A DNA stretch of 64,000 nt from an uncultured Gemmatimonadaceae bacterium (GCA_963829055.1 CAWHHI010000016.1:608001-672000), one strand, 5' to 3'. Shown: positions 1 through 64,000, counted from the first letter of the stretch. A program made the numbers and translations. The notes: a model not told the origin generated them from the letters alone.

Positions 1-1693
1 CTGAGGCTGCTCGCCTCGCCCACCTGTGTCGGTTTACGGTACGGACGTCTCACGCCCTCCGCCGCAGGCTTTTCTCGCGTGTCGACTCCACGGGACTCGG
101 GTTGGGGTCGCCCCCGCGCCTCGTACTCCACTCTCGGGGTTGCCCCCTACGGTCTTGAACGGCCATCCACAAAGCCGCCCCCGCTTCGTTCCACGGTCCC
201 CTGCGGGTTCAACGGACATGACACGGGGCCGGAATCTTCGCCGGCTTGCCATCGGCTACGCCTCTGGGGCCTCGCCTTAGGACCCGCCTCACCCTGCGCT
301 GATTGCCATGGCGCAGGAACCCTTGGGCTTACGGTGTGGGGGGTTTTCACCCCCATTTGCGCGTACTCATTCCGGCATCCTCACTTCCCGCCACTCCACC
401 CCGACGCTTCCGCGGGGGCTTCACTGTTACGGGAACGCTCCCCTACCCCTCAGATAAATCTGAAGGCCAAGCTTCGGTGGGCCGCTTAACCCCGACCATT
501 CTCGGCGCACCCCCACTGGACTGGTGAGCTATTACGCACTCTTTAAAGGAATGGCTGCTTCTAAGCCAACCTCCCAGTTGTCACAGTAGGGACACATCCT
601 TCGCTGTACTGAGCGGCCACTCCGGGACCTTAGCTGTGGCTCCGGGTTCTTTCCCTCTCGCCGCCGGACATTATCGCTCGGCGACTGCCTCCCGGGGTCC
701 GTCGGGCAGGTATTCGGAGTTTGGTTGGGGTTGGTAGGGGCTTCGCCCCCCCGCGCCCATCCAGTCGCTCTACCCCCTGCCGACAATTCCCGAGGCTCTA
801 CCTCAATAGATTTCGGGGAGAACCAGCTATCTCCAGGCTTGATTGGCCTTTCACCCCTACCCACAAGTCATCCGAGCGGTTTTCAACCCACACCGGTTCG
901 GGCCTCCACTCGGTGTTACCCGAGCTTCACCCTGCTCATGGGTAGATCGCCCTGGCTTCGGGTCTACGCCCGGGTACTCACGTCGCCCTCGTTTCAGGAC
1001 TCGCTTTCGCTGCGGCTCCGCGGGACACCCGCTTAGCCTCGCACCCGAGCAGTAACTCGCCGGATCATAATGCAAAAGGCACGCAGTCAGGGCCGACAAG
1101 GGTTGCCCCCGCGCCTCCCCTCCTACCGCTTGTGGGCATGTGGTTTCAGGCTCTCTTTCACTCCCCGCCCAGGGGTGCTTTTCACCTGTCCCTCACGGTA
1201 CTCGTCCGCTATCGGTCACACGGGAGTCTTTAGCCTTGGAGGGTGGTCCCCCCGGCTTCACGCCCGGCTCCTCGTACCGGGCGTTACTCAGGAACTCCAC
1301 TAGGTCCGGCCCCTCGCGTTCGCCTACGGGGCTCTCACCCGCTCCGGCGCCCCATCCCAGGGGACTTCGGCTCGCTTCGCCCTGACCCGTCCGTGGCTCC
1401 TACAACCCCGCGGGACTCGCGTCCCCCGGTTTAGGCTCGTCCCGTTTCGCTCGCCGCTACTCCGGGAATCTCCGTTGATTTCTCTTCCTCCGGGTACTGA
1501 GAATGTTTCAGTTCCCCGGGTTCGCCTCACTGGAAACCAGTGATGACGGGGCTCGCGCCCCGCCGGGTTGCCCCATTCGGCCATCTCGGGATCACTGCCT
1601 GTGTGCGGCTCCCCCGAGCTTTTCGCAGCTTACCGCGGCCTTCCTCGCCTCCGTGTGCCCAGGCATCCCCCACATGCCCTCGCTCGCTTGACT
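1..1693 (-). rRNA. rrl: 23S rRNA, 5' part (runs off the window start)
   Basis: The reverse complement begins GTCAAGCGAGCGAGGGCATGTGGGGGATGCCTGGGCAC and contains conserved 23S segments such as GAACTGAAACAT..CAGTACCC and GGTTGGCTTAGAAGCAGCC. Confidence 0.98.
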
Positions 1694-1940
1694 ACAAAAA
1701 AACACGTCAAGCAGAGCACGCGCGATCTACTAGCGCGGTGTCCGTGGTCCGGGCACCGCACTTCAACGAGTGAACGGTTTCGATCGCTGGCGAGACCAGA
1801 GGCCTGCCATCGATCGCGAAACTGTGTCACGTGTGTTGATTCATCGATCGCCTCACGCATCCGACGCTCTCAGCGACCCACCGAAGTGGATCGAGACAGT
1901 GTCGCTGCGTGGGCTATCCCACGATCACTACTTCCATCCG

Positions 1941-1953
1941 TTGTCAAACAGCA
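1941..1953 (-). promoter_or_regulatory. boxA-like antitermination element in the 16S-23S spacer
   Basis: Minus strand reads TGCTGTTTGACAA, close to the boxA consensus TGCTCTTTAACA. Confidence 0.65.
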
Positions 1954-2130
1954 AATACGAAAGCAAAAACGAAGCTCGATAAGACAGCTATGCGCGCGAC
2001 CATAATGCGCCGCGCGCACAGCGTATGAGAAATCAAGATTGAGATCGGGTGTACGAAGCGAGCGACTAACATTGAGCGCTTTCGAACGATACACCGACTT
2101 GCGTCAGGTCCGTTCTACTCACAGCTCCGT

Positions 2131-3677
<1,547 letters not shown>

Positions 3678-3833
3678 AAGAATTCAATGCTCATAGCTCT
3701 TCGAACTGCTGTCGCGCTGTTCGCGACAGCGCGTCCGAATCACTTTAGAATGATCAGGTCTGAACTCTCCCCGAAGCCCTGATCGGCTCCGGATCAACGA
3801 GTTCGCCTCGCACACTCTGCGATCTCAATCTCG

Positions 3834-3847
3834 ATTATCAAACAGCT
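3834..3847 (-). promoter_or_regulatory. boxA-like element in the rRNA leader
   Basis: Minus strand reads AGCTGTTTGATAAT just downstream of promoter P2 and resembles the spacer boxA. Confidence 0.6.
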
Positions 3848-3874
3848 CTAATGTCGAATGAACGACAGCCTATC

Positions 3875-3903
3875 ATTGTACCCAACAGGGCTGTCGTTGT
3901 CAA
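3875..3903 (-). promoter_or_regulatory. rRNA promoter P2 (sigma70-type)
   Basis: TTGACA-17 bp-TACAAT on the minus strand. Confidence 0.85.
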
Positions 3904-3990
3904 CTCCTAAACAGCCCTGCCCGACGCCGAAAAGTCTCGAAACCGAGGCCTCTCATCCAACGCGAAAACACCAGCGTCGGGGGGATTCAT

Positions 3991-4019
3991 ATTCTAGTGG
4001 GTCATGTCCCGTTTGACAA
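3991..4019 (-). promoter_or_regulatory. rRNA promoter P1 (sigma70-type)
   Basis: TTGTCA-17 bp-TAGAAT on the minus strand, 116 bp upstream of P2. Confidence 0.75.
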
Positions 4020-4275
4020 CCCATTCGAGACATTTGTTTGCGATCACTTTCCCAGCGGCAACGGGTCAAGTAGCGACACTACGCCCTAGTAGCTATGTCG
4101 CTCAGTGACATGTCTTTACGCCGGACGTTGTCACGCTTGACTCAGGCCCGTGACCGCGTTGATACTCAACGAAGAGATCGCCTCCGCCCCCGCATAATAT
4201 CGACGGCGAGAAGCCCGCGACCAGACTACAATCGCGGGCCGAAAAACCTACTGCGTCCGGAGCTGCAATGGGAGT

Positions 4276-4580
4276 CTATCCAGCGACCGGCTTGGCCACG
4301 AGAAGCAGGCGATCCGGTGCTGGACCGAAGTAGCGCAGAGGCCAGCACGTCGCGAGTGTCAACGTCACCTTTGACTCCTCGAAAAGTGCCTGAGTATCGC
4401 GAAACGACGCGCCTCTCAGTGATGACCCGCTCTGTCACTCGGACTCCGCGTTTCAGTTCGACGGCGAGTTCCGACCGCCAGCTCCCATGCGCCGGAAGTG
4501 CCGATCGCGGTGCGCCGATACAATTGAATTTCCGTGTCTCTAGGCAACGCACTGCCTGGACAATGGCCGAAGTACCACGG
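4276..4580 (-). pseudogene. Class D-like sortase remnant (3' half, several frameshifts)
   Basis: Pieces in different frames read GHCPGSALP / GNSIVSAHRDRHFRRM / VITERRVVSR / QALFEESKVTLTLATCWPLRYFGPAPDRLLLVAKPVAG*. These include the sortase His, TLxTC and Arg catalytic motifs. The 5' end is missing. Confidence 0.75.
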
Positions 4581-4603
4581 ATGCGGAGACGAAGGCAACT
4601 GGC

Positions 4604-4911
4604 ACACCTCAGCCCGCCAAGCGGGCGACACTGACTGGCCGGAGGTCGTCTCACTCTACGACCAGCTCGTCCGCCTCGATTCCTCGCCGCTTGTCGCTGT
4701 CAACGGGGCATCGCGATCGGCGAGCTTGACGGCCCGAGGTGGCACTCACTGCCGTCGACCGGTTCGAGGGCAAGTGACCGGCTATCATGTCTACCATGCG
4801 ACCTGCGCCGACCGCGCGGCGGTACTGGGCGCAGCGCGAACGACGATCGAGTTGGCGGCCAACACCGCTGAGATCGCCTACGTGATACGCCGGCGCGACC
4901 GGCTGGAATAG
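4604..4911 (+). pseudogene. C-terminal remnant of an ECF42-type (TPR-extension) sigma factor
   Basis: HTSARQAGDTDWPEVVSLYDQLVRLDSSPLVAVN...GYHVYHATCAD...IELAANTAEIAYVIRRRDRLE* matches the ECF42 C-terminal extension. The middle is disrupted and the sigma2 and sigma4 domains are absent. Confidence 0.75.
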
Positions 4912-5201
4912 ACTCGGTCCATGCGTCGTGCGAGACGCTGCCAAGGAGCCCGACGCAACGGACAGAAGAGCGTCAGGGCGACCCCAAGTTCGACGAACGG
5001 GAATCGGTCATGAGGTTCGAGATCGCGAGGCGCGGCGATGCTGTGGGAGCGCCGTGCGCGGATTGCATCCAGGCAGGCGCTTCCCACTGCGCTGCGGCGG
5101 CGCCCCGGGGGGACTGCGCAGACGAAAAGCGGCCCGTCCGCCATGAGATCCATCATGGGGAACGGGCCGCTTTATTCGTACCGTAAAATGTTGTGTGCTA
5201 A

Positions 5202-5274
5202 TGCACTCGGAAGGAGTCGAACCTTCAACCTACAGATTAAGAGTCTGCTGCTCTGCCAGTTGAGCTACGAGTGC
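5202..5274 (-). tRNA. tRNA-Lys(CTT), CCA not encoded
   Basis: Cloverleaf GCACTCGTAGCTCAACTGGCAGAGCAGCAGACTCTTAATCTGTAGGTTGAAGGTTCGACTCCTTCCGAGTGCA. Confidence 0.95.
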
Positions 5275-5382
5275 AAAATAACTTTCGCGAAAGCCACGTG
5301 CCGTTCGTGACCGAAGTGCCTAACGCCAGCCGTGCGCCATCGCTTCACACCAGAGGTACCCGTCACGCCAAACATCAACAGG

Positions 5383-5459
5383 TGGCGCGCCAGGAGGGAC
5401 TCGAACCCCCGACCCACAGCTTAGAAGGCTGTCGCTCTATCCACCTGAGCTACTGGCGC
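5383..5459 (-). tRNA. tRNA-Arg(TCT)
   Basis: GCGCCAGTAGCTCAGGTGGATAGAGCG, anticodon arm ACAGC-CTTCTAA-GCTGT, ending GTTCGAGTCCCTCCTGGCGCGCCA. Confidence 0.96.
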
Positions 5460-5499
5460 AATGGCCGAACCGACGCTCTCGAATGCCGAGCGCCACAAA

Positions 5500-5573
5500 T
5501 CGGGGCGCCCGGATTTGAACCGGGGACCTCCTGCTCCCAAAGCAGGCGCGATACCAGGCTACGCTACGCCCCG
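5500..5573 (-). tRNA. tRNA-Pro(TGG), CCA not encoded
   Basis: CGGGGCGTAGCGTAGCCTGGTATCGCG, anticodon arm CCTGC-TTTGGGA-GCAGG, ending GGTTCAAATCCGGGCGCCCCGA. Confidence 0.96.
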
Positions 5574-5582
5574 CTGCGACCA

Positions 5583-5611
5583 ATCTTAGTTGGATCGAGA
5601 AACGCGGTCAA
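5583..5611 (-). promoter_or_regulatory. sigma70-type promoter for the tRNA cluster
   Basis: TTGACC-17 bp-TAAGAT ending about 9 bp before tRNA-Pro. The -35 box overlaps the rdgB stop codon. Confidence 0.7.
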
Positions 5612-6228
5612 CGCCCCGACTTGATACGGGCGAGTAATTCTCGAAACGCCCGACCCCGATGACTGACGCGTTCCTTCTCTGCTGCGGCGGCCTCAGCGAA
5701 CGTGCGGCCGAGGTCGGCCGAGAGAAAGTGGGGATCGTAACCAAACCCGCCCGTTCCGCGAGCGTCTCGCACGATCTGTCCGGAGCTCTCGCCTCGCGCG
5801 GTGATCTCGTCGCCGACGGACACAAACGCCGCGACGCACACGTAGCGCGCGTTCGCCATCTCGAGACCTGACAGGGCGGCGATCAACGCTTCGTTGTTCG
5901 CCGCATCGAGCGCGGCACCGCGAAGGTCGCTTCTTCCCGACCACCGTTTGCTTTGTACACCCGGGCGACCACCGAGAGCGTCGACCTCGAGGCCCGAGTC
6001 GTCGGCTACGGTCGGGATACCGCCACTCACCTCGTAGAAGTAGCGCGCTTTAGACAGCGCGTTCTCTTCGAACGTGGCGAACGGCTCGAGATCCTGCTCC
6101 TCATCGGACTCATCGATCCCCAACTCGTCGAGTGAAACGAGCGTCAAGCCGGCGGCGGCGAACATCGGCTTGATCTCCCGCAACTTTCCCGCACTCCGCG
6201 TCGCGATCAGCAGCGCCGTTGCGCTCAT
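5608..6228 (-). CDS. rdgB: Non-canonical purine NTP pyrophosphatase (RdgB/HAM1)
   Basis: Motifs [34 protein letters not shown] and SHRGRA; adjacent to rph. Confidence 0.95.
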
Positions 6229-6950
6229 TCGGCGAGCGCTCGGCGCTGTGCTGCGTCGAGTACTTGAATTCCGCCCGTTGCGAGATCGAGCAGCGCGTCG
6301 AGTTGAGCGCGATCGAACGTTCCGTGCTCACCGGTGCCCTGCACTTCCACGAAGCGTCCTTCGCTGCTCATGACGACGTTCATGTCGACTTCTGCTTTCA
6401 CGTCGTGTTCGTAGTCCAGATCGAGCCATAGGGAGCCGTCGACGACGCCAACGCTCACGGCGGCGACACGCCGGCGAACGGGCGACTGTTGCATATGACC
6501 CTGTGCGACGAGCCAACTGAACGCGTCGTGAACCGCCACGCACGCCCCGGTAATCGCCGCCGTCCGCGTTCCTCCGTCTGCTTGCAATACGTCGCAGTCG
6601 AGGCGAACGGTAAACTCACCAAATCGGAAATCGTCGATCATCGCGCGGACGCTGCGACCGATGAGTCGTTGAATCTCTTGCGTGCGCCCACCGAGTTGCG
6701 CGCGCTCGCGCTGTGTGCGAGTGCGCGTAGCCCTCGGCAGCATCGCGTACTCCGCGGTGATCCAGCCTTCGCCGCGGCCTTTTTTCCACCCCGGAACGGA
6801 GAGCTCGACCGACGCCGCACACAGCACGCGCGTGTCACCGAACGAGATGAGGCACGATCCCTCGGCGTACGGGACAGCGTTCCGCTCCAACGTGATTGGG
6901 CGAAGGTCAGTCGGACGACGGGCGTCGTTAGGTGAAGTTTCAGCGGCCAC
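6225..6950 (-). CDS. rph: Ribonuclease PH
   Basis: Motifs [46 protein letters not shown] and EVQGTGE. Confidence 0.98.
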
Positions 6951-7428
6951 GGAGGCGTTCGATTGTGGAGGTCGTGGAATGACCGGGCGTCAGCGGAATG
7001 ATGACGACGTGTCCACCACGTGCTCGGACTTCAGGCGCTCCGACAACAGTGTCGGGAGCGTAGTCACCGCCTTTGACGATCACATCCGGCTGCAGCAGTC
7101 GAATGAGCTCGAGAGGTGTGTCCTGCTCGAACAACGTAACGGCATCGACCGCGGCCAGGGCAGCAAGGACGTACACCCGCTCAGCGCCGGATCGGATCGG
7201 CCGGGTGGGACCCTTGAGCCGCTTCACCGAGTCATCGCTGTTGACGCCGACGACGAGCGCATCACCGTGCGCTCGCGCGCCAACGAGCACATCGACATGC
7301 CCCGGATGGAGAAGGTCGAACACGCCGTTGGTGAAAACGACGCGACCCTTCTGCCGCTCGCGCCAGTCCACAAGCACTGGCCACGACATCGCTTTTCGTT
7401 GCGGGTCGAACGGACTCAGTAGGTCCAC
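6940..7428 (-). CDS. rfaE2: D-glycero-beta-D-manno-heptose 1-phosphate adenylyltransferase (RfaE domain II)
   Basis: Motifs [33 protein letters not shown] and STT. Alternative ATG start at 7389. Confidence 0.92.
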
Positions 7429-7769
7429 TCGGCCTGGGGCGAAAAGAGAATGTCGCGAACGATCAGCGGCATCTCGACGCGTTCGTAGTACGAGCTGGAG
7501 AGCGAGATCCGATTGGACGCGCGCCGGACCCGGACGCGTCCCGCTGCTTCAGGGAGGCCGAGTGAATCAGCGAGAGCGGCCAGGCGTCGCTGGATGTCTT
7601 CGTCCGTGAAGCGAGCAGAAAATCGTGCTTCCTGCTTCATGCCGTCGACGTATCGGTAGTAGCGGAGATATGGCTCTCCGACGTTGACGGCGAAATACAC
7701 TGCGGTGACGGATAGCAGAAGGCCGAGCAGACATCCAAAGCTGCTGCGGCCGAGCCGTCGGCTCACCAC
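7416..7769 (-). CDS. Hypothetical membrane-anchored protein
   Basis: GTG start overlaps the lptE stop. An N-terminal hydrophobic segment (GCLLGLLLSVTAVYFAV) precedes a small soluble domain. Confidence 0.7.
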   Translation of the reverse strand: MVSRRLGRSSFGCLLGLLLSVTAVYFAVNVGEPYLRYYRYVDGMKQEARFSARFTDEDIQRRLAALADSLGLPEAAGRVRVRRASNRISLSSSYYERVEMPLIVRDILFSPQAEWTY

Positions 7770-8266
7770 TGCGATTGCGCTCCCTCGATGACGTCGTTCA
7801 CAATCCGTTCGAGCGCCTGTCGCCGCCCTTCCGGCTCCGCGCGCTCGGCATACTCGCCCTCGGCGGACAGTCCCTTCCGCTCCCACAACGTCTTGCCGTT
7901 TGACTGGTCGACAATCGAGACGTCGATGACGATCTGCAACCGGCGGCGAGCCGTCGTTGCCTGGTTCGGATCGGCGCTGAAGGCGACGGGGACATCGGGC
8001 TCATACTTGGTGATGGTGCCGCGGACGACTGCGTTTGCCCGATTCTCGGACGCGTCGCGAAGCCCCAACCGAGACTGCATCGCTTTCCGTAGCGCGTCGG
8101 ACAGCTCGCGCGTCACCTCGGCGGCCGCGGTCTGATTTTCGAACGGAAGCACGGCAACAGTCCGGATGTGGCCTGGGAGACCACCGCCAGAAAACTTGTA
8201 GATGCAGCCGGCGAGAAGGAGCAGGCTAGCGACGCCAAATCTCCGGATCGAACGGTGAAGCTTCAT
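7763..8266 (-). CDS. lptE: LPS-assembly lipoprotein LptE family
   Basis: Lipobox LLAGC followed by YKFSGGGLPGHIRTVAVLPFENQT, and a C-terminal SQW, as in FCB-group LptE. Confidence 0.8.
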   Translation of the reverse strand: MKLHRSIRRFGVASLLLLAGCIYKFSGGGLPGHIRTVAVLPFENQTAAAEVTRELSDALRKAMQSRLGLRDASENRANAVVRGTITKYEPDVPVAFSADPNQATTARRRLQIVIDVSIVDQSNGKTLWERKGLSAEGEYAERAEPEGRRQALERIVNDVIEGAQSQW

Positions 8267-8888
8267 CGGTGCTGGTAACCTTGAGCATGAGCGATCGCGA
8301 GGCCCGCTCATTCTGATATCGAATGTCGGACCCTGTGCGGGCGACCCATTCGAGCCGACGTCCGTCGACGATTCGCTCGAGCCGCGTAAGACGGTCCGCG
8401 ACGAACGTTACACGCCACACGGGGTCTCGACCAATGTCGGCTCGCAGCGCTTCTCCGTCAACCTTCGCGACCGTGTCGGGGGTCGCCGGAACGGCAAGCC
8501 GCCCGAGTACAGCCCACAAGAGCGCGACGGGCGGAAGGTAGCGGCGCGCCTGATCACCGCCGGGCGTCGAGATCGAGTCGCCGACCACGATGGCGGAGCC
8601 ACCTCCGAGCCCACCATCCAGATAAAAGTCGAGTCTCACGCTGTCGGGCGAGGCTACGCGGGCGACGCCCTCTCCCTTGGCGGCAAGCGCCTGATCGATG
8701 TATTCCCAACGGAAGACAATGCGCTGGTGTCCGCGCGGAATGTCGGTAACCGGGAAGCGAACCGGGGTGGGAACGCCACGCAGCGATCCGGCGCGCGGTG
8801 CACACGCGAGCCCAACGAGAAACAGCGTCGCCAAACCCACGCACGTCGCGAGTGGGCGAGATCGCACCGCAGAAAGCGAAAGGATCAT
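8226..8888 (-). CDS. Hypothetical lipoprotein
   Basis: ATG overlaps the upstream stop; lipobox-like LVGLAC; beta-rich body ending FDPEIW, possibly LolA/LolB-like (inference). Confidence 0.7.
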   Translation of the reverse strand: MILSLSAVRSRPLATCVGLATLFLVGLACAPRAGSLRGVPTPVRFPVTDIPRGHQRIVFRWEYIDQALAAKGEGVARVASPDSVRLDFYLDGGLGGGSAIVVGDSISTPGGDQARRYLPPVALLWAVLGRLAVPATPDTVAKVDGEALRADIGRDPVWRVTFVADRLTRLERIVDGRRLEWVARTGSDIRYQNERASRSLMLKVTSTDEASPFDPEIWRR

Positions 8889-10985
8889 TGGATGACAATG
8901 CTCAGGATGCGATCGCCCTGCACGATAGAATCGAGGACGTTCAACCCTCGAGTGACGCGACCGAACACCGTGTAGTGGCCGTCGAGGTGTGGCTGAGGCG
9001 AGTGCGTAAGGAAGTACTGACTGCCGCCTGTATCCGGTCCAGACAGCGCCATGCCCACTGCCCCTCGCTCGTACCATTGCCGGTTGAGCTCATCGCGAAT
9101 CGCGTACCCTGGCCCGCCGCTACCGTCGCCCCTTGGGTCGCCGTCCTGGGCAACGAAGTTCGGCACGACGCGATGGAACGCGAGGCCGTCGTAATATCGG
9201 TGTCGCGCGAGCGTGATGAAGTTGCCCACCGTCAGCGGCGCGTCGGCGCCAGCGAACTCAATGTCGATCATTCCACGCTCGGTTGTGATGCGCGCTCGAG
9301 GTGGGCGGCGGAGGAGTGACGGTACCAGAATCGTTCGCACGCGGCCCAGGTAGTACGCGGTTGATTGCGCGGGAATTTCAGCGCCGGACCACGAGATGAA
9401 GGGACCGACGCGCCGAACAGCGTTGCGCTCGACCGGGTCAGCAGAAGGAGCGAGCGACGCGATGGAATCGCGCAAGGCGCCGAACGATGCGCTGTCGGTC
9501 GCCCAGGCCGCGGCAATGACTCCTAGGGCCGCGACTCTGGCGTCGTTTTCCGGATCCGTTGCCGCACGACGCCAGGCGGCGAGGGCCACGATTGCGTCAG
9601 ACGCTCTCGCGCGATCCCGCAGCGCGTTGAGAATCGAGGCGCGGACGAAGAGGTCGTCATCGTGAAGCCACCCTGGCAATGCGGCGCGGGCGTACGGGCG
9701 TGTCGCGGCACTGGCAGAATCGGTCCACGCCGGAGGCCGACTGGAACGCGGCGGCGCGCACCCGCGCGTCGGAATCGCGAAACAACGGTGCGGCAATGGC
9801 ATCGACCGCCGCCTGACCGCCGACGCCCGCCGCTTCCGCGGCGGCGGCTCGGAAATGCCAATCGGCGCGTCGCTGCCACGCTTCGGCACCGGCCGTATCG
9901 AGCGCGGGCATTCGGGCGCCCGCGCGAACGGCGGTCGACAACAGCGCGCGACGGAACGTGAACCCCGTGTCCGCCGCCCAGGCTGCGGACCAGTCAGGGG
10001 ACGGGACAGCGAGCACGCCGCCTAACGACTGTGCGACCGCGACGCGTGCATTGCCATCCGGGTCAGTGAGGTGTCGCACAAGGTCCGCGCGCGCTCTTGG
10101 ACCATACGTCGACAACGACCGGATCGCGTTAATGCGCACGTGCGCGTGGGGATCCTCCACGAGACGCCGCAACGCGGCACGGGCATCGTCGCCAAGCGAG
10201 TCGCCGGCGACCGTTCGACCGAGCCCCCTAGCGACGTAGGCGCGCAGATCGACTTCCACGTCCGAGCGATCAGGGCTCGTGTGTGTCGGCGACGCGGACG
10301 GGCGCCGTTCGAGTGCGAGGAGTGCACTCACCGACCCGGGAACCCTCGATCGGGTCAGCGCGTACGCAGCGCTCCGCTGTACACGTAGGTCGGCATGGTC
10401 GAGATATGGCACGATCAATCCCGCCGGCACTGGTCGAAGCTTCGCGGCTGCCTGCAGCACGTCTGCGAGCGACGTGGCGGGGCGGCCTTCCTTTAGCGAG
10501 GTTTCGAGGGTCGGACGCGCGACTTCACCGAGCTCGCCCAGCGACCAGGCGGCCGCCGATGCGACGGTGTGCGCAGCACCAAGGCTTGCGGCCAGCACGT
10601 TGGTCGCCGAGCTATCGTGCAGAAGGCCTAACGCGAAAGCGGCGTCGGCGGCGATCGTCGAGTCTGTATTGGCGACGAGAGATCTCACGATAGCCGCGCG
10701 GCTAGAAATGCCTACCTGTCCGATGACCCGCACGGCGTACGCCCGCACGAACGTTGTCGGTGATGCGAGGGCGCGGTCGACGACAGCGGTGTCGGGCCGT
10801 CTCGTATCAGCGACTCGCAGCAGGGATGCCAGGTGCTCGATATCTACCGCAGTGAACGGACTGTCGATAACCAACGGCGCCGCCGCGTCAGTGGGCTGCG
10901 GACGCGGCGCGCACGCAGCCGCAACCAGTACCGTGACCAACCCGAGGGCGACGCGCCACGAACGGCGGTCAGGAACGAACAACAC
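8885..10985 (-). CDS. HEAT-repeat lipoprotein fused to a cyclophilin-type peptidyl-prolyl isomerase (one frameshift near 9732)
   Basis: The N-terminal part (ORF 9657-11267) has a lipobox and HEAT-like repeats. The C-terminal part (ORF 8885-9889) has YDGLAFHRVVPNFVAQDGDP...GGSQYF...HLDGHYTVFG. One extra base splits the two. Confidence 0.85.
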
Positions 10986-11397
10986 CGCGCTCCATGAGGG
11001 CGCGAACGTCAGCGGGGATCGGAACCGGTTTCCCGTCTGGATTGAGTGACACGAGCAGCGTTCTGGCTGATGCGAGGCGTTCTTCCGTGTCAGCGTTGCG
11101 GATGAGGTAATCGAACGTGATCGCCCGCGACCGCACATCGACCAGACGCGTCTCCACACGCACGAGGTCATCGTAGCGCGCAGGCGCGTGATAGCGAATG
11201 TTCGCTTCGGCAACGGCGAGCGCGGTTCCCTGGCGCTCCAGCTCGGAATACGGCAGGCCGAGGGCACGAATGAAGTCCGTGCGCCCCACTTCGCACCAGA
11301 CGAGATACTCGGCGTGGTACACTACACCCATCTGATCGGTTTCGGAGTATCTCACCCGAAACTCGCTGATATGCGGCCTGACGTTCGGCGGTGTCAC
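10969..11397 (-). CDS. Acyl-CoA thioesterase (YbgC/FadM hotdog family)
   Basis: Motif RVRYSETDQMGVVYHAEYLVWCEVGRT. The GTG start overlaps the pduL stop (GTGA). Confidence 0.92.
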   Translation of the reverse strand: MTPPNVRPHISEFRVRYSETDQMGVVYHAEYLVWCEVGRTDFIRALGLPYSELERQGTALAVAEANIRYHAPARYDDLVRVETRLVDVRSRAITFDYLIRNADTEERLASARTLLVSLNPDGKPVPIPADVRALMERGVVRS

Positions 11398-12461
11398 CGG
11401 TCCAGTATGCCTAACGCAGCGGCACGGTCGCGAGCACTCGGGGTGAGCAGCGCATCGGCCGGTACGCGACCGCCGGTGCGGGCGAGTCGGATAACGTCGC
11501 GCTCCGTCACGAGCGGACGTTTTCGTTGAGTCGCCGAACGCCAGGCGATGATGCTCGCCGTATCGCCAGTCCTGACCCCGGCCGCACGCGCTTCGTCGAC
11601 ATCGAGGTGCAGCTCGCTCGCGTGGCCTTCGCCGGAGCGGACCAGCACCGTCATGGAACGTGGCGGCTCGCGCCCCGTCGCCGCATCGGACGTCCACCTC
11701 GGCGCCATTGGCCAAGCCCCAACGGTGCGCGTCGGTCGGGGCGCAGATGCAGGTGACGGGCGGCGATGATGACGCCGCGACGCAGGTCGACGCGTCCGGC
11801 TGGACCAACCAGCGTCACTCCACCCACCGAGGTGTCGAGGGAGCCGCTGGCGGCGACGGGCGCCTCGATGCCCAACAATCCGGCGTCGGATAGCGCGATT
11901 TCTAGCTGAGTGTCGCTTCGTGCCGGACCGACGACGCGCACGGCCTGTAGCTTCCCGTTGGGCCCCTCAATGTCGAGCGACTGGGTGGCGGCGAACTGGC
12001 CCGGCTGCGTCAACTCCCGCGCGACGGTCAATGGGGTTCCGCCGAACAGGGTCTGCACGTCGGCCCGCGACAGGTGCACGTGTCGGTTGGATACGCCGAT
12101 GCGCACGTCGATCGACGGGGCGTCGCAGCACGCGTTCGCGTTAGGCGTGCCTCGGCACCACGGGCGGTTGCGCTCAGGCGGCGGGCCTTTGCCGGCGGCG
12201 GCCGCCCGCGTCACACGCGTCAGCTCGCGGTGGACGTCCGAAAACGCGGACCGTCTCGTGACGCGCGACGGAGCGACGCCAGCCAGATCCTGTGCCGCAC
12301 CCGACCAGACTGGCGGGGTACCACCCCGTTCCGGCGGCGCGGGGCGCACGGGTGACGGTAACCATGTGGCTGCCCGTTCACCGGACGTACGCGTTGCCCA
12401 CCTGTTCGAGGAGTGCGCGAGCGATCAGCTCCGCCAGCCGGTCCAGCTCTGCGTCCGTCAC
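11394..12461 (-). CDS. pduL: Phosphate propanoyltransferase PduL with N-terminal encapsulation peptide (about 3 frameshifts)
   Basis: Motifs VSNRHVHLS, LTQPGQFAA, VRVVGP, TQLEIALSD, GVIIAARHLHL and ELHLDVDEA. The N-terminus MTDAELDRLAELIARALLEQ starts at GTG 12461. Confidence 0.85.
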
Positions 12462-13980
12462 CGGCGAGACGCTCGGAAGTCGGAGAGGAACTGGTCGACT
12501 ATTCGTTGGACATCGCCGGCGGGAAGTGATGCGGTGCGCGAGGCGGTGCCGCTATCTGCATTCGAATGCGACGGCTCGCCGAAGTCGACCGCACGTTTGC
12601 GCCGCCGGACGCTTCGCGCAGCGGGTCTACGTACGGCCGAATCTCTTCGCCCAGCCGCTTGATGTTTATCAGGTGAAGCGGCGTCACGTTGTCGGAGGTG
12701 ATGCTGCCGCCCCATGAGCCGGGTCCGAGCGTCATCGCCGGAGCGAAGCCGGTCGTGTAGCCCACTGCTCCGATCGCGACGTTCGAGTTCACGATGATGC
12801 GGAACGCCGGCTTCTCGGAGAAGAATCGGTCGATGACGTGCTGGTCCTGGCTGTGGATACCTAACGAGTGACCAAGGCCTCCGTACTCGAGCAACTCGAT
12901 CGCGCGCTCACAGCAGCGTTCCCAGCCGTCCTCGACGAAGAACCCCAGGACCGGGCACAGCTTCTCACGACTCAGCGGATCCTCGCGACCGACGTTCGCC
13001 AGATCCACGATCATCAGTTTCGCGTCTGGCGCGATAGCGAAGCCGGCCTTTCGCGCGATCTCCTGCGGCTGCTTACCAACGACGTCGGGATTGATGCCTT
13101 TGCCGCTCGGCGGAATCATCAGACGTTCCAGTGCGCGCTTCTCGTCCGCGTACAGAAGTGTGCCCGCTCGCGTTTGAATACGTCGCGCACTGCGCGCTCG
13201 ACGGGCGCATCGCAGACGACCGAGTTCTCCGCGGAGCAAAGCACGCCCGCGTCGAACGTCTTCCCGTCGACGACGTCTGCAACAGCCTTCTCGATTCGCG
13301 CCGTTCGCTCAATGATTGCAGGCACGTTTCCGGGTCCGACGCCGTACGCGGGCTTCCCTGCCGCGTACACCGCGCGCACCATGTCGGAACCGCCCGTGGC
13401 GAGAATGACCGCCGTGAGCTTGTGGCGCATCAAGGCGTTCGTCCCGTCCATGGTAGCCACGGTCATCGCGTTGACGAGCCCCGCCGGTGCGCCGGCGCCT
13501 AACGCAGCCGCTTCGAGAAGCCGAGCTGTCTCGACGACGCTCCTCGTCGCGCGCGGGTGCGGCGACATCACGATCGAGTTCCGCGCCTTCACCGAGATCA
13601 TTGCTTTGTAGATCGCGGTCGACGTCGGGTTCGTTGTGGGGATGATCGCTGCAACGACACCCATGGGGACGGCGAGCTCGCGGACCCTTCGCGTTCGGTC
13701 TTCGCGCAACACGCCGACGGTCTGCATCGGGCAGGATGTAGTCGAGCAGAAAGTCGGACGCGAAGCGATTCTTGATGACCTTGTGCTCGTAGACGCCCAT
13801 CCCGGTCTCGTCGACCGCCAGTCGCGCGAGTCGCTCGGCGTTCGACGACGCGGCAGCAGCCATCGCGCGAACCACGGCATCGACCTGACGTTGATCCGCC
13901 GTCGCGAACCGTCGCTGGGCGTCGGAGGCCGGCGCGACGAGGTCGCGCGCCTCCTGAACGCTCCGAAGGTCGGCGTCCAC
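12458..13980 (-). CDS. Acylating aldehyde dehydrogenase (EutE/PduP family), microcompartment-associated (about 3 frameshifts)
   Basis: Motifs DADLRSVQEARDL, AVDETGMG, PMGVVAAIIPTTNPTSTAIYK, LATGG, GVGPGNVP, catalytic GVLCSAENSV, EKLCPVL and GGSITSDNV. A C-terminal amphipathic DVQRIVDQFLSDF lies in the shifted frame. Confidence 0.9.
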
Positions 13981-13990
13981 GACTACTCGC

Positions 13991-14467
13991 TCAGGCGTTC
14001 AGCGACCGAAACGCGGCGAGCAGCTCGTCTCGGCCGGCACGCGCGACGTCACGGCCCTTGATCGGAAAGTTGTCCAGGCGGCGCGCCATTGCGCGGAGAT
14101 CGACGACGCGCGCGTTCTCGAGCGTCGCGACATCGATGCGGCCACCCTGCATGGGAACGGTGGCGGTCGGCTCGTCGTTGTCGTTCACCGCAACCGTCAT
14201 CTCCGGGTGCGGACGCGGGATGACGTGCGAGGAAATGAGATGACCGACCCGTTCGGCAGCGGACGACCCCGCGTCGACAGCCGCTTTCACCGCCGCGACT
14301 TCGCCGACGAACTTCACGGTCACGAGACCGGCGTCCGCCTTTTCGGTACCCAGCAGCCGGACGTCCGCCGCCTTGAGGCCAGCGTCAGCGGCTTCGATCG
14401 CGCCGACGAGCCCACGCGTCTCGATGAGGCCGAGCGCGCCGTAGGCCCAAGGATCAACCGGCGTCAC
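13991..14467 (-). CDS. BMC-H shell protein with C-terminal helical extension
   Basis: BMC domain [26 protein letters not shown]...[13 protein letters not shown]...HVIPRPH, plus the tail [35 protein letters not shown]. Confidence 0.93.
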
Positions 14468-14747
14468 CCGAGGGACCTTGGGGAAGGAGTGCTTCGAGCT
14501 CCGCGTGCGGACGCGGGATGACATGAACCGACACGAGCTCGCCAACGCGCTCCGCCGCCGCGGCACCGGCATCAGTCGCCGCTTTCACGGCGCCAACGTC
14601 GCCTCGCACCATTACTGTCACGTAGCCTCCACCGACCTTCTCTTTTCCAACGAGCCTGACGTTGGCCGCCTTGACCATCGCGTCGGCTGCCTCGATAGCG
14701 CCGACGAGTCCCTTCGTCTCGATCAGGCCAAGTGCGTTCTGTGCCAT
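14454..14747 (-). CDS. BMC-H shell hexamer protein (EutM/PduA/CcmK-like)
   Basis: [30 protein letters not shown]...[15 protein letters not shown]...HVIPRPH, with a GGAGGA ribosome-binding site. Confidence 0.97.
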
Positions 14748-14792
14748 CAGTCCTCCGGAACCACCAGTGAGTGCGCGATCGGCGCCGTGGCA

Positions 14793-14844
14793 CCGATGCT
14801 GGAGCATCGGCCGCGATAATGTGTGCTCCCGTTCGGTTTGTAAA
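14793..14844 (-). promoter_or_regulatory. Candidate BMC-operon promoter with a palindrome at the start site
   Basis: TTTACA-17 bp-CATTAT at 14844-14816, followed by the perfect inverted repeat CCGATGCT-GG-AGCATCGG at 14793-14810. Confidence 0.45.
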
Positions 14845-14872
14845 GATCGCGGCGTCGAAGTAGACTGTCCCC

Positions 14873-15661
14873 GTGCTCCCGTCGCCGTGCTACGTCTTCT
14901 CCGACACACACCTCGGCGCTACGTCCACCGAGGTCGAACAGCGGTTGCTCGCGTTTCTCCGGCATCTACCCGGGAGAGCGCGATCCGTCGTCATCAACGG
15001 CGATCTGTTCGAGTTCTGGTTCGAGTGGCGGTCGGTGATTCCGCGCGCGTCGTTCCGCGTGTTGGCGGCGCTGGCTGATCTCGTCGACGCGCAAATTCCC
15101 GTGTTGTGGGTCGCCGGGAATCACGACTGCTGGGGCGGCGAGGTCCTGCGCGACGACGTGGGAGTCACCTACCACGTCGGACCGTGGACGGGACAGCTCG
15201 CTGGTTGGAACAGCCGCATCGAGCACGGCGACGGTCTGCGTCAGGTCGAGGATCGGAAGTATCGGAGACTGCGCACGGTGTTGCGGCATCCCGCTTCCAT
15301 CTGGGCGTTCCGCCATCTCCTGCATCCCGACTTCGGGAGCCGGCTTGCCGCAGGGTCGTCGCACGCCAGTCGGACTTATCAGGCGCGCGACGGCGGCCGC
15401 GGGCTACGCGACGTGGCGATGAAGGAACTTGCTAGCAGCCCCGCGACGGAACTTCTCATCTACGGTCACTCGCACGTCGCTGCTCTGGAGCGCGCGCCGT
15501 CTGGCGGTGTCTACGCCAATGCTGGCTCGTGGATGAGCAGGCCCACGTTTCTACGTGTCGATACGCAACGCGTGGCACTCATGGAATGGAGCGGATCAGC
15601 CGAGGGTGAGTGTCTCGACGCACTCGATCGCCGAGCCGAGGAAGCGCTGACCAAGGCGTAG
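14873..15661 (+). CDS. lpxH: UDP-2,3-diacylglucosamine diphosphatase (LpxH-like metallophosphoesterase)
   Basis: Motifs [29 protein letters not shown] and NAGSW. Confidence 0.88.
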
Positions 15662-16417
15662 GAAGTGGTCGGGCGCATCCGAGGCGATGAACCGATGTCG
15701 CCGAACAGCTGATCGGCCGATCGTTGCTTCATCCGCGAGAAGGCCACGTGTCTGGAGAATGCGTGCCGTCTCAGTCGCCGTTTCGTGCGCGCTATCGATG
15801 AGGATGACGTCTGGCCCGAGCACATCAGCGAGCAGCGGTTTTAGCAACGGATAGTGCGTGCAGCCGAGAACGAGTGTGTCGATGCCGGCAGCTTGCAGCG
15901 GCGTTAGGTATTCGCGCGCGATGAGCCGCGTCGCTTCTGTATCGAGCCAGCCCTCCTCGACGAGCGGAACGAAGAGCGGACATGCGCGTGCGACGATGTC
16001 CGCATCCGGAGCGATGGCGCGGATCGCTCGTTCGTATGCGCCGGAGCCGATCGTGCCCGACGTTCCAATGACGCCGAGCTCGAAACGGCGCGATGCGGCG
16101 ACGGCGGCTCTCGCGCCTGGCTCGACGACGCCGATCACCGGTACAGTGCACTCGCGCTGCAGTTGTGGCAGTGCGTGCGCGGTGGCGGTGTTGCAGGCGA
16201 CGACAATCGCCTTCACGTCCTGCGACATCAGGTACTCGGTGATCTCGCGGCTGTAGCGCCGCACCGTATCCGGGCTCTTGGGCCCGTATGGGACACGAGC
16301 GGTGTCACCGAAATAGATGACGCGTTCGTGCGGCAGTTGCCGCAGGACCTCGCGCACGACAGTGAGTCCGCCGATGCCGGAGTCGAAGATCCCGATTGGT
16401 GACGCTGGTGTGCTCAC
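15596..16417 (-). CDS. murI: Glutamate racemase
   Basis: Motifs IFDSGIGGLTV, GDTARVPYG, VACNTAT and LGCTHYP. Confidence 0.98.
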   Translation of the reverse strand: MSTPASPIGIFDSGIGGLTVVREVLRQLPHERVIYFGDTARVPYGPKSPDTVRRYSREITEYLMSQDVKAIVVACNTATAHALPQLQRECTVPVIGVVEPGARAAVAASRRFELGVIGTSGTIGSGAYERAIRAIAPDADIVARACPLFVPLVEEGWLDTEATRLIAREYLTPLQAAGIDTLVLGCTHYPLLKPLLADVLGPDVILIDSAHETATETARILQTRGLLADEATIGRSAVRRHRFIASDAPDHFLRLGQRFLGSAIECVETLTLG

Positions 16418-16447
16418 GACTACCTGACTGCAACCACGACTCGCGCG

Positions 16448-17080
16448 TCACCAAGGAATCGAAGCGGAGAGGACGGCACCAAACGGCAGTGCCCTGAACG
16501 ACACGTGGTCGGGCAGGTCCCAGAGTTGCGCGGACACGAACGCTTCCGCGCCCGCCAACAGGTGGTTCACAATGATCAGCGCGTAGTAGTCCTCGAGATG
16601 CTTGCGGCGCGCTTCTACACGCTCGGTTGCATAACGATTCGTCGCGTAGGTCGTGCCGACAGGGCGGCCGAGCGAATCAGTCTTGACGGTTCCGTCAGAG
16701 TTGGTCGCGTACGTGACGATCAGGCTGTCGGCTTCATGCGCCTTCGCGAAGCGAAGGTCGAACGCCGATTTCGTCGCGAGTGCGATGAACGTCACCTCGG
16801 CCGTGAAGAACAGGCCACCGGCAATGGGACGATTGAGGACGGACTGACCGTAGCCCGGCGCGACCAACGAGTAGAGGAACGCTCGCTTGGGCGATATCGG
16901 TGGGCGCACCGTATCGGGTGCCGGCGCGGCGCGCGGAGGGGCTGGCCGCCGACGCGCGCCGACGCGGGCGCTATCCACTTGTTGCGCGTCGGCCCGCCCG
17001 TATGGCACTGCGCCGAGCGCCCCAACGATCAGCGTTGCGACGACGACGCGAGCCACAACACGACGGAGAGTACCGAGCAC
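16448..17080 (-). CDS. Hypothetical membrane protein (DUF5683-like)
   Basis: Signal-like N-terminus, SPKRAFLYSLVAPGYGQ, and AEAFVSAQLWD. The start must lie downstream of tRNA-Sec (GTG at 17080 or 17056). Confidence 0.7.
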   Translation of the reverse strand: MLGTLRRVVARVVVATLIVGALGAVPYGRADAQQVDSARVGARRRPAPPRAAPAPDTVRPPISPKRAFLYSLVAPGYGQSVLNRPIAGGLFFTAEVTFIALATKSAFDLRFAKAHEADSLIVTYATNSDGTVKTDSLGRPVGTTYATNRYATERVEARRKHLEDYYALIIVNHLLAGAEAFVSAQLWDLPDHVSFRALPFGAVLSASIPW

Positions 17081-17101
17081 GAAGGAATCCGGAAAGCGGT
17101 G

Positions 17102-17198
17102 TGGCGGGAGCGTGTGGGAATCGAACCCACCCAACCCGACGGCGTCGGGTCGCATCAGTTTTGAAGACTGAGGAGACCACCAGACCCCAGCCGCCCCC
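17102..17198 (-). tRNA. selC: tRNA-Sec(TCA)
   Basis: 97 nt; 6-bp D stem with a 4-nt loop; anticodon arm TCAGT-CTTCAAA-ACTGA; long variable arm; ends GCCA. Confidence 0.95.
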
Positions 17199-17203
17199 TC
17201 GCG

Positions 17204-18241
17204 TCACCCAAGCACAATCGCGGTCTCACCTTTCGGCAGCACCTCTCCGACCTCAGCGGCACGCGGGACGCGTGCAAGATAGTCAGCCACGCGCGACGAG
17301 GGCACCGCCACGAGCAGCCCGCCCGACGTCTGAGGGTCGGTCAGCAGCGCACGGTCGGCCTCGCTCGCGACGCCCCACGTTACGAGCGGCTGCACGTAAT
17401 CGAGGTTTCTGCTCCCGCCGCCGGGTCGTGACCCACCGAGCCATGCCTCCCGCGCACCAGGGATGACCGGCACGTCGTGAACGCGGATGTAGAGCGTGAC
17501 GTCACTTGCGCGGGCAATGTGCGACGCGTGGCCGAGTAGCCCAAATCCCGTAATGTCGGTGGCGCAGCGGGAGCCAACGTCGAGAGCAACGCGACTGGGC
17601 TCCGCGTTCAACTCGCGCATGAGCGTGATCATCGCCAGCGTCGTGGCGGGGTCGAGCGTCCCTTTCTTCAACGATGTGGCCAGGATGCCGTTGCCTAACG
17701 GCTTCGTGAGGACGAGACGGTCGCCGGGCCGCGCACCCGCGTTGGTCAGCATCGTCCGCGGGTCAATGCGGCCGGTGACGGCGAGCCCGAACTTGATCTC
17801 GTCATCGACGACGGTGTGTCCGCCGATCACGTGCGCGCCTGCTTCGTGGACCTTGTCCTGTCCTCCGCGCAGGATCTCCGTGAGAACCTCGATGGGCAGT
17901 TGGCCGGTCGGGAACGCGGCGATGTTCAGGACGGTCAGCGGCGTCCCACCCATGGCGTAGATGTCCGACAGCGCATTCGCCGCGGCGACCTGCCCGAACT
18001 CGTATGGGTCGTCGACGATAGGCGCGAAGAAGTCGACCGTCTGCACGATCGCGACGTCGTCGGACACGCGAAAGACCCCCGCGTCGTCGAACGTTTCATG
18101 ACCGACGAGAATGCGCGGATCCGACTTTCGCGCGAGCGGCGCGAGCGCGTGAGACAGGTCGCCCGGACCCATCTTCGACGCTCAGCCAGCGCAGCGAGAG
18201 AAATGCGTTAGGCGAAAGATCTCAGAGCGAGAATGGGACAT
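17204..18241 (-). CDS. selD: Selenide, water dikinase, selenoprotein form (in-frame UGA at codon 20)
   Basis: ATG 18241 gives MSHSRSEIFRLTHFSRCAG-U-ASKMGPGDL, followed by DDAGV, QTVDFF, AANALSDIYAMGG, TDITGFGLLGH and DPQTSGGLL. Confidence 0.95.
18152..18184 (-). promoter_or_regulatory. Bacterial SECIS element of selD
   Basis: After the UGA come 7 nt, then a 9-bp stem AGATGGGTC/GACCTGTCT (two G-U pairs) closing the loop CGGGC. The loop begins 16 nt after the UGA. Confidence 0.7.
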
Positions 18242-18342
18242 GTCAACTGCGAGCTAGTCGCTGGTCGCTCGTGCTGGTGGCTGGTCGGACCAGCGAGAGG
18301 CGCGAGCCACCTTCGACGCGAGAGTCGTGCGCACCGATCGCT

Positions 18343-18726
18343 CTAGCCGACGAGCGCCACCGCGTCGATCTCCACCAATACTCCGCGCGGCAGCGCGGAC
18401 ACCTGCACGGTGGAACGCGCAGGCCGGGCGTCGCCGATCATGCGCCCGTACACTTCGTTGACGCGCGGGAAGTCGGCCATGTCCTGCAGGAAGACCGTCG
18501 TCTTCACGACGTGCGCCCAGCTCGTGCCGGCGGCTTCGAGCACCGCAGTGAGGTTGCGCATGACCCGCTCGGTCTGAACCGTCACGTCGCCCTGCACGAT
18601 CTGTCCGGTGGCCGGGTCCAGCGGAATCTGCCCTGCTGTGTACACGAAGTTTCCCGCCACGATCGCCTGCGAATACGGGCCGATAGCCGCAGGCGCTTTT
18701 TCGGTGTGTACGATGCGAACGCTCAC
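18343..18726 (-). CDS. ridA: RidA/YjgF family reactive-intermediate deaminase
   Basis: Motifs APAAIGPYSQA, AGQIPLDP, VVKTTVFL, PARSTVQV and VEID. Confidence 0.93.
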   Translation of the reverse strand: MSVRIVHTEKAPAAIGPYSQAIVAGNFVYTAGQIPLDPATGQIVQGDVTVQTERVMRNLTAVLEAAGTSWAHVVKTTVFLQDMADFPRVNEVYGRMIGDARPARSTVQVSALPRGVLVEIDAVALVG

Positions 18727-18735
18727 GTGATCTCC

Positions 18736-20413
18736 CTAGTCCAGCCCGACGATCGAGCCGTCGGGGCGAATGGCCATTCGCTCGGCCGCGGGCTCCTTGG
18801 GGAGCCCCGGCATGGTCATGATGTCGCCAGCCTGCGCGACAACGAAACCCGCGCCTGCAGCGGGGTACACCTCGTTCACCGTAATGCGGAAGCCGCGCGG
18901 CCGACCCAGCTTCGTCGGGTCGTCGGTCAGCGAATACTGCGTCTTCGCCATGCACACTGGCGTGTTGCCGAGACCAATGGACTCGAGATACTGGATGGAG
19001 CGGTCCGCTTTCGGGGCGTAATCGGCGCCGTCACCGCCATACACCTTCCGCACGATGGTGTCGATCTTGTCCCGAATGGGTGCGTCCGCGGAATAGATGG
19101 GCGCGAAATGGCTGCCTCCTTCACCGAGCACCGCCATGACCTCACGTGCGAGCTCGACACCGCCCTCGCCTCCTTTTTCCCACACCTCGTTCAGCGCCAC
19201 GCGCGCGCCCGTACGCTCCGCACATTCCGCGACCATCTGCAGCTCGCGATCGGTGTCGCCGGTGAATCGGTTGACGCCCACGACGACGGGGACGCCGAAT
19301 TGCCTAACGTTCTCGATGTGTCGCTCGAGATTTGGCAGCCCGCGCTCGAGCGCGCCGAGGTCCTCCGTCTTGAGCGCGTTCTTGCCGGCGCCGCCATTAA
19401 GCTTGAGCGCGCGGACGGTTGCCACGAGCACCGCGGCCTTGGGATCCAGACCGCCGAAGCGGCACTTGATGTCGAAGAACTTCTCGGCGCCGAGGTCGGA
19501 ACCGAAGCCGGCTTCGGTTACGACGACGTCTGATAGGGACAGCGCCGATCGCGTTGCGAGCACGCTGTTGCAGCCGTGCGCGATGTTGCCGAACGGCCCA
19601 GCGTGCACGAAGGCGGGACCGCCTTCCAGCGTCTGCACGAGGTTCGGCCGGATCGCATCCTTGAGCAGCATTGCCATCGCGCCGGACGCCTTGAGATCCG
19701 CTGCCCGCACCGGGCGCCGATTCGAACCAGCCGTGGACCCGACGATGATTCGACCGAGGCGCTGTTCGAGATCGGCGGCACTCGTGGCGAGCGCGACGAT
19801 CGCCATCACCTCACTCGCGGGAATGATCACCCACCGCTCTTCGCGCGCCACTCCGTTGGCGACGCCGCCGAGTCCGATGACACAATCGCGCAGCGCGCGG
19901 TCGTTCATGTCGATGGTACGCGGCCACGTGATGCGACGCGAATCGATGCCGAGCGCGTTGCCGTGGTGCAGATGGTTATCGAGCATCGCGGCGAGCAACG
20001 CGTGCGCAGTGGAAATGGCGTGGAAGTCGCCGGTGAAATGGAGATTGATATCCTCCATTGGCAACACCTGCGCGTAACCGCCACCGGCCGCGCCGCCCTT
20101 CATGCCGAACACCGGCCCGAGGCTCGGCTCACGGATGCATAACGTTGCATTCTGCCCTATACGCCGCAGCGCCTTGCGTCATTCCAACCGCGGTCGTCGT
20201 CTTCCCTTCACCTGCGACCGTCGGGTTGATACCAGTCACGAGAACGAGCTTGCCGCGCGCAGGACGCTCGGCGACATCGAGCGCGATCTTCGCCTTGTAC
20301 TTCCCGTAGAGATCCAGGTCATCGGCGCCGAGTCCGAGCTCGGCGGCAACGTCGACGATCGGCCGCAATGTCGCTTGCTGTGCGATCTCGATGTCGGACG
20401 GTACGTTCCCCAC
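18736..20413 (-). CDS. fhs: Formate--tetrahydrofolate ligase (frameshift near 20174)
   Basis: Motifs [69 protein letters not shown] and IMTMPGLP. Confidence 0.95.
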
Positions 20414-20508
20414 TGATCCTCCGCTCGTGCTGGTGAGTCATGGACGTGTTCGCGCGTCAGGGCGCGTTCACGTCACGGCCGGTGGAAGTCGGTCGCGCGG
20501 CGCAGATA

Positions 20509-21309
20509 CTACGAGCGCGAGTCGGGCATCGCCAGCCCGAAGAGACGTGACGTGTTCTCCGCTGTACGTTCGGCAAGAACGTCGGGCGCGGTTCCACGGA
20601 CCACGGCGAGTCGCTCGATCGTGCGAGGGACAAACGAGGGCTCGTTGCGTTTGCCTCGGAACGGCACCGGCGCGAGATAGGGCGCGTCCGATTCGACGAG
20701 CAAGCGATCCTCAGGCACGAGTTGCAGAAGGGCGACGTCGTCCCACTTCTTGAACGTCACGATCCCGCTGAAGGAGACATACCAGCCGGCTGCAATGGCC
20801 AGCTCTGCAACAGTTCGCGGGCCCGTGAAGCAATGAAGGACGCCTCGCACTCCACCCGACGCCGCGGTCGAGATCAGCGCCGAGATGTCAGCGTCGGCCT
20901 CGCGCGAATGGACGACGACGGGCGTCCGCAATTCGGCGGCGAGCACGAGCTGCGCCTCGAAGGCCGCGATCTGCGCGTCGCGCGGAGAGTGATCGTAGTG
21001 GTAGTCGAGACCACATTCGCCGACCGCGACTGCCCCCCGCGCGATGTGCCGACGGATGGCCTCGATGTCTCGTGCGGCGTCGAAGGTGACAGCGTCGTGC
21101 GGATGAATGCCCGCGGTGTGATGGACGAACCCGCGATGCGATTCAGCTATCAGGAACGCACGATCGGCGGCCGCGATGGACTCTCCAATTGATACGACGG
21201 CCATTGCGCCGGCGTCGCGGGCGCGGGCGATGGTCTCCTCGCGATCGGCATCGAACGCAGGATCGGCGAGGTGCGCGTGACTATCGATAAAGCGCATAGA
21301 TGCAAACAC
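20509..21309 (-). CDS. tatD: TatD family hydrolase
   Basis: Motifs DSHAHL, GIHPHD, GECGLDYHYD, HSREA, LHCFTG and ESDAPYLAP. Alternative start at 21297. Confidence 0.95.
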   Translation of the reverse strand: MFASMRFIDSHAHLADPAFDADREETIARARDAGAMAVVSIGESIAAADRAFLIAESHRGFVHHTAGIHPHDAVTFDAARDIEAIRRHIARGAVAVGECGLDYHYDHSPRDAQIAAFEAQLVLAAELRTPVVVHSREADADISALISTAASGGVRGVLHCFTGPRTVAELAIAAGWYVSFSGIVTFKKWDDVALLQLVPEDRLLVESDAPYLAPVPFRGKRNEPSFVPRTIERLAVVRGTAPDVLAERTAENTSRLFGLAMPDSRS

Positions 21310-21344
21310 CGCCGCGGTAGCGCGGCGGTGTCGGCAAGCGTGGG

Positions 21345-22377
21345 TCAGCGCGTGGCGGCGCCTTCGGTCGGACGAGGACGAGGCGTGCGCTCACCGGCTG
21401 GTAACTCGGCGGTGCGGGATGCGCGCACGGTGGCCTTACCGCTCGCCTTGTCGGAGGAGACGGAGCGCGGCCATTTGTGCTCGATCCACAGCAGCAACGG
21501 CGACGCGACATAGATCGAGCTGAACGTCGCGACGAAGATGCCGAACGCCATGACGATGGCGAACGGCTGGATCACTTCGCCCGCGAAGAAGAGAAGCGCG
21601 AGCGTCGCGGCGAGGGTCGTCGCGTGCGTCAGCACCGAACGCGGCAGCGTCTCGTTGATGGATCGGTTCAGCACGTCGTAGAGCGGCGACTTCCGATCCT
21701 TCTTCAAGTTCTCACGGACGCGATCGAAGATGATGATCGTGTCGTTGCCGGAGTAGCCAAGCAGAGTGAGGATAGCCGCGACGATCGTGAGTGATACCTC
21801 GATGTGCAGCAACTTGATGAACGCCAGCGTCACGAGGACGTCGTGCGCTGTCGACAACACGGCCGCGACGCCGAACCGCCATTCGAATCGTATGGCCAGA
21901 TAGACGAGCGTCACGAGCGACGCGAGCAACATTGCGATGCCAGCGTTTCGACTCAACTCGGCGCCGACGCGTGGCCCGACCGCTTCGGTGCGAACGACGC
22001 GGTAGGCGTTCGCGCCGAACTCCTTCGTCAGCGCGTCCTGCACGCGCTGGGCGACGCTTTCCGCTCCGCTCGCCTGTTGCGCGACGTCGCGCCGATCCTG
22101 CGCGCGCACGGTGAACTCGCTGTCCGAACCGAACTGCTGGATCTCCGCGCCGCGTGACGCCGGCGCGGTCCAGCGTGGAGCGGATGCGGCCCGCGTCAGC
22201 AGCCTTCGTGAACTGCAGCTGCATGAGTGTGCCGCCAGTGAACTCGATGCTGTAGTTCACGCCACCACGAATGGCGAAGCTAGCGAGCCCGGCGAGGATG
22301 AAGGCCGCGGTGACGCCGGCCGCCCAGCGCCACCACTTGATGAAATCGAAATTCGTGTCGTGTAGGATGCGTAGCAT
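21345..22377 (-). CDS. secF: Protein translocase subunit SecF (frameshift near 22153)
   Basis: Motifs NYSIEFTGG, VGPRVGAEL, YLAIRFEW, GYSGNDTIIIFDRVREN and SINETLPRS. Confidence 0.95.
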
Positions 22378-24035
22378 TAGATGCTCAGAGTCTGGGCGCC
22401 ACGCGAGCGGCTGAGCCACAGGAGATAGAACGTGCGAACGACGAAGATCGCCGTGAACAAGGACGCCGTGATGCCAGCGATCAGCGTGACCGCGAAGCCC
22501 TGGACCGGCCCGGTGCCGTACTGATAGAGCACGGCCGCGGTGAGGATGGTCGTGACACTGGTATCGATGATCGCAGTCAGCGCGTGCCGGAAGCCTTCAT
22601 CGATCGCCGTGCGTACCGTCTTGCCTCGTGCGAGCTCCTCTCGGATCCGCTCGAAGATCAGCACGTTCGCGTCCACCGCGATACCGACCGACAGCACGAA
22701 TCCAGCGAGGCCCGGCAGCGTGAGGACGGCGTTGAAATACGCCAGCATGGCCGCCGTGTAGAGGATGTACAGGCCTAACGCGATGACCGAGAGCACACCC
22801 GAGAAGCGGTAATAGACGACCATAATCGCGACCACGAGCAGCATCGCGATGACAAGCGCGCGGACGCCGTTCCGGATCGAGTCCTGACCAAGGCTCGCCC
22901 CGATGTTGCGCACCTCGGCGACCTTGAGTGGAACCGGGAGTGCGCCCGCGCGCAACACGAGCGCGAGGTCCTGCGCTTCCTGCAACGAGCGACCCTGACC
23001 CATCGTGATCTGACCGCGCGTGCCGATCGCGCTCTGGATGACAGGCGGGCGACCCATCACGCGCTGGTCGAGCACGATCGCCATGTAATCGCGAATGTGC
23101 TTGGCGGTTTCGGCGCGGAAGCGGCGTCCGCCTTCGTTGTTCAGTGTGAACTCGACGACCGTTCCCTCGAGCGGCACCTGGTTCGGCTTGGCGCCAACGA
23201 GGTATTCGCCGGTGATGATCGGCCGCGAGTCGAGCAGATAGATTGGCCGATACTGCGTGGCGCCGAGCGTCTGTGTCTCACCGCCCCAGCGCAGCACCTT
23301 ACCCGGCGGAATGGCCGACTGAATCGCCGGCATGTCCAGGTAGCGCTGCAGCGTCGGGACATCGCTCTCGGCTACAAAGTACTCGCCCGGAAACTGGCCC
23401 TGCTGGATCAGCTTCGAGAACGCGCCGCCCGTCGTCAGCGCGAGCGAGTCTTTCTTCGTCGAGTCGCCCTTCGTCTTACCAGCCGAGTCCTTCCCCGGCG
23501 TGAACAGCTCCTGAAGTCCCTTCCCGCTCTTCGCGGTGTCGCCGCCCACGACAGCCGGGCCGGCTGCGGCGCCAGCCTCCTTTAGAATCGCGTCGAACCG
23601 GGGCAGCGCCTTCTCCAGCGCCTGCGTTTCGTCGGTGATCTGGAACTCGAGGAACGCGCTCTTCTGGACAACGCCCATGGCGCGCTGCGGATCATCGATG
23701 CCGGGCAGCTCGACGATGATCTGGTTATCGCCGCTCTTCTGCACGACCGGCTCGGCGACGCCGAACTCGTCGATGCGTGTGCGGACGACCTTGATCGCAC
23801 GGTCGAGCGCCTCCGCCTTGTCGGCAATGGTGCCCTTCGACTCATCGATCTCGAGCGCGAGGTGCATGCCGCCTTGCAGATCCAACCCACGTTTGAGCGG
23901 AACCCGGGTAACGGTATCGAATACGTAGCTGTCACCGCGTTTGACTCGCTCAACGACCTTGCGCGGGAACAGCGACCATACGGACGCTGCCACGAGCGCT
24001 ACGATGAGCAGCACGCGGTACTTCAGGTTGGACAT
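22377..24035 (-). CDS. secD: Protein translocase subunit SecD
   Basis: Motifs [32 protein letters not shown] and [14 protein letters not shown]. Confidence 0.98.
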
Positions 24036-24074
24036 GCGCCTGCGGGGAGGAGGGTTTCGTTCGACAAGCTTCGA

Positions 24075-24103
24075 AGGTTAGGGAACCGCTTGTACGTAGT
24101 CAA
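24075..24103 (-). promoter_or_regulatory. sigma70-type promoter of secDF
   Basis: TTGACT-17 bp-TAACCT upstream of secD. Confidence 0.65.
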
Positions 24104-24184
24104 CGGAAATCGTTGTGGTTAAAGGGTTGGGGCGCGTTTTCGGACCCATCTATAGCGATCATGTCTGGTTCGAACGCGGGTGAT

Positions 24185-25120
24185 TCATGACACGCCGGTG
24201 AGGACGCGTCTGGCGTCGTCCTCGTCGCGACGCAGCTGCTCGATCAGCGCCGCCGGCGTCGAGAACTTCTGTGTGTCGCGGAGGCGCGCGATGAAGTCCA
24301 CGCGCACCCACGCGCCATACCAGTCGCCACTCGTATCAAACAGATGAGCCTCGATGCCAATGGTCTGGTCGCCGAACGTGGGCCGAGGCCCGAGGTTCAG
24401 CATTCCGCCGTGGGCTCCACCGGGGGTCTGTACCCGCACCGCGTACACACCCTGCGGCGGAAGCAGCTTTCGCGGATTGGGAGACGCCACGTTGATCGTG
24501 GGAAACCCCAAGCCCCGCCCTCGGGCTGCTCCCGGCACGACGCGTCCGCCAAGCGAGTAGGGACGACCCAGCGCGTACGCCGCCCGCTCGAGGTCTCCGC
24601 CGGCGATCGCCCGTCGAATCGACGTCGAAGAGATAGGTCGTCCATCCCCGATCGACACTGGCGCGACGACCTCAACCCTGAACCCGTCGCGCGCGCCGAG
24701 AGCCTGCATTACCTCCACGTCTCCTTCGCGGTTCCGCCCGAACCCGTGATCGTGGCCCATGAGCAGGTGCTCCATGCGGAAACGGCCTCGGAGAACCTTC
24801 GTCACGAACTCTTCCGCCGTATAGCGCGCCAGCGACGGCGTGAATGGCACGACTGCGAGGTAGTCGATGCCCGACTCCGCGAGCACTTCGCGCTTCTCCT
24901 CCCCGACGGTCAGCATCAACGGCGCGGCCGCCGGATTCACGACCTCCATCGGATGCGGCTCGAACGTGACGAGCACGCTCCGGAGACCCAGTACTGCCGC
25001 GCGCGCGGCAAGGCGATCGAGAACGTCACGATGCCCGCGATGAACACCATCGAACGTGCCGACGGTGACGACGGTCGCGTGAACGTCGGGCGGGAGCCCG
25101 GACTCTGCGGCGTTACTCAT
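24185..25120 (-). CDS. ribF: Bifunctional riboflavin kinase/FAD synthetase
   Basis: Motifs GTFDGVHRGH, TFEPHP, ISSTSIR, GRGLGFPTIN, GPRPTF and EAHL. Confidence 0.97.
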   Translation of the reverse strand: MSNAAESGLPPDVHATVVTVGTFDGVHRGHRDVLDRLAARAAVLGLRSVLVTFEPHPMEVVNPAAAPLMLTVGEEKREVLAESGIDYLAVVPFTPSLARYTAEEFVTKVLRGRFRMEHLLMGHDHGFGRNREGDVEVMQALGARDGFRVEVVAPVSIGDGRPISSTSIRRAIAGGDLERAAYALGRPYSLGGRVVPGAARGRGLGFPTINVASPNPRKLLPPQGVYAVRVQTPGGAHGGMLNLGPRPTFGDQTIGIEAHLFDTSGDWYGAWVRVDFIARLRDTQKFSTPAALIEQLRRDEDDARRVLTGVS

Positions 25121-25123
25121 CGC

Positions 25124-26041
25124 TCAGGCGTCAGGAAGCACAACGCGCGGCTGCCACGCGTCCGCAGCTCGTTCGGCGACCGCAACGAGGCGGCCGGAAC
25201 CATCCACCAGCGCCGCCATGGATGCCGGTGTCGCCTCGCCCGCGGCAGCAACCAGACGTCCCTGCCTAACGTGGCTCACATCGTCGTCCGACAGTGAGAT
25301 GGCTTGGAGATGCGGGAGCGCGTCCAGCGCCGGACGCAGGCTCGTTTCACCAGCGCGCAGCGTCTCGAGCGTGATCGCGTCGGCGACGTCGAACGATCCA
25401 CTCCGCACCCGGCGCAGAGCGCCAAGGTGCGCCGCCGACCCACTCAAGCGGCCGAGGTCGCGCGCGAGTGCGCGGATGTACGTCCCACCACCACACGTGA
25501 TCGTTGCGCGCAGGTGGTCGTCCGCCAGTTCGCGCAGCTCCCAGCCGTGTACATGGACCCGGACTGCATCGAGCGCCAACGCGACACCCCGCCGAGCTGC
25601 CGCGTATGCGCGCTGACCATCGACCTGCTTCGCCGAGTAGGCCGGTGGCACCTGGTCGATGCTACCGGTGAGCGACACGATCGCCTCACGCACGCGTGCG
25701 CGATCGGGAACCTCTGCCGTGCGGACGACGTTGCCAGTCAGGTCATCGGTGTCGGTCTCGCTGCCGAACACGATCGTCGCGTCGTACACCTTCGGCTCGC
25801 CGTCGAGATGTGGCAGCAGCCGCGTCGCGTGTCCGACGAGCAACACGAGAAGCCCCGTGGCAAAGGGATCGAGTGTACCTGCGTGACCAATCCGTCGCGT
25901 GCGGAGCGCGCGCCGCGCTTCACTCACGACGTCGTGCGACGTGATCCCGGCCGGCTTGTCGATGAGCAGCATGCCGTCAATCGGTCGACTCTCCGCCTTG
26001 CACCGCGTCCCGTCGGCTGGCGTTTGCATCGTCGGCGGCAC
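25124..26041 (-). CDS. truB: tRNA pseudouridine(55) synthase
   Basis: Motifs IDKPAGITSHDVV, GHAGTLDPFATG, PPAYSAK and GTYIRALARD. The start is uncertain (alternative ATG at 25972). Confidence 0.95.
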   Translation of the reverse strand: MPPTMQTPADGTRCKAESRPIDGMLLIDKPAGITSHDVVSEARRALRTRRIGHAGTLDPFATGLLVLLVGHATRLLPHLDGEPKVYDATIVFGSETDTDDLTGNVVRTAEVPDRARVREAIVSLTGSIDQVPPAYSAKQVDGQRAYAAARRGVALALDAVRVHVHGWELRELADDHLRATITCGGGTYIRALARDLGRLSGSAAHLGALRRVRSGSFDVADAITLETLRAGETSLRPALDALPHLQAISLSDDDVSHVRQGRLVAAAGEATPASMAALVDGSGRLVAVAERAADAWQPRVVLPDA

Positions 26042-26393
26042 GCGCGTCGTTTATCTGGGCGAGCAATGTTTCGATGCGCGCCGCGTGCGCCACACTCTGA
26101 TCCAGCTGGAACTGGATCTCGGGCGCGAGCCGAAGCCGGAGCGCGCGTCCAATGTGAGGACGAAGATGGCTCGAGGCACTGGCCAGCCCGTCGAGGGTCG
26201 CGGCACGTTCCGCGTCGCTCCCGAGGATGCTGACATAGACCTTCGCGTGGCGCAGATCGCGTGTGACGTCGACGCCGGTCACGGTGACGAGACCGACAAC
26301 GCGCGGATCCTTTACGCCCTCGGCGAGGAACTTCGCCACTTCTTCACGGATCGCCGCAGCAACCCGGTCCGGGCGACGGGTATCGTGCGCCAT
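25977..26393 (-). CDS. rbfA: Ribosome-binding factor A
   Basis: Motifs RRPDRVAAAIREE, KDPR, TRDLRHAKVY and LRLAPEIQF. Confidence 0.97.
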   Translation of the reverse strand: MAHDTRRPDRVAAAIREEVAKFLAEGVKDPRVVGLVTVTGVDVTRDLRHAKVYVSILGSDAERAATLDGLASASSHLRPHIGRALRLRLAPEIQFQLDQSVAHAARIETLLAQINDARAADDANASRRDAVQGGESTD

Positions 26394-26491
26394 GTATCGT
26401 TGAATCCTTCGCCCGAACTCGCTCCAGCGGCAACATGCCGCGCAGCAGTCGGGCGTTCACGCAGCGCCGTTCGTCTTCGGGCGGCCCGCGG

Positions 26492-26541
26492 AAAGAGAAA
26501 ACAAAACGCAGGGCCGGACGGCGTTCACCATCCGGCCCTGC
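26492..26541 (-). terminator. Intrinsic terminator after infB
   Basis: Hairpin GCAGGGCCGGATGG-TGAACG-CCGTCCGGCCCTGC followed by GTTTTGTTTTCTCTTT. Confidence 0.8.
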
Positions 26542-26549
26542 CCCGAGCC

Positions 26550-29384
26550 TCAGCTCGATGCGTCCGCTACCAGCGTTCGGGCAACTTCCTCGGTGCGATA
26601 GCACTCGATGACGTCGCCGACCTTGATGTCGTTGAAGTTCTCGACGGAGATACCGCACTCGTAGCCCTTCTCGACTTCGCGGACATCATCCTTGAAGCGT
26701 CGAAGTGAACCGATCGTACCGTCGTACACCTCGACACCGTTTCGAATCACACGAACGCGTGCCTGACGAGAGATCGTCCCGTTCCGGACATAGCATCCGG
26801 CGACCATGCCGACCTTCGGAGCCTTGAAGGTCTGACGCACCTCCGCCTCGCCGAGCACGACTTCGCGCTCCTCGGGACGGAGCATGCCTTCGAGCGCCGC
26901 GCGTACGTCGTTCACGGCCTCGTAGATGACCTTGTACAGCTTGATCTCCACACCTTCGCGGTCGGCGGCCGTACGCGCGTTGTTGTCTGGACGCACGTGG
27001 AAACCGACGATGATCGCGCCAGCAGCGCGCGCGAGCAGGATGTCGCTCTCCGTCACCGCACCGACACCGCGGTGAATGACTTCGACCTGCACCTCGGCGT
27101 TGGACAGCTGAGCCAGTGCGTCGGCGAGCGCTTCCGCCGGACCGCCCTGGTCCGCCTTGATGAGCACGCGCAACGTCCGCTTCTCGCCGGCCGCGGCGTG
27201 CGACATGAAGTCTTCCAGCGTGACGGCGCTCTTGCTCGTGCGCCGGCTCTTCGCCTCGCGGTCGAGACGTTCCCGCCGCTGCGCGATGTCACGCGCCTGC
27301 GTCGCGTCGTCGACGACACGGAATTCGTCGCCAGCCATCGGCACGCCCGTTAGGCCGAGCACCTGTACCGGGATCGCCGGGCCAGCCGACTTCACCGGCT
27401 TGCCACGCTCATCGAGCAACGCACGCACGCGACCCGAGTACAGACCCACGATGAAGTCATCACCGACCTTCAGCGTGCCACTCTGTACGAGGACGGTGGC
27501 CACCGGACCCTTGCCGGCATCCAGCTGTGCTTCCACCACCGCGCCGCTCGCGTTCTTCGACGGGTTCGCCTTCAGGTCGAGAATTTCTGCCTGCAGAAGA
27601 ACCTGATCGAGCAGCTCGCCGATGCCAGTGCCCTTCTTCGCGGAAATCGGCGAGGAGAGCGTCTGACCGCCGAACGCCTCGAGCACGACGCCGTGCTGCA
27701 GGAGATCCTGCGACACCTTCGCCGGGTTCGCGTCAGGCAGATCGACCTTGTTGATGGCCACGATCAGCGGCACGCCCGCGTTCTTCGCGTGCGAGATCGC
27801 TTCGATGGTCTGCGGCATCACCGAGTCGTTCGCGGCGACGACGAGCACCACGATGTCCGTGACCTGCGCACCACGCGCACGCATGGCGGTGAACGCCTCG
27901 TGGCCTGGCGTATCGAGGAACGTGATGAGCTTGCCGTTAGGCAGCGTGACATGGTACGCGCCAATGTGCTGCGTGATGCCACCGGCCTCACCAGCCACGA
28001 CGTTGGCTTTCCGGATGTAGTCGAGCAGCGACGTCTTCCCATGGTCGACGTGACCCATGATCGTGACGATCGGCGGCCGCGGCACGAGGTCCTCGGCCTT
28101 GTCGGCCTCGGTGACCTGCCCGGCATCCGCCGCGTACTCCGCTTCGCGTACGGCCTGGAAGCCGAACTCACCAGCGATCAACTCGATCTGATCGAAGTCC
28201 ATTCGCTGGTTGATCGTCACCATGAGCCCGAGGTTCTTGAACGCGAAGCCGACGATCTGCGTCGCGGGAATCTTGAGGATCTCGGCGAGCTCGCTGACGG
28301 TGATGAATTCGTTGACGTGAACGGTTTTCCGCTCGCGTTCACGATCCGCCTCGCGCTGCGCCTCCATCTCCTCGCGCGAACCCATGTCGTCGGAGCGCCG
28401 TGGGCCGCCGCGCCGCTGCGCGGGACCGCGGAGCGCGGACATGGTCTTGAAGATGTTGGCGGACACCGCTTCCTGATCGACTGCCCCGCGCTTGCCCTTC
28501 TTGCGCCGTCCAGCCGGTTGCTGCTGTTGCTGCTGACTACCGCCACCACCACCCCCACCACCGGGTCCTCCGCCGCCACCCTGCCGCTGCTGCTGCGGGC
28601 GGTCGTCTCGACGGGTCGGCGTCATCCCGCCGCCAGGCGCCGCCGAGGCGACAGGACGCGGCGGGACAAACGGGTTGCTGCTGGCGACCGGACGCGGGCG
28701 CGGAGCGCCAGGTACGATCGGCCGCGGACGCGGCCGATCACCACCGGCCGACGCTGGCTGCGGCGGCGGCATGGACGGACGCATCGGAGCCACCGGTTGC
28801 GGCGGAGTCGGTGTGCGCTCGAAGCGCTCCGGCTCACGCGGCGGTGGCGGCTCTACCGGCGCGGCCGCGACAGGCGGGGCCGGTGGTGGTAGCGGCGGTG
28901 GCGGTGGCGCAACGTGAACCGTCTCTTCGACGACCGGTTCACTCGTGTCGACGGCTGGTGCAGTCGACACCTCGGGCTCGTGCTCGTGCTCGACGGTCGT
29001 CTCGTGATCGACCTCGGCGAGGTCGGGTGCCGCAACATCGACATCGACGTCGTCGGTTGCGATCGCCGCTTCCCCGACGACGTCGGCGGGACGTCGGCGG
29101 CGTCGGACGCCCGACGCTTCCGCGGGCACAGGGGCCGCAGGTGCGGCCGCTGCCGGCGCAGCCGCCGGCGTCCCGCGCCGGCGGCGCGCCGGCGGCGCGG
29201 TCTGCTTCTCGGCGCGGACGCGTTTCTCACGCTCCCAGCGCGCGCGAATACGCGCGACCTGGTCATCGGTGAGAAGAGTGAGATGGCTGCGCACGGGGAC
29301 GTCCATCTGACGAAGGAGGGTGATCACCTCGTCGCTGGAAACCCCGAACTCGCCTGCCATGTCGTGTACACGAAGCTTGCTCAA
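26550..29384 (-). CDS. infB: Translation initiation factor IF-2
   Basis: Motifs [36 protein letters not shown] and GYECG. TTG start and a long Pro/Gly/Gln-rich linker. Confidence 0.99.
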
Positions 29385-29393
29385 ACAGTCCTC

Positions 29394-29750
29394 CTAGCGG
29401 GCTCGACCAGAGTCCGCGGCATGCCCCTCGGCGGGGGCCGACTCGACGATGGCACGAATGCCCTTCGCGAGCTGTGGATCGACGACTCCGACGGCGGCCG
29501 TCGACTCCCGTCCTACCGCGGCGCCAAGTTCTGACGCCGAGGGTCCTTCAATCATGCGAATGTGCTTCGCCCGAAGCATCGGAACGACCTTGTTCAGGCT
29601 GTTGTGCGACGCATCAGGCGCGATCACGACGAGCTTGAGCTTTCCCCGCAGCGCTGCGTCGCGTACCTGCTGCACCCCGACAATGACCAGCCGGCCGTTC
29701 ATGCCTACTCCGACCAGGCGAAGCAGCTTGCTTGTTGTCGAGGCGTCCAT
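29394..29750 (-). CDS. L7Ae/L30e family RNA-binding protein (YlxQ-like)
   Basis: Motifs LLRLVG, VVIAPDAS and ELGAAVGR; located between nusA and infB. Confidence 0.85.
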   Translation of the reverse strand: MDASTTSKLLRLVGVGMNGRLVIVGVQQVRDAALRGKLKLVVIAPDASHNSLNKVVPMLRAKHIRMIEGPSASELGAAVGRESTAAVGVVDPQLAKGIRAIVESAPAEGHAADSGRAR

Positions 29751-29759
29751 CGTGTTCGT

Positions 29760-31127
29760 CTAGACCGGCGACTCGCCGCGGCGCGACGTGTCGTTGGTCC
29801 CGCCGTCGCCGTCATCGGCTCCGGCTTCTTCTCCACCTTCTTCCGTGAGTTCATCGAGCATCGTGATGATACGATCCGCCTCCTCCGGCGCGATACCTGG
29901 CAGGCGGAGCAGATCCTCGCGCTCGAGATCGATGATGTCGTTGAGCGTGCGGTAGCCGCCTTCCTCGAGCACAGCGACAGTCGCGGGCGACATGCCTTCG
30001 ATCTCCGACAGCTTGACGTCCGCGGCCGAGTCGGCCTCTTCGGGGAGCGGCGCGAACAGCGGCGCGTCACCACCACGGTCGAGCCACTCGCGACTCGAGT
30101 AGAGGTCGATCTTCCAGCCCGTCAGCTCGGAGGCGAGCCTAACGTTCTGTCCGTTGCGCCCGATCGCGAGCGACAGCTGATCCTCATCAACGACAGCCTG
30201 AATCGTCTTGGCAATCGGATCGGAGAACACGCGTGCGACGCGAGCCGGCGCGAGCGCGAGCTTCGCAAAGCGCTCGGGGTCAGCAGACCACGGCACAATG
30301 TCGATGCGCTCGCCATTGAGCTCGTTGACGACCGCTTGCACGCGCGAGCCCTTGAGCCCGACGCATGCGCCAACCGGGTCGATCGAGTCATCGCGCGAGA
30401 ACACCGCGATCTTCGTGCGGCTGCCGACCTCGCGCGCAGCGGCGCGGATGTCGACGATGTTCTGCTGGATCTCGGGGACCTCGAGCTTGAACAGTGCCTT
30501 CACAAACAGTGGGTCGCCGCGGCTCAGGATGAGGCGGGGGCCCTTGGGCGTCTCCTCGACGCGCTTGAGCACCGCACGAATGGGCTCGCCCTGGTGGAAG
30601 TGCTCGCGGTGGTTCTGCTCGCGATACGGAATGATTGCTTCCGCCTCGCGGAACTTGTTCAACATGACGACAAGCTTGCCGCGCTCGATCTGCTGAATCT
30701 CACCGCTCAGCAGGTCGCCGACACGACCCGCGAACTCGTCGCGGATCCGCGTGCGCTCGCCCTCGCGAACGCGCTGGATGATGCGCTGCTTCGCGGCTTG
30801 CACGGCCGTGCGTCCGAACTCCGCGAAGTCGACGGGGATCTCCATCATGTCGCCGACCTGGAATTCCGGGTCTTCGAAGCGGGCTTCCTCGACGCTGACC
30901 TCACGGCCGGGATCGGTGACCTCTTCAACGACCGTCTTGAGCAACACGATGCGGATCTCACCGCGATCTTCGTTGATCTCGACTTCGGCCTGTACGTTCG
31001 GCCCGTGCTTTTTCGCGAGCGCGGCATGGATGCCATCCTCGAGCAGTCCGTGTAGCTCGGACCGATCGAGTTGCTTCGAGCTCGTCAGCTCGCGAATCGC
31101 GTTCAGGATGTCAGCGGAACCGATCAT
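29760..31127 (-). CDS. nusA: Transcription termination/antitermination factor NusA
   Basis: Motifs FGRTAVQAAKQ, LEVPEI, DPVGACVG and LSLAIGRNGQNVRLAS, with a C-terminal HhH-like extension. Confidence 0.99.
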   Translation of the reverse strand: MIGSADILNAIRELTSSKQLDRSELHGLLEDGIHAALAKKHGPNVQAEVEINEDRGEIRIVLLKTVVEEVTDPGREVSVEEARFEDPEFQVGDMMEIPVDFAEFGRTAVQAAKQRIIQRVREGERTRIRDEFAGRVGDLLSGEIQQIERGKLVVMLNKFREAEAIIPYREQNHREHFHQGEPIRAVLKRVEETPKGPRLILSRGDPLFVKALFKLEVPEIQQNIVDIRAAAREVGSRTKIAVFSRDDSIDPVGACVGLKGSRVQAVVNELNGERIDIVPWSADPERFAKLALAPARVARVFSDPIAKTIQAVVDEDQLSLAIGRNGQNVRLASELTGWKIDLYSSREWLDRGGDAPLFAPLPEEADSAADVKLSEIEGMSPATVAVLEEGGYRTLNDIIDLEREDLLRLPGIAPEEADRIITMLDELTEEGGEEAGADDGDGGTNDTSRRGESPV

Positions 31128-31139
31128 TACGGGCGCCCT

Positions 31140-31613
31140 CTAGACTTTCCAGTGAAACACCAGCCGAGCTTCGCGAATGGCGTCGAGCGGGGCGCGGTGT
31201 GTCACGCCCTTGTCGTCACGCACTACCGCGACTGCGCTGCCAGCGTCATGCTCGAGCCCGACGATTTCTCCTTCCACCATACCTCCGACCGCCGCACTCG
31301 TCAGGCGAGCACGACGGCCAACGAACCTTTGCCAGTCAGTCGGCGTCCGGAGCGGACGCTCGACACCAGGCGACGAGACTTCGAGCACGTACTTGCCACC
31401 GAACACCGCGCCCGCGTCGAGGCGCGCCTCAATGGCGCGCGACGCGCGGGCGCAATCGTCCACGGTCACTTTCTCTCCGTCACGCCGATCGATGCGAACG
31501 TCGAACACGGGCCTCGTTCGCGTACCGCCACGCCTCATCTCGACGAGATCGAACCCCAGCGAATCAAGCTCGGCAACTACAACGTGTTGAACGTCTTGGA
31601 ACGCCTGGTTCAT
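31140..31613 (-). CDS. rimP: Ribosome maturation factor RimP
   Basis: Motifs VTVDDCARASR and YVLEVSSPGVERPL; ATG at 31613. Confidence 0.95.
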   Translation of the reverse strand: MNQAFQDVQHVVVAELDSLGFDLVEMRRGGTRTRPVFDVRIDRRDGEKVTVDDCARASRAIEARLDAGAVFGGKYVLEVSSPGVERPLRTPTDWQRFVGRRARLTSAAVGGMVEGEIVGLEHDAGSAVAVVRDDKGVTHRAPLDAIREARLVFHWKV

Positions 31614-31639
31614 GTCGTGTCGAGGTACCCGCCAAGAAC

Positions 31640-31669
31640 AAAAAAATGTGGGGAACCCTCCCCCACATT
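31640..31669 (-). promoter_or_regulatory. rimP leader attenuator/terminator hairpin
   Basis: AATGTGGGG-GAGGGTT-CCCCACATT followed by a T run, between the promoter and the rimP start. Confidence 0.75.
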
Positions 31670-31701
31670 CCGCTGACGCCAGGCGAGACGGCAGCGTGGT
31701 G

Positions 31702-31730
31702 AATCTAGACGGCGCCTCAAGTGCCGTCAA
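31702..31730 (-). promoter_or_regulatory. sigma70-type promoter of rimP-nusA-infB
   Basis: TTGACG-17 bp-TAGATT. Confidence 0.75.
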
Positions 31731-31747
31731 CCCAACGAAGAGCTATC

Positions 31748-32485
31748 TCATAGAGGCGCAATCATTACGCCGAGTTGTCGGCCGCCGTCGCCGGCGCGAT
31801 GTGAGAAGTACAGGTCGTTGTCGCAGCGCGTGCAGCGCTCGCTTGTCGAGATGTCGCGGACCCCGCGCGATCGTGCGTGGTCGGCGATCAACTGTCGCAA
31901 GTCGACAGTCGTCGCGCGATCCACGGCGCGCCCTGTGAGTCGCTCGAAAACATCCGGACTCACCTCGTAGCAGCCACCGCAGATGGCCGGCCCGAGATGG
32001 ACTCGAAGCTCGACACTTGGGATCCCCCGTGATTCGAGTGTGTCGATGGCGCGCTCGACGATGCGAGCAGCCGTGCCGCGCCATCCGGAATGAAGCAGCG
32101 CGATCGCTCCAGACGCATGGGCGATGAAGACCGGCACGCAATCAGCGATAGACACCGCCGCGCCGGTGCCCCGTTCGAGCGCGAGGTGCCCGTCTGCGTC
32201 ACCGCATCGAAGCCACCCTTCCCAGCCCGCACCGTGCGCGATGACGCGGTCGCCGTGCACCTGGTGCGCTGTGGCCAGCCGCGGGCCGGAAGGAGCGAGC
32301 TCCGCCCGCAGGCGATCCCAGCGCGCCATGACATCTCGGACGGGCTCGTCGCTGCCGACGCCGAAGCTGCCAGCAGCTCGCGTCGTCGTGAACGCGCGAA
32401 TACCGAGGCTCTCGAACTCCGGGACGCTCTCGTACCACGCCCCCGGTACTGCGCGCGACTGTGCGGTGTGCGGCGCCGCCGTCAT
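31748..32485 (-). CDS. pgeF: YfiH/PgeF (laccase-domain, polyphenol oxidase-like) family protein
   Basis: Motifs [36 protein letters not shown] and FSHR. ATGA overlap with murA. Confidence 0.9.
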
Positions 32486-33777
32486 CTCCGTCGGTCGTCC
32501 ACCCGGGTGATTCGCGCGCCGAGCGCATTGAGCCGCTCGTCGATGCGCTCGTAGCCACGCTCGATCTGGCCCGCATTGTTGATCGTGCTCGTGCCCTTCG
32601 CGCACAACGCGGCGAGCAGCATCGCCATTCCAGCTCGAATGTCCGGTGACTCCACCGTTGCCGCGCGGAGCGGAGACGGACCCGCGATGATCGCGCGGTG
32701 GGGATCGCACAACACGATGCGGGCGCCCATCCCGATCAGCTTGTCGACGAAAAACATCCGCGACTCGAACATCTTCTCGTGAAAGAGAATGACGCCACTG
32801 CACTGCGTCGCGGCGACGATCGCGATGGACATGACGTCCGCCGGGAACGCCGGCCACGGCTGGTCCTCGAGCTTGGGGACGTGTCCACCGAAGTCAGACT
32901 GGATCTCGCGTGACTGCTCTGCGGGCACGATGAGGTCATCGCCTTCGATGCGGCACGTGATGCCGAGGCGCGCGAAGCCGAGGAGCGTGGACCGCAAATG
33001 TTCGACGCCGGCGGACTCGATGCGGATCTCGGAGCGCGTGACGGCGGCGAGCCCGATGAACGATCCGACTTCGATGTGGTCGGGGCCGATGCGGTGCGTA
33101 CCGCCACCGATCGACTGACCGCCATGAATGGTGATGGTGTTGGTGCCGATGCCCTCGATCTTCGCGCCGAGCGTGTTCAGGAAATGCGCGAGATCCTGGA
33201 CGTGCGGCTCGGAGGCGGCATTGCGCAGGATCGTCGTTCCGCGCGCCGCCGTCGCGGCAACGAGCGCGTTCTCCGTCGCGGTGACGCTCGGCTCGTCGAG
33301 GAACACGTCAGCGCCGACGAGCGACTTCGCGCGCAGCTCGAACTTGTCGTTCGCCTTGATCTCCGCACCGAGTTGCTCGAGCGCCAGGAAATGGGTGTCC
33401 AGCCGCCGGCGCCCAATGACGTCGCCGCCCGGTGGCGGCAGCGTGATCTCACCGCAGCGGGCGAGGAGTGGACCGGCCAACAGAATCGACGCGCGAATCT
33501 TTCGACAGAGCTCGGGGTCGAGGTCCGACGGACGGATGGTCTTTGCGTGGATGCTCAGCGTGTTTCGCTCGGTCCATTCGGCGCTGGCGCCGACCGAGTT
33601 CACCAGCTCCACCAATGTCTCGGTGTCGCGGATGCGGGGCACATTCTGGAGCGTGACCGGGTGCTCAGAGAGGAGCGATGCGGCGATGATCGGGAGGGCG
33701 GCGTTCTTGTTGCCGGAGGGTCGAATCGATCCGGAGAGCGTGGCTTCGCCCTCGACGATGAACTGCACTGCTGCCAT
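32482..33777 (-). CDS. murA: UDP-N-acetylglucosamine 1-carboxyvinyltransferase
   Basis: Motifs [45 protein letters not shown] and RGYE. Asp replaces the fosfomycin-target Cys. Confidence 0.97.
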
Positions 33778-33807
33778 GAGATCGGGGTGCCGGTCGGTGT
33801 GAGTTGC

Positions 33808-33836
33808 TTGACACGCTATTTTGCCACCGGTACGAT
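33808..33836 (+). promoter_or_regulatory. sigma70-type promoter
   Basis: TTGACA-17 bp-TACGAT upstream of the plus-strand genes that start at 33971. Confidence 0.75.
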
Positions 33837-33970
33837 CCGCGATGACGCGAACGTACTCGCTCGGCTCAACCGGCGGGTGGCCTCAGCCTTGCACACTCGC
33901 GCGGGCGGCGGCACGGCCGCGCGAATGACTCGTCGCACGCCGAAGGGTAACACATCAATCCACTGATCGC

Positions 33971-34633
33971 ATGACAGCGGGTTTCGCGCGGCTGGCTGCG
34001 GAGCTGCTTCAACAAGTTAGCACCGCTCTGCCCGACACGATCTACACGAAGCAGGTGGGCGGGGAGCCTGGCGCGTTCGCGAAAGTCGCGAGCGTCGCGC
34101 AAGGCTTGATGACGATCGCCATTCTGATACTGACGGTCGTTCTCGTACCGGCAGCGTGGAACTTTCGGAGCAGCTACAAACGCGTCAACGAACTGATCGA
34201 CCGGTTCTATGGGGACATCGGTCCGCTGGTGCGAAACGCGAACGGGATTGCCGACAACGTCAATTACATCACGACGGCCATCCGCGTTGACGTGCAGCAG
34301 TTCAATCAGACGGTCGCGCTGGCGAACGAGCGGCTGACGACGGCCGTGAAGACCGCGGAGCTGCGGTTGAACGAACTCGACGCGCTCATGCGGGTGATAC
34401 AGCGGGAAGCGGAGGACACGTTCGTGTCCACCGCATCGACGCTGCGCGGTATGCGAGCCGGTGCAACGACGCTTCGCGATCAGGTGGCAGAGGGCACGAT
34501 TGCGGAGGCGGACGAGTTCGAAGACGATGACGCGCTCTATGAGCGAGAGGAGAGCCATGGCGACGACGGTGAGACCGAGAGTGAATGGCACGAACGACCG
34601 CGTGTCCGACCGCGGACGAGCGACCGAGCGTGA
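33971..34633 (+). CDS. Membrane-anchored coiled-coil protein (DUF948/YoxC-like)
   Basis: One transmembrane segment (IAILILTVVLVPAAW), a long amphipathic helical region and an acidic tail. Confidence 0.7.
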   Translation: MTAGFARLAAELLQQVSTALPDTIYTKQVGGEPGAFAKVASVAQGLMTIAILILTVVLVPAAWNFRSSYKRVNELIDRFYGDIGPLVRNANGIADNVNYITTAIRVDVQQFNQTVALANERLTTAVKTAELRLNELDALMRVIQREAEDTFVSTASTLRGMRAGATTLRDQVAEGTIAEADEFEDDDALYEREESHGDDGETESEWHERPRVRPRTSDRA

Positions 34634-34988
34634 CCAACAGTACGACCTGCTGACGGCGGCGGTCCTTGGTGCCGTGATCGGCGCGGGCGCCGCACTGCTG
34701 CTGCGCCGCGGCCCGAGTGGCCGTCGTCCCATCTCGCCTCTCGCGGGCGTGGCCGGCGGTGCCGCCGCGGGCGCCGCGAAATGGGCTGGCAAGCGCGGGC
34801 GACAGGGTGCGCGCTGGGCCGCGAAGCGCAGCGGCGAGGCGTGGGATCGCGTGCCGGTCGATACCATCCGCGAAGAGATCGGCGATGCGATCAACACCGC
34901 GCGCGAGACCGTCGCCGACGTCGTCGAGTCGGAGCTCCGTGATCTGCGCAAGGCCATTCGTCGGCAACGCAAACGGCTCGGCGTATAG
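34557..34988 (+). CDS. YtxH-like small membrane-anchored protein
   Basis: LGAVIGAGAALLL...PSG, the YtxH-type N-terminal pattern, followed by a helical C-terminus; RBS GAGGAG before ATG 34557. Confidence 0.65.
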   Translation: MATTVRPRVNGTNDRVSDRGRATERDQQYDLLTAAVLGAVIGAGAALLLRRGPSGRRPISPLAGVAGGAAAGAAKWAGKRGRQGARWAAKRSGEAWDRVPVDTIREEIGDAINTARETVADVVESELRDLRKAIRRQRKRLGV

Positions 34989-34993
34989 CACCT

Positions 34994-35956
34994 GTGAGCG
35001 TGACGCGCAGCCCGACGGGCTGGCGCTCTACGACAGTGTTCGTGCTGGGCGCGGTCGTGATCGCGATTATCGTGATCGCGCTGTCGCCCAGCGCCGCGTT
35101 CGCATGGACGCCGGGCACGCACGTTTTCCTGGGTGAGGCCGTACTGCGGTCCCTCCCACTCCTGCCCTCGGCCGTTGGTGACCTGCTGTCGGCGTTCCCG
35201 TACGACTTTCTGTACGGGTCGATCGCCGCGGACACGAGCATCGCGAAGAAGTACGCGGCAGCCGGCCGACATTGTCACGCCTGGAACATCGGACTCGAGA
35301 TCCGCGAGCAGGCGCGCGACGAACCGCTGCATGCGTTCGCGCTCGGGTATCTCGCCCATCTCGCCGCCGACGCGGTCGCGCACAACTACTTCGTCCCGCG
35401 CCAGCTCGCGACGACGTCGAGCACCTCAGCGCTCGGTCACAGCTACTGGGAAAGTCGCTTCGAGACGCATCTGGGAGAGCGCTTCGCGCGGCGCGCGCGC
35501 GAGCTGATTCTGCTCGACCACGCGCGCTCCGACGCGCACCTGGATCGCATTCTGAGCCCCACGATCTTCAGCACGCCGACCAATCGTCGGATCTTTCGCG
35601 GCATGGTCTACGTCACGGACACCGAGTCGTGGCAGCGCATCTTCCAGCTCATGTCGGAGAAGAGCCGGTGGGATCTTCCGGATGCGGACGTGGGCGCGTA
35701 CATGACGCGCTCGTTCGACTTCATCGTAGACTTCCTGCGCCGGATCGAGGGCTCGGAGCCGTACCTGCTCGACCCGTCCGGCGAAACACCGCTGCGGCTG
35801 GCGAAGCGCGTTAGGCGGGCTGCGCTGCGCCAGGGCGGCGAGGAGCTCGTGACGAGCGAAGCACAGCGGCACTTCGGCCTTCCTGAATCGAAATTGCGGT
35901 TCGCGGTGGAGCTCCCCTCCCCGCTCTATCCGCTGGCGCGCGCCGCCAGCAACTGA
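34994..35956 (+). CDS. Zinc-dependent phospholipase C family protein
   Basis: Signal peptide, then W-T-P-G-T-H, GSIAAD, HCH, GYLAHLAADAVAHNYFVP and HSYWE. Confidence 0.8.
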   Translation: MSVTRSPTGWRSTTVFVLGAVVIAIIVIALSPSAAFAWTPGTHVFLGEAVLRSLPLLPSAVGDLLSAFPYDFLYGSIAADTSIAKKYAAAGRHCHAWNIGLEIREQARDEPLHAFALGYLAHLAADAVAHNYFVPRQLATTSSTSALGHSYWESRFETHLGERFARRARELILLDHARSDAHLDRILSPTIFSTPTNRRIFRGMVYVTDTESWQRIFQLMSEKSRWDLPDADVGAYMTRSFDFIVDFLRRIEGSEPYLLDPSGETPLRLAKRVRRAALRQGGEELVTSEAQRHFGLPESKLRFAVELPSPLYPLARAASN

Positions 35957-37395
35957 TTCACCTTCTTCGGGTCCGCGCGGCCACCCGACTTCTTCATGAC
36001 CGCGCCGACGAACACACCGAGCAGCTTCTTCTCGCCACCCACGTAGCGCTGCCATTCGGCCGACTGGGCCGTGATGACTTCGTCGACCCACGTCGCGAGC
36101 TGCGTCTCGTCGCCGACCTGTGCCAACCCCTCGCGCTCCGCGATCTGCTCGGGCCGGTCACCGCTCTGCGTCATGAGAGCAAAAATGCGCTTTGCCGCTG
36201 TATGACTGACGGCGCCATCGCGTACCATGTCCAGCAACTTTGCCAGATCGGCGGGGCGCACCACGAACCGTTCGATGGTGAGACCGGCGTTCTTGAGCGC
36301 GGCCAACACCTCGCCCATGACCCAGTTCGCCGCGGCTTTCGAGTCGCCGTGCGCGCGGGCCACTGACTCGAAATACTCCGAAACGCGCGGGCTCGCCGTC
36401 AGCACGTCAACGTCGTACGCGCTCAGGCGATACTCGTCGGCGAAGCGTCGGCGGCGCGCGTCGGGCAGCTCCGGCAGGCGTCCGCGAATCCGCTCGATCC
36501 AGTCCTTCGTCAAGCGAAGTGGCGGCAGATCGGGATCGGGGAAGTACCGATAGTCGTGGCTTCCCTCCTTCGTCCTCGCCGGTCTGACGGTTCCGCGGTC
36601 GGCGTCCCAGAGCAGCGTCTGCTGCTCGACTCGCCCGTGCGCGTCGAGGATGGCGGCCTGGCGCGCGAACTCCGCGTCGAGCGCGCGCTCGACGCCCGAG
36701 AACGAGTTCATGTTCTTGACCTCCGTCTTCGTGCCCAGCTTCGTCGCGCCGCGTTCGCGGATGCTGATGTTCGCGTCCACGCGAAGGCTGCCCTCCTCCA
36801 TGTTCAAGTCGCTGACATCGACGTACTCGAGCAACTGCCGGAGCAGTCGAAGGTACGAACCCGCTTCGGCGCTCGACCGAATATCCGGCTCGCTCACGAT
36901 CTCGATGAGCGGAACTCCGGCGCGATTCAGGTCGATCGCGGTCGCCGCCGCGAATCGATCATGGATGGACTTGCCGGCGTCCTCCTCCATGTGCACGCGC
37001 GTGATGCCAATGCGGATGGCCGAGCCGTTCGCTTGCTCGCCGATGATGAGTGAGCCTTCGGTCGCGAGCGGCTTGTCGAACTGCGAGATCTGGTAGCCCT
37101 TGGGCAAGTCCGGATAGAAGTAGTTCTTGCGTGCGAAGATCGACTCCTCCTGGACCTTCGCACCTAACGCCAACGCCGCTCGGCTCGCCAGCTCGACGGC
37201 GGCCTCATTCAGGACCGGGAGACTGCCGGGCAGCGCGAGACACACGGGACAGGTGTTCCGATTCGGCGGCTCGCCAAACTGTGCGGAGCAGTTGCAGAAC
37301 AGCTTCGTCCGCGTGCGGAGCTGAACGTGGACCTCGAGCCCTACGACCATCTCGTACCGCGATGTAACGGCGGTCTGTGTCGTGGTGTCGGTCAC
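35926..37395 (-). CDS. gatB: Asp/Glu-tRNA amidotransferase subunit B
   Basis: Motifs GLEVHVQL, RKNYFYPDLPKGYQISQF, HMEEDAGK and DYRYFPDPDL. Confidence 0.99.
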   Translation of the reverse strand: MTDTTTQTAVTSRYEMVVGLEVHVQLRTRTKLFCNCSAQFGEPPNRNTCPVCLALPGSLPVLNEAAVELASRAALALGAKVQEESIFARKNYFYPDLPKGYQISQFDKPLATEGSLIIGEQANGSAIRIGITRVHMEEDAGKSIHDRFAAATAIDLNRAGVPLIEIVSEPDIRSSAEAGSYLRLLRQLLEYVDVSDLNMEEGSLRVDANISIRERGATKLGTKTEVKNMNSFSGVERALDAEFARQAAILDAHGRVEQQTLLWDADRGTVRPARTKEGSHDYRYFPDPDLPPLRLTKDWIERIRGRLPELPDARRRRFADEYRLSAYDVDVLTASPRVSEYFESVARAHGDSKAAANWVMGEVLAALKNAGLTIERFVVRPADLAKLLDMVRDGAVSHTAAKRIFALMTQSGDRPEQIAEREGLAQVGDETQLATWVDEVITAQSAEWQRYVGGEKKLLGVFVGAVMKKSGGRADPKKVNQLLAARASG

Positions 37396-38846
37396 TGGTG
37401 CGCGTCCTCGCCTAACGCCCTCTCGATGGCATACGCGACTCGGAACATTGTCAGCTCGTCGAAGTGCTTCGCCATGACCTGTCCGCCGATCGGCAGCCGG
37501 TCCACGCGCCCGACGGGCACGGACATGGCCGGAATGCCCGCCAGATTCGCCGTAACCGTGAAGATGTCGCTCAGATACATCTCGTACGGGTCGGACCGCG
37601 AACCGAGCGGGAATGCCGGCGTGGGGGCAGTCGGAGTAAACAGCACGTGCACGCCAGAATCGAAGACGCGTCGGAAATCCGTGGCGATGAGACCGCGGAC
37701 TTCCTGCGCTTTCTTGTAGTACGCGTCGTAGTAGCCCGCCGAGAGGACGTACGTGCCCAGCAGGATGCGGCGCGTGACTTCAGGACCGAAGCCGTTGGAG
37801 CGGGTCCGCTCGTACATCTCGCGCAGCGCAGGGGTCTGCGCGCGCGGGCCGTAGCGAACGCCATCGAAGCGAGCGAGGTTCGATGACGCTTCCGCCGGCG
37901 CGATGATGTAGTACGTGGGAATGGCGAGGTCGGTATGCGGCAACGAGACATCGCGGACCGTCGCGCCGAGGTGCCGCAACGAATCGAGCGTCGCATCGCA
38001 GCGTTCGCGCACGCGGGGATCCAGCGACTCCGGGAAGTACTCGCGCGGACGCCCGATCACCACCCCCGTTAGGCTCTCGGTGGCCAGCGAGCGGTAGTCA
38101 TCGACCGGCACGTCAGCGCTTGTCGAGTCGAACCGATCGCGTCCGGCGATGGCGGCAAGTCCGATCGCCGCATCGTCAACGGTGCGGCCGAACACCCCGA
38201 CCTGGTCGAGCGACGACGCGAATGCCACCAGCCCATACCGGCTCACGCGACCGTACGTCGGCTTGACACCAACGACGCCGCAGAACGCTGCCGGCTGCCG
38301 TACGGAGCCGCCCGTCTCGGAGCCGAGTGCGACGCGCACGATGCCGGACGCCACGCACGCCGCGGATCCGCCAGACGATCCACCCGGCACTCGCGTCGGG
38401 TCGAGCGGGTTCCGCGCCGGACCGTAGGCCGAGTTTTCGTTCGACGATCCCATCGCGAACTCGTCCATGTTCGTCTTCGCGACGACGATCGCGCCGGCCG
38501 ACCGCAGACGACTGACGACGGTCGCCTCGTACGGGCTGACATAGCCTTCGAGGACGCGCGACCCGCACGTCGTCGGCATGGTCAGCGTCGCGAGGTTGTC
38601 CTTCACTACTACTGGAACGCCAGCCAGTGGGCCCGGGCGATTCCCCTCCCGGTGCAGCTGGGCGACCTGTGTGGCGTCGCCTAACGCCGCCTCGCGGTCG
38701 TGCGCGAGGATCGCATTCAGCCCGTCGGCGCCCGCACGAACCTCGGTGGCGCGAGCGAACGCTTGCTCCACCGCGTCGGTGGGAGCAGCTGTCCCCTCTG
38801 CGTGTCGCCGCGCGAGCTCAGCGACGGAGAGCGCGGCGGCGCTCAT
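37392..38846 (-). CDS. gatA: Asp/Glu-tRNA amidotransferase subunit A
   Basis: Motifs KTNMDEFAMGSS, PGGSSGGSA, GSETGGSVRQPA and RRILLGTYVLSAGYYDAYY. Confidence 0.99.
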   Translation of the reverse strand: MSAAALSVAELARRHAEGTAAPTDAVEQAFARATEVRAGADGLNAILAHDREAALGDATQVAQLHREGNRPGPLAGVPVVVKDNLATLTMPTTCGSRVLEGYVSPYEATVVSRLRSAGAIVVAKTNMDEFAMGSSNENSAYGPARNPLDPTRVPGGSSGGSAACVASGIVRVALGSETGGSVRQPAAFCGVVGVKPTYGRVSRYGLVAFASSLDQVGVFGRTVDDAAIGLAAIAGRDRFDSTSADVPVDDYRSLATESLTGVVIGRPREYFPESLDPRVRERCDATLDSLRHLGATVRDVSLPHTDLAIPTYYIIAPAEASSNLARFDGVRYGPRAQTPALREMYERTRSNGFGPEVTRRILLGTYVLSAGYYDAYYKKAQEVRGLIATDFRRVFDSGVHVLFTPTAPTPAFPLGSRSDPYEMYLSDIFTVTANLAGIPAMSVPVGRVDRLPIGGQVMAKHFDELTMFRVAYAIERALGEDAHQ

Positions 38847-39157
38847 GCCGACTCCGCGTCGGCATCCTCATGGGTCGCCAGACGAGGCACGAGGAAGAAT
38901 CCGTCACGCATGGCGGGCGCAAACGCGTCACGCGGCCGGGCCAGCGGGTACTGATTCCCTCCGTCCACACGCAACGGTGTCCCTGCCGCCCCAACGCCAG
39001 TGACAGGCGCCACGGCCGACGTGTCCACCTTGGACAGTACATCCATGTGCGCGAGGATGCCGTTGAGCTCCGCGGCGATGGTCGGGATACGCGCCGGGTC
39101 CAACCCGAGACGCGCGAGTGCCGCGACGTGCCTCACTTCGTCTTCGCTGACGGCCAC
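38843..39157 (-). CDS. gatC: Asp/Glu-tRNA amidotransferase subunit C
   Basis: Motifs EVRHVAALARL and GFFLVPR. GTG overlaps the pcrA stop. Confidence 0.93.
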   Translation of the reverse strand: MAVSEDEVRHVAALARLGLDPARIPTIAAELNGILAHMDVLSKVDTSAVAPVTGVGAAGTPLRVDGGNQYPLARPRDAFAPAMRDGFFLVPRLATHEDADAESA

Positions 39158-41430
39158 TAGTCCCATCCTCGCTCGAGGCCGGCGTATGCGACGACGAGGC
39201 GCTTGCGACCCACGGACTCGTCGTCGAAATCGACGGTGACCTTCGTGTCGCGCCCGACGCCCGACAGCTCGGATATCGTGCCGGAGCCGAAGCGACCGTG
39301 CCGCACGCGCTCGCCCTTGACGAACCGGGGTGAGTCCTGCGACGCCTCGACTTCGGTGTCAGCGCCGTACGACACCCGAGCCCCGGGCCGTCGCACGGCC
39401 GCGGACTGGTGCGGCATCACGCTGCGGCCCGTCGCCCGGAGCTTGAGCGTCGAACGCTCCTCGAGCATGCCGGGAGGAATCACCGCGAGGAAGCTCGACG
39501 GGATGGACGGCATCTGCTCGCCATTCCGGCGTCGCGACCGTGCGTGCGTGATGTAGAGCTTCTGCTCGGCGCGCGTGATCCCGACGTAGAACAGCCGCCG
39601 CTCCTCCTCGAGCATCGGAGGGTCGTCGAAGGCGCGTGCGAGCGGAAAGAGCCCGTCCTCCATGCCGGCGATGAACACGACCGGGAATTCCAGTCCCTTC
39701 GCGTTATGCATCGTCATCATCGTGACGGCATCCGCGTTCGGATCCAGTGCATCGACCCCCGTCACGAGAGTCGAGCGCTGCAGGAAATGGTCGAGCGGCG
39801 TGAGACCGACCTCTCCGCCGTCATCAGCGACGACTTCGGCCGCGCTGGCGACGAGCTCGCGAACGTTGTCGAGGCGGTCCTGCGCGTCGGGCTCGGCGCG
39901 GAGGTGATCGCCGTATCGAATGGCGTCGATGAGGTCGCGCAACACTTCGTCGACAGCCGACTCACGCGCCATCTCACGCATACGGCCCATCAAGGACGCG
40001 AATTCCGCCAGCGTCGCGCGAGCCGCGGGTCGAAGCGACGAAAGCAGATCCGGTCGTACTGACGCCGCGAGCAGCGGGATTCCCTCGGCGCGTGCGGCCG
40101 CGGCGAGCGCATCGATGCTCGTTTCGCCGACACCGCGCTTGGGCGCCGCAATGGCGCGGCGGAACGCCTCGTCGTCGTTAGGGTTCGCGATGAGCTTGAG
40201 GTAGCCCATGAGGTCGCGGATCTCGCGCCGGTCGTAGAAGCGCACCGCGCCAACGAGGCGATAGGCGAAGCCGCGTCGCCGGAGCGATTCCTCGAGCGAA
40301 CGACTCTGCGCGTTCGTCCTGTACAGCACCGCGAAATCGCGAAGCGTGAGACCACCGCCAAGCGCGTGACCCGGCTGACGGGCCGCGGGCGAGCCTCGGC
40401 GTGCGGCAATCTCCTCGACAATGAAATCGGCTTCATCGCGATCGTCGAGCGCGCCGACGACCGTCGCTCGTTCGCCGCCGGGCCGCGTGGAGCGGAGCGT
40501 CTTGCCACGCCGCTCGGTGTTCGCGCTGATGGCGACGTTCGCCAGTTCCAGGATCTGCGGCGTCGACCGGTAGTTTTCCTCGAGCCTAACGACTTTCGCG
40601 TTCGGAAAATCCTTCTCGAAGTCGAGGATGTTCCGGATGTCGGCGCCGCGCCAACCGTAAATGGACTGGTCATCGTCACCGACGACCATGACGTTCGCGT
40701 GCGCACCGCCGATCAACTTGATGAGGCGATACTGCGCGCGGTTCGTGTCCTGGTACTCGTCCACGAGAACGAAGCGAAAGCGATTGCTGTATTGCTCCTG
40801 CAGATGCGGGTTCTGCTCGAGAATGCGAACGGGGAGCACGAGCAGATCGTCGAACGTCACTGCATTCGCCTGACGCAGCGCTGCCTCGAGCTCCGCATAC
40901 ACCGGCGCCACGGCCTTGGTCCGAGGGTCCAGCGCGAGCGACTGATACTCCGTCGCGCTCACCAGCGCATTCTTCGCGTCAGAAATAGCGTCGAGGATCG
41001 AGCGCGGCGAATAGTCCTTCGCCGAAATCCGAAGCCGCTCCATGATGCGCTTGATGACGCCTGTCGCGTCATCCTCGTCGTAGATCGTGAAGCTCGGCGT
41101 TCGCCCGACGAGGTGCGCCGCCGAGCGCAGCATGCGCGCGCCGACGGAGTGGAAAGTGCCGCACCACATGCCCGCCGGTTCGGCACCAAGGAGGCGACCG
41201 ATCCGCTCCCGCATCTCGCCCGCGGCCTTGTTCGTGAACGTGACCGCGAGGATGTGCTTCGGGTCCACGCCGTGGTGTTCCACCAGATGCGCAATGCGCG
41301 TCGTGAGCACGCGCGTCTTCCCGGAGCCCGCGCCGGCAAGCACGAGCATCGCACCTTCGAAATGCAGCACTGCCTCGCGCTGCGCGGGATTGAGGCCGGC
41401 GAGCCAGTCTTGAGACAACGTCGTGGACAT
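39157..41430 (-). CDS. pcrA: ATP-dependent DNA helicase PcrA/UvrD
   Basis: Motifs LAGAGSGKT, TFTNKAA, VDEYQDTN, VGDDDQSIY, NYRST, HNAKGLEF and EEERRLFYVG, with a C-terminal Tudor-like domain. Confidence 0.97.
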   Translation of the reverse strand: MSTTLSQDWLAGLNPAQREAVLHFEGAMLVLAGAGSGKTRVLTTRIAHLVEHHGVDPKHILAVTFTNKAAGEMRERIGRLLGAEPAGMWCGTFHSVGARMLRSAAHLVGRTPSFTIYDEDDATGVIKRIMERLRISAKDYSPRSILDAISDAKNALVSATEYQSLALDPRTKAVAPVYAELEAALRQANAVTFDDLLVLPVRILEQNPHLQEQYSNRFRFVLVDEYQDTNRAQYRLIKLIGGAHANVMVVGDDDQSIYGWRGADIRNILDFEKDFPNAKVVRLEENYRSTPQILELANVAISANTERRGKTLRSTRPGGERATVVGALDDRDEADFIVEEIAARRGSPAARQPGHALGGGLTLRDFAVLYRTNAQSRSLEESLRRRGFAYRLVGAVRFYDRREIRDLMGYLKLIANPNDDEAFRRAIAAPKRGVGETSIDALAAAARAEGIPLLAASVRPDLLSSLRPAARATLAEFASLMGRMREMARESAVDEVLRDLIDAIRYGDHLRAEPDAQDRLDNVRELVASAAEVVADDGGEVGLTPLDHFLQRSTLVTGVDALDPNADAVTMMTMHNAKGLEFPVVFIAGMEDGLFPLARAFDDPPMLEEERRLFYVGITRAEQKLYITHARSRRRNGEQMPSIPSSFLAVIPPGMLEERSTLKLRATGRSVMPHQSAAVRRPGARVSYGADTEVEASQDSPRFVKGERVRHGRFGSGTISELSGVGRDTKVTVDFDDESVGRKRLVVAYAGLERGWD

Positions 41431-42599
41431 CAGTGCAAGATAACGTCGAAGGTCGCGCCCCGCGGCGCTGGAACGAGATGCAATGTGCCGCCGTGATTCT
41501 CCTGCACGATGCGACGCGCGAGGGAAAGTCCCACGCCCCACCCGTGATCCTTCGTCGAGAAGCCGGCGTCGAACACGCGTGTGCGAATGTCACGTGGAAC
41601 GCCAGGGCCATCGTCCGCGACGCGAATGCGAACGCCTTCAGGTACGCGAGCGGCAGTGATGTAGATACGGCCGCCGCGACCCGCGAGCGCGTCTACCGCG
41701 TTTTTTATCAGCGCCTCGAGCGCCCATTCGAGCAACACGGCATCGCCGTGAATGAGCAACGGTTCGTCTCCGCCTGACGCGGCGATCTCGACGGCGTGCG
41801 CAAGCGTGGGCACGCGGGCTCGAAAATATCCGCCGACATGTTCGACGAGCTGACGAACGTCGACGGGATCTTGCCGCGGCGGACGACCGATGCGCTCGAA
41901 GCGATGCGCGACGCGCTCGAGTCGATCGAGGTCACCGCGCATGTGTTCGATGGCCTTGCTCATGAGCGGATCGCCTGCGCGCTCTCCGAGCAGCTCGAGC
42001 CATCCGCTCAACGACGAGAGCGGCGTCCCGAGTTGATGCGCAGACTCGCGCGCCATGCCGGCCCAGACTTTCTCGCGGTCCGCTCGCTCGCGCGTCCGGA
42101 ACGCGTACAGTCCCGCGAGCAATAACAGCGCGAGCGTCCCGGCCTGCACGAGCGGAATGATGCGCAACCCGAACACGAGCGGCGTGTCGCCAATGTGGAC
42201 GGTGCCGACTCCCTGCTCCGCGATCGGCTCGTTCTCTCGATCGAGCTTCGCGATGTACCGGCGCAGCGCCTCGTTGCCCTGGAGGCGCGGATCGACACGA
42301 GTGCCTCCACTCGCCAGCTTGTCGAACGGCGTGTTCACCGCCGCGGCAAGGTTTCCGTCGGCGTCCGTGACGAGCACGGGGACTTTCGATTCCCCAATGG
42401 CGCGCGACATATCGAGCAACGCGGCGGAGGCGTCCGCACCGGGATCCGCGAGTGCTTCGTAGACGCGCGCGTAGAGGCGACCAGATCGCTCGGCCTCGTG
42501 TCGCAGTTCAGCGACGACGCTTTGCGTGTAGACAATGTACGAACCGAGGAGCAGGACGACTCCAACGGTGACGACGAAGAACGACGCGCCGCGGCGCAC
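41430..42599 (-). CDS. Membrane sensor histidine kinase (no adjacent response regulator)
   Basis: Two transmembrane segments; H-box ESAHQLGTPLS; N box (KNAVDA) and G boxes (DDGPG, GWGVGL). Confidence 0.93.
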   Translation of the reverse strand: MRRGASFFVVTVGVVLLLGSYIVYTQSVVAELRHEAERSGRLYARVYEALADPGADASAALLDMSRAIGESKVPVLVTDADGNLAAAVNTPFDKLASGGTRVDPRLQGNEALRRYIAKLDRENEPIAEQGVGTVHIGDTPLVFGLRIIPLVQAGTLALLLLAGLYAFRTRERADREKVWAGMARESAHQLGTPLSSLSGWLELLGERAGDPLMSKAIEHMRGDLDRLERVAHRFERIGRPPRQDPVDVRQLVEHVGGYFRARVPTLAHAVEIAASGGDEPLLIHGDAVLLEWALEALIKNAVDALAGRGGRIYITAARVPEGVRIRVADDGPGVPRDIRTRVFDAGFSTKDHGWGVGLSLARRIVQENHGGTLHLVPAPRGATFDVILH

Positions 42600-43874
42600 T
42601 CAGCGGATCGAGTCGACGCCGAGATACGGGCGCAGCACCTCGGGGACCGTGACGCTACCGTCAGGTTGCTGGTAGTGCTCGATGACGGACGCGATGATCC
42701 GCGGGAACGCGAGCCCGGACGCGTTCAGCGTGTGCACGAAGCGCGGCTTCTCGCCGGGCGCTGGGCGATAGCGGATGTTCGCGCGCCGCGCCTGAAAGTC
42801 GGTGAACGTGCTCGCCGACGACACCTCGAGCCATGTACCCACGCCGGGCGCGTATGTCTCGAGATCGTACGTCTTCGCGCTGGCGAACCCGGTGTCACCC
42901 GCGGCAAGCAGCTTTACGCGGTATGGCAATCCCAATCGCTCGAGCAACGTCGTCGCGTGGCGAGTCATCAGCTCGTGCTCCTGTGCCGACGACTCGGGCG
43001 TCGCATAGCGCACGAGCTCCACCTTATCGAACTCGTGCACGCGAAGCACACCACGCGTGTCCTTGCCGGCGGAACCGGCCTCGCGGCGGAAACATGGCGA
43101 GTAGGCGCAGAAGGCGCGCGGCAACTGCGCGCCCTCGATCATCTCGTCGCGATAGAGATTCGTGACGGGCACCTCGGCCGTCGGAATGAGGAACATGTCC
43201 TCATCCTTCAGCGCGTACATGTCATCCTCGAATTTCGGCAGCTGCGACGTACCGATCATGCTCGCGCGGTTCACGACGACCGGGACCCACACTTCCTCGT
43301 ATCCATGCTCGTCCGAATGGACGTCGAGGAACAGGTTCATGAGCGAGCGTACGAGACGTGCGCCGGCGCCTCGGTACACCACGAACCCGGAGCCGCTGAT
43401 CTTCGCACCGCGCGCGAGGTCGATGATGCCGAGCGCCTCGGCGATCTCCCAGTGTGGGCGAAGGCCGGGCTCCATCCGCGGCGTTCCCCACTCGCGCACG
43501 ATGACGTTGCACTCCTCGCCACCTGTCGGCACATCCGGAAGCGTGACGTTCGGGATCTCGAGCATGATGCGCTCGAGCTCCGACTCGTACGTCGCGAGCT
43601 CCGCCTCCAGACGGCTGATCTCTTCGCCCAGCGCTCGGCTCTGCGCAACGACGTCGTCGGCGTTCTCCTTCGCCTTCTTGCGACGCGCGACTTCCTGCGT
43701 CGCGGTGTTGCGTGCAGCCTTGCGCTCCTCGACCGCCTGGATGTTCAGGCGGCGGTCGCGGTCGAGCGCCTCGGCGCGATCGATGAGCGGACCGATCTGA
43801 TCGAGCTTGCCACGTCGTCGCATCCCGTCGCGAAGAACGTCGATCTGGTCACGCAGCGATTTCAGGTCGTGCAT
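42600..43874 (-). CDS. serS: Serine--tRNA ligase
   Basis: Motifs LIPTAEVP, CFRREAGSAGKDTRG, HEFDKVEL, EVSSAS and HTLNASG. Confidence 0.99.
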   Translation of the reverse strand: MHDLKSLRDQIDVLRDGMRRRGKLDQIGPLIDRAEALDRDRRLNIQAVEERKAARNTATQEVARRKKAKENADDVVAQSRALGEEISRLEAELATYESELERIMLEIPNVTLPDVPTGGEECNVIVREWGTPRMEPGLRPHWEIAEALGIIDLARGAKISGSGFVVYRGAGARLVRSLMNLFLDVHSDEHGYEEVWVPVVVNRASMIGTSQLPKFEDDMYALKDEDMFLIPTAEVPVTNLYRDEMIEGAQLPRAFCAYSPCFRREAGSAGKDTRGVLRVHEFDKVELVRYATPESSAQEHELMTRHATTLLERLGLPYRVKLLAAGDTGFASAKTYDLETYAPGVGTWLEVSSASTFTDFQARRANIRYRPAPGEKPRFVHTLNASGLAFPRIIASVIEHYQQPDGSVTVPEVLRPYLGVDSIR

Positions 43875-43883
43875 GGGGTGAGA

Positions 43884-44498
43884 TCAGTTCTTCGGAGTAA
43901 CGCCGGGCACGAGGGTCCGATACCCGCAATTCGGATCGTGCACGGCGCGGAAATACACCGCGCGTCGTGACGCGTCGATACTGTCGACAACGAACTTCGT
44001 GTAGAGGATCGTCGCAACGGAGAGCTGGCACTCGGCGGGGCTCTGCACCTGCATCACGAGTCCCTGCCCGGGCGTTACGACGAACGACGAGTCGAAGACG
44101 TAGTTGCCACTCGGCGCGAGCTCGAGTGCGTCGAACGGGATGGCGAACCGCTGCAGTCCCACCGGCTTGGCACCTGACGCACCGCCGCAGTTCAGCGCCG
44201 CGGCGACGCAGGGAATACCAACCAGTTTCTGCGGATAGACGACGACCCTCCGCGCGGCGTCGATATCGAACGCGACATCGAAGTTGAAGTTGCCGTCGGC
44301 ACGCGTGACGGCGCCCGACGACGCGAGGTACCCCGATGGGAAAGACGGGGACGTGCCGGTCAACGCGTATGCCGTCAGGGTGTCAGCAACTACAAGGCTG
44401 GGGGTGGCGCGCGCCTGGTTGGGGTCGCTACACGCGGAGATGCTGAATGCGAGCGCCGACGCCAGAGCTACGGACGAAACGAGCAGTCGAGACTTCAT
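43884..44498 (-). CDS. Hypothetical lipoprotein
   Basis: Signal peptide with a lipobox-like SISAC; beta-rich body with paired cysteines; C-terminal DPNCGYR. Confidence 0.75.
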   Translation of the reverse strand: MKSRLLVSSVALASALAFSISACSDPNQARATPSLVVADTLTAYALTGTSPSFPSGYLASSGAVTRADGNFNFDVAFDIDAARRVVVYPQKLVGIPCVAAALNCGGASGAKPVGLQRFAIPFDALELAPSGNYVFDSSFVVTPGQGLVMQVQSPAECQLSVATILYTKFVVDSIDASRRAVYFRAVHDPNCGYRTLVPGVTPKN

Positions 44499-44577
44499 GT
44501 CATTGCTGAGTGGAGCGAGCGAGCAGAAGGAGTCGAAGCATACCGCCTAACACAAGAGACTTCAAGCGATTGCTCGC

Positions 44578-44605
44578 TTGACAAGCCCCTCGGCCCGGTT
44601 ATGCT
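44578..44605 (+). promoter_or_regulatory. sigma70-type promoter
   Basis: TTGACA-16 bp-TATGCT upstream of the roadblock gene. Confidence 0.65.
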
Positions 44606-44633
44606 TCGCACGACTTTGTCCATGGGAGGCCGC

Positions 44634-44987
44634 ATGCCGACGATCCGCGAATTGGTCGCCGCCATCCGGCATCGCGACGGTGTGGAAGCCGCGATCGTGC
44701 TCGGCCGTGACGGGCTTCTTATCGACGGCCAGGCCGTCCCGAACCTCGACGCGGAAGGACTGGCGGCGCACGTCCCGTCGATCGTCACAGCCGCGGACGA
44801 GTTCGGCGCTGCAAGCCAGCGGGGGCAGCTGCTCACCGGCGTCTTCGAGTACCCTCAGGGACTCGTTGTCGCTTCCGTCCTCTCCTCGGAGGCCATCCTG
44901 CTCGTCCTGGTGCAGCCGCAGGCAAACGTGGGGCAGCTCCTGTTCGAGCTCCGCCGGAACCGCGAGCACATGGCAGCACTCGTCTAG
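44634..44987 (+). CDS. Roadblock/LC7 (MglB-like) domain protein
   Basis: Motifs GVEAAIVLGRDGLLID and ANVGQLLFELRR; GGAGG RBS before ATG 44634. Confidence 0.85.
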   Translation: MPTIRELVAAIRHRDGVEAAIVLGRDGLLIDGQAVPNLDAEGLAAHVPSIVTAADEFGAASQRGQLLTGVFEYPQGLVVASVLSSEAILLVLVQPQANVGQLLFELRRNREHMAALV

Positions 44988-44998
44988 GAGCGCACGCC

Positions 44999-45404
44999 AT
45001 GCAACAGCGCCATGTCCTCGTCGCCGACGATGAGCCGCACATCGGGCGCATCATCAAGATGAAACTCGAGCAGGGCCCGTTTCGCGTCACGCTCGCGTAT
45101 GACGGACAGGAGGCGGTCGATATCCTCGAGAGTCAGTCGGACATCGATCTCGTGCTGCTCGACCTGATGATGCCGCAACCTCAGCGGCCTCGATGTGCTC
45201 GCCCGCATCCGGGGGTCGGATCGGCTGAAGCATCTGCCCTGCATCATCCTCACGGCGGCTGGCCAGGAAACGCAGCATCAGAAGGCAATGGAGCTTGGCG
45301 CGACGGAATTCCTCACGAAGCCGTTCAGCCCCAAGAAGCTCTACGCGCGCACCGCGGAGCTCGCGGGACTGACGCAGGACGACCACGGCCCGGCAACGGC
45401 ATGA
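44999..45404 (+). CDS. Single-domain response regulator (frameshift near 45176)
   Basis: VLVADDE...LLDLMMP in one frame continues as NLSGLDVL...IILTA...FLTKPFSP in the next frame. Confidence 0.9.
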
Positions 45405-46435
45405 GTCGCTGGGTCGTGGTGCTGGCCGGCGGCGTCGGCTCGCGCTTCTGGCCGCTCAGCACTCCGACCCGTCCGAAGCAGCTGCTGCCGCTCGTCGACG
45501 ACAGGCCGTTGCTCGTCGCGACACTCGATCGCCTCGCGCCGCTCGCGCCGCCGTCGCGGACACTCGTGCTCACGAACGCGTCGCTCCGCGATGCGGTCCG
45601 ACGGCATGCACCGAACATCCCGGACGAGAACGTCATCGCCGAGCCGCGCGCGGTTGGAACCGGCGGCGCGCTCGCGTGGGCAGCGAGCGAGATCGAACAT
45701 CGTGATGGCCCTGCGGCCGTGATGATCTCCGTGCACGCCGACTGGGCCATCGGTGACGACGCCGGCTTTCGAGCGGCGCTCGACGCGGCGGCGGGCATCG
45801 CGGAGCGGGAGCATGCGCTCGTGACCGTGGGCGTCGTGCCGAGTAGACCCGACACCGGATTCGGATACATCCGGCCCGGTGCAGCGATTGGCGATGGAGC
45901 GCACCGCGTGGATCGCTTCGTCGAAAAACCCGATCGGGCCAGCGCCGAGCGGATGATCGAAGAAGGCGCGCTGTGGAACTCGGGCATCTTCGCGTGGCGC
46001 GTCGGAGATTTCCTCGGCGAAATTCGAACGCTGACTCCGGAGCTCGCGCCAGCGCTGATGTCAGCGAATGGCGATGCGGATCGATTCTTCGCAACCGCGA
46101 CACCGGTCACGGTGGACGTCGGCGTGCTCGAGCGAAGCGCGAAGGTCGTCGTCATGCCCGGTTCGTTCGAATGGGACGACGTCGGTACCTGGGCATCGCT
46201 CGCACGAGTGCGCCGACAGGACGCGCGCGGTAATGCGGCGAACGGCCCCGTCGTGCTCGTGGACTCGGACAACAACGTCGTGCACGCCGAAGGAACCGAC
46301 GTGGTCCTCTATGGCGTTCGCGATCTCGTGGTGGTCGTGCGGGACGGCCTCACGCTCGTGACCACGAAGGACGCGTCCGTCGATCTCAAAACGCTGATCG
46401 CGAATCTTCCCCCGAGCGTCCGTGACCGCGAATGA
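45401..46435 (+). CDS. manC: Mannose-1-phosphate guanylyltransferase
   Basis: Motifs VLAGGVGSRFWPLS..RPKQLL, TGFGYI, FVEKP, WNSGIF and WDDVGTW. Confidence 0.9.
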   Translation: MSRWVVVLAGGVGSRFWPLSTPTRPKQLLPLVDDRPLLVATLDRLAPLAPPSRTLVLTNASLRDAVRRHAPNIPDENVIAEPRAVGTGGALAWAASEIEHRDGPAAVMISVHADWAIGDDAGFRAALDAAAGIAEREHALVTVGVVPSRPDTGFGYIRPGAAIGDGAHRVDRFVEKPDRASAERMIEEGALWNSGIFAWRVGDFLGEIRTLTPELAPALMSANGDADRFFATATPVTVDVGVLERSAKVVVMPGSFEWDDVGTWASLARVRRQDARGNAANGPVVLVDSDNNVVHAEGTDVVLYGVRDLVVVVRDGLTLVTTKDASVDLKTLIANLPPSVRDRE

Positions 46436-47640
46436 ACACGCTGGTCCTGTATGACGATCAGGTGGCGCGCGCGTTCGAGCCGTTCGCGCTCACGCGCCCG
46501 GCCTCGGAGCTGCGCGCGGCGACGGAGATCGTTAGGCGACGGTGGGAGATCGCGTTGCGGGCCGAGGCGAGCGGGTTCATCGGCGCCGGTCATCTGGCGG
46601 ACTTCGAGGAGCTCGATGCGCCGTCGATGATCGCCGGCGACATTCCCGCAGGGACCATCATCGCGCAGTCCCGCTGTGCGGTTGCACTCGGCGAGGCGGA
46701 CCCGGCGGCCGCTGTGTGGATGTGTCGTGGGCGCGTCGCGGCCGTACGGCTCACGCGAGCCGTCTCGTTCGGGCAACTGCGGGAGGGCCTAACGACGCTC
46801 GAGTCGCTCGTACCACCCCATGCGACCGCGAGCGACATCCATGGTTGGTGGATCGACGAGGTGTGGGATGTCATCCGGCATCTAGCCGAGATGCTCGCGT
46901 CCGACATCACGCAGCGGGTCGAGTCGCTGGATACGGTCAGCGCCGCGGAGTCGGGCGGTGCGGTCATCGGGGCATACCCCGCGCGCGTGGAGCGCGGCGC
47001 GTCGATCGAGCCGTACGTCGTCTTCGACGCGACGGCCGGACCGGTGCTCGTGCGTCGGGGCGCTACGATCTCGCCGTTCTCGCGGCTCGTCGGACCGTGC
47101 TACGTGGGAGAAGACAGCATGGTCGCCGGCGGTCGCGTTGGGAACAGCGCGATCGGCGAGCAGTGCCGCGTCCATGGGGAGGTCAGCACGACGATCTTCC
47201 TCGGTCACGCGAACAAGTCGCACGACGGATTTGTCGGCCACTCGTACCTCGGACGGTGGGTCAACCTCGGCGCGAGCACGGTGACGAGCAATCTGAAAAA
47301 CACGTACGGGTCCGTGGGATTGTGGACCCCACGCGGCATACGCGACACAGGCATGCAGTTCCTCGGGACGCTTTTCGGCGATCACGCGAAGACCGCGATC
47401 GGGACGCGTCTCACGACCGGAGGCGTGATCGGTGCTGGCGCGAACGTCTTCGCTACCGGAATGACATCGAAGGTCGTCGCGCCGTTCTCGTGGGGCGGCA
47501 GCGCCGATGCACCGGCGTGGGACGTGGATAGATTTATCCGGGTCGCCGAACGCGTGATGACCCGGCGACACGTCACGCTCAGTGAGCGTGCGCGTCGGTG
47601 GCTGGCCGCGGCGCATGCCGCACGATGGCAGGTGGAATGA
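46432..47640 (+). CDS. GlmU-family putative sugar nucleotidyltransferase with left-handed beta-helix
   Basis: Motifs PFALTRP, NKSHDGFVGHSYLGRWVNLGA, SNLKNTY and GDHAKTAIG. Confidence 0.85.
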   Translation: MNTLVLYDDQVARAFEPFALTRPASELRAATEIVRRRWEIALRAEASGFIGAGHLADFEELDAPSMIAGDIPAGTIIAQSRCAVALGEADPAAAVWMCRGRVAAVRLTRAVSFGQLREGLTTLESLVPPHATASDIHGWWIDEVWDVIRHLAEMLASDITQRVESLDTVSAAESGGAVIGAYPARVERGASIEPYVVFDATAGPVLVRRGATISPFSRLVGPCYVGEDSMVAGGRVGNSAIGEQCRVHGEVSTTIFLGHANKSHDGFVGHSYLGRWVNLGASTVTSNLKNTYGSVGLWTPRGIRDTGMQFLGTLFGDHAKTAIGTRLTTGGVIGAGANVFATGMTSKVVAPFSWGGSADAPAWDVDRFIRVAERVMTRRHVTLSERARRWLAAAHAARWQVE

Positions 47641-48449
47641 AGGTTTGGGTGTTGGGGTCTGGAAGTCGCGGCAACGCGACCGTGATCGACAATGGCAGTA
47701 CTCGCGTGCTCGTGGACGCGGGCTTCTCCGCGCGCGAGCTGAAACGTCGTTTCGCGGCAGCGGACATCGCGCCGGAGTCCATCGAAGCGCTGATCGTCAC
47801 GCATGAGCACGGCGATCACGTGTGCGGAGCAGTCCGCGCGGCGCGCCGCTGGAAGTGGACTGTCCACGCCACGGCGGGCACTGTGGCGGGCGCGCCGGAT
47901 CTCAACACCGCTGACGTTCGCACGTTCGAAGCGGGTGCGACGCTCACGTTCGGATCGATGACGGTGCTCACCGTGCCGACGTCGCACGACGCGACGGATC
48001 CGGTTGCGGTCGTGGCGACGGACACGTCGACGGGCGCGCGGGCCGCGGTTGTCATGGACCTGGGGCGCGAGTCGCCGCATCTCCGGAACGTGCTACGCGA
48101 CGTCGAGGTGCTGGTGCTCGAGTCGAATCACGACGAAGCGATGCTCGCGCACGGGCCCTACCCCATCTCCGTGCAGCGACGCATTGCCGGAGTCACCGGG
48201 CATCTCAGCAATCGCGAGGCGGGCGCGATCGCGCGCGCGTGCGCTCACTCGGGGCTGCAGCATCTCGTGCTGGCGCACCTGAGCGAGCAGTGCAACACGC
48301 CGGATCACGCGCTGGCGACGGCGTCGGCGGCGCTCGCGCGCTCTCGCTTCCGCGGCCATGTGACGGCGGCGGCGCAGGATTCGGTGCGCGGCGCGTTCGT
48401 CGCGTCGCGTCCGGGCGGCCGCGCGGTGCAGCTCGCGTTAGGCTTCTAG
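47637..48449 (+). CDS. MBL-fold metallo-hydrolase (YycJ/WalJ-like)
   Basis: Motifs [30 protein letters not shown] and AHLSEQCN. Confidence 0.92.
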
Positions 48450-48454
48450 CGAGC

Positions 48455-48560
48455 TGTCGTCCCGAGGAGCGAAGCGACGAGGGACCTTCTGTGATGGCAT
48501 CGTAGTGCGTCCAGCCACGATAACGTTCGAGAAGATCCCTCGCTGTCGCTCGGGATGACA
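48455..48560. repeat. REP-like palindromic element (CGTC/TGTC-tagged type)
   Basis: The arms TGTCGTCCCGAG...GAGGGACCTTCT and AGAAGATCCCTCGCTGTCGCTCGGGATGACA are inverted around a spacer of about 40 bp. Confidence 0.75.
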
Positions 48561-48562
48561 AC

Positions 48563-48597
48563 ACAACGGGGGCTCCGCGATGCGGAGCCCCCGTTGT
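48563..48597. terminator. Hairpin terminator between convergent genes
   Basis: Perfect 16-bp stem ACAACGGGGGCTCCGC-GAT-GCGGAGCCCCCGTTGT, 20 bp after the groEL stop. Confidence 0.75.
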
Positions 48598-48617
48598 CCT
48601 ACAGTGGAGTGCTGAGC

Positions 48618-50282
<1,665 letters not shown>

Positions 50283-50311
50283 TTAGGTGGAGAGGCCCTG
50301 CGGGCAGACGG

Positions 50312-50620
<309 letters not shown>

Positions 50621-50668
50621 AGGGTGCACCCCTCGTGCGTGGGTTGAGTAGGAGAGTGTGGGCATCAA

Positions 50669-50695
50669 CTAGCACTCACTCCAGCCGAGTGCTAA
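50669..50695. promoter_or_regulatory. CIRCE operator (HrcA binding site)
   Basis: CTAGCACTC-N9-GAGTGCTAA, one mismatch from the consensus TTAGCACTC-N9-GAGTGCTAA. Confidence 0.95.
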
Positions 50696-50703
50696 CGGGG
50701 CCT

Positions 50704-50733
50704 AAGTTAAAGGGTCCACACCCACGGCGTCAA
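50704..50733 (-). promoter_or_regulatory. sigma70-type promoter of groESL
   Basis: TTGACG-18 bp-TAACTT immediately upstream of CIRCE. Confidence 0.65.
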
Positions 50734-50794
50734 GTCCTTCGGCCCGCGACCGGTGCCGTGTACCAAACTGTTGCAGTGTATGGCTTTATATCGC

Positions 50795-51754
50795 CTACAC
50801 AGCGAACGCGAGAACCACCGCAATGTCGGTAACAGCCCACGCCGCCAGCGCTCGGTACATCCCGCGCTTGTGCTGATCGGACGTCATCCGGCGGTACGAG
50901 ACGAGCCAGCCGCCGAGTACCACGACCCACATCGCGGCGGCGACGGAGAGCGCGATCCGTGACAGCTGTGTCGGACCAGCCAGGAAGAGGCCATGCCAGA
51001 ACGCGAGGAACGCGGCCACGGCAGCGCCAGCGGCAATCGACAGACTCGCGCCGACACCCAGCATCCTCGCCAACGTGCGGTCGCCGCGCGCGCTGTCCTC
51101 GTCGAACTGATAGATCTGCGTAAGCGGGTAGAGAGAGCCGAACAGGAAGCCGAAGCCGATCATCAGCCACGTGCCCTCTGGCCGGAGGGGGGCACCCGAT
51201 GCGGCCCACCCCGCGAATGGAGTGAGCACACCCACACCAATGATGTTGATCGTCCAGTCGGCACCGGCGACGGCCTTCAACCGGACCGGCGGTACGCTGT
51301 ACGCTACCGACATGGCGAAGCAAATCGCGTAGGCCACCGCGAAGCCCGCGGGGAGCGCGAGGGCGATCAGTTGGCCAACCGCCATCAACGCGATACTCAC
51401 GGCCGCGAGATGCCTGGGTGGTGGAGGCGGCGCATCGAGATAGCCGATGTCGCCGTCATCGTGATCGAACGCGCTGTTGAGCGCGAGCGTGCCGGCATTG
51501 AGGCAGCCGACCCACGACAGGAGCGCCGTCAGGTACGCGCCCCGGCGGTCACCGTGGAGGAACGCTCTCAGCCCCACCGCCACGATGAAGCCAATCGACG
51601 TGTGCGCGATCATGATCGGCCACTCCCGCGGTCGCAGATGCAGGATGTAGCTGAACGCGTCGCCGGGAAGCAGCGCGTACCCCACGCGCCGCGCGATGCC
51701 GTGCGTTCGCCAGCGCGGAGCCGGTTGCTCTGACGGGCGCGACGCGCTGCTCAC
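50795..51754 (-). CDS. UbiA family prenyltransferase, substrate unknown
   Basis: Multiple transmembrane segments; motifs NSAFDHDDGD, AYSVPPVRLK and TQIYQFDEDSARGDRT. GTGA overlap with coaX. Confidence 0.85.
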   Translation of the reverse strand: MSSASRPSEQPAPRWRTHGIARRVGYALLPGDAFSYILHLRPREWPIMIAHTSIGFIVAVGLRAFLHGDRRGAYLTALLSWVGCLNAGTLALNSAFDHDDGDIGYLDAPPPPPRHLAAVSIALMAVGQLIALALPAGFAVAYAICFAMSVAYSVPPVRLKAVAGADWTINIIGVGVLTPFAGWAASGAPLRPEGTWLMIGFGFLFGSLYPLTQIYQFDEDSARGDRTLARMLGVGASLSIAAGAAVAAFLAFWHGLFLAGPTQLSRIALSVAAAMWVVVLGGWLVSYRRMTSDQHKRGMYRALAAWAVTDIAVVLAFAV

Positions 51755-52530
51755 GTGCCGGCGGCCACCAGCTCGTGCGCGATGCGCAGGCCGTTCAGCG
51801 TCAGGTAGGGTTCGACGAGGTCGAACTCCTTGCAGAACGGCTGAAAGACCGACGCCAGTCCGCCGGTGGCGACCACCAGCGGCACGGCACCCCCTGGCCA
51901 CTCGGCCTTGATACGCCTAACGATCCCGTCGATCGCCTCGGCGCTGCCGAATACGACACCGGACCGGATGCATTCCTCGGTGCGCCGGCCAATGACGCGC
52001 GCGGGCGGTTCGATTTCCGTCGCGGGGAGCTTCGACGTGCGGCGAAAGAGCGTCTCGGCCGACGTGCGCACGCCGGGGGCGATCACGCCGCCGATGAACA
52101 CGCCGTCCGCCGTGATGCAGTCGTATGTCGTGGCGGTGCCGAGGTCCACGACGATCGTATCGCGGCGATAGAGGCGGCTGGCCGCGAGCGTGTTGATGAT
52201 CCGGTCAGCGCCGACGGTGAGCGGCTCCTCGACATCCAGGCGGATTGGCAGCGGTGACCGCGCGTCGATGATCAACGGCTTCGCGCCGACTGCATGTTCG
52301 CAGGCCTCGGCGAGCGGCGCCGTGAATGCCGGCACCACCGACCCGATGGCCGCCCGATCGATCGCCGATCGATCGATGTTGTCCGCCGCCAGGAGCGCGC
52401 GAATGAGCAGCGAGATCTCGTCCGGCGTGCGTGCCACGTCGGTGGTGACGCGCCAGTGTCCGCAGAGCTTCTCCCCGTCGTAGAGACCGACCGTCGTTTC
52501 GGTGTTTCCGACATCGAACACGAGGATCAT
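51751..52530 (-). CDS. coaX: Type III pantothenate kinase
   Basis: Motifs DVGNTET, GSVVP, VGADR, VDLGTATT, GGVIAPG and VATGG. Confidence 0.97.
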   Translation of the reverse strand: MILVFDVGNTETTVGLYDGEKLCGHWRVTTDVARTPDEISLLIRALLAADNIDRSAIDRAAIGSVVPAFTAPLAEACEHAVGAKPLIIDARSPLPIRLDVEEPLTVGADRIINTLAASRLYRRDTIVVDLGTATTYDCITADGVFIGGVIAPGVRTSAETLFRRTSKLPATEIEPPARVIGRRTEECIRSGVVFGSAEAIDGIVRRIKAEWPGGAVPLVVATGGLASVFQPFCKEFDLVEPYLTLNGLRIAHELVAAGT

Positions 52531-53279
52531 GCGATCGCTCCCGCGAGAGTGAGTGAACCATCGCGAAATGCTCGCAGCCCCGTCGACGTGTCCACGAGCA
52601 GTTCGCCTGACGACGTAATGCCGCGCACTTCGCCTGGTACCGGATCGATGCACACGCGCCCCGCGGCGAAATCGCGGGTCGCGAATTGTTCGAGCTCGCT
52701 GGCGGTGAGCGGGCCGCGGGCTGCCGCGGCTGCGCGCACGGCCGGAACGAGCTCCGCGAGCACATCGACGCGCTGAACGCCCGGCCGCAAGCCGGCTGCA
52801 TTCGCCACGCCGGCAGGTTGGCGCACGTTGACCCCGATGCCGATGGCAACCCAGTCGATGCGACCGGACCTCCAGCGCGCCTCGACGAGAATACCAGCAA
52901 CCTTGCCTTCACCGACGAAAATGTCGTTCGGCCACTTGAGTCGTATCGGCGACGCAGCGTAGCGGTCGAGCGCGCGCGCGGCACGCAGGCCGAGGCGGAG
53001 CGACAGCACGTCGACGGCACTCGGGTCGTTAGGCCGCTCGATGACCGTCATCCAGATGCCCTGCCCTGCCTCCGATGCCCACCGTCTGCCGTTGCGTCCG
53101 CGCCCCGACGTCTGACGGTCCGTGAGCACGACGGTACCAGCCGCGGCATCGAGCGTCGCCAGGCTGTGCGCGTCATCCATCGTCGACGCCGTCGAGTCGA
53201 AAACAACAACACGTGGAACGTCGAGGAGCCGCGCGAGTGTCGCGGCGTCGCGCCCGTCGTAACTCGCGATCTCAACCAC
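52527..53279 (-). CDS. birA: Biotin--[acetyl-CoA-carboxylase] ligase, without HTH domain
   Basis: Motifs STMDDA, QTSGRGRNGRRW, LKWPND, KVAGILVE and IGIGVN. Confidence 0.95.
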   Translation of the reverse strand: MVEIASYDGRDAATLARLLDVPRVVVFDSTASTMDDAHSLATLDAAAGTVVLTDRQTSGRGRNGRRWASEAGQGIWMTVIERPNDPSAVDVLSLRLGLRAARALDRYAASPIRLKWPNDIFVGEGKVAGILVEARWRSGRIDWVAIGIGVNVRQPAGVANAAGLRPGVQRVDVLAELVPAVRAAAAARGPLTASELEQFATRDFAAGRVCIDPVPGEVRGITSSGELLVDTSTGLRAFRDGSLTLAGAIA

Positions 53280-54072
53280 GCGTGGCGACGAGCGCGAGAA
53301 CGAAACCGCCCAGCAGGATGCGGTAGAGCGCGAAGACGCCGAAGCTGTGGCGGCTCACGTAACGCAGCAGCACGGCGATCGCCAACCAGCCACTCAACGC
53401 GGACGTTACGATGCCGAGGATCAGCGGCGTTAGGTCGTCGGCCGTGAACAACGTGGGCGCCTTGAGGACCGCGGCTGCCGCCGTGATGGGCATGCTCATG
53501 AGAAAGCTGAACATCGCGGCGCTCTGCCGGTCGAACTTGAGCGCGCGGCCGGCGGTCATCGTCGATCCTGAACGCGACACGCCGGGCACGAGCGCGAACA
53601 CCTGCGCGAGCCCGATCAACACCGCGTCACGCACCCGCATCTTGCCGAGCGGACGGTCCTGGGGCGCGAAGCGATCCGCCGCCCAGAGCACCACGCCCAT
53701 GACGATGAGGGTGACGGCGATGAGCGAGGGCGAGCGAAACGTGCTCTCCGCATAGTCCTCGAGCAGCAGACCGCCGATCGCCGCTGGAATCGTCGCGATG
53801 ACGATGTGCAGGAAGCGCTGCTTCTCCTCGGTGTCGGCCTTGCGCGTTCGAAGCAGCGCAAACGCGGACTGCGTCAGCTTCACCCACTCGGCGCGAAAGT
53901 ACCACAGCACGGCGACGAGTGTTCCGACGTGAAGTGCGACGTCGAACGCGAGTCCGGGGTCGGACCAGCCAAAGATCCACGGCGTGAGCACGAGATGCGC
54001 GGAGCTGCTGATGGGCAAGAACTCGGCGAGTCCCTGGACGAGTCCAAGGATCACTGCCTGAAGCACGGTCAT
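53272..54072 (-). CDS. uppP: Undecaprenyl-diphosphatase
   Basis: Motifs QGLAEFLPISSSAH, PGVSRSGST and FSFLMSMP. Confidence 0.97.
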   Translation of the reverse strand: MTVLQAVILGLVQGLAEFLPISSSAHLVLTPWIFGWSDPGLAFDVALHVGTLVAVLWYFRAEWVKLTQSAFALLRTRKADTEEKQRFLHIVIATIPAAIGGLLLEDYAESTFRSPSLIAVTLIVMGVVLWAADRFAPQDRPLGKMRVRDAVLIGLAQVFALVPGVSRSGSTMTAGRALKFDRQSAAMFSFLMSMPITAAAAVLKAPTLFTADDLTPLILGIVTSALSGWLAIAVLLRYVSRHSFGVFALYRILLGGFVLALVATRG

Positions 54073-54110
54073 TGCGGACGCGTTGAGGAAAGCTATGAGA
54101 GAGGGACAGC

Positions 54111-54136
54111 GATCCTTCGCTGCCGCTCAGGGTGAC
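54111..54136. repeat. Half copy of the REP-like element
   Basis: GATCCTTCGCTGCCGCTCAGGGTGAC resembles the right arm at 48534-48559. Confidence 0.6.
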
Positions 54137-54154
54137 CGCCGCGGACCCCGGCGG

Positions 54155-54979
54155 TCACCAGCGAGCACTGAGCACGAACGCCACCATGGCGACGACCATC
54201 GCCGACTTCAGGAGTCGTGCGGTTCCGCGCTGTCCACTCAACACGCGTCGGCTGGCGACGAGGCAGAGCGCGACGGCCGGGAGCACCACGATCGCGAAGG
54301 TCGGCCGACGCACCGCAAACGGTGCCAGGGCAACCACGAATAGCGCGACGGAACTTACTACCACCAGTCGCGCCGCGCCGGGCCCCGCGCGAAGAGGGAG
54401 CGTGCGGCGATAGCTCGCGTCACCTTCCACGTCGTCGAGATCCTTGGCGATCTCGCGCGCGAAATGCAGCGGCACTCCGACGAGAAACAGCGGAATCCCA
54501 GCGCCGGCCGCACCCGCACTCCACGCGCCGAACAGGAACGGCAGCGACGCGACGATCGCGACGACGACGTTGCCCGGAACACCGAGCGCCTTCACGCCGC
54601 GATTGTACACTGTCATCGCAGCAATGACGCCGACCGCGGCCAGTGTCTGCGGGCCGCCGAGGAGCGCTGACAGCACGAGAGCTGATGCGGCACAGAGGCC
54701 GACGACGATGCGCGCCGCCTGGAGCGACAGGCGTCCGGACGGCAGCGGTCGCGTCGGATGCGCGACCCTGTCGATATCGAAGTCGCGGACGTCGTTGTCC
54801 GCGTTCGCGAACGCGGTGAGCAGCACCGCGATGCCGGCCATGACGATCGTCTCGGGCTCGTTGGGCCGACCTGTCGCCCACCAGGCGCCAAGGATCACCC
54901 CCGCGACCGCGAGCAGCGCATTCTCCCACCGCACGAGCGACAGGATCGCGAGCACTCGTCTACTGGACCGCGTCCTCAT
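54155..54979 (-). CDS. UbiA family prenyltransferase, DGGGP-synthase-like
   Basis: Motifs LVRWEN, NDVRDFDIDRVAHPTRPLPSG, YN..VK..GVPGNVVVA and AREIAKDLDDVEGD...RTLP. Confidence 0.8.
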   Translation of the reverse strand: MRTRSSRRVLAILSLVRWENALLAVAGVILGAWWATGRPNEPETIVMAGIAVLLTAFANADNDVRDFDIDRVAHPTRPLPSGRLSLQAARIVVGLCAASALVLSALLGGPQTLAAVGVIAAMTVYNRGVKALGVPGNVVVAIVASLPFLFGAWSAGAAGAGIPLFLVGVPLHFAREIAKDLDDVEGDASYRRTLPLRAGPGAARLVVVSSVALFVVALAPFAVRRPTFAIVVLPAVALCLVASRRVLSGQRGTARLLKSAMVVAMVAFVLSARW

Positions 54980-56087
54980 ACAACAGCTCGTACTGACGAA
55001 CGATGTCGTCGCGAGAGAAACGAGCTCGCGCGTCCAACGCGGCTGCGTCGCTCATCGTTTTCCAGCGCTCGCGGTCGGAGAGGATCTCCAGAGACGCTGC
55101 CGCCATCGCGTCCACGTCGCCCACGTCGCATAACGCGCCCGTCACGCCCTCCTTCACCACCTCGACGAGACCACCAGTTCGGCTTCCGACAACCGGTGCG
55201 CCCGACGCGAGCGCCTCCAGAGCGCTCAGGCCGAACGACTCACTCTGCGAAGGAAGGAGAAACAGGTCCGCACCCGCGAGCAGCGGCGCGACCGCATCGA
55301 TCTTGCCGAGGAAATGCACATCCCTGTCGACGCCAAGTGCGCGCGCTTCGGTCTCAGCCGCGACGCGATCAGGGCCGTCCCCGACCATCACCAGCACGGA
55401 CGGCAGCGTCTGACACACGCGCGCGAACACGCGGATGATGTCCACCACGCGCTTCACCGGCCGGAAGTTCGAGACGTGCATCAGTACGCGTCGCTCACCA
55501 TTCAGCTGCTCGCGCAGAATCGGTGGATAGATCGCGCGGTCGTAGATCGCGGGGTCGATGAAGTTGTAGATCACTTTCACGTCGCACGCCGTGCAGCCGA
55601 ACGCGTGAAACGTCTCCTGTCGCAGGAACTGCGACACAGCCGTGATGCGATCGGATTTCTCGATCGAGAACTTCGTGATCGGATGGAACGACGGGTCCTG
55701 GCCGACGATCGTGATGTCCGTACCGTGCAGCGTCGTGATGACCTTCACGTCGGAGCCCGTTTCCCGCAGCATCTCGCGCGCGATCCACGCGCTCGTCGCG
55801 TGCGGAATCGCGTAGTGCACGTGCAGCAAGTCGAGGCCGTGCGTCTTCACGACTTCGTGCATGCGCACGGCGAGCGCGAGGTCGTACGGCGGATATTCGA
55901 ACAGCGGATAGCGGCCGACATCCACTTCGTGGAAGTAGATCCGCGGGAGAAACGACGGCAGGCGGAACGGCTGCTGGTACGTGATGAAGTGGACCTCATG
56001 CCCGCGCGACGCGAGCGCGATACCGAGCTCGGTCGCGACGGCGCCAGATCCACCGTACGTCGGGTAGCAGGTAATGCCGATCTTCAC
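54960..56087 (-). CDS. bshA: N-acetyl-alpha-D-glucosaminyl L-malate synthase
   Basis: Motifs KIGITCYPTYGGSGAVATELG, YPLFEYPPY, LHVHYAIPHA, TTLHGTDIT, SNFRPVKR and ESFGLSALEA. Confidence 0.93.
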   Translation of the reverse strand: MKIGITCYPTYGGSGAVATELGIALASRGHEVHFITYQQPFRLPSFLPRIYFHEVDVGRYPLFEYPPYDLALAVRMHEVVKTHGLDLLHVHYAIPHATSAWIAREMLRETGSDVKVITTLHGTDITIVGQDPSFHPITKFSIEKSDRITAVSQFLRQETFHAFGCTACDVKVIYNFIDPAIYDRAIYPPILREQLNGERRVLMHVSNFRPVKRVVDIIRVFARVCQTLPSVLVMVGDGPDRVAAETEARALGVDRDVHFLGKIDAVAPLLAGADLFLLPSQSESFGLSALEALASGAPVVGSRTGGLVEVVKEGVTGALCDVGDVDAMAAASLEILSDRERWKTMSDAAALDARARFSRDDIVRQYELLYEDAVQ

Positions 56088-57028
56088 GCGTCTCTCCTCC
56101 CATCCCACCAGTCGTTCACGAGACTATCCGCCGCCGGGTCATCCGGATCGAGGCGTGTCGTTGCGGTGGAGTCGAGCTGGTGTCGGAACCACGTGCGCTG
56201 CCGCTTGGCGTACTGCCGCGTTTCAATGATCACGCGCTCCCGGGCGTCCCGCGCCGACACACGTCCCGACACGACCTCTCGCATCACCTGATAACCACTC
56301 GCCTTCCACGCAGGCGCCGATTCGTCCACCTCGCGCGCAAGCACGGCGACCTCCTCCACCCACCCCGCGGCCGTCATCGCGTCGTACCGTTGCTCGATCC
56401 GCGCCGCCAGGCGCACGCCGGGATCGACCACAAGATAGCGCGCAGCGATCAGCGGCGGGCGCGCGTGGGACCGATGGAGGTCGCTCAACCGTTCGCCCGT
56501 GAGCAACGCCGTCTCTACGGATCGAATGAGTTGCGTCCGTCCCAGATGTGCCCGTTCCGGGTCGAGGTTGGTGCACCACCGGCGCAGATCCTCGGTGCTG
56601 GTCGTCGTCCACGCTCGTTCGAGCGCCGCGCGCCGTACAGGATCCAGCACAGGCGCTTCGAAAAACGGCTCGCTTAGTGCCCGAAGGTAGAAGCCTGTCC
56701 CGCCAACGATGAGCGGCGTCACGCCCTCCGCATGCGCCTCATCGATCCAGCGGCGAGCGCTCTCCGCCCACAATGCGGCCGAGTAGCGTTCCGAGGGGTC
56801 AATGACGTCGATGCCACGATGCGGAACGCGCGCGCGATCATCGGAACCGGGCTTGGCGGTGCCAATGTCGAAGCGGCGATAGATCTGTCGGGAGTCGGCA
56901 CTGATGATGATCGCGCCGCGGGACTCCGCGAGCGTCATGGCGATCGACGACTTCCCCGCCCCCGTCGGACCGCAGATGACGCGGACGCTACGAGCGCTAC
57001 TTTCGTCCGAACCGGCGCTCGAGCTCAT
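56084..57028 (-). CDS. miaA: tRNA dimethylallyltransferase
   Basis: Motifs GPTGAGKS, SADSRQIY, DIGTAKP, VGGTGFY and TRQYAKRQRTWFR. Confidence 0.97.
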   Translation of the reverse strand: MSSSAGSDESSARSVRVICGPTGAGKSSIAMTLAESRGAIIISADSRQIYRRFDIGTAKPGSDDRARVPHRGIDVIDPSERYSAALWAESARRWIDEAHAEGVTPLIVGGTGFYLRALSEPFFEAPVLDPVRRAALERAWTTTSTEDLRRWCTNLDPERAHLGRTQLIRSVETALLTGERLSDLHRSHARPPLIAARYLVVDPGVRLAARIEQRYDAMTAAGWVEEVAVLAREVDESAPAWKASGYQVMREVVSGRVSARDARERVIIETRQYAKRQRTWFRHQLDSTATTRLDPDDPAADSLVNDWWDGRRDA

Positions 57029-58775
57029 CCCAGGTGATCTGGACGATCGTCGATCGGCCGTGGACGTCGTGCGCGGGGAGCGTGGTTGCCGCCAGGCCAA
57101 CGTACAGCGCCTGCATCTCGGCGGGGGAGAGGGAGTCGCCGCCTTTGATCGCCGCCTTGCACGCGACAGTCGCAGCGAGACGTTCGTGCCGCGCGGCGGC
57201 GCTGGGGACGCGGTCGCCGGTGAGTGCGTCGAGCGTATCGCGCAGACATTGCAACGCGTCGAACCGCGGGTGAGGCATCGGCACCGCGGAGATGATGATC
57301 GAATGTCCGCCGAACGGCTCGATCTCGAATCCCAGCTTCACCAGTGTTTCACGATTCGCTTCGAACGCGTCCGCCTCGGCGGGGCCGAGATGGAGTGTCG
57401 CCGGAAACAGCAGTCGCTGTGACGGTGCCGCGCCTCGCTCGAGCACGTGCATGAACTGCTCGAACAGGATGCGTTCGTGCGCGGAGTGCTGGTCGATGAG
57501 CACCACGCCCTCCGCGCGCTCGAACATCAGGTAGGTTCGGCGGAGCTGCAGGAGCGGCGGCACGTCGGACACCGTCGAGTCGCGCACCGGGCCCGCCGCG
57601 GAAAACGCGGGCGCGTTCGACGCGTTAGGCGATGGAGAGAAGAGCCCCTCCGCCGGCGCCGGTCGCGACTCGAGCACCTCGACGTCGACGGGCGTCGTGA
57701 CCGTCCCCGCCCCCGGCGTGAACGTCCAGTTCCGCGATGCGCCGACGAAAGCGGCGCTGCTCGGCTCACCAAGTGCGCGACGCACGGCATGCTCGACCGC
57801 CCGCTCCACGGGCCAGCGGTCACGAAAGCGGACTTCCGCCTTGGCCGGATGAACGTTCACATCCACCGCATCCGCAGGCAGAACGATCTCGAGGAAGAGC
57901 GACGGCCGCACGCCTGGAACGATCGTCGAGCGATATGCGCTCTCGGCGGCGCGTACGATGCCCGCATCGCGCACGGGCCGGCCGTTCACCGCGAGTGATA
58001 TGCGTCGGCTGGCCGTACCGACGTCGGCGGGGCGCTCGACGAGGCCGCTCACGTGAATCGGCCCACTCACGTCGTCCGCTTCGATGAATCGCTCGGCGAA
58101 CGCACCGCCCCAGATGCCAGCGATCCGCACTCGCATGGATGACGCCGGCGGCAGGCTCAATGCGTTCTTCCCGTCATTCGTGACGGCGAGACGCAGGTCG
58201 CGTCTGCATAACGCGGTCGCGATGAGCGAGTCGATGGCCGCGCGCCACTCCGACCGTGCACTGCGCAGAAACTTGAGGCGCGCCGGCAGGTTGTAGAACA
58301 GCTGACCGACCGAGACAGTCGTGCCGGCGCGCCGAGTCGTCGGCGAAACGTCGGTGACGGTCCCACCCGCTACGCGAACGAGTGTCGCGTCCACGCCGTC
58401 CACGGCCGACGCGATCTCCAACCGCGAGACCGACGCGATCGCCGGGAGCGCCTCGCCGCGAAAACCGAAGCTGGAGACGCCGACCAGGTCCGCCGCACTG
58501 CGGATCTTCGACGTCGCGTGACGCTCGAGCGCGAGCAGCAACTGCTCGCGATCCATCCCGCAGCCGTCGTCGCTCACGCGGATGAGCGTGCGTCCGCCGT
58601 CTTCGAGGGCAACTTCGATTGTCGTCGCGCCGGCGTCGAGCGCATTCTCGACCAGCTCTTTCACCGCCGAGGCAGGCCGTTCCACCACTTCGCCGGCCGC
58701 GATCTGGTCAGCCACCGCCGGCGGCAGAACGGCGATGCGCGACGGCCGGCGGACGTCCGCGCCGGTCGCGGTCAT
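56997..58775 (-). CDS. mutL: DNA mismatch repair endonuclease MutL
   Basis: Motifs QIAAGEVVERPAS, RHATSK, GFRGEAL, DVNVHPAKAEV, DQHSAHERILFE, ACK and HGR. Confidence 0.97.
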   Translation of the reverse strand: MTATGADVRRPSRIAVLPPAVADQIAAGEVVERPASAVKELVENALDAGATTIEVALEDGGRTLIRVSDDGCGMDREQLLLALERHATSKIRSAADLVGVSSFGFRGEALPAIASVSRLEIASAVDGVDATLVRVAGGTVTDVSPTTRRAGTTVSVGQLFYNLPARLKFLRSARSEWRAAIDSLIATALCRRDLRLAVTNDGKNALSLPPASSMRVRIAGIWGGAFAERFIEADDVSGPIHVSGLVERPADVGTASRRISLAVNGRPVRDAGIVRAAESAYRSTIVPGVRPSLFLEIVLPADAVDVNVHPAKAEVRFRDRWPVERAVEHAVRRALGEPSSAAFVGASRNWTFTPGAGTVTTPVDVEVLESRPAPAEGLFSPSPNASNAPAFSAAGPVRDSTVSDVPPLLQLRRTYLMFERAEGVVLIDQHSAHERILFEQFMHVLERGAAPSQRLLFPATLHLGPAEADAFEANRETLVKLGFEIEPFGGHSIIISAVPMPHPRFDALQCLRDTLDALTGDRVPSAAARHERLAATVACKAAIKGGDSLSPAEMQALYVGLAATTLPAHDVHGRSTIVQITWDELERRFGRK

Positions 58776-61180
58776 CGACGGCCGTCGGCCCAGGGACGCG
58801 CGATCGGCTCGAGCTGATCCGTCTCGACCCACCCTTCCCTGTCGTCCCCCGCCCTAACGAGCGACCACACGCCCTCCTCGCGGACCGTGCGGGCGATCTC
58901 GCCGGTGAGCAGCACTGCACCCGGTTCTCCGCCAAGCGCCGGCAGTGAGCGCAGGCGCGCGGCGTCGGTGACCACGACGAGCCGGCGTGCGTCGTATGCC
59001 TCCCGTACCCTAACGCCGACGATACCGCTGCAGACGGCGATGATGCCAAGCCCGTAGGCGGCGTACCGCCACCGCGCGCGCCGGCGCCAGATCCCGATCG
59101 CGGCGAACAGCCAGCCAAGCAGCCACGCTGTTCCACCGACGATCGCGACCGTCGATTCGTCGACTGGCGGCACGCTGGCCAATCCGCTACCGCCGAATCC
59201 AGGCGTGAGGTCCAGCCGCGACCTGGCATCGGGCGCCGTTGGCTCCAGGCGCAGCGCGCGCTGCCAGCCGATTGCCGCGGCAGAGGTATCTCGCGCGGCC
59301 CAGGCGGCGGTTCCGAAGTTCGCCCACGCATCCGCCGACGTGGGCTCCGCACGCGCCGCTTCCGCGAAGAATCGCTCGGCGCGTGCGAACCGACGCGCCT
59401 CGTATTCACGCACGCCACGGTCGAACGATTCGCGGGCGGGCGGCTGCTGCGCCGTGCTCAGCGACATGCCTAACAAGGCGATCGAGGCCAATGAGCGCGG
59501 GCTTCCGCGTTGGGGCGCGCGCGGTCGCGCCTCGTGATCGACCTGTGCCAGAACGTGGACGGCGCGCTTGACGCCGTCGTCGAGCGAATGGCCGGCACCG
59601 GAGTACACCGCCGCGTCCAGCTCGCCGAGTAGCTCGTCGGCGGCGCGCGACACCTCGGCGGTGACGCCACTCCGCCGGAGCGCACGAACAAGCGCGCGTC
59701 GGTCCGCCAGCTGTGCCGCGGCCACGCCAATACGCTCGGCGAGTGCCGCGGCATAGGTCCGGCGGAGCATCGCGGCATCGGCATGGGACGACGTCAACGG
59801 GCCGCGGGCAAGCTTGCGCAGGCGTTCAGCTGCTGTCGGCACGCGACGAGACCGCGGACGACGCACGACGAGCGCGAGCGCCGCGGGCAGCGGCGCCACC
59901 AGCATCGCGATCCAGAAGCCGTCGCGTCTCGAGAGAGGCGTGCGACCCTGCGCCTTCATAACGCGACGCACCGGGAATACCGGCCGAGTGGAGTCTGCGG
60001 TAGCGTCCACCGCGATGAGCGTCCCGGGAGCAACGGACACGTGCTGCGGCGTGGTCACCGCGAGCTCGTAGCGCTCCGTGTACGGGTTGAAGAACGGATA
60101 GCGGATGGGCGGCACCTCGACGTCACCGCTTTTCACCGGCGTGATCACCCAGTCGAATTCCTTGGCGCCACGCACGACGACGGCGCTGGAATCGAGCTGC
60201 ACTCGCTCCTCCGCCGGGACCAGCTGCCCCCATGGCACACGCACCGCTGGCCGCGGGAAGAAACTCACGTTGCCGTCACCGACGACACGAACCGTGAACA
60301 CCAGAGGATCGCCGACCTTCGCCGGTCCGCTATCGACGTGCGCTTCGATGGCGAGGCGGCCGACCGCCCCGTTGTAATCCGATGGCTTGCCGGACTGCGG
60401 CGGATCGATCACCACGACCGGGACAGTTTCAGAGCGAAGCTGGTGGCTCTCCTCGCGGCTGAAGAAGCTCGCACTGAGCGGCAGCGAGTAATTCAGGCGA
60501 GCCGGAGGGATCTCGTATCGCCCAGCGGTGAGCGGAAAGAGCGCCCGCTGGAACACGTGGACCTCATAACGCCGACCGTCGATCACGCGCTTCGACACGA
60601 ACGAGCGTGGCGCCGCCAGGTCGTACGCCAGCATCGAGCGCAGCTCGGGCGGAATGAACTCCGGGTTGCGGCGCAAGCGATAGCGCACGTCGTCGTTCAG
60701 GAACACGCCAACCTGATACGTCGCCTGCTCGCCGACATACACCGTGTCGGGCGAGACCAGGGCGTGGAAGTTCACGCCGTCGCGAGGATCGAGCCGCGAT
60801 CGTGAGACGACCGCGGGCACCTGGACCGGCGGCGCGTTTACGATCGTTAGGCGGATCGACTCCGATCGGCCCGTCATTGGACCGACGCTCGCCACGATGG
60901 GCGGCAGCACTACTGTCCCCGCACGCTGTGCCACGACGAGATACTTGTGCTCGACGACCGCCAGCGATCGCGACATCGTCCCGCCGCCCCCAACCCGGGT
61001 CGACTCCTCGACACGGACGCCGCCGAGCGGGCCGAACTGCGGCGGGCGGATCATTGGCGCGACCGGGCCGCGCACGGCCGCGCGTACCGTCACCGTCGCT
61101 GGCTGCCGGACGGTGAGCGTCTCGGGAGCCGTAACGGTGACGACGATCTGCAGCGCGATGCCGGCGAGAGAAAGAATCAC
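58772..61180 (-). CDS. BatD-like protein fused to a BatE-like TPR + TM + SH3b region
   Basis: Repeated Ig-like BatD segments (YVGEQ, PPARL, YNGAVG, PPIRYPFFNP), a TM segment, a TPR (AWANFGTAAW...WQRALRLEP), further TM segments and an SH3b-like end (REGWV). Confidence 0.8.
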   Translation of the reverse strand: MILSLAGIALQIVVTVTAPETLTVRQPATVTVRAAVRGPVAPMIRPPQFGPLGGVRVEESTRVGGGGTMSRSLAVVEHKYLVVAQRAGTVVLPPIVASVGPMTGRSESIRLTIVNAPPVQVPAVVSRSRLDPRDGVNFHALVSPDTVYVGEQATYQVGVFLNDDVRYRLRRNPEFIPPELRSMLAYDLAAPRSFVSKRVIDGRRYEVHVFQRALFPLTAGRYEIPPARLNYSLPLSASFFSREESHQLRSETVPVVVIDPPQSGKPSDYNGAVGRLAIEAHVDSGPAKVGDPLVFTVRVVGDGNVSFFPRPAVRVPWGQLVPAEERVQLDSSAVVVRGAKEFDWVITPVKSGDVEVPPIRYPFFNPYTERYELAVTTPQHVSVAPGTLIAVDATADSTRPVFPVRRVMKAQGRTPLSRRDGFWIAMLVAPLPAALALVVRRPRSRRVPTAAERLRKLARGPLTSSHADAAMLRRTYAAALAERIGVAAAQLADRRALVRALRRSGVTAEVSRAADELLGELDAAVYSGAGHSLDDGVKRAVHVLAQVDHEARPRAPQRGSPRSLASIALLGMSLSTAQQPPARESFDRGVREYEARRFARAERFFAEAARAEPTSADAWANFGTAAWAARDTSAAAIGWQRALRLEPTAPDARSRLDLTPGFGGSGLASVPPVDESTVAIVGGTAWLLGWLFAAIGIWRRRARWRYAAYGLGIIAVCSGIVGVRVREAYDARRLVVVTDAARLRSLPALGGEPGAVLLTGEIARTVREEGVWSLVRAGDDREGWVETDQLEPIARPWADGRR

Positions 61181-62886
61181 CAGTCCTTTCCGCCCGGCGG
61201 TGGTTGCGGACGATTCTGCTGCTGCTTGCGCGCCTGCACGTTGCGCTCTTCGCGTTGCGCGCTATTCAGCAACTGTTCCGCCTGTTGATCGCCGAGACCT
61301 CCGCTTGGCCGGTCGGACTGCGGCTGACGCGGAGGGCTCGGCTGATTTTGATTGCCGCCACCACCACCGCCGCCTCCGCCACCACCGCCGCCGCCACTCT
61401 GCTGTTGTTTCTTGCGCAGCGCGAGCTCGTAATTCCATTTCGCATCTCCGTCGCTCGATCGCATGAGCAGCGCGCGCTTGTATGACTCGAGTGCCGCGTC
61501 CAGCGATGGCGTGGCGGAATCGCCTTTCGCGGCGAGGCCGCGTTTCAGATGCGCGAGCCCGAGGTTGAAGATCGCGCGAAAGCGGACCTCCGGGTCAGTT
61601 GCCTTGACGGCACGCTCCAGCACGTCGATCGCCGACGCGAGCGAGTCAGCGGCCAGCAATGACGTCCCCAGGTTGTAGAGCACTTCCGGCCGCTTGTCGC
61701 CACGCTCGAGCGCGCGACGGTACAGTGCCGCCGCCCGCATGTAGCGCTTGGCGGAATACTCCCGCGCGGCATCACGAACGTCGTCGGCGCGTGCAGCGCG
61801 AAGAGGCACAAGCATCGCTGTCGCCGCGGTGAGCAACACGGTCGCGGCAGTAGCGGCGGCTGCAGCCGAGCGTCGCCGACGTCCGCGTCGCTCCGCGAGC
61901 GCCGTGTCGAGGAGCAGAAGCAGCACGGCAGGAATCAGGAAAAGTTGAAAGCGCGGTGTCTGAGTACGCCCCGCCTCGACGGCACGTTGCACGCCTCGCA
62001 GTTGAACGAGCGCGCGGCGCACCTTCGCGGCCTTGTCGCTCTCGGCCGCATCGATGAACGTGCCACCGGAGCCTTCAGACGCGGCCCGAAGCATCTCCGG
62101 ATGGTACTTCGTGATCACGACGTTGCCTTCCGGGTCGCGCTTCTCGACGATCGCGTTGCCTTCGCGAACGGGGATGGGCGCGCCGGCGGGCGTCCCGAAA
62201 CCAACAGTGACGATGCTGACACCGGCTTCGGCCGCCTGCTTCGCCGCAGCGACGACATCCTCCGGCGGCTCGAATGCCTCGCCGTCGCTGAAAATGACGA
62301 TCGCATGATCGCTGCCGCTCTTGGTCGCGACGAGCAGGTCCGTTCCCTGCCGAATGGCGCGAGCGAGCGAGCTTCCAGCCTGCCCGACCACTGAAGGGTC
62401 GAGGTTGTCGAGAAAGAGATCGAGCGCCGCGTCGTCCACGGTGAGCGGCGTGAGGATATAGCTTCGCCCCGCGAACGCGAGCAGCGCGAACCGATCGCTG
62501 GGCGACGCGGCGCGCAGGCGACGGATCTCCTGCTTCACCTTCTCCAGTCGATTCGGCCGCTCGTCGGTCGCCATCATCGACAGCGATGCGTCGACCGCCA
62601 GCACGATATCGACGCCTTCGCCGCGAACGACGGTCCGCTCGACGCCCCAGCGTGGGCCGGCGATGGCGATTCCGGCGAACGCGGTCGCGAGCGCGAGACG
62701 CGTCGCGCGCCAGCCCGGCGGCACGGCGGCGTTAGGCGGCACGAGCCGCGCGATCATCGACGCGGAGCCCAGCCGGTCGAGCCGTGCGCGCCGCCGCCGG
62801 TACCCGACGATCACGAGCGCGATCACGAGGATCGGAAGCAGGACCGCGAGCGCGAGCAGCAGCGGATGATCGATGACGGGCTTCAC
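61177..62886 (-). CDS. VWA domain + TPR protein (BatB-BatC fusion)
   Basis: MIDAS motif DASLSM, PNRL, PLTVD and SDGE, then TPRs (YNLG, FNLG, AKWNYEL), a Gln/Gly linker and a terminal KDW. Confidence 0.88.
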   Translation of the reverse strand: MKPVIDHPLLLALAVLLPILVIALVIVGYRRRRARLDRLGSASMIARLVPPNAAVPPGWRATRLALATAFAGIAIAGPRWGVERTVVRGEGVDIVLAVDASLSMMATDERPNRLEKVKQEIRRLRAASPSDRFALLAFAGRSYILTPLTVDDAALDLFLDNLDPSVVGQAGSSLARAIRQGTDLLVATKSGSDHAIVIFSDGEAFEPPEDVVAAAKQAAEAGVSIVTVGFGTPAGAPIPVREGNAIVEKRDPEGNVVITKYHPEMLRAASEGSGGTFIDAAESDKAAKVRRALVQLRGVQRAVEAGRTQTPRFQLFLIPAVLLLLLDTALAERRGRRRRSAAAAATAATVLLTAATAMLVPLRAARADDVRDAAREYSAKRYMRAAALYRRALERGDKRPEVLYNLGTSLLAADSLASAIDVLERAVKATDPEVRFRAIFNLGLAHLKRGLAAKGDSATPSLDAALESYKRALLMRSSDGDAKWNYELALRKKQQQSGGGGGGGGGGGGGGNQNQPSPPRQPQSDRPSGGLGDQQAEQLLNSAQREERNVQARKQQQNRPQPPPGGKDW

Positions 62887-63884
62887 GCGGCGCGCTCCTT
62901 CGGCGGTTCCGCCGCGGCGAGCTTCGCTTCTTCGGCAGCCTTGAGCTCGGCCGCGTGTATGGCGCCGACAATCCCTCGCGCCTCGGCACCGAGCTCCCGC
63001 GCGCGCTCCGCCGTGGTTGCACGACGCGCGAACTTCACGAGATCGGCGTCCGCGAGTACGAGCGCGAGTCTATTCACAGGCACCGAACGATTGTCGCGAA
63101 CGGCGATGAGCAGCTCATTCGTCGTCAGCGCCGGGTGTGCGTCGGGAATGCGGCGCGCGAGGTACGTGCGCAGCACCTCCACCGTGAGCGCGACATATCG
63201 TCCGCGCTCACCGGCCTCCACCAACCCCAGTCGTTCGACGCGCTCGAACTCCGCTTCTGCGTCCGCGTACGGATCGTCCAACGCGCCCTGACGGCGCTTA
63301 CGACGGCGATGCCACCACCACCAGAACAGTCCAATGAGGCCGATGACAGCGAGCGCGGCGAGCAGCCAGTACCACCACGGCAGCCCGAACTCGAAGATTG
63401 CGCGCTGCGGCTTCGGAATGCGCTGTGCGGTATCAGCCGGGAGCACGCTGCGCACGTGGACGCGCAGCGCGCTGAGCGGGATGCGCCGCTCGCGACCGTC
63501 GAAACGAACGACGACGTCCTGGATCCGAAGCGGCTGGTCGCCAATGTCCCACGCCGCGAGACGCCACGTCCCGATGAGATCGAGCGCGGTCGAATCGGGA
63601 GTCTGGCGTTCCTGCTTCGGATCGAGCGCCTCGACGGTGGCACCCGAGTCGGGGCCGACCGGAAACTCGACCGACGCGCCGAGCGGCGCGTGAATGCGAA
63701 CCGTTAGGCGGAAGGGATCGCCGACCGTGACCGTGTCCGGATCGATGGAGAAGCCCATCTGCACCGGCAGCGCCGCTTGTGAAGCGGCGGACGCTGGACG
63801 CCGCGGCGCACCCTGCGACGGCGCACCCTGCGACGGCCCGCCTTGAGCAACCGCGAGCAGCAGTGGCCAGAGCGCCGCGATCAC
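62883..63884 (-). CDS. Bat-operon membrane protein (DUF4381/BatD-like)
   Basis: Signal peptide, PDTVTVGDPF, a TM segment, LRTYL, LTTNEL and ADLVKFA. Confidence 0.75.
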   Translation of the reverse strand: MIAALWPLLLAVAQGGPSQGAPSQGAPRRPASAASQAALPVQMGFSIDPDTVTVGDPFRLTVRIHAPLGASVEFPVGPDSGATVEALDPKQERQTPDSTALDLIGTWRLAAWDIGDQPLRIQDVVVRFDGRERRIPLSALRVHVRSVLPADTAQRIPKPQRAIFEFGLPWWYWLLAALAVIGLIGLFWWWWHRRRKRRQGALDDPYADAEAEFERVERLGLVEAGERGRYVALTVEVLRTYLARRIPDAHPALTTNELLIAVRDNRSVPVNRLALVLADADLVKFARRATTAERARELGAEARGIVGAIHAAELKAAEEAKLAAAEPPKERAA

Positions 63885-64000
63885 CGGCGCCGACTCCGCG
63901 TCTCTCGCGACCGGAAGAAACGCATGAGCGGTTCGACGTAGTTGCCGTCCGTGCGCATCACGATCTCATCGATCGCGAGCCGGCGCAGCAGTCTACGCCG
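63881..64000 (-). CDS. C-terminus of a DUF58 family protein (partial)
   Basis: Reads RRRLLRRLAIDEIVMRTDGNYVEPLMRFFRSRETRSRRR* and sits at the usual DUF58 position in MoxR/Bat operons. Confidence 0.75.
   Translation of the reverse strand, partial: RRRLLRRLAIDEIVMRTDGNYVEPLMRFFRSRETRSRRR

What the first reader, a model, noticed from the sequence alone, without database searches (positions are those of the whole stretch)
5318..63709. A non-palindromic motif, (R)CCTAACG, is embedded throughout genes on both strands at the cost of rare codons
SEEN: at least 38 exact copies by manual scan. CCTAACG starts at 5319, 10021, 10627, 11410, 12860, 13498, 17694, 19303, 22774, 25265, 30138, 37163, 37411, 38680, 40585, 46788, 51916, 58853 and 59009. 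CGTTAGG starts at 6926, 12139, 15902, 18206, 27348, 27935, 35809, 38067, 40176, 46530, 48436, 50261, 50281, 53027, 53428, 57623, 60845, 62730 and 63702. Three more sites keep only the CCTAAC core (about 24077, 44546, 59469). The 5' flanking base is G in 28, A in 7, C in 3 and never T. Outside the rRNA operon I found only two other CTAAC/GTTAG pentamers (34016 and the CIRCE). The 35 coding copies use all four stop-free frames about equally: x-Leu(TTA)-Gly 11, Val-Arg(AGG) 9, Leu(CTA)-Thr 8, Pro-Asn 7. A peptide motif therefore cannot explain it, and TTA, CTA and AGG are among the rarest codons in high-GC genomes. A rough zero-order expectation, assuming about 67% GC (estimated by eye), is about 7 copies, and TA depletion should lower that further. 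KNOWN: Neisseria DUS, Pasteurellaceae USS and cyanobacterial HIP1 also sit inside coding DNA at high density, while Chi and KOPS are strand-polarised. INFERENCE: the 19:19 split argues against Chi or KOPS, and the asymmetry argues against a HIP1-type palindrome. Candidates are a new DNA-uptake sequence, a chromosome-wide protein-binding site, or a methylation-linked motif. I know of no description of this motif in Gemmatimonadota but cannot search the literature.
Basis: partly seen in the sequence, partly recalled or inferred. Interest (0 to 1): 0.93.

Follow-up and report, generated by a model that had tools for sequence, protein, structure and literature searches.

The report
Genome-wide GCCTAACG word in Gemmatimonadales
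This soil bacterium, some of its relatives and at least two of their phages carry one eight-letter DNA word about once per kilobase, against their own codon habits. The word is also the core recombination site of integron gene cassettes, and whatever reads it is still unknown.

Summary
The window has 38 exact CCTAACG copies (19 per strand) against 2.7 expected. Genome-wide there are 6,391 copies, and the full word GCCTAACG (5,004 copies, about 49 times expectation) is the most over-represented 8-mer. A synonymous-codon shuffle gives 298 copies in called genes against 3,718 observed, and 59% of all TTA codons lie inside the word. It shows no replication or gene-strand polarity and is denser outside genes.

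It is enriched only in scattered genera of one order (Gemmatimonadales): 16 of 401 phylum genomes have at least twice the control count. A 50-kb foreign segment and integron cassette interiors lack it.

Two new points emerged. The word equals the R''/R' core site of this order's integron attC sites. Two IMG/VR phage records carry it at host-like density inside structural genes.

No C5 methyltransferase or Vsr was found in the genomes searched, and no other methyltransferase family, ComP-type receptor, IntI or RecC tracks it. Competence genes occur in rich and poor genomes alike.

My reading is a DNA-level identity word read inside the cell, most likely kept by biased correction (0.3). Uptake-sequence drive (0.25) and a nuclease self-tag (0.2) remain close rivals. 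I found no publication describing it.

The parts
5319..5325 (+). CCTAACG copy (between tRNA genes)
6926..6932 (-). CCTAACG copy
10021..10027 (+). CCTAACG copy
10627..10633 (+). CCTAACG copy
11410..11416 (+). CCTAACG copy
12139..12145 (-). CCTAACG copy
12860..12866 (+). CCTAACG copy
13498..13504 (+). CCTAACG copy
15902..15908 (-). CCTAACG copy
17694..17700 (+). CCTAACG copy; also in an independent run's contig
18206..18212 (-). CCTAACG copy; shared with G014; also in an independent run's contig
19303..19309 (+). CCTAACG copy; shared with G001
22774..22780 (+). CCTAACG copy inside groEL; shared with G001
25265..25271 (+). CCTAACG copy; shared with G001
27348..27354 (-). CCTAACG copy
27935..27941 (-). 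CCTAACG copy; shared with G014
30138..30144 (+). CCTAACG copy; GTT AGG here where four of five relatives read GTG CGC (Val-Arg, synonymous; G003 reads GTT CGC)
35809..35815 (-). CCTAACG copy
37163..37169 (+). CCTAACG copy
37411..37417 (+). CCTAACG copy
38067..38073 (-). CCTAACG copy
38680..38686 (+). CCTAACG copy
40176..40182 (-). CCTAACG copy
40585..40591 (+). CCTAACG copy
46530..46536 (-). CCTAACG copy
46788..46794 (+). CCTAACG copy
48436..48442 (-). CCTAACG copy
50261..50267 (-). CCTAACG copy (close direct pair with 50281)
50281..50287 (-). CCTAACG copy
51916..51922 (+). CCTAACG copy
53027..53033 (-). CCTAACG copy
53428..53434 (-). CCTAACG copy
57623..57629 (-). CCTAACG copy
58853..58859 (+). 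CCTAACG copy
59009..59015 (+). CCTAACG copy
60845..60851 (-). CCTAACG copy
62730..62736 (-). CCTAACG copy
63702..63708 (-). CCTAACG copy
44546..44552 (+). variant GCCTAACA (second commonest 8-mer variant after ACCTAACG, 435 copies genome-wide)
59469..59475 (+). variant GCCTAACA
24077..24082 (-). core-only GTTAGG (CCTAAC on the - strand)

Best explanation
GCCTAACG/CGTTAGGC is a lineage-restricted identity word of double-stranded DNA. An unidentified sequence-specific reader favours it over synonymous alternatives wherever the protein sequence allows, so it accumulates to about one copy per kb. Changes that destroy the word are removed and changes that create it are kept. This is the logic proposed for HIP1 and, as I recall, shown for Dcm/Vsr at CCWGG, but here no methyltransferase is apparent. 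Shown: the enrichment, its independence of strand, frame and replication direction, its codon cost, its graded and patchy spread, its absence from foreign DNA, its identity with the attC core site, and its presence in phages.
For: The force acts at the DNA level with a measurable strength. 61% of P-N-[VADEG] contexts (1,071 of 1,757) read CCT AAC G, although CCT is 6.5% of Pro codons elsewhere. 28% of [SPTA]-L-G contexts (1,486 of 5,260) use TTA, against 0.6% of Leu codons elsewhere. Occupancy falls with codon cost: L-T 7.9%, V-R 4.1%. By my arithmetic these odds ratios of about 22 to 63 correspond to an effective strength of about 3 to 4. Density is higher outside genes (G304 0.98 against 0.58 per kb; G014 2.61 against 1.63). 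Density is graded among genera, from 0.04 to 1.7 per kb, as expected for slow accumulation after a harmless bias is gained. Foreign DNA lacks the word: the 49.6-kb stretch C6:5441-55038 carries a second, 47-60% identical set of housekeeping genes. Cassette interiors of the C20 integron also lack it. Phage records carry it at host-like occupancy. G419 has 31 copies against 1 control in 17 kb, with L-G contexts 9 of 10 and P-N 10 of 15. G421 (CheckV 98% complete, not flagged as provirus) has 29 against 3 control, with L-G 17 of 34. Both have head, portal and terminase genes. The richest host sample, G014, shows L-G 49% and P-N 69%.
Against: No enzyme has been identified. No C5 methyltransferase was found in G000, G304, G014 or G240. 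Vsr was searched only in G000 and was not found. No methyltransferase family tracks the word. A repair system that corrects all eight positions toward one word has no precedent that I know of. Short spacings between copies are depleted: at 200 bp or less, 6.5% observed against 15.3% expected. Biased repair does not predict this, although the depletion is seen mainly for pairs inside called genes and could reflect the cost of clustered rare codons (tandem copies occur in G304 spacers). The phage lifestyles are unresolved: no integrase appeared among the 30 of 49 G421 ORFs scanned at E <= 1e-6. A temperate phage could acquire the word as a prophage.
Confidence: 0.3

Rival explanations
1. The word is a DNA uptake sequence of the USS/DUS kind. 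A surface receptor of the competence machinery prefers DNA carrying it, and uptake followed by homologous recombination drives it to high density. In one variant, the receptor targets the attC core word and so preferentially imports integron cassettes.
For: The overall picture matches USS/DUS: about 0.8 copies per kb, both strands, all open frames, frame use following codon cost, denser in spacers, and missing from foreign DNA. Compare the abstract and table heads of PMC2817400, seen in outline: 1,471, 765 and 1,892 uptake sequences, 34.5-65% in ORFs, frame use correlated with preferred codons, and genes without homologs lacking uptake sequences. The P-N dipeptide is mildly enriched (1.39, rank 7 of 400). 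G010 has a one-letter dialect, GCCAAACG (925 against 110 control); compare the DUS dialects in the PMC3630211 abstract. ComEC is present in 40 of 41 relatives. DprA is present in all 5 genomes searched and small ComEA-like HHH_3 ORFs in 4 of the 5 (only a weak partial hit in G000); type IV pilins also occur. Passages of PMC7305173 link ComEC loci to recombination in soil bacteria. Transformation feeds cassettes to integrons in Vibrio (PMC12614218 abstract and passages).
Against: Phage genomes carry the word at host-like or higher occupancy, which uptake drive does not predict. The competence genes are equally present in word-poor genomes. No ComP_DUS match over cut-off was found in 5 genomes. 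The distribution is patchy within families, and even within genus g46 (3,479-4,141 copies against 66), unlike the family-wide, phylogeny-following DUS.
Confidence: 0.25
2. The word is a self tag read by a DNA-end-processing or surveillance nuclease, with Chi-like logic. Resident DNA carrying it is spared or repaired, and DNA lacking it is degraded. Hosts accumulate it by weak selection and phages copy it to escape.
For: It is an asymmetric 8-mer, as I recall Chi to be. It is absent from foreign DNA. Phages copy it, with occupancy reaching 9 of 10 L-G contexts in G419, compared with 49% in the richest host sample. Phage G421 shows an orientation switch near 8.5 kb that gene strand does not explain: 7 + and 1 - before it, 5 + and 21 - after it (breakpoint chosen post hoc). 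The patchy spread is typical of defence genes.
Against: There is no replication polarity in the host. In windows with GC skew above 0.01 the counts are 526 forward and 570 reverse; below -0.01 they are 839 and 814. RecC was not found in 40 of 41 relatives. AddAB/AdnAB were not tested. The density is far above that of any Chi I know of. No candidate nuclease has been identified.
Confidence: 0.2
3. The copies are functional double-stranded R boxes: binding or cleavage sites of an integron-type tyrosine recombinase, acting as attG-like cassette entry sites or recombinase decoys.
For: The word equals the R'' box plus G of the attC sites. In the G027:C95 array all 23 sites with the word on one strand begin GCCTAACG, and 22 of them have a downstream GTTRRRY box (19 GTTAGGC, 17 of them TGTTAGGC). 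G000's own attC sites read GCCTAACGC...ACGTTAGGC. It fits the R'' RYYYAAC and R' GTTRRRY consensus. IntI1 binds double-stranded L and R boxes of attI, and genomic attG sites exist (passages of PMC12901181, PMC3053210 and PMC12614218). The -1 base is a purine in 91% of copies. One-strand arrays with the same 8-mer occur in IMG/VR contigs of 30-65% GC.
Against: IntI over cut-off occurs in 24 of 41 relatives, both rich and poor. It is only fragments in the richest genome G014 and was not found in G002, G004, G010 or G020. The dispersed copies have no L box or partner: there is no information beyond the 8-mer. Variants that preserve the Y positions are not enriched, while GCATAACG and G010's GCCAAACG break the consensus. 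Thousands of entry sites inside genes would be hazardous. No route from recombinase binding to accumulation by point substitution is known.
Confidence: 0.08
4. The word is the binding site of a nucleoid-associated or chromosome-organising protein and is selected for its effect on chromosome structure.
For: Spread along contigs is roughly even (mean 41 per 50 kb), and close pairs are depleted.
Against: There are no macrodomain-scale gaps apart from foreign DNA. Phages carry it. There is no candidate protein. Spacers contain tandem copies.
Confidence: 0.07
5. The pattern is a chance or compositional effect, an assembly artefact, or a hidden peptide motif.
For: None beyond the general rarity of TA-containing words in GC-rich genomes.
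Against: None of 100 dinucleotide shuffles and none of 20 codon shuffles reach the observed counts. It is the top-ranked 7-mer and 8-mer against an order-2 Markov model. Four frames on two strands are used. The word is present in short-read MAGs of many studies and in independent runs.
Confidence: 0.01

Closest known systems
DNA uptake sequences: USS of Pasteurellaceae and DUS of Neisseriaceae
   Same: A short non-palindromic word at about 1 per kb on both strands, in coding and non-coding DNA. Frame use is governed by codon cost and the encoded peptide is mildly enriched. The word is missing from recently acquired DNA. A one-letter dialect exists in one genus, and the competence genes are present.
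   Different: Uptake bias is untested. There is no ComP-type receptor match. The distribution is patchy within families and within one genus, not family-wide. Phage genomes carry it at host-like density. The word coincides with the integron attC core site.
HIP1 and alternate highly iterated palindromes of cyanobacteria (PMC4390886, abstract seen)
   Same: An octamer at roughly 1 per kb written into genes in all frames. Some lineages lack it or carry a replacement word. A repair-based origin has been proposed.
   Different: This word is not a palindrome. No cognate methyltransferase is present: no C5 methyltransferase was found in four rich genomes, and no methyltransferase family tracks the word.
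Integron attC core sites (R'' RYYYAAC and R' GTTRRRY)
   Same: The letters are identical: GCCTAAC/GTTAGGC, plus the following G in this order's attC sites. True attC arrays with this word occur in G000 and its relatives.
   Different: The roughly 6,400 dispersed copies are solitary. They have no L box, hairpin partner or cassette. They sit inside ordinary genes as synonymous recodings and do not depend on intI being present.
Chi and KOPS/AIMS (recalled from memory)
   Same: Asymmetric 8-mers that are over-represented in core DNA and read by DNA-translocating enzymes.
   Different: Those signals are co-oriented with replication and are far less dense. This word shows no skew, and RecC was not found.
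Dcm/Vsr very-short-patch repair raising CCWGG frequency (recalled from memory)
   Same: A known case in which sequence-specific mismatch correction shifts word frequencies and also acts on phage DNA.
   Different: Its effect is small and limited to one position. It depends on a C5 methyltransferase and Vsr. The methyltransferase was not found in four rich genomes, and Vsr was not found in G000, the only genome searched for it.

Membership tests
DNA uptake sequence (USS/DUS) | A short word hyper-abundant on both strands, in genes and spacers, at about 1 per kb | tested here: met
   6,391 copies, 0.82 per kb, strands equal on every contig. All four open frames are used. Spacers are denser.
DNA uptake sequence (USS/DUS) | Competent cells preferentially bind or take up DNA carrying the word | not testable with these tools
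   This needs uptake or transformation assays.
DNA uptake sequence (USS/DUS) | A dedicated receptor (ComP minor pilin in Neisseriaceae) | tested here: not met
   PF16732 gave no match over cut-off in G000, G014, G240, G293 or G304. The weak hit is an ordinary type IV pilin. A different receptor cannot be excluded.
DNA uptake sequence (USS/DUS) | Competence machinery present | tested here: met
   ComEC was found in 40 of 41 relatives and DprA in 5 of 5 genomes. HHH_3 matched in 5 of 5, with small ComEA-like ORFs in 4 of them and only a weak partial hit in G000. Word-poor genomes have these genes equally.
DNA uptake sequence (USS/DUS) | Word shared across the family, with dialects that follow phylogeny | tested here: not met
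   Only 16 of 401 phylum genomes have at least twice the control count. In genus g46, three genomes have 3,479-4,141 copies and one has 66.
DNA uptake sequence (USS/DUS) | Mobile or foreign DNA lacks the word | tested here: inconclusive
   The foreign 50-kb segment and cassette interiors lack it. However, two phage records carry it at host-like density.
HIP1-type iterated palindrome | Palindromic sequence | tested here: not met
   GCCTAACG is not its own reverse complement.
HIP1-type iterated palindrome | A cognate methyltransferase is present wherever the word is abundant | tested here: not met
   PF00145 was found in 0 of 4 rich genomes. PF01555 was found in 0 of 3 (G000, G304, G240). PF02384 was not found in G000. 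The D12 enzyme is present in poor genomes and not found in rich G014.
Chi / KOPS | Orientation skewed with replication direction | tested here: not met
   Counts are 526 forward and 570 reverse where GC skew is positive, and 839 and 814 where it is negative. The heterogeneity chi-square is 167 on 145 windows.
Chi / KOPS | Cognate RecBCD reader | tested here: not met
   RecC (PF04257) was found in 1 of 41 relatives. AddAB/AdnAB were not tested.
Integron attC site | R'' RYYYAAC and R' GTTRRRY boxes | tested here: met
   The word is GCCTAAC/GTTAGGC. attC arrays in G027, G025 and G000 use it. The consensus comes from passages of PMC12901181 and PMC3053210.
Integron attC site | Imperfect inverted repeat of 57-141 nt with L boxes, downstream of a cassette ORF | tested here: not met
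   There is no sequence information beyond positions -1 to +7. Convergent neighbours at 30-150 bp number only 51 of 6,371 adjacent pairs. The copies lie inside ordinary genes.

The most novel reading that the evidence does not exclude
The integron recombination core site has been imprinted on whole chromosomes and their phages. A mobile reader tied to integron biology would be responsible. It could be a repair activity that maintains attC R boxes, or an uptake receptor that fishes for cassettes. Either would convert near-matches everywhere into GCCTAACG.
Probability: 0.15. Interest if true: 0.95.

Novelty: new variant of a known kind. Interest (0 to 1): 0.8.

Why it matters
Genome-wide identity words are experimentally understood only for the uptake sequences of two proteobacterial families. 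HIP1 remains unexplained after decades. This is a very strong example: 49-fold enrichment, with 59% of all TTA codons in called genes inside the word. It occurs in an abundant, poorly studied soil phylum and has features that no known system combines. It is asymmetric yet unpolarised, has no methyltransferase, is switched on or off within a genus, is copied by phages, and is identical to the integron core site.

It gives concrete handles.

It also has practical uses. It can flag foreign or chimeric DNA in MAGs, as in the C6 segment found here. It can help assign phages to hosts. If it proves to be an uptake signal, it could make Gemmatimonadota genetically tractable.

Tried and rejected
- **D12 adenine methyltransferase.** This is the only DNA methyltransferase family found in G000 and the gene is frameshifted. 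It is present in 17 of 41 relatives, including word-poor ones, and was not found in rich G014 or in G010.
- **IntI.** No association with word density.
- **ComP_DUS.** No real hit.
- **ComEC, ComEA-like and DprA.** Not discriminating.
- **RecC.** Essentially not found.
- **GCCAAACG as a widespread dialect.** Only G010 shows it. No genome of the 401-genome sample is strongly enriched; the best is G323 with 205 against 82.
- **Prophage route.** TerL_ATPase (PF03354) was not found in 16 genomes. A search for relatives of the phage portal protein returned only the query's own contig.
- **Site sharing between genera.** Of 44 G014 sites in contexts permissive in both genomes, 7 are shared with G000. 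The numbers are too small to separate ancestry from independent gain.
- **Strain variants from public runs.** None of the 40 listed variant places falls in the 14 word sites of window 10001-30000, but 687 variants were not shown, so this is uninformative.
It is confounded, because it is strong for pairs inside called genes and absent for pairs outside them.
- **Genes next to G000's intI.** These are ordinary cassettes (BrnT-like, DUF1801, DUF4440) with no candidate reader.
- **Literature search with 7-mers matched anywhere.** Primer noise only.
- **Not run.** Complex prediction, structure prediction and the protein databases were not used, because no candidate protein emerged.


Full report
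**Observation.** Dinucleotide-preserving shuffles give 2.68 +/- 1.69, and 0 of 100 shuffles reach 38.
- The flanking base is G 28, A 7, C 3, T 0.
- There are three core-only sites.
- Only 8 of 46 CTAAC/GTTAG pentamers lie outside the motif, and three of those are in the rRNA operon.

Rfam places 23S rRNA at 1-1693, 16S rRNA at 2131-3677, three tRNAs at 5202-5573 and tRNA-Sec at 17106-17198. The window is G000:C16:608001-672000. The genome has 7.78 Mb in 20 contigs and is 86% complete.

**Genome-wide statistics.**
- CCTAACG occurs 6,391 times (0.82 per kb), about equally on both strands of every contig.
- Markov expectations are 353 (order 1), 249 (order 2) and 720 (order 3).
- The flank is G in 78%, A in 13%, C in 7% and T in 2% of copies. 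There is no further information outside positions -1 to +7 except codon periodicity.
- GCCTAACG (5,004 copies against 102 expected at order 2) is the top 8-mer of the genome, and CCTAACG is the top 7-mer.
- Of the 21 single-mismatch 7-mers, 4 exceed their order-1 expectation: CCTAACA 3.95x, CATAACG 2.28x, CCTGACG 1.64x and CCGAACG 1.12x. The others lie at 0.17-1.0x.
- GCCTAACA (435 copies), GCCTAACC (112), GCCTAACT (79) and GCATAACG (583) share the G flank, so they belong to the same system with looser ends.

**Codon level.** I called genes with a home-made codon log-odds ORF caller.
- It covers only 66% of G000 but 90% of the complete relative G304.
- G000 carries single-base indels relative to short-read contigs of the same population. 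One example is an inserted G behind 12576 in all four runs laid.
- In called genes there are 3,718 copies. Shuffling synonymous codons within each gene gives 298 +/- 22 (20 shuffles, maximum 348). This null is conservative because it reuses the rare codons that the word itself supplies.
- 59% of all TTA codons (1,486 of 2,511), 22% of CTA, 9% of AGG and 15% of CCT lie inside the word.
- Occupancy of peptide contexts that permit the word synonymously:

| Context | Occupied | Share |
|---|---|---|
| P-N-[VADEG] | 1,071 of 1,757 | 61% |
| [SPTA]-L-G | 1,486 of 5,260 | 28% |
| xxC-L-T | 700 of 8,830 | 7.9% |
| xxC-V-R | 461 of 11,378 | 4.1% |

- Occupancy therefore falls as the number and rarity of the required codons rise. 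By my arithmetic, the odds ratios against background codon use are about 22 (CCT) and about 63 (TTA). That corresponds to an effective force of about 3 to 4 in units of 2Nes.
- At window site 30138 four of the five relatives read GTG CGC where G000 reads GTT AGG, three synonymous changes; G003 reads GTT CGC.
- The P-N dipeptide is mildly enriched: observed/expected 1.39, rank 7 of 400.

**Polarity, spacing and location.**
- Orientation does not follow GC skew: 526 forward and 570 reverse in windows with skew above 0.01, and 839 and 814 below -0.01. The heterogeneity chi-square is 167 on 145 windows.
- Orientation does not follow gene strand either: 1,771 sense against 1,947 antisense.
- Close neighbours are depleted relative to an exponential: ratio 0.24 below 30 bp, 0.61 at 150-200 bp, 0.91 at 200-300 bp, and 1.3 at 500-1,000 bp. 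Relative orientation makes no difference.
- The depletion is strong for pairs inside called genes (1.8% at 100 bp or less against 8.0% expected) and absent for pairs outside them (7.2%). The latter class is biased toward short distances. G304 spacers even hold tandem copies.
- Density is higher outside genes: G304 0.98 against 0.58 per kb, and G014 2.61 against 1.63.

**Distribution.**
- Named relatives found through GroEL are Gemmatimonadaceae, Gemmatimonadales or Gemmatimonadota MAGs. Of 80 such loci, 20 carry at least 0.1 words per kb.
- Among 41 relatives, all 7 genomes of the window's genus have 2,501-5,112 copies and G014 (another genus) has 6,360. Reversed-word controls in these genomes are about 250-370.
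- Nine genomes are intermediate (173-605 copies), and the rest lie below their control.
- Samples of G040, G019 and G020 show the same 8-mer as the top word, dispersed on both strands at 0.2-0.35 per kb.
- In a 401-genome sample of the phylum (147 genera), 16 genomes have at least twice the control count. All 16 are in families f1 and f2 of one order. None of the 135 genomes of families f4-f12 reaches its control.
- Genus g46 holds three genomes with 3,479-4,141 copies and one (G293) with 66.
- G010 carries a second, commoner word, GCCAAACG (925 against 110 control). That word is not strongly enriched in any genome of the 401-genome sample.
- G036 shows GCATAACG (12 against 0.8 expected).
- Sites are conserved between species of 80-87% nucleotide identity: G240 shares 8 of 10 with G401 and 7 of 9 with G297. 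G293 has ordinary preferred codons at 5 of 5 aligned sites.
- In the window, G001 shares 3 of 8 sites, G014 2 of 5, and G003, G010 and G016 0 of 4, 3 and 4.
- The tallies "of 41" and "of 401" include the unpublished genomes G013, G085, G203 and G124. G013 is one of the poor genomes with the D12 enzyme.

**DNA that lacks the word.**
- The largest gap is C6:5441-55038 (49.6 kb, GC 70%). It encodes FtsK, DAHP synthase, chorismate synthase, leucyl aminopeptidase, a glutamine amidotransferase and others.
- Five of the six proteins I checked have a second copy elsewhere in G000 at 47-60% amino-acid identity (32% for the phosphoglucomutase). The stretch is therefore foreign or chimeric DNA.
- In the integron array at C20:200-207 kb, the word occurs only in the attC sites, not inside the cassettes.

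**Integron link.**
- In word-poor relatives, many of the few hits lie on one strand at 500-650 bp spacing inside a conserved element (G027:C95, C80, C43 and G025:C3).
- These are attC sites of 90-133 nt. Their form is GCCTAACG...GTTAGGC: 22 of the 23 G027:C95 sites have a GTTRRRY box downstream, 19 of them GTTAGGC (17 as TGTTAGGC).
- G000 has its own integron. The intI gene is at C20:208041-208958 (TIGR02249, 265.7 bits; Pfam Phage_integrase plus SAM-like N-terminal domain). Its cassettes are BrnT-like, DUF1801 and DUF4440. The attC sites read GCCTAACGC...ACGTTAGGC.
- Passages of PMC12901181 and PMC3053210 give R'' as 5'-RYYYAAC-3' and R' as 5'-GTTRRRY-3'. The crossover lies after the first base of R'. 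IntI1 binds double-stranded L and R boxes of attI, and genomic attG sites exist.
- PMC8618304 (one passage) lists Gemmatimonadota among integron-bearing phyla.
- The hyper-abundant word is thus letter-for-letter the local attC core site. The same 8-mer also heads one-strand arrays in IMG/VR contigs of 30-65% GC.
- The dispersed copies are nevertheless not attC sites. They have no partner or L box, and only 51 of 6,371 adjacent pairs are convergent at 30-150 bp.
- Variants that respect the consensus pyrimidines are not enriched.
- IntI over cut-off occurs in 24 of 41 relatives without regard to word density, and it is fragmented in G014.

**Search for a reader.**
- G000 gave no match to PF00145, PF03852 (Vsr), PF01555 or PF02384.
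- G000's one D12 methyltransferase is frameshifted, and its family does not track the word.
- In the better genomes, PF00145 is missing from rich G304, G014 and G240 and from poor G016, and present in poor G293. PF01555 is missing from G304 and G240. PF02384 gives only a weak hit in G240.
- ComEC is present in 40 of 41 relatives. DprA occurs in all 5 genomes searched. HHH_3 matches occur in all 5, with small ComEA-like ORFs in 4 of them and only a weak partial hit in G000.
- ComP_DUS has no match over cut-off.
- RecC occurs in 1 of 41 relatives.

**Phages.** This test followed an earlier scan note.
- I scanned IMG/VR for two copies 400-430 bp apart.
- Besides attC-like one-strand arrays, it returned records with the word on both strands.
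- Whole-record counts: G419, a 17-kb fragment, has 31 against 1 control. G421 (44 kb, CheckV 98% complete, not flagged as provirus) has 29 against 3. G422, a provirus, has 18 against 0.
- PHROGs finds major head, scaffold, portal, TerL and TerS proteins in G419. In G421 it finds RecT-like, replication-initiator, TerL and portal proteins.
- No integrase appeared among the 30 of 49 G421 ORFs scanned.
- The copies sit in the same four frames as in the hosts. Occupancy in G419 is L-G 9 of 10, P-N 10 of 15, L-T 6 of 34 and V-R 6 of 36. In G421, L-G is 17 of 34.
- The richest host sample, G014, shows 49%, 69%, 26% and 11% for the same contexts.
- In G421 the orientation switches near 8.5 kb (7 + and 1 - before, 5 + and 21 - after), although nearly all genes are on one strand. 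The breakpoint was chosen post hoc and the switch is unexplained.

**Interpretation.**
- Shown: a DNA-level force of moderate strength favours one asymmetric 8-mer in either orientation. It acts in scattered lineages of one order. It leaves recently acquired DNA untouched, and it acts on or is copied by phage genomes.
- Inferred: - Of the intracellular options I commit to biased correction toward the word (0.3). A naive genome can acquire such a bias harmlessly and then fill up gradually, which matches the graded densities.
- Its weaknesses are the missing enzyme and the lack of any precedent for eight-position correction.
- A nuclease self-tag (0.2) explains phage mimicry equally well, but it lacks the expected polarity.
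- Classical uptake drive (0.25) explains everything except the phages and the patchiness.
- The attC identity is unlikely to be chance. By my arithmetic, 128 of 65,536 octamers fit RYYYAACN or its complement. It fits none of the simple recombinase models.
- The boldest surviving reading is an integron-linked mobile reader (0.15).

**Literature.**
- No paper in the library contains GCCTAACG, CGTTAGGC, GCCAAACG or CGTTTGGC as a word.
- None combines Gemmatimonad* with "uptake sequence".
- Six papers combine Gemmatimonad*, integron and attC. By their listings none concerns this word.
- A search on Gemmatimonad* with competence or methylome terms gave only PMC7305173 as relevant.
- What I saw of each paper:
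  - Abstract and outline: PMC2817400, PMC3630211, PMC4390886. A term search of PMC4390886 found no mention of phage.
  - Passages: PMC12901181, PMC3053210, PMC8618304, PMC12614218, PMC7305173.
  - Search listing only: 10.1101/2025.06.16.659825, PMC1939737, PMC2346458.
- No supplements were opened.
- My statements about Chi, KOPS, Dcm/Vsr and lambda are recalled from memory.

**Earlier notes of this scan.** These report the same word in other Gemmatimonadaceae genomes, in soil Verrucomicrobia, in a phage, and at the ends of integron cassettes.
- I found the attC identity on my own, before reading those notes.
- I confirmed the phage point on IMG/VR records.
- I confirmed the lack of replication polarity here. 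The gene-strand preference reported there is weak in G000 and about 2:1 in the G304 sample.

Noticed in passing
window 11651, 12226, 12250, 12256, 12391, 12576, 18319, 20171, 20445, 24153: Single-base insertions or deletions relative to short-read contigs of the same population, several of them shared by 2 to 4 independent runs. The G000 assembly therefore carries indel errors that break reading frames. My ORF caller covers 66% of G000 against 90% of G304.
   Followed up: partly
G000:C6:5441-55038 (outside the window): A 49.6-kb stretch of 70% GC has no copy of the word. It encodes a second, 47-60% identical set of housekeeping genes (FtsK, DAHP synthase, chorismate synthase and others). It is either a chimeric join or a large foreign insert.
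   Followed up: yes
G000:C20:~119-209 kb (outside the window): An integron with intI at 208041-208958, an adjacent cassette array (BrnT-like toxin, DUF1801 and DUF4440 cassettes), and further attC sites scattered from 119 to 193 kb and at 890 kb.
   Followed up: partly
G000:C16 about 550 kb, roughly 58 kb upstream of the window: GC skew changes sign from positive to negative, so a replication origin or terminus probably lies close to the window.
   Followed up: no
G000:C8:134.6-135.7 kb (L001 654-1785, - strand): The only D12-class DNA adenine methyltransferase in the genome is split over two frames, either by frameshift or by assembly error.
   Followed up: partly
L256 (G240:C2) 15589-15713: An inverted-repeat element of about 125 bp with dozens of copies in G297, resembling a MITE.
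   Followed up: no
G421 (IMG/VR phage record, L408-L410): The orientation of the word switches near 8.5 kb, close to the replication-initiator gene, although nearly all genes are on one strand.
   Followed up: partly
G010 and G036 samples (L033-L052, L109-L118): One-letter variants reach high counts in single genera: GCCAAACG in G010 (925 copies) and GCATAACG and GCCTGACG in G036.
   Followed up: partly
window 17106-17198 (- strand): A selenocysteine tRNA gene (Rfam RF01852, 71 bits).
   Followed up: no
rich genomes G000, G304 and G240 against poor genomes G293 and G016: The word-rich genomes searched have fewer classical DNA methyltransferase families than the two poor ones. The sample is far too small to call this an association.
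   Followed up: no
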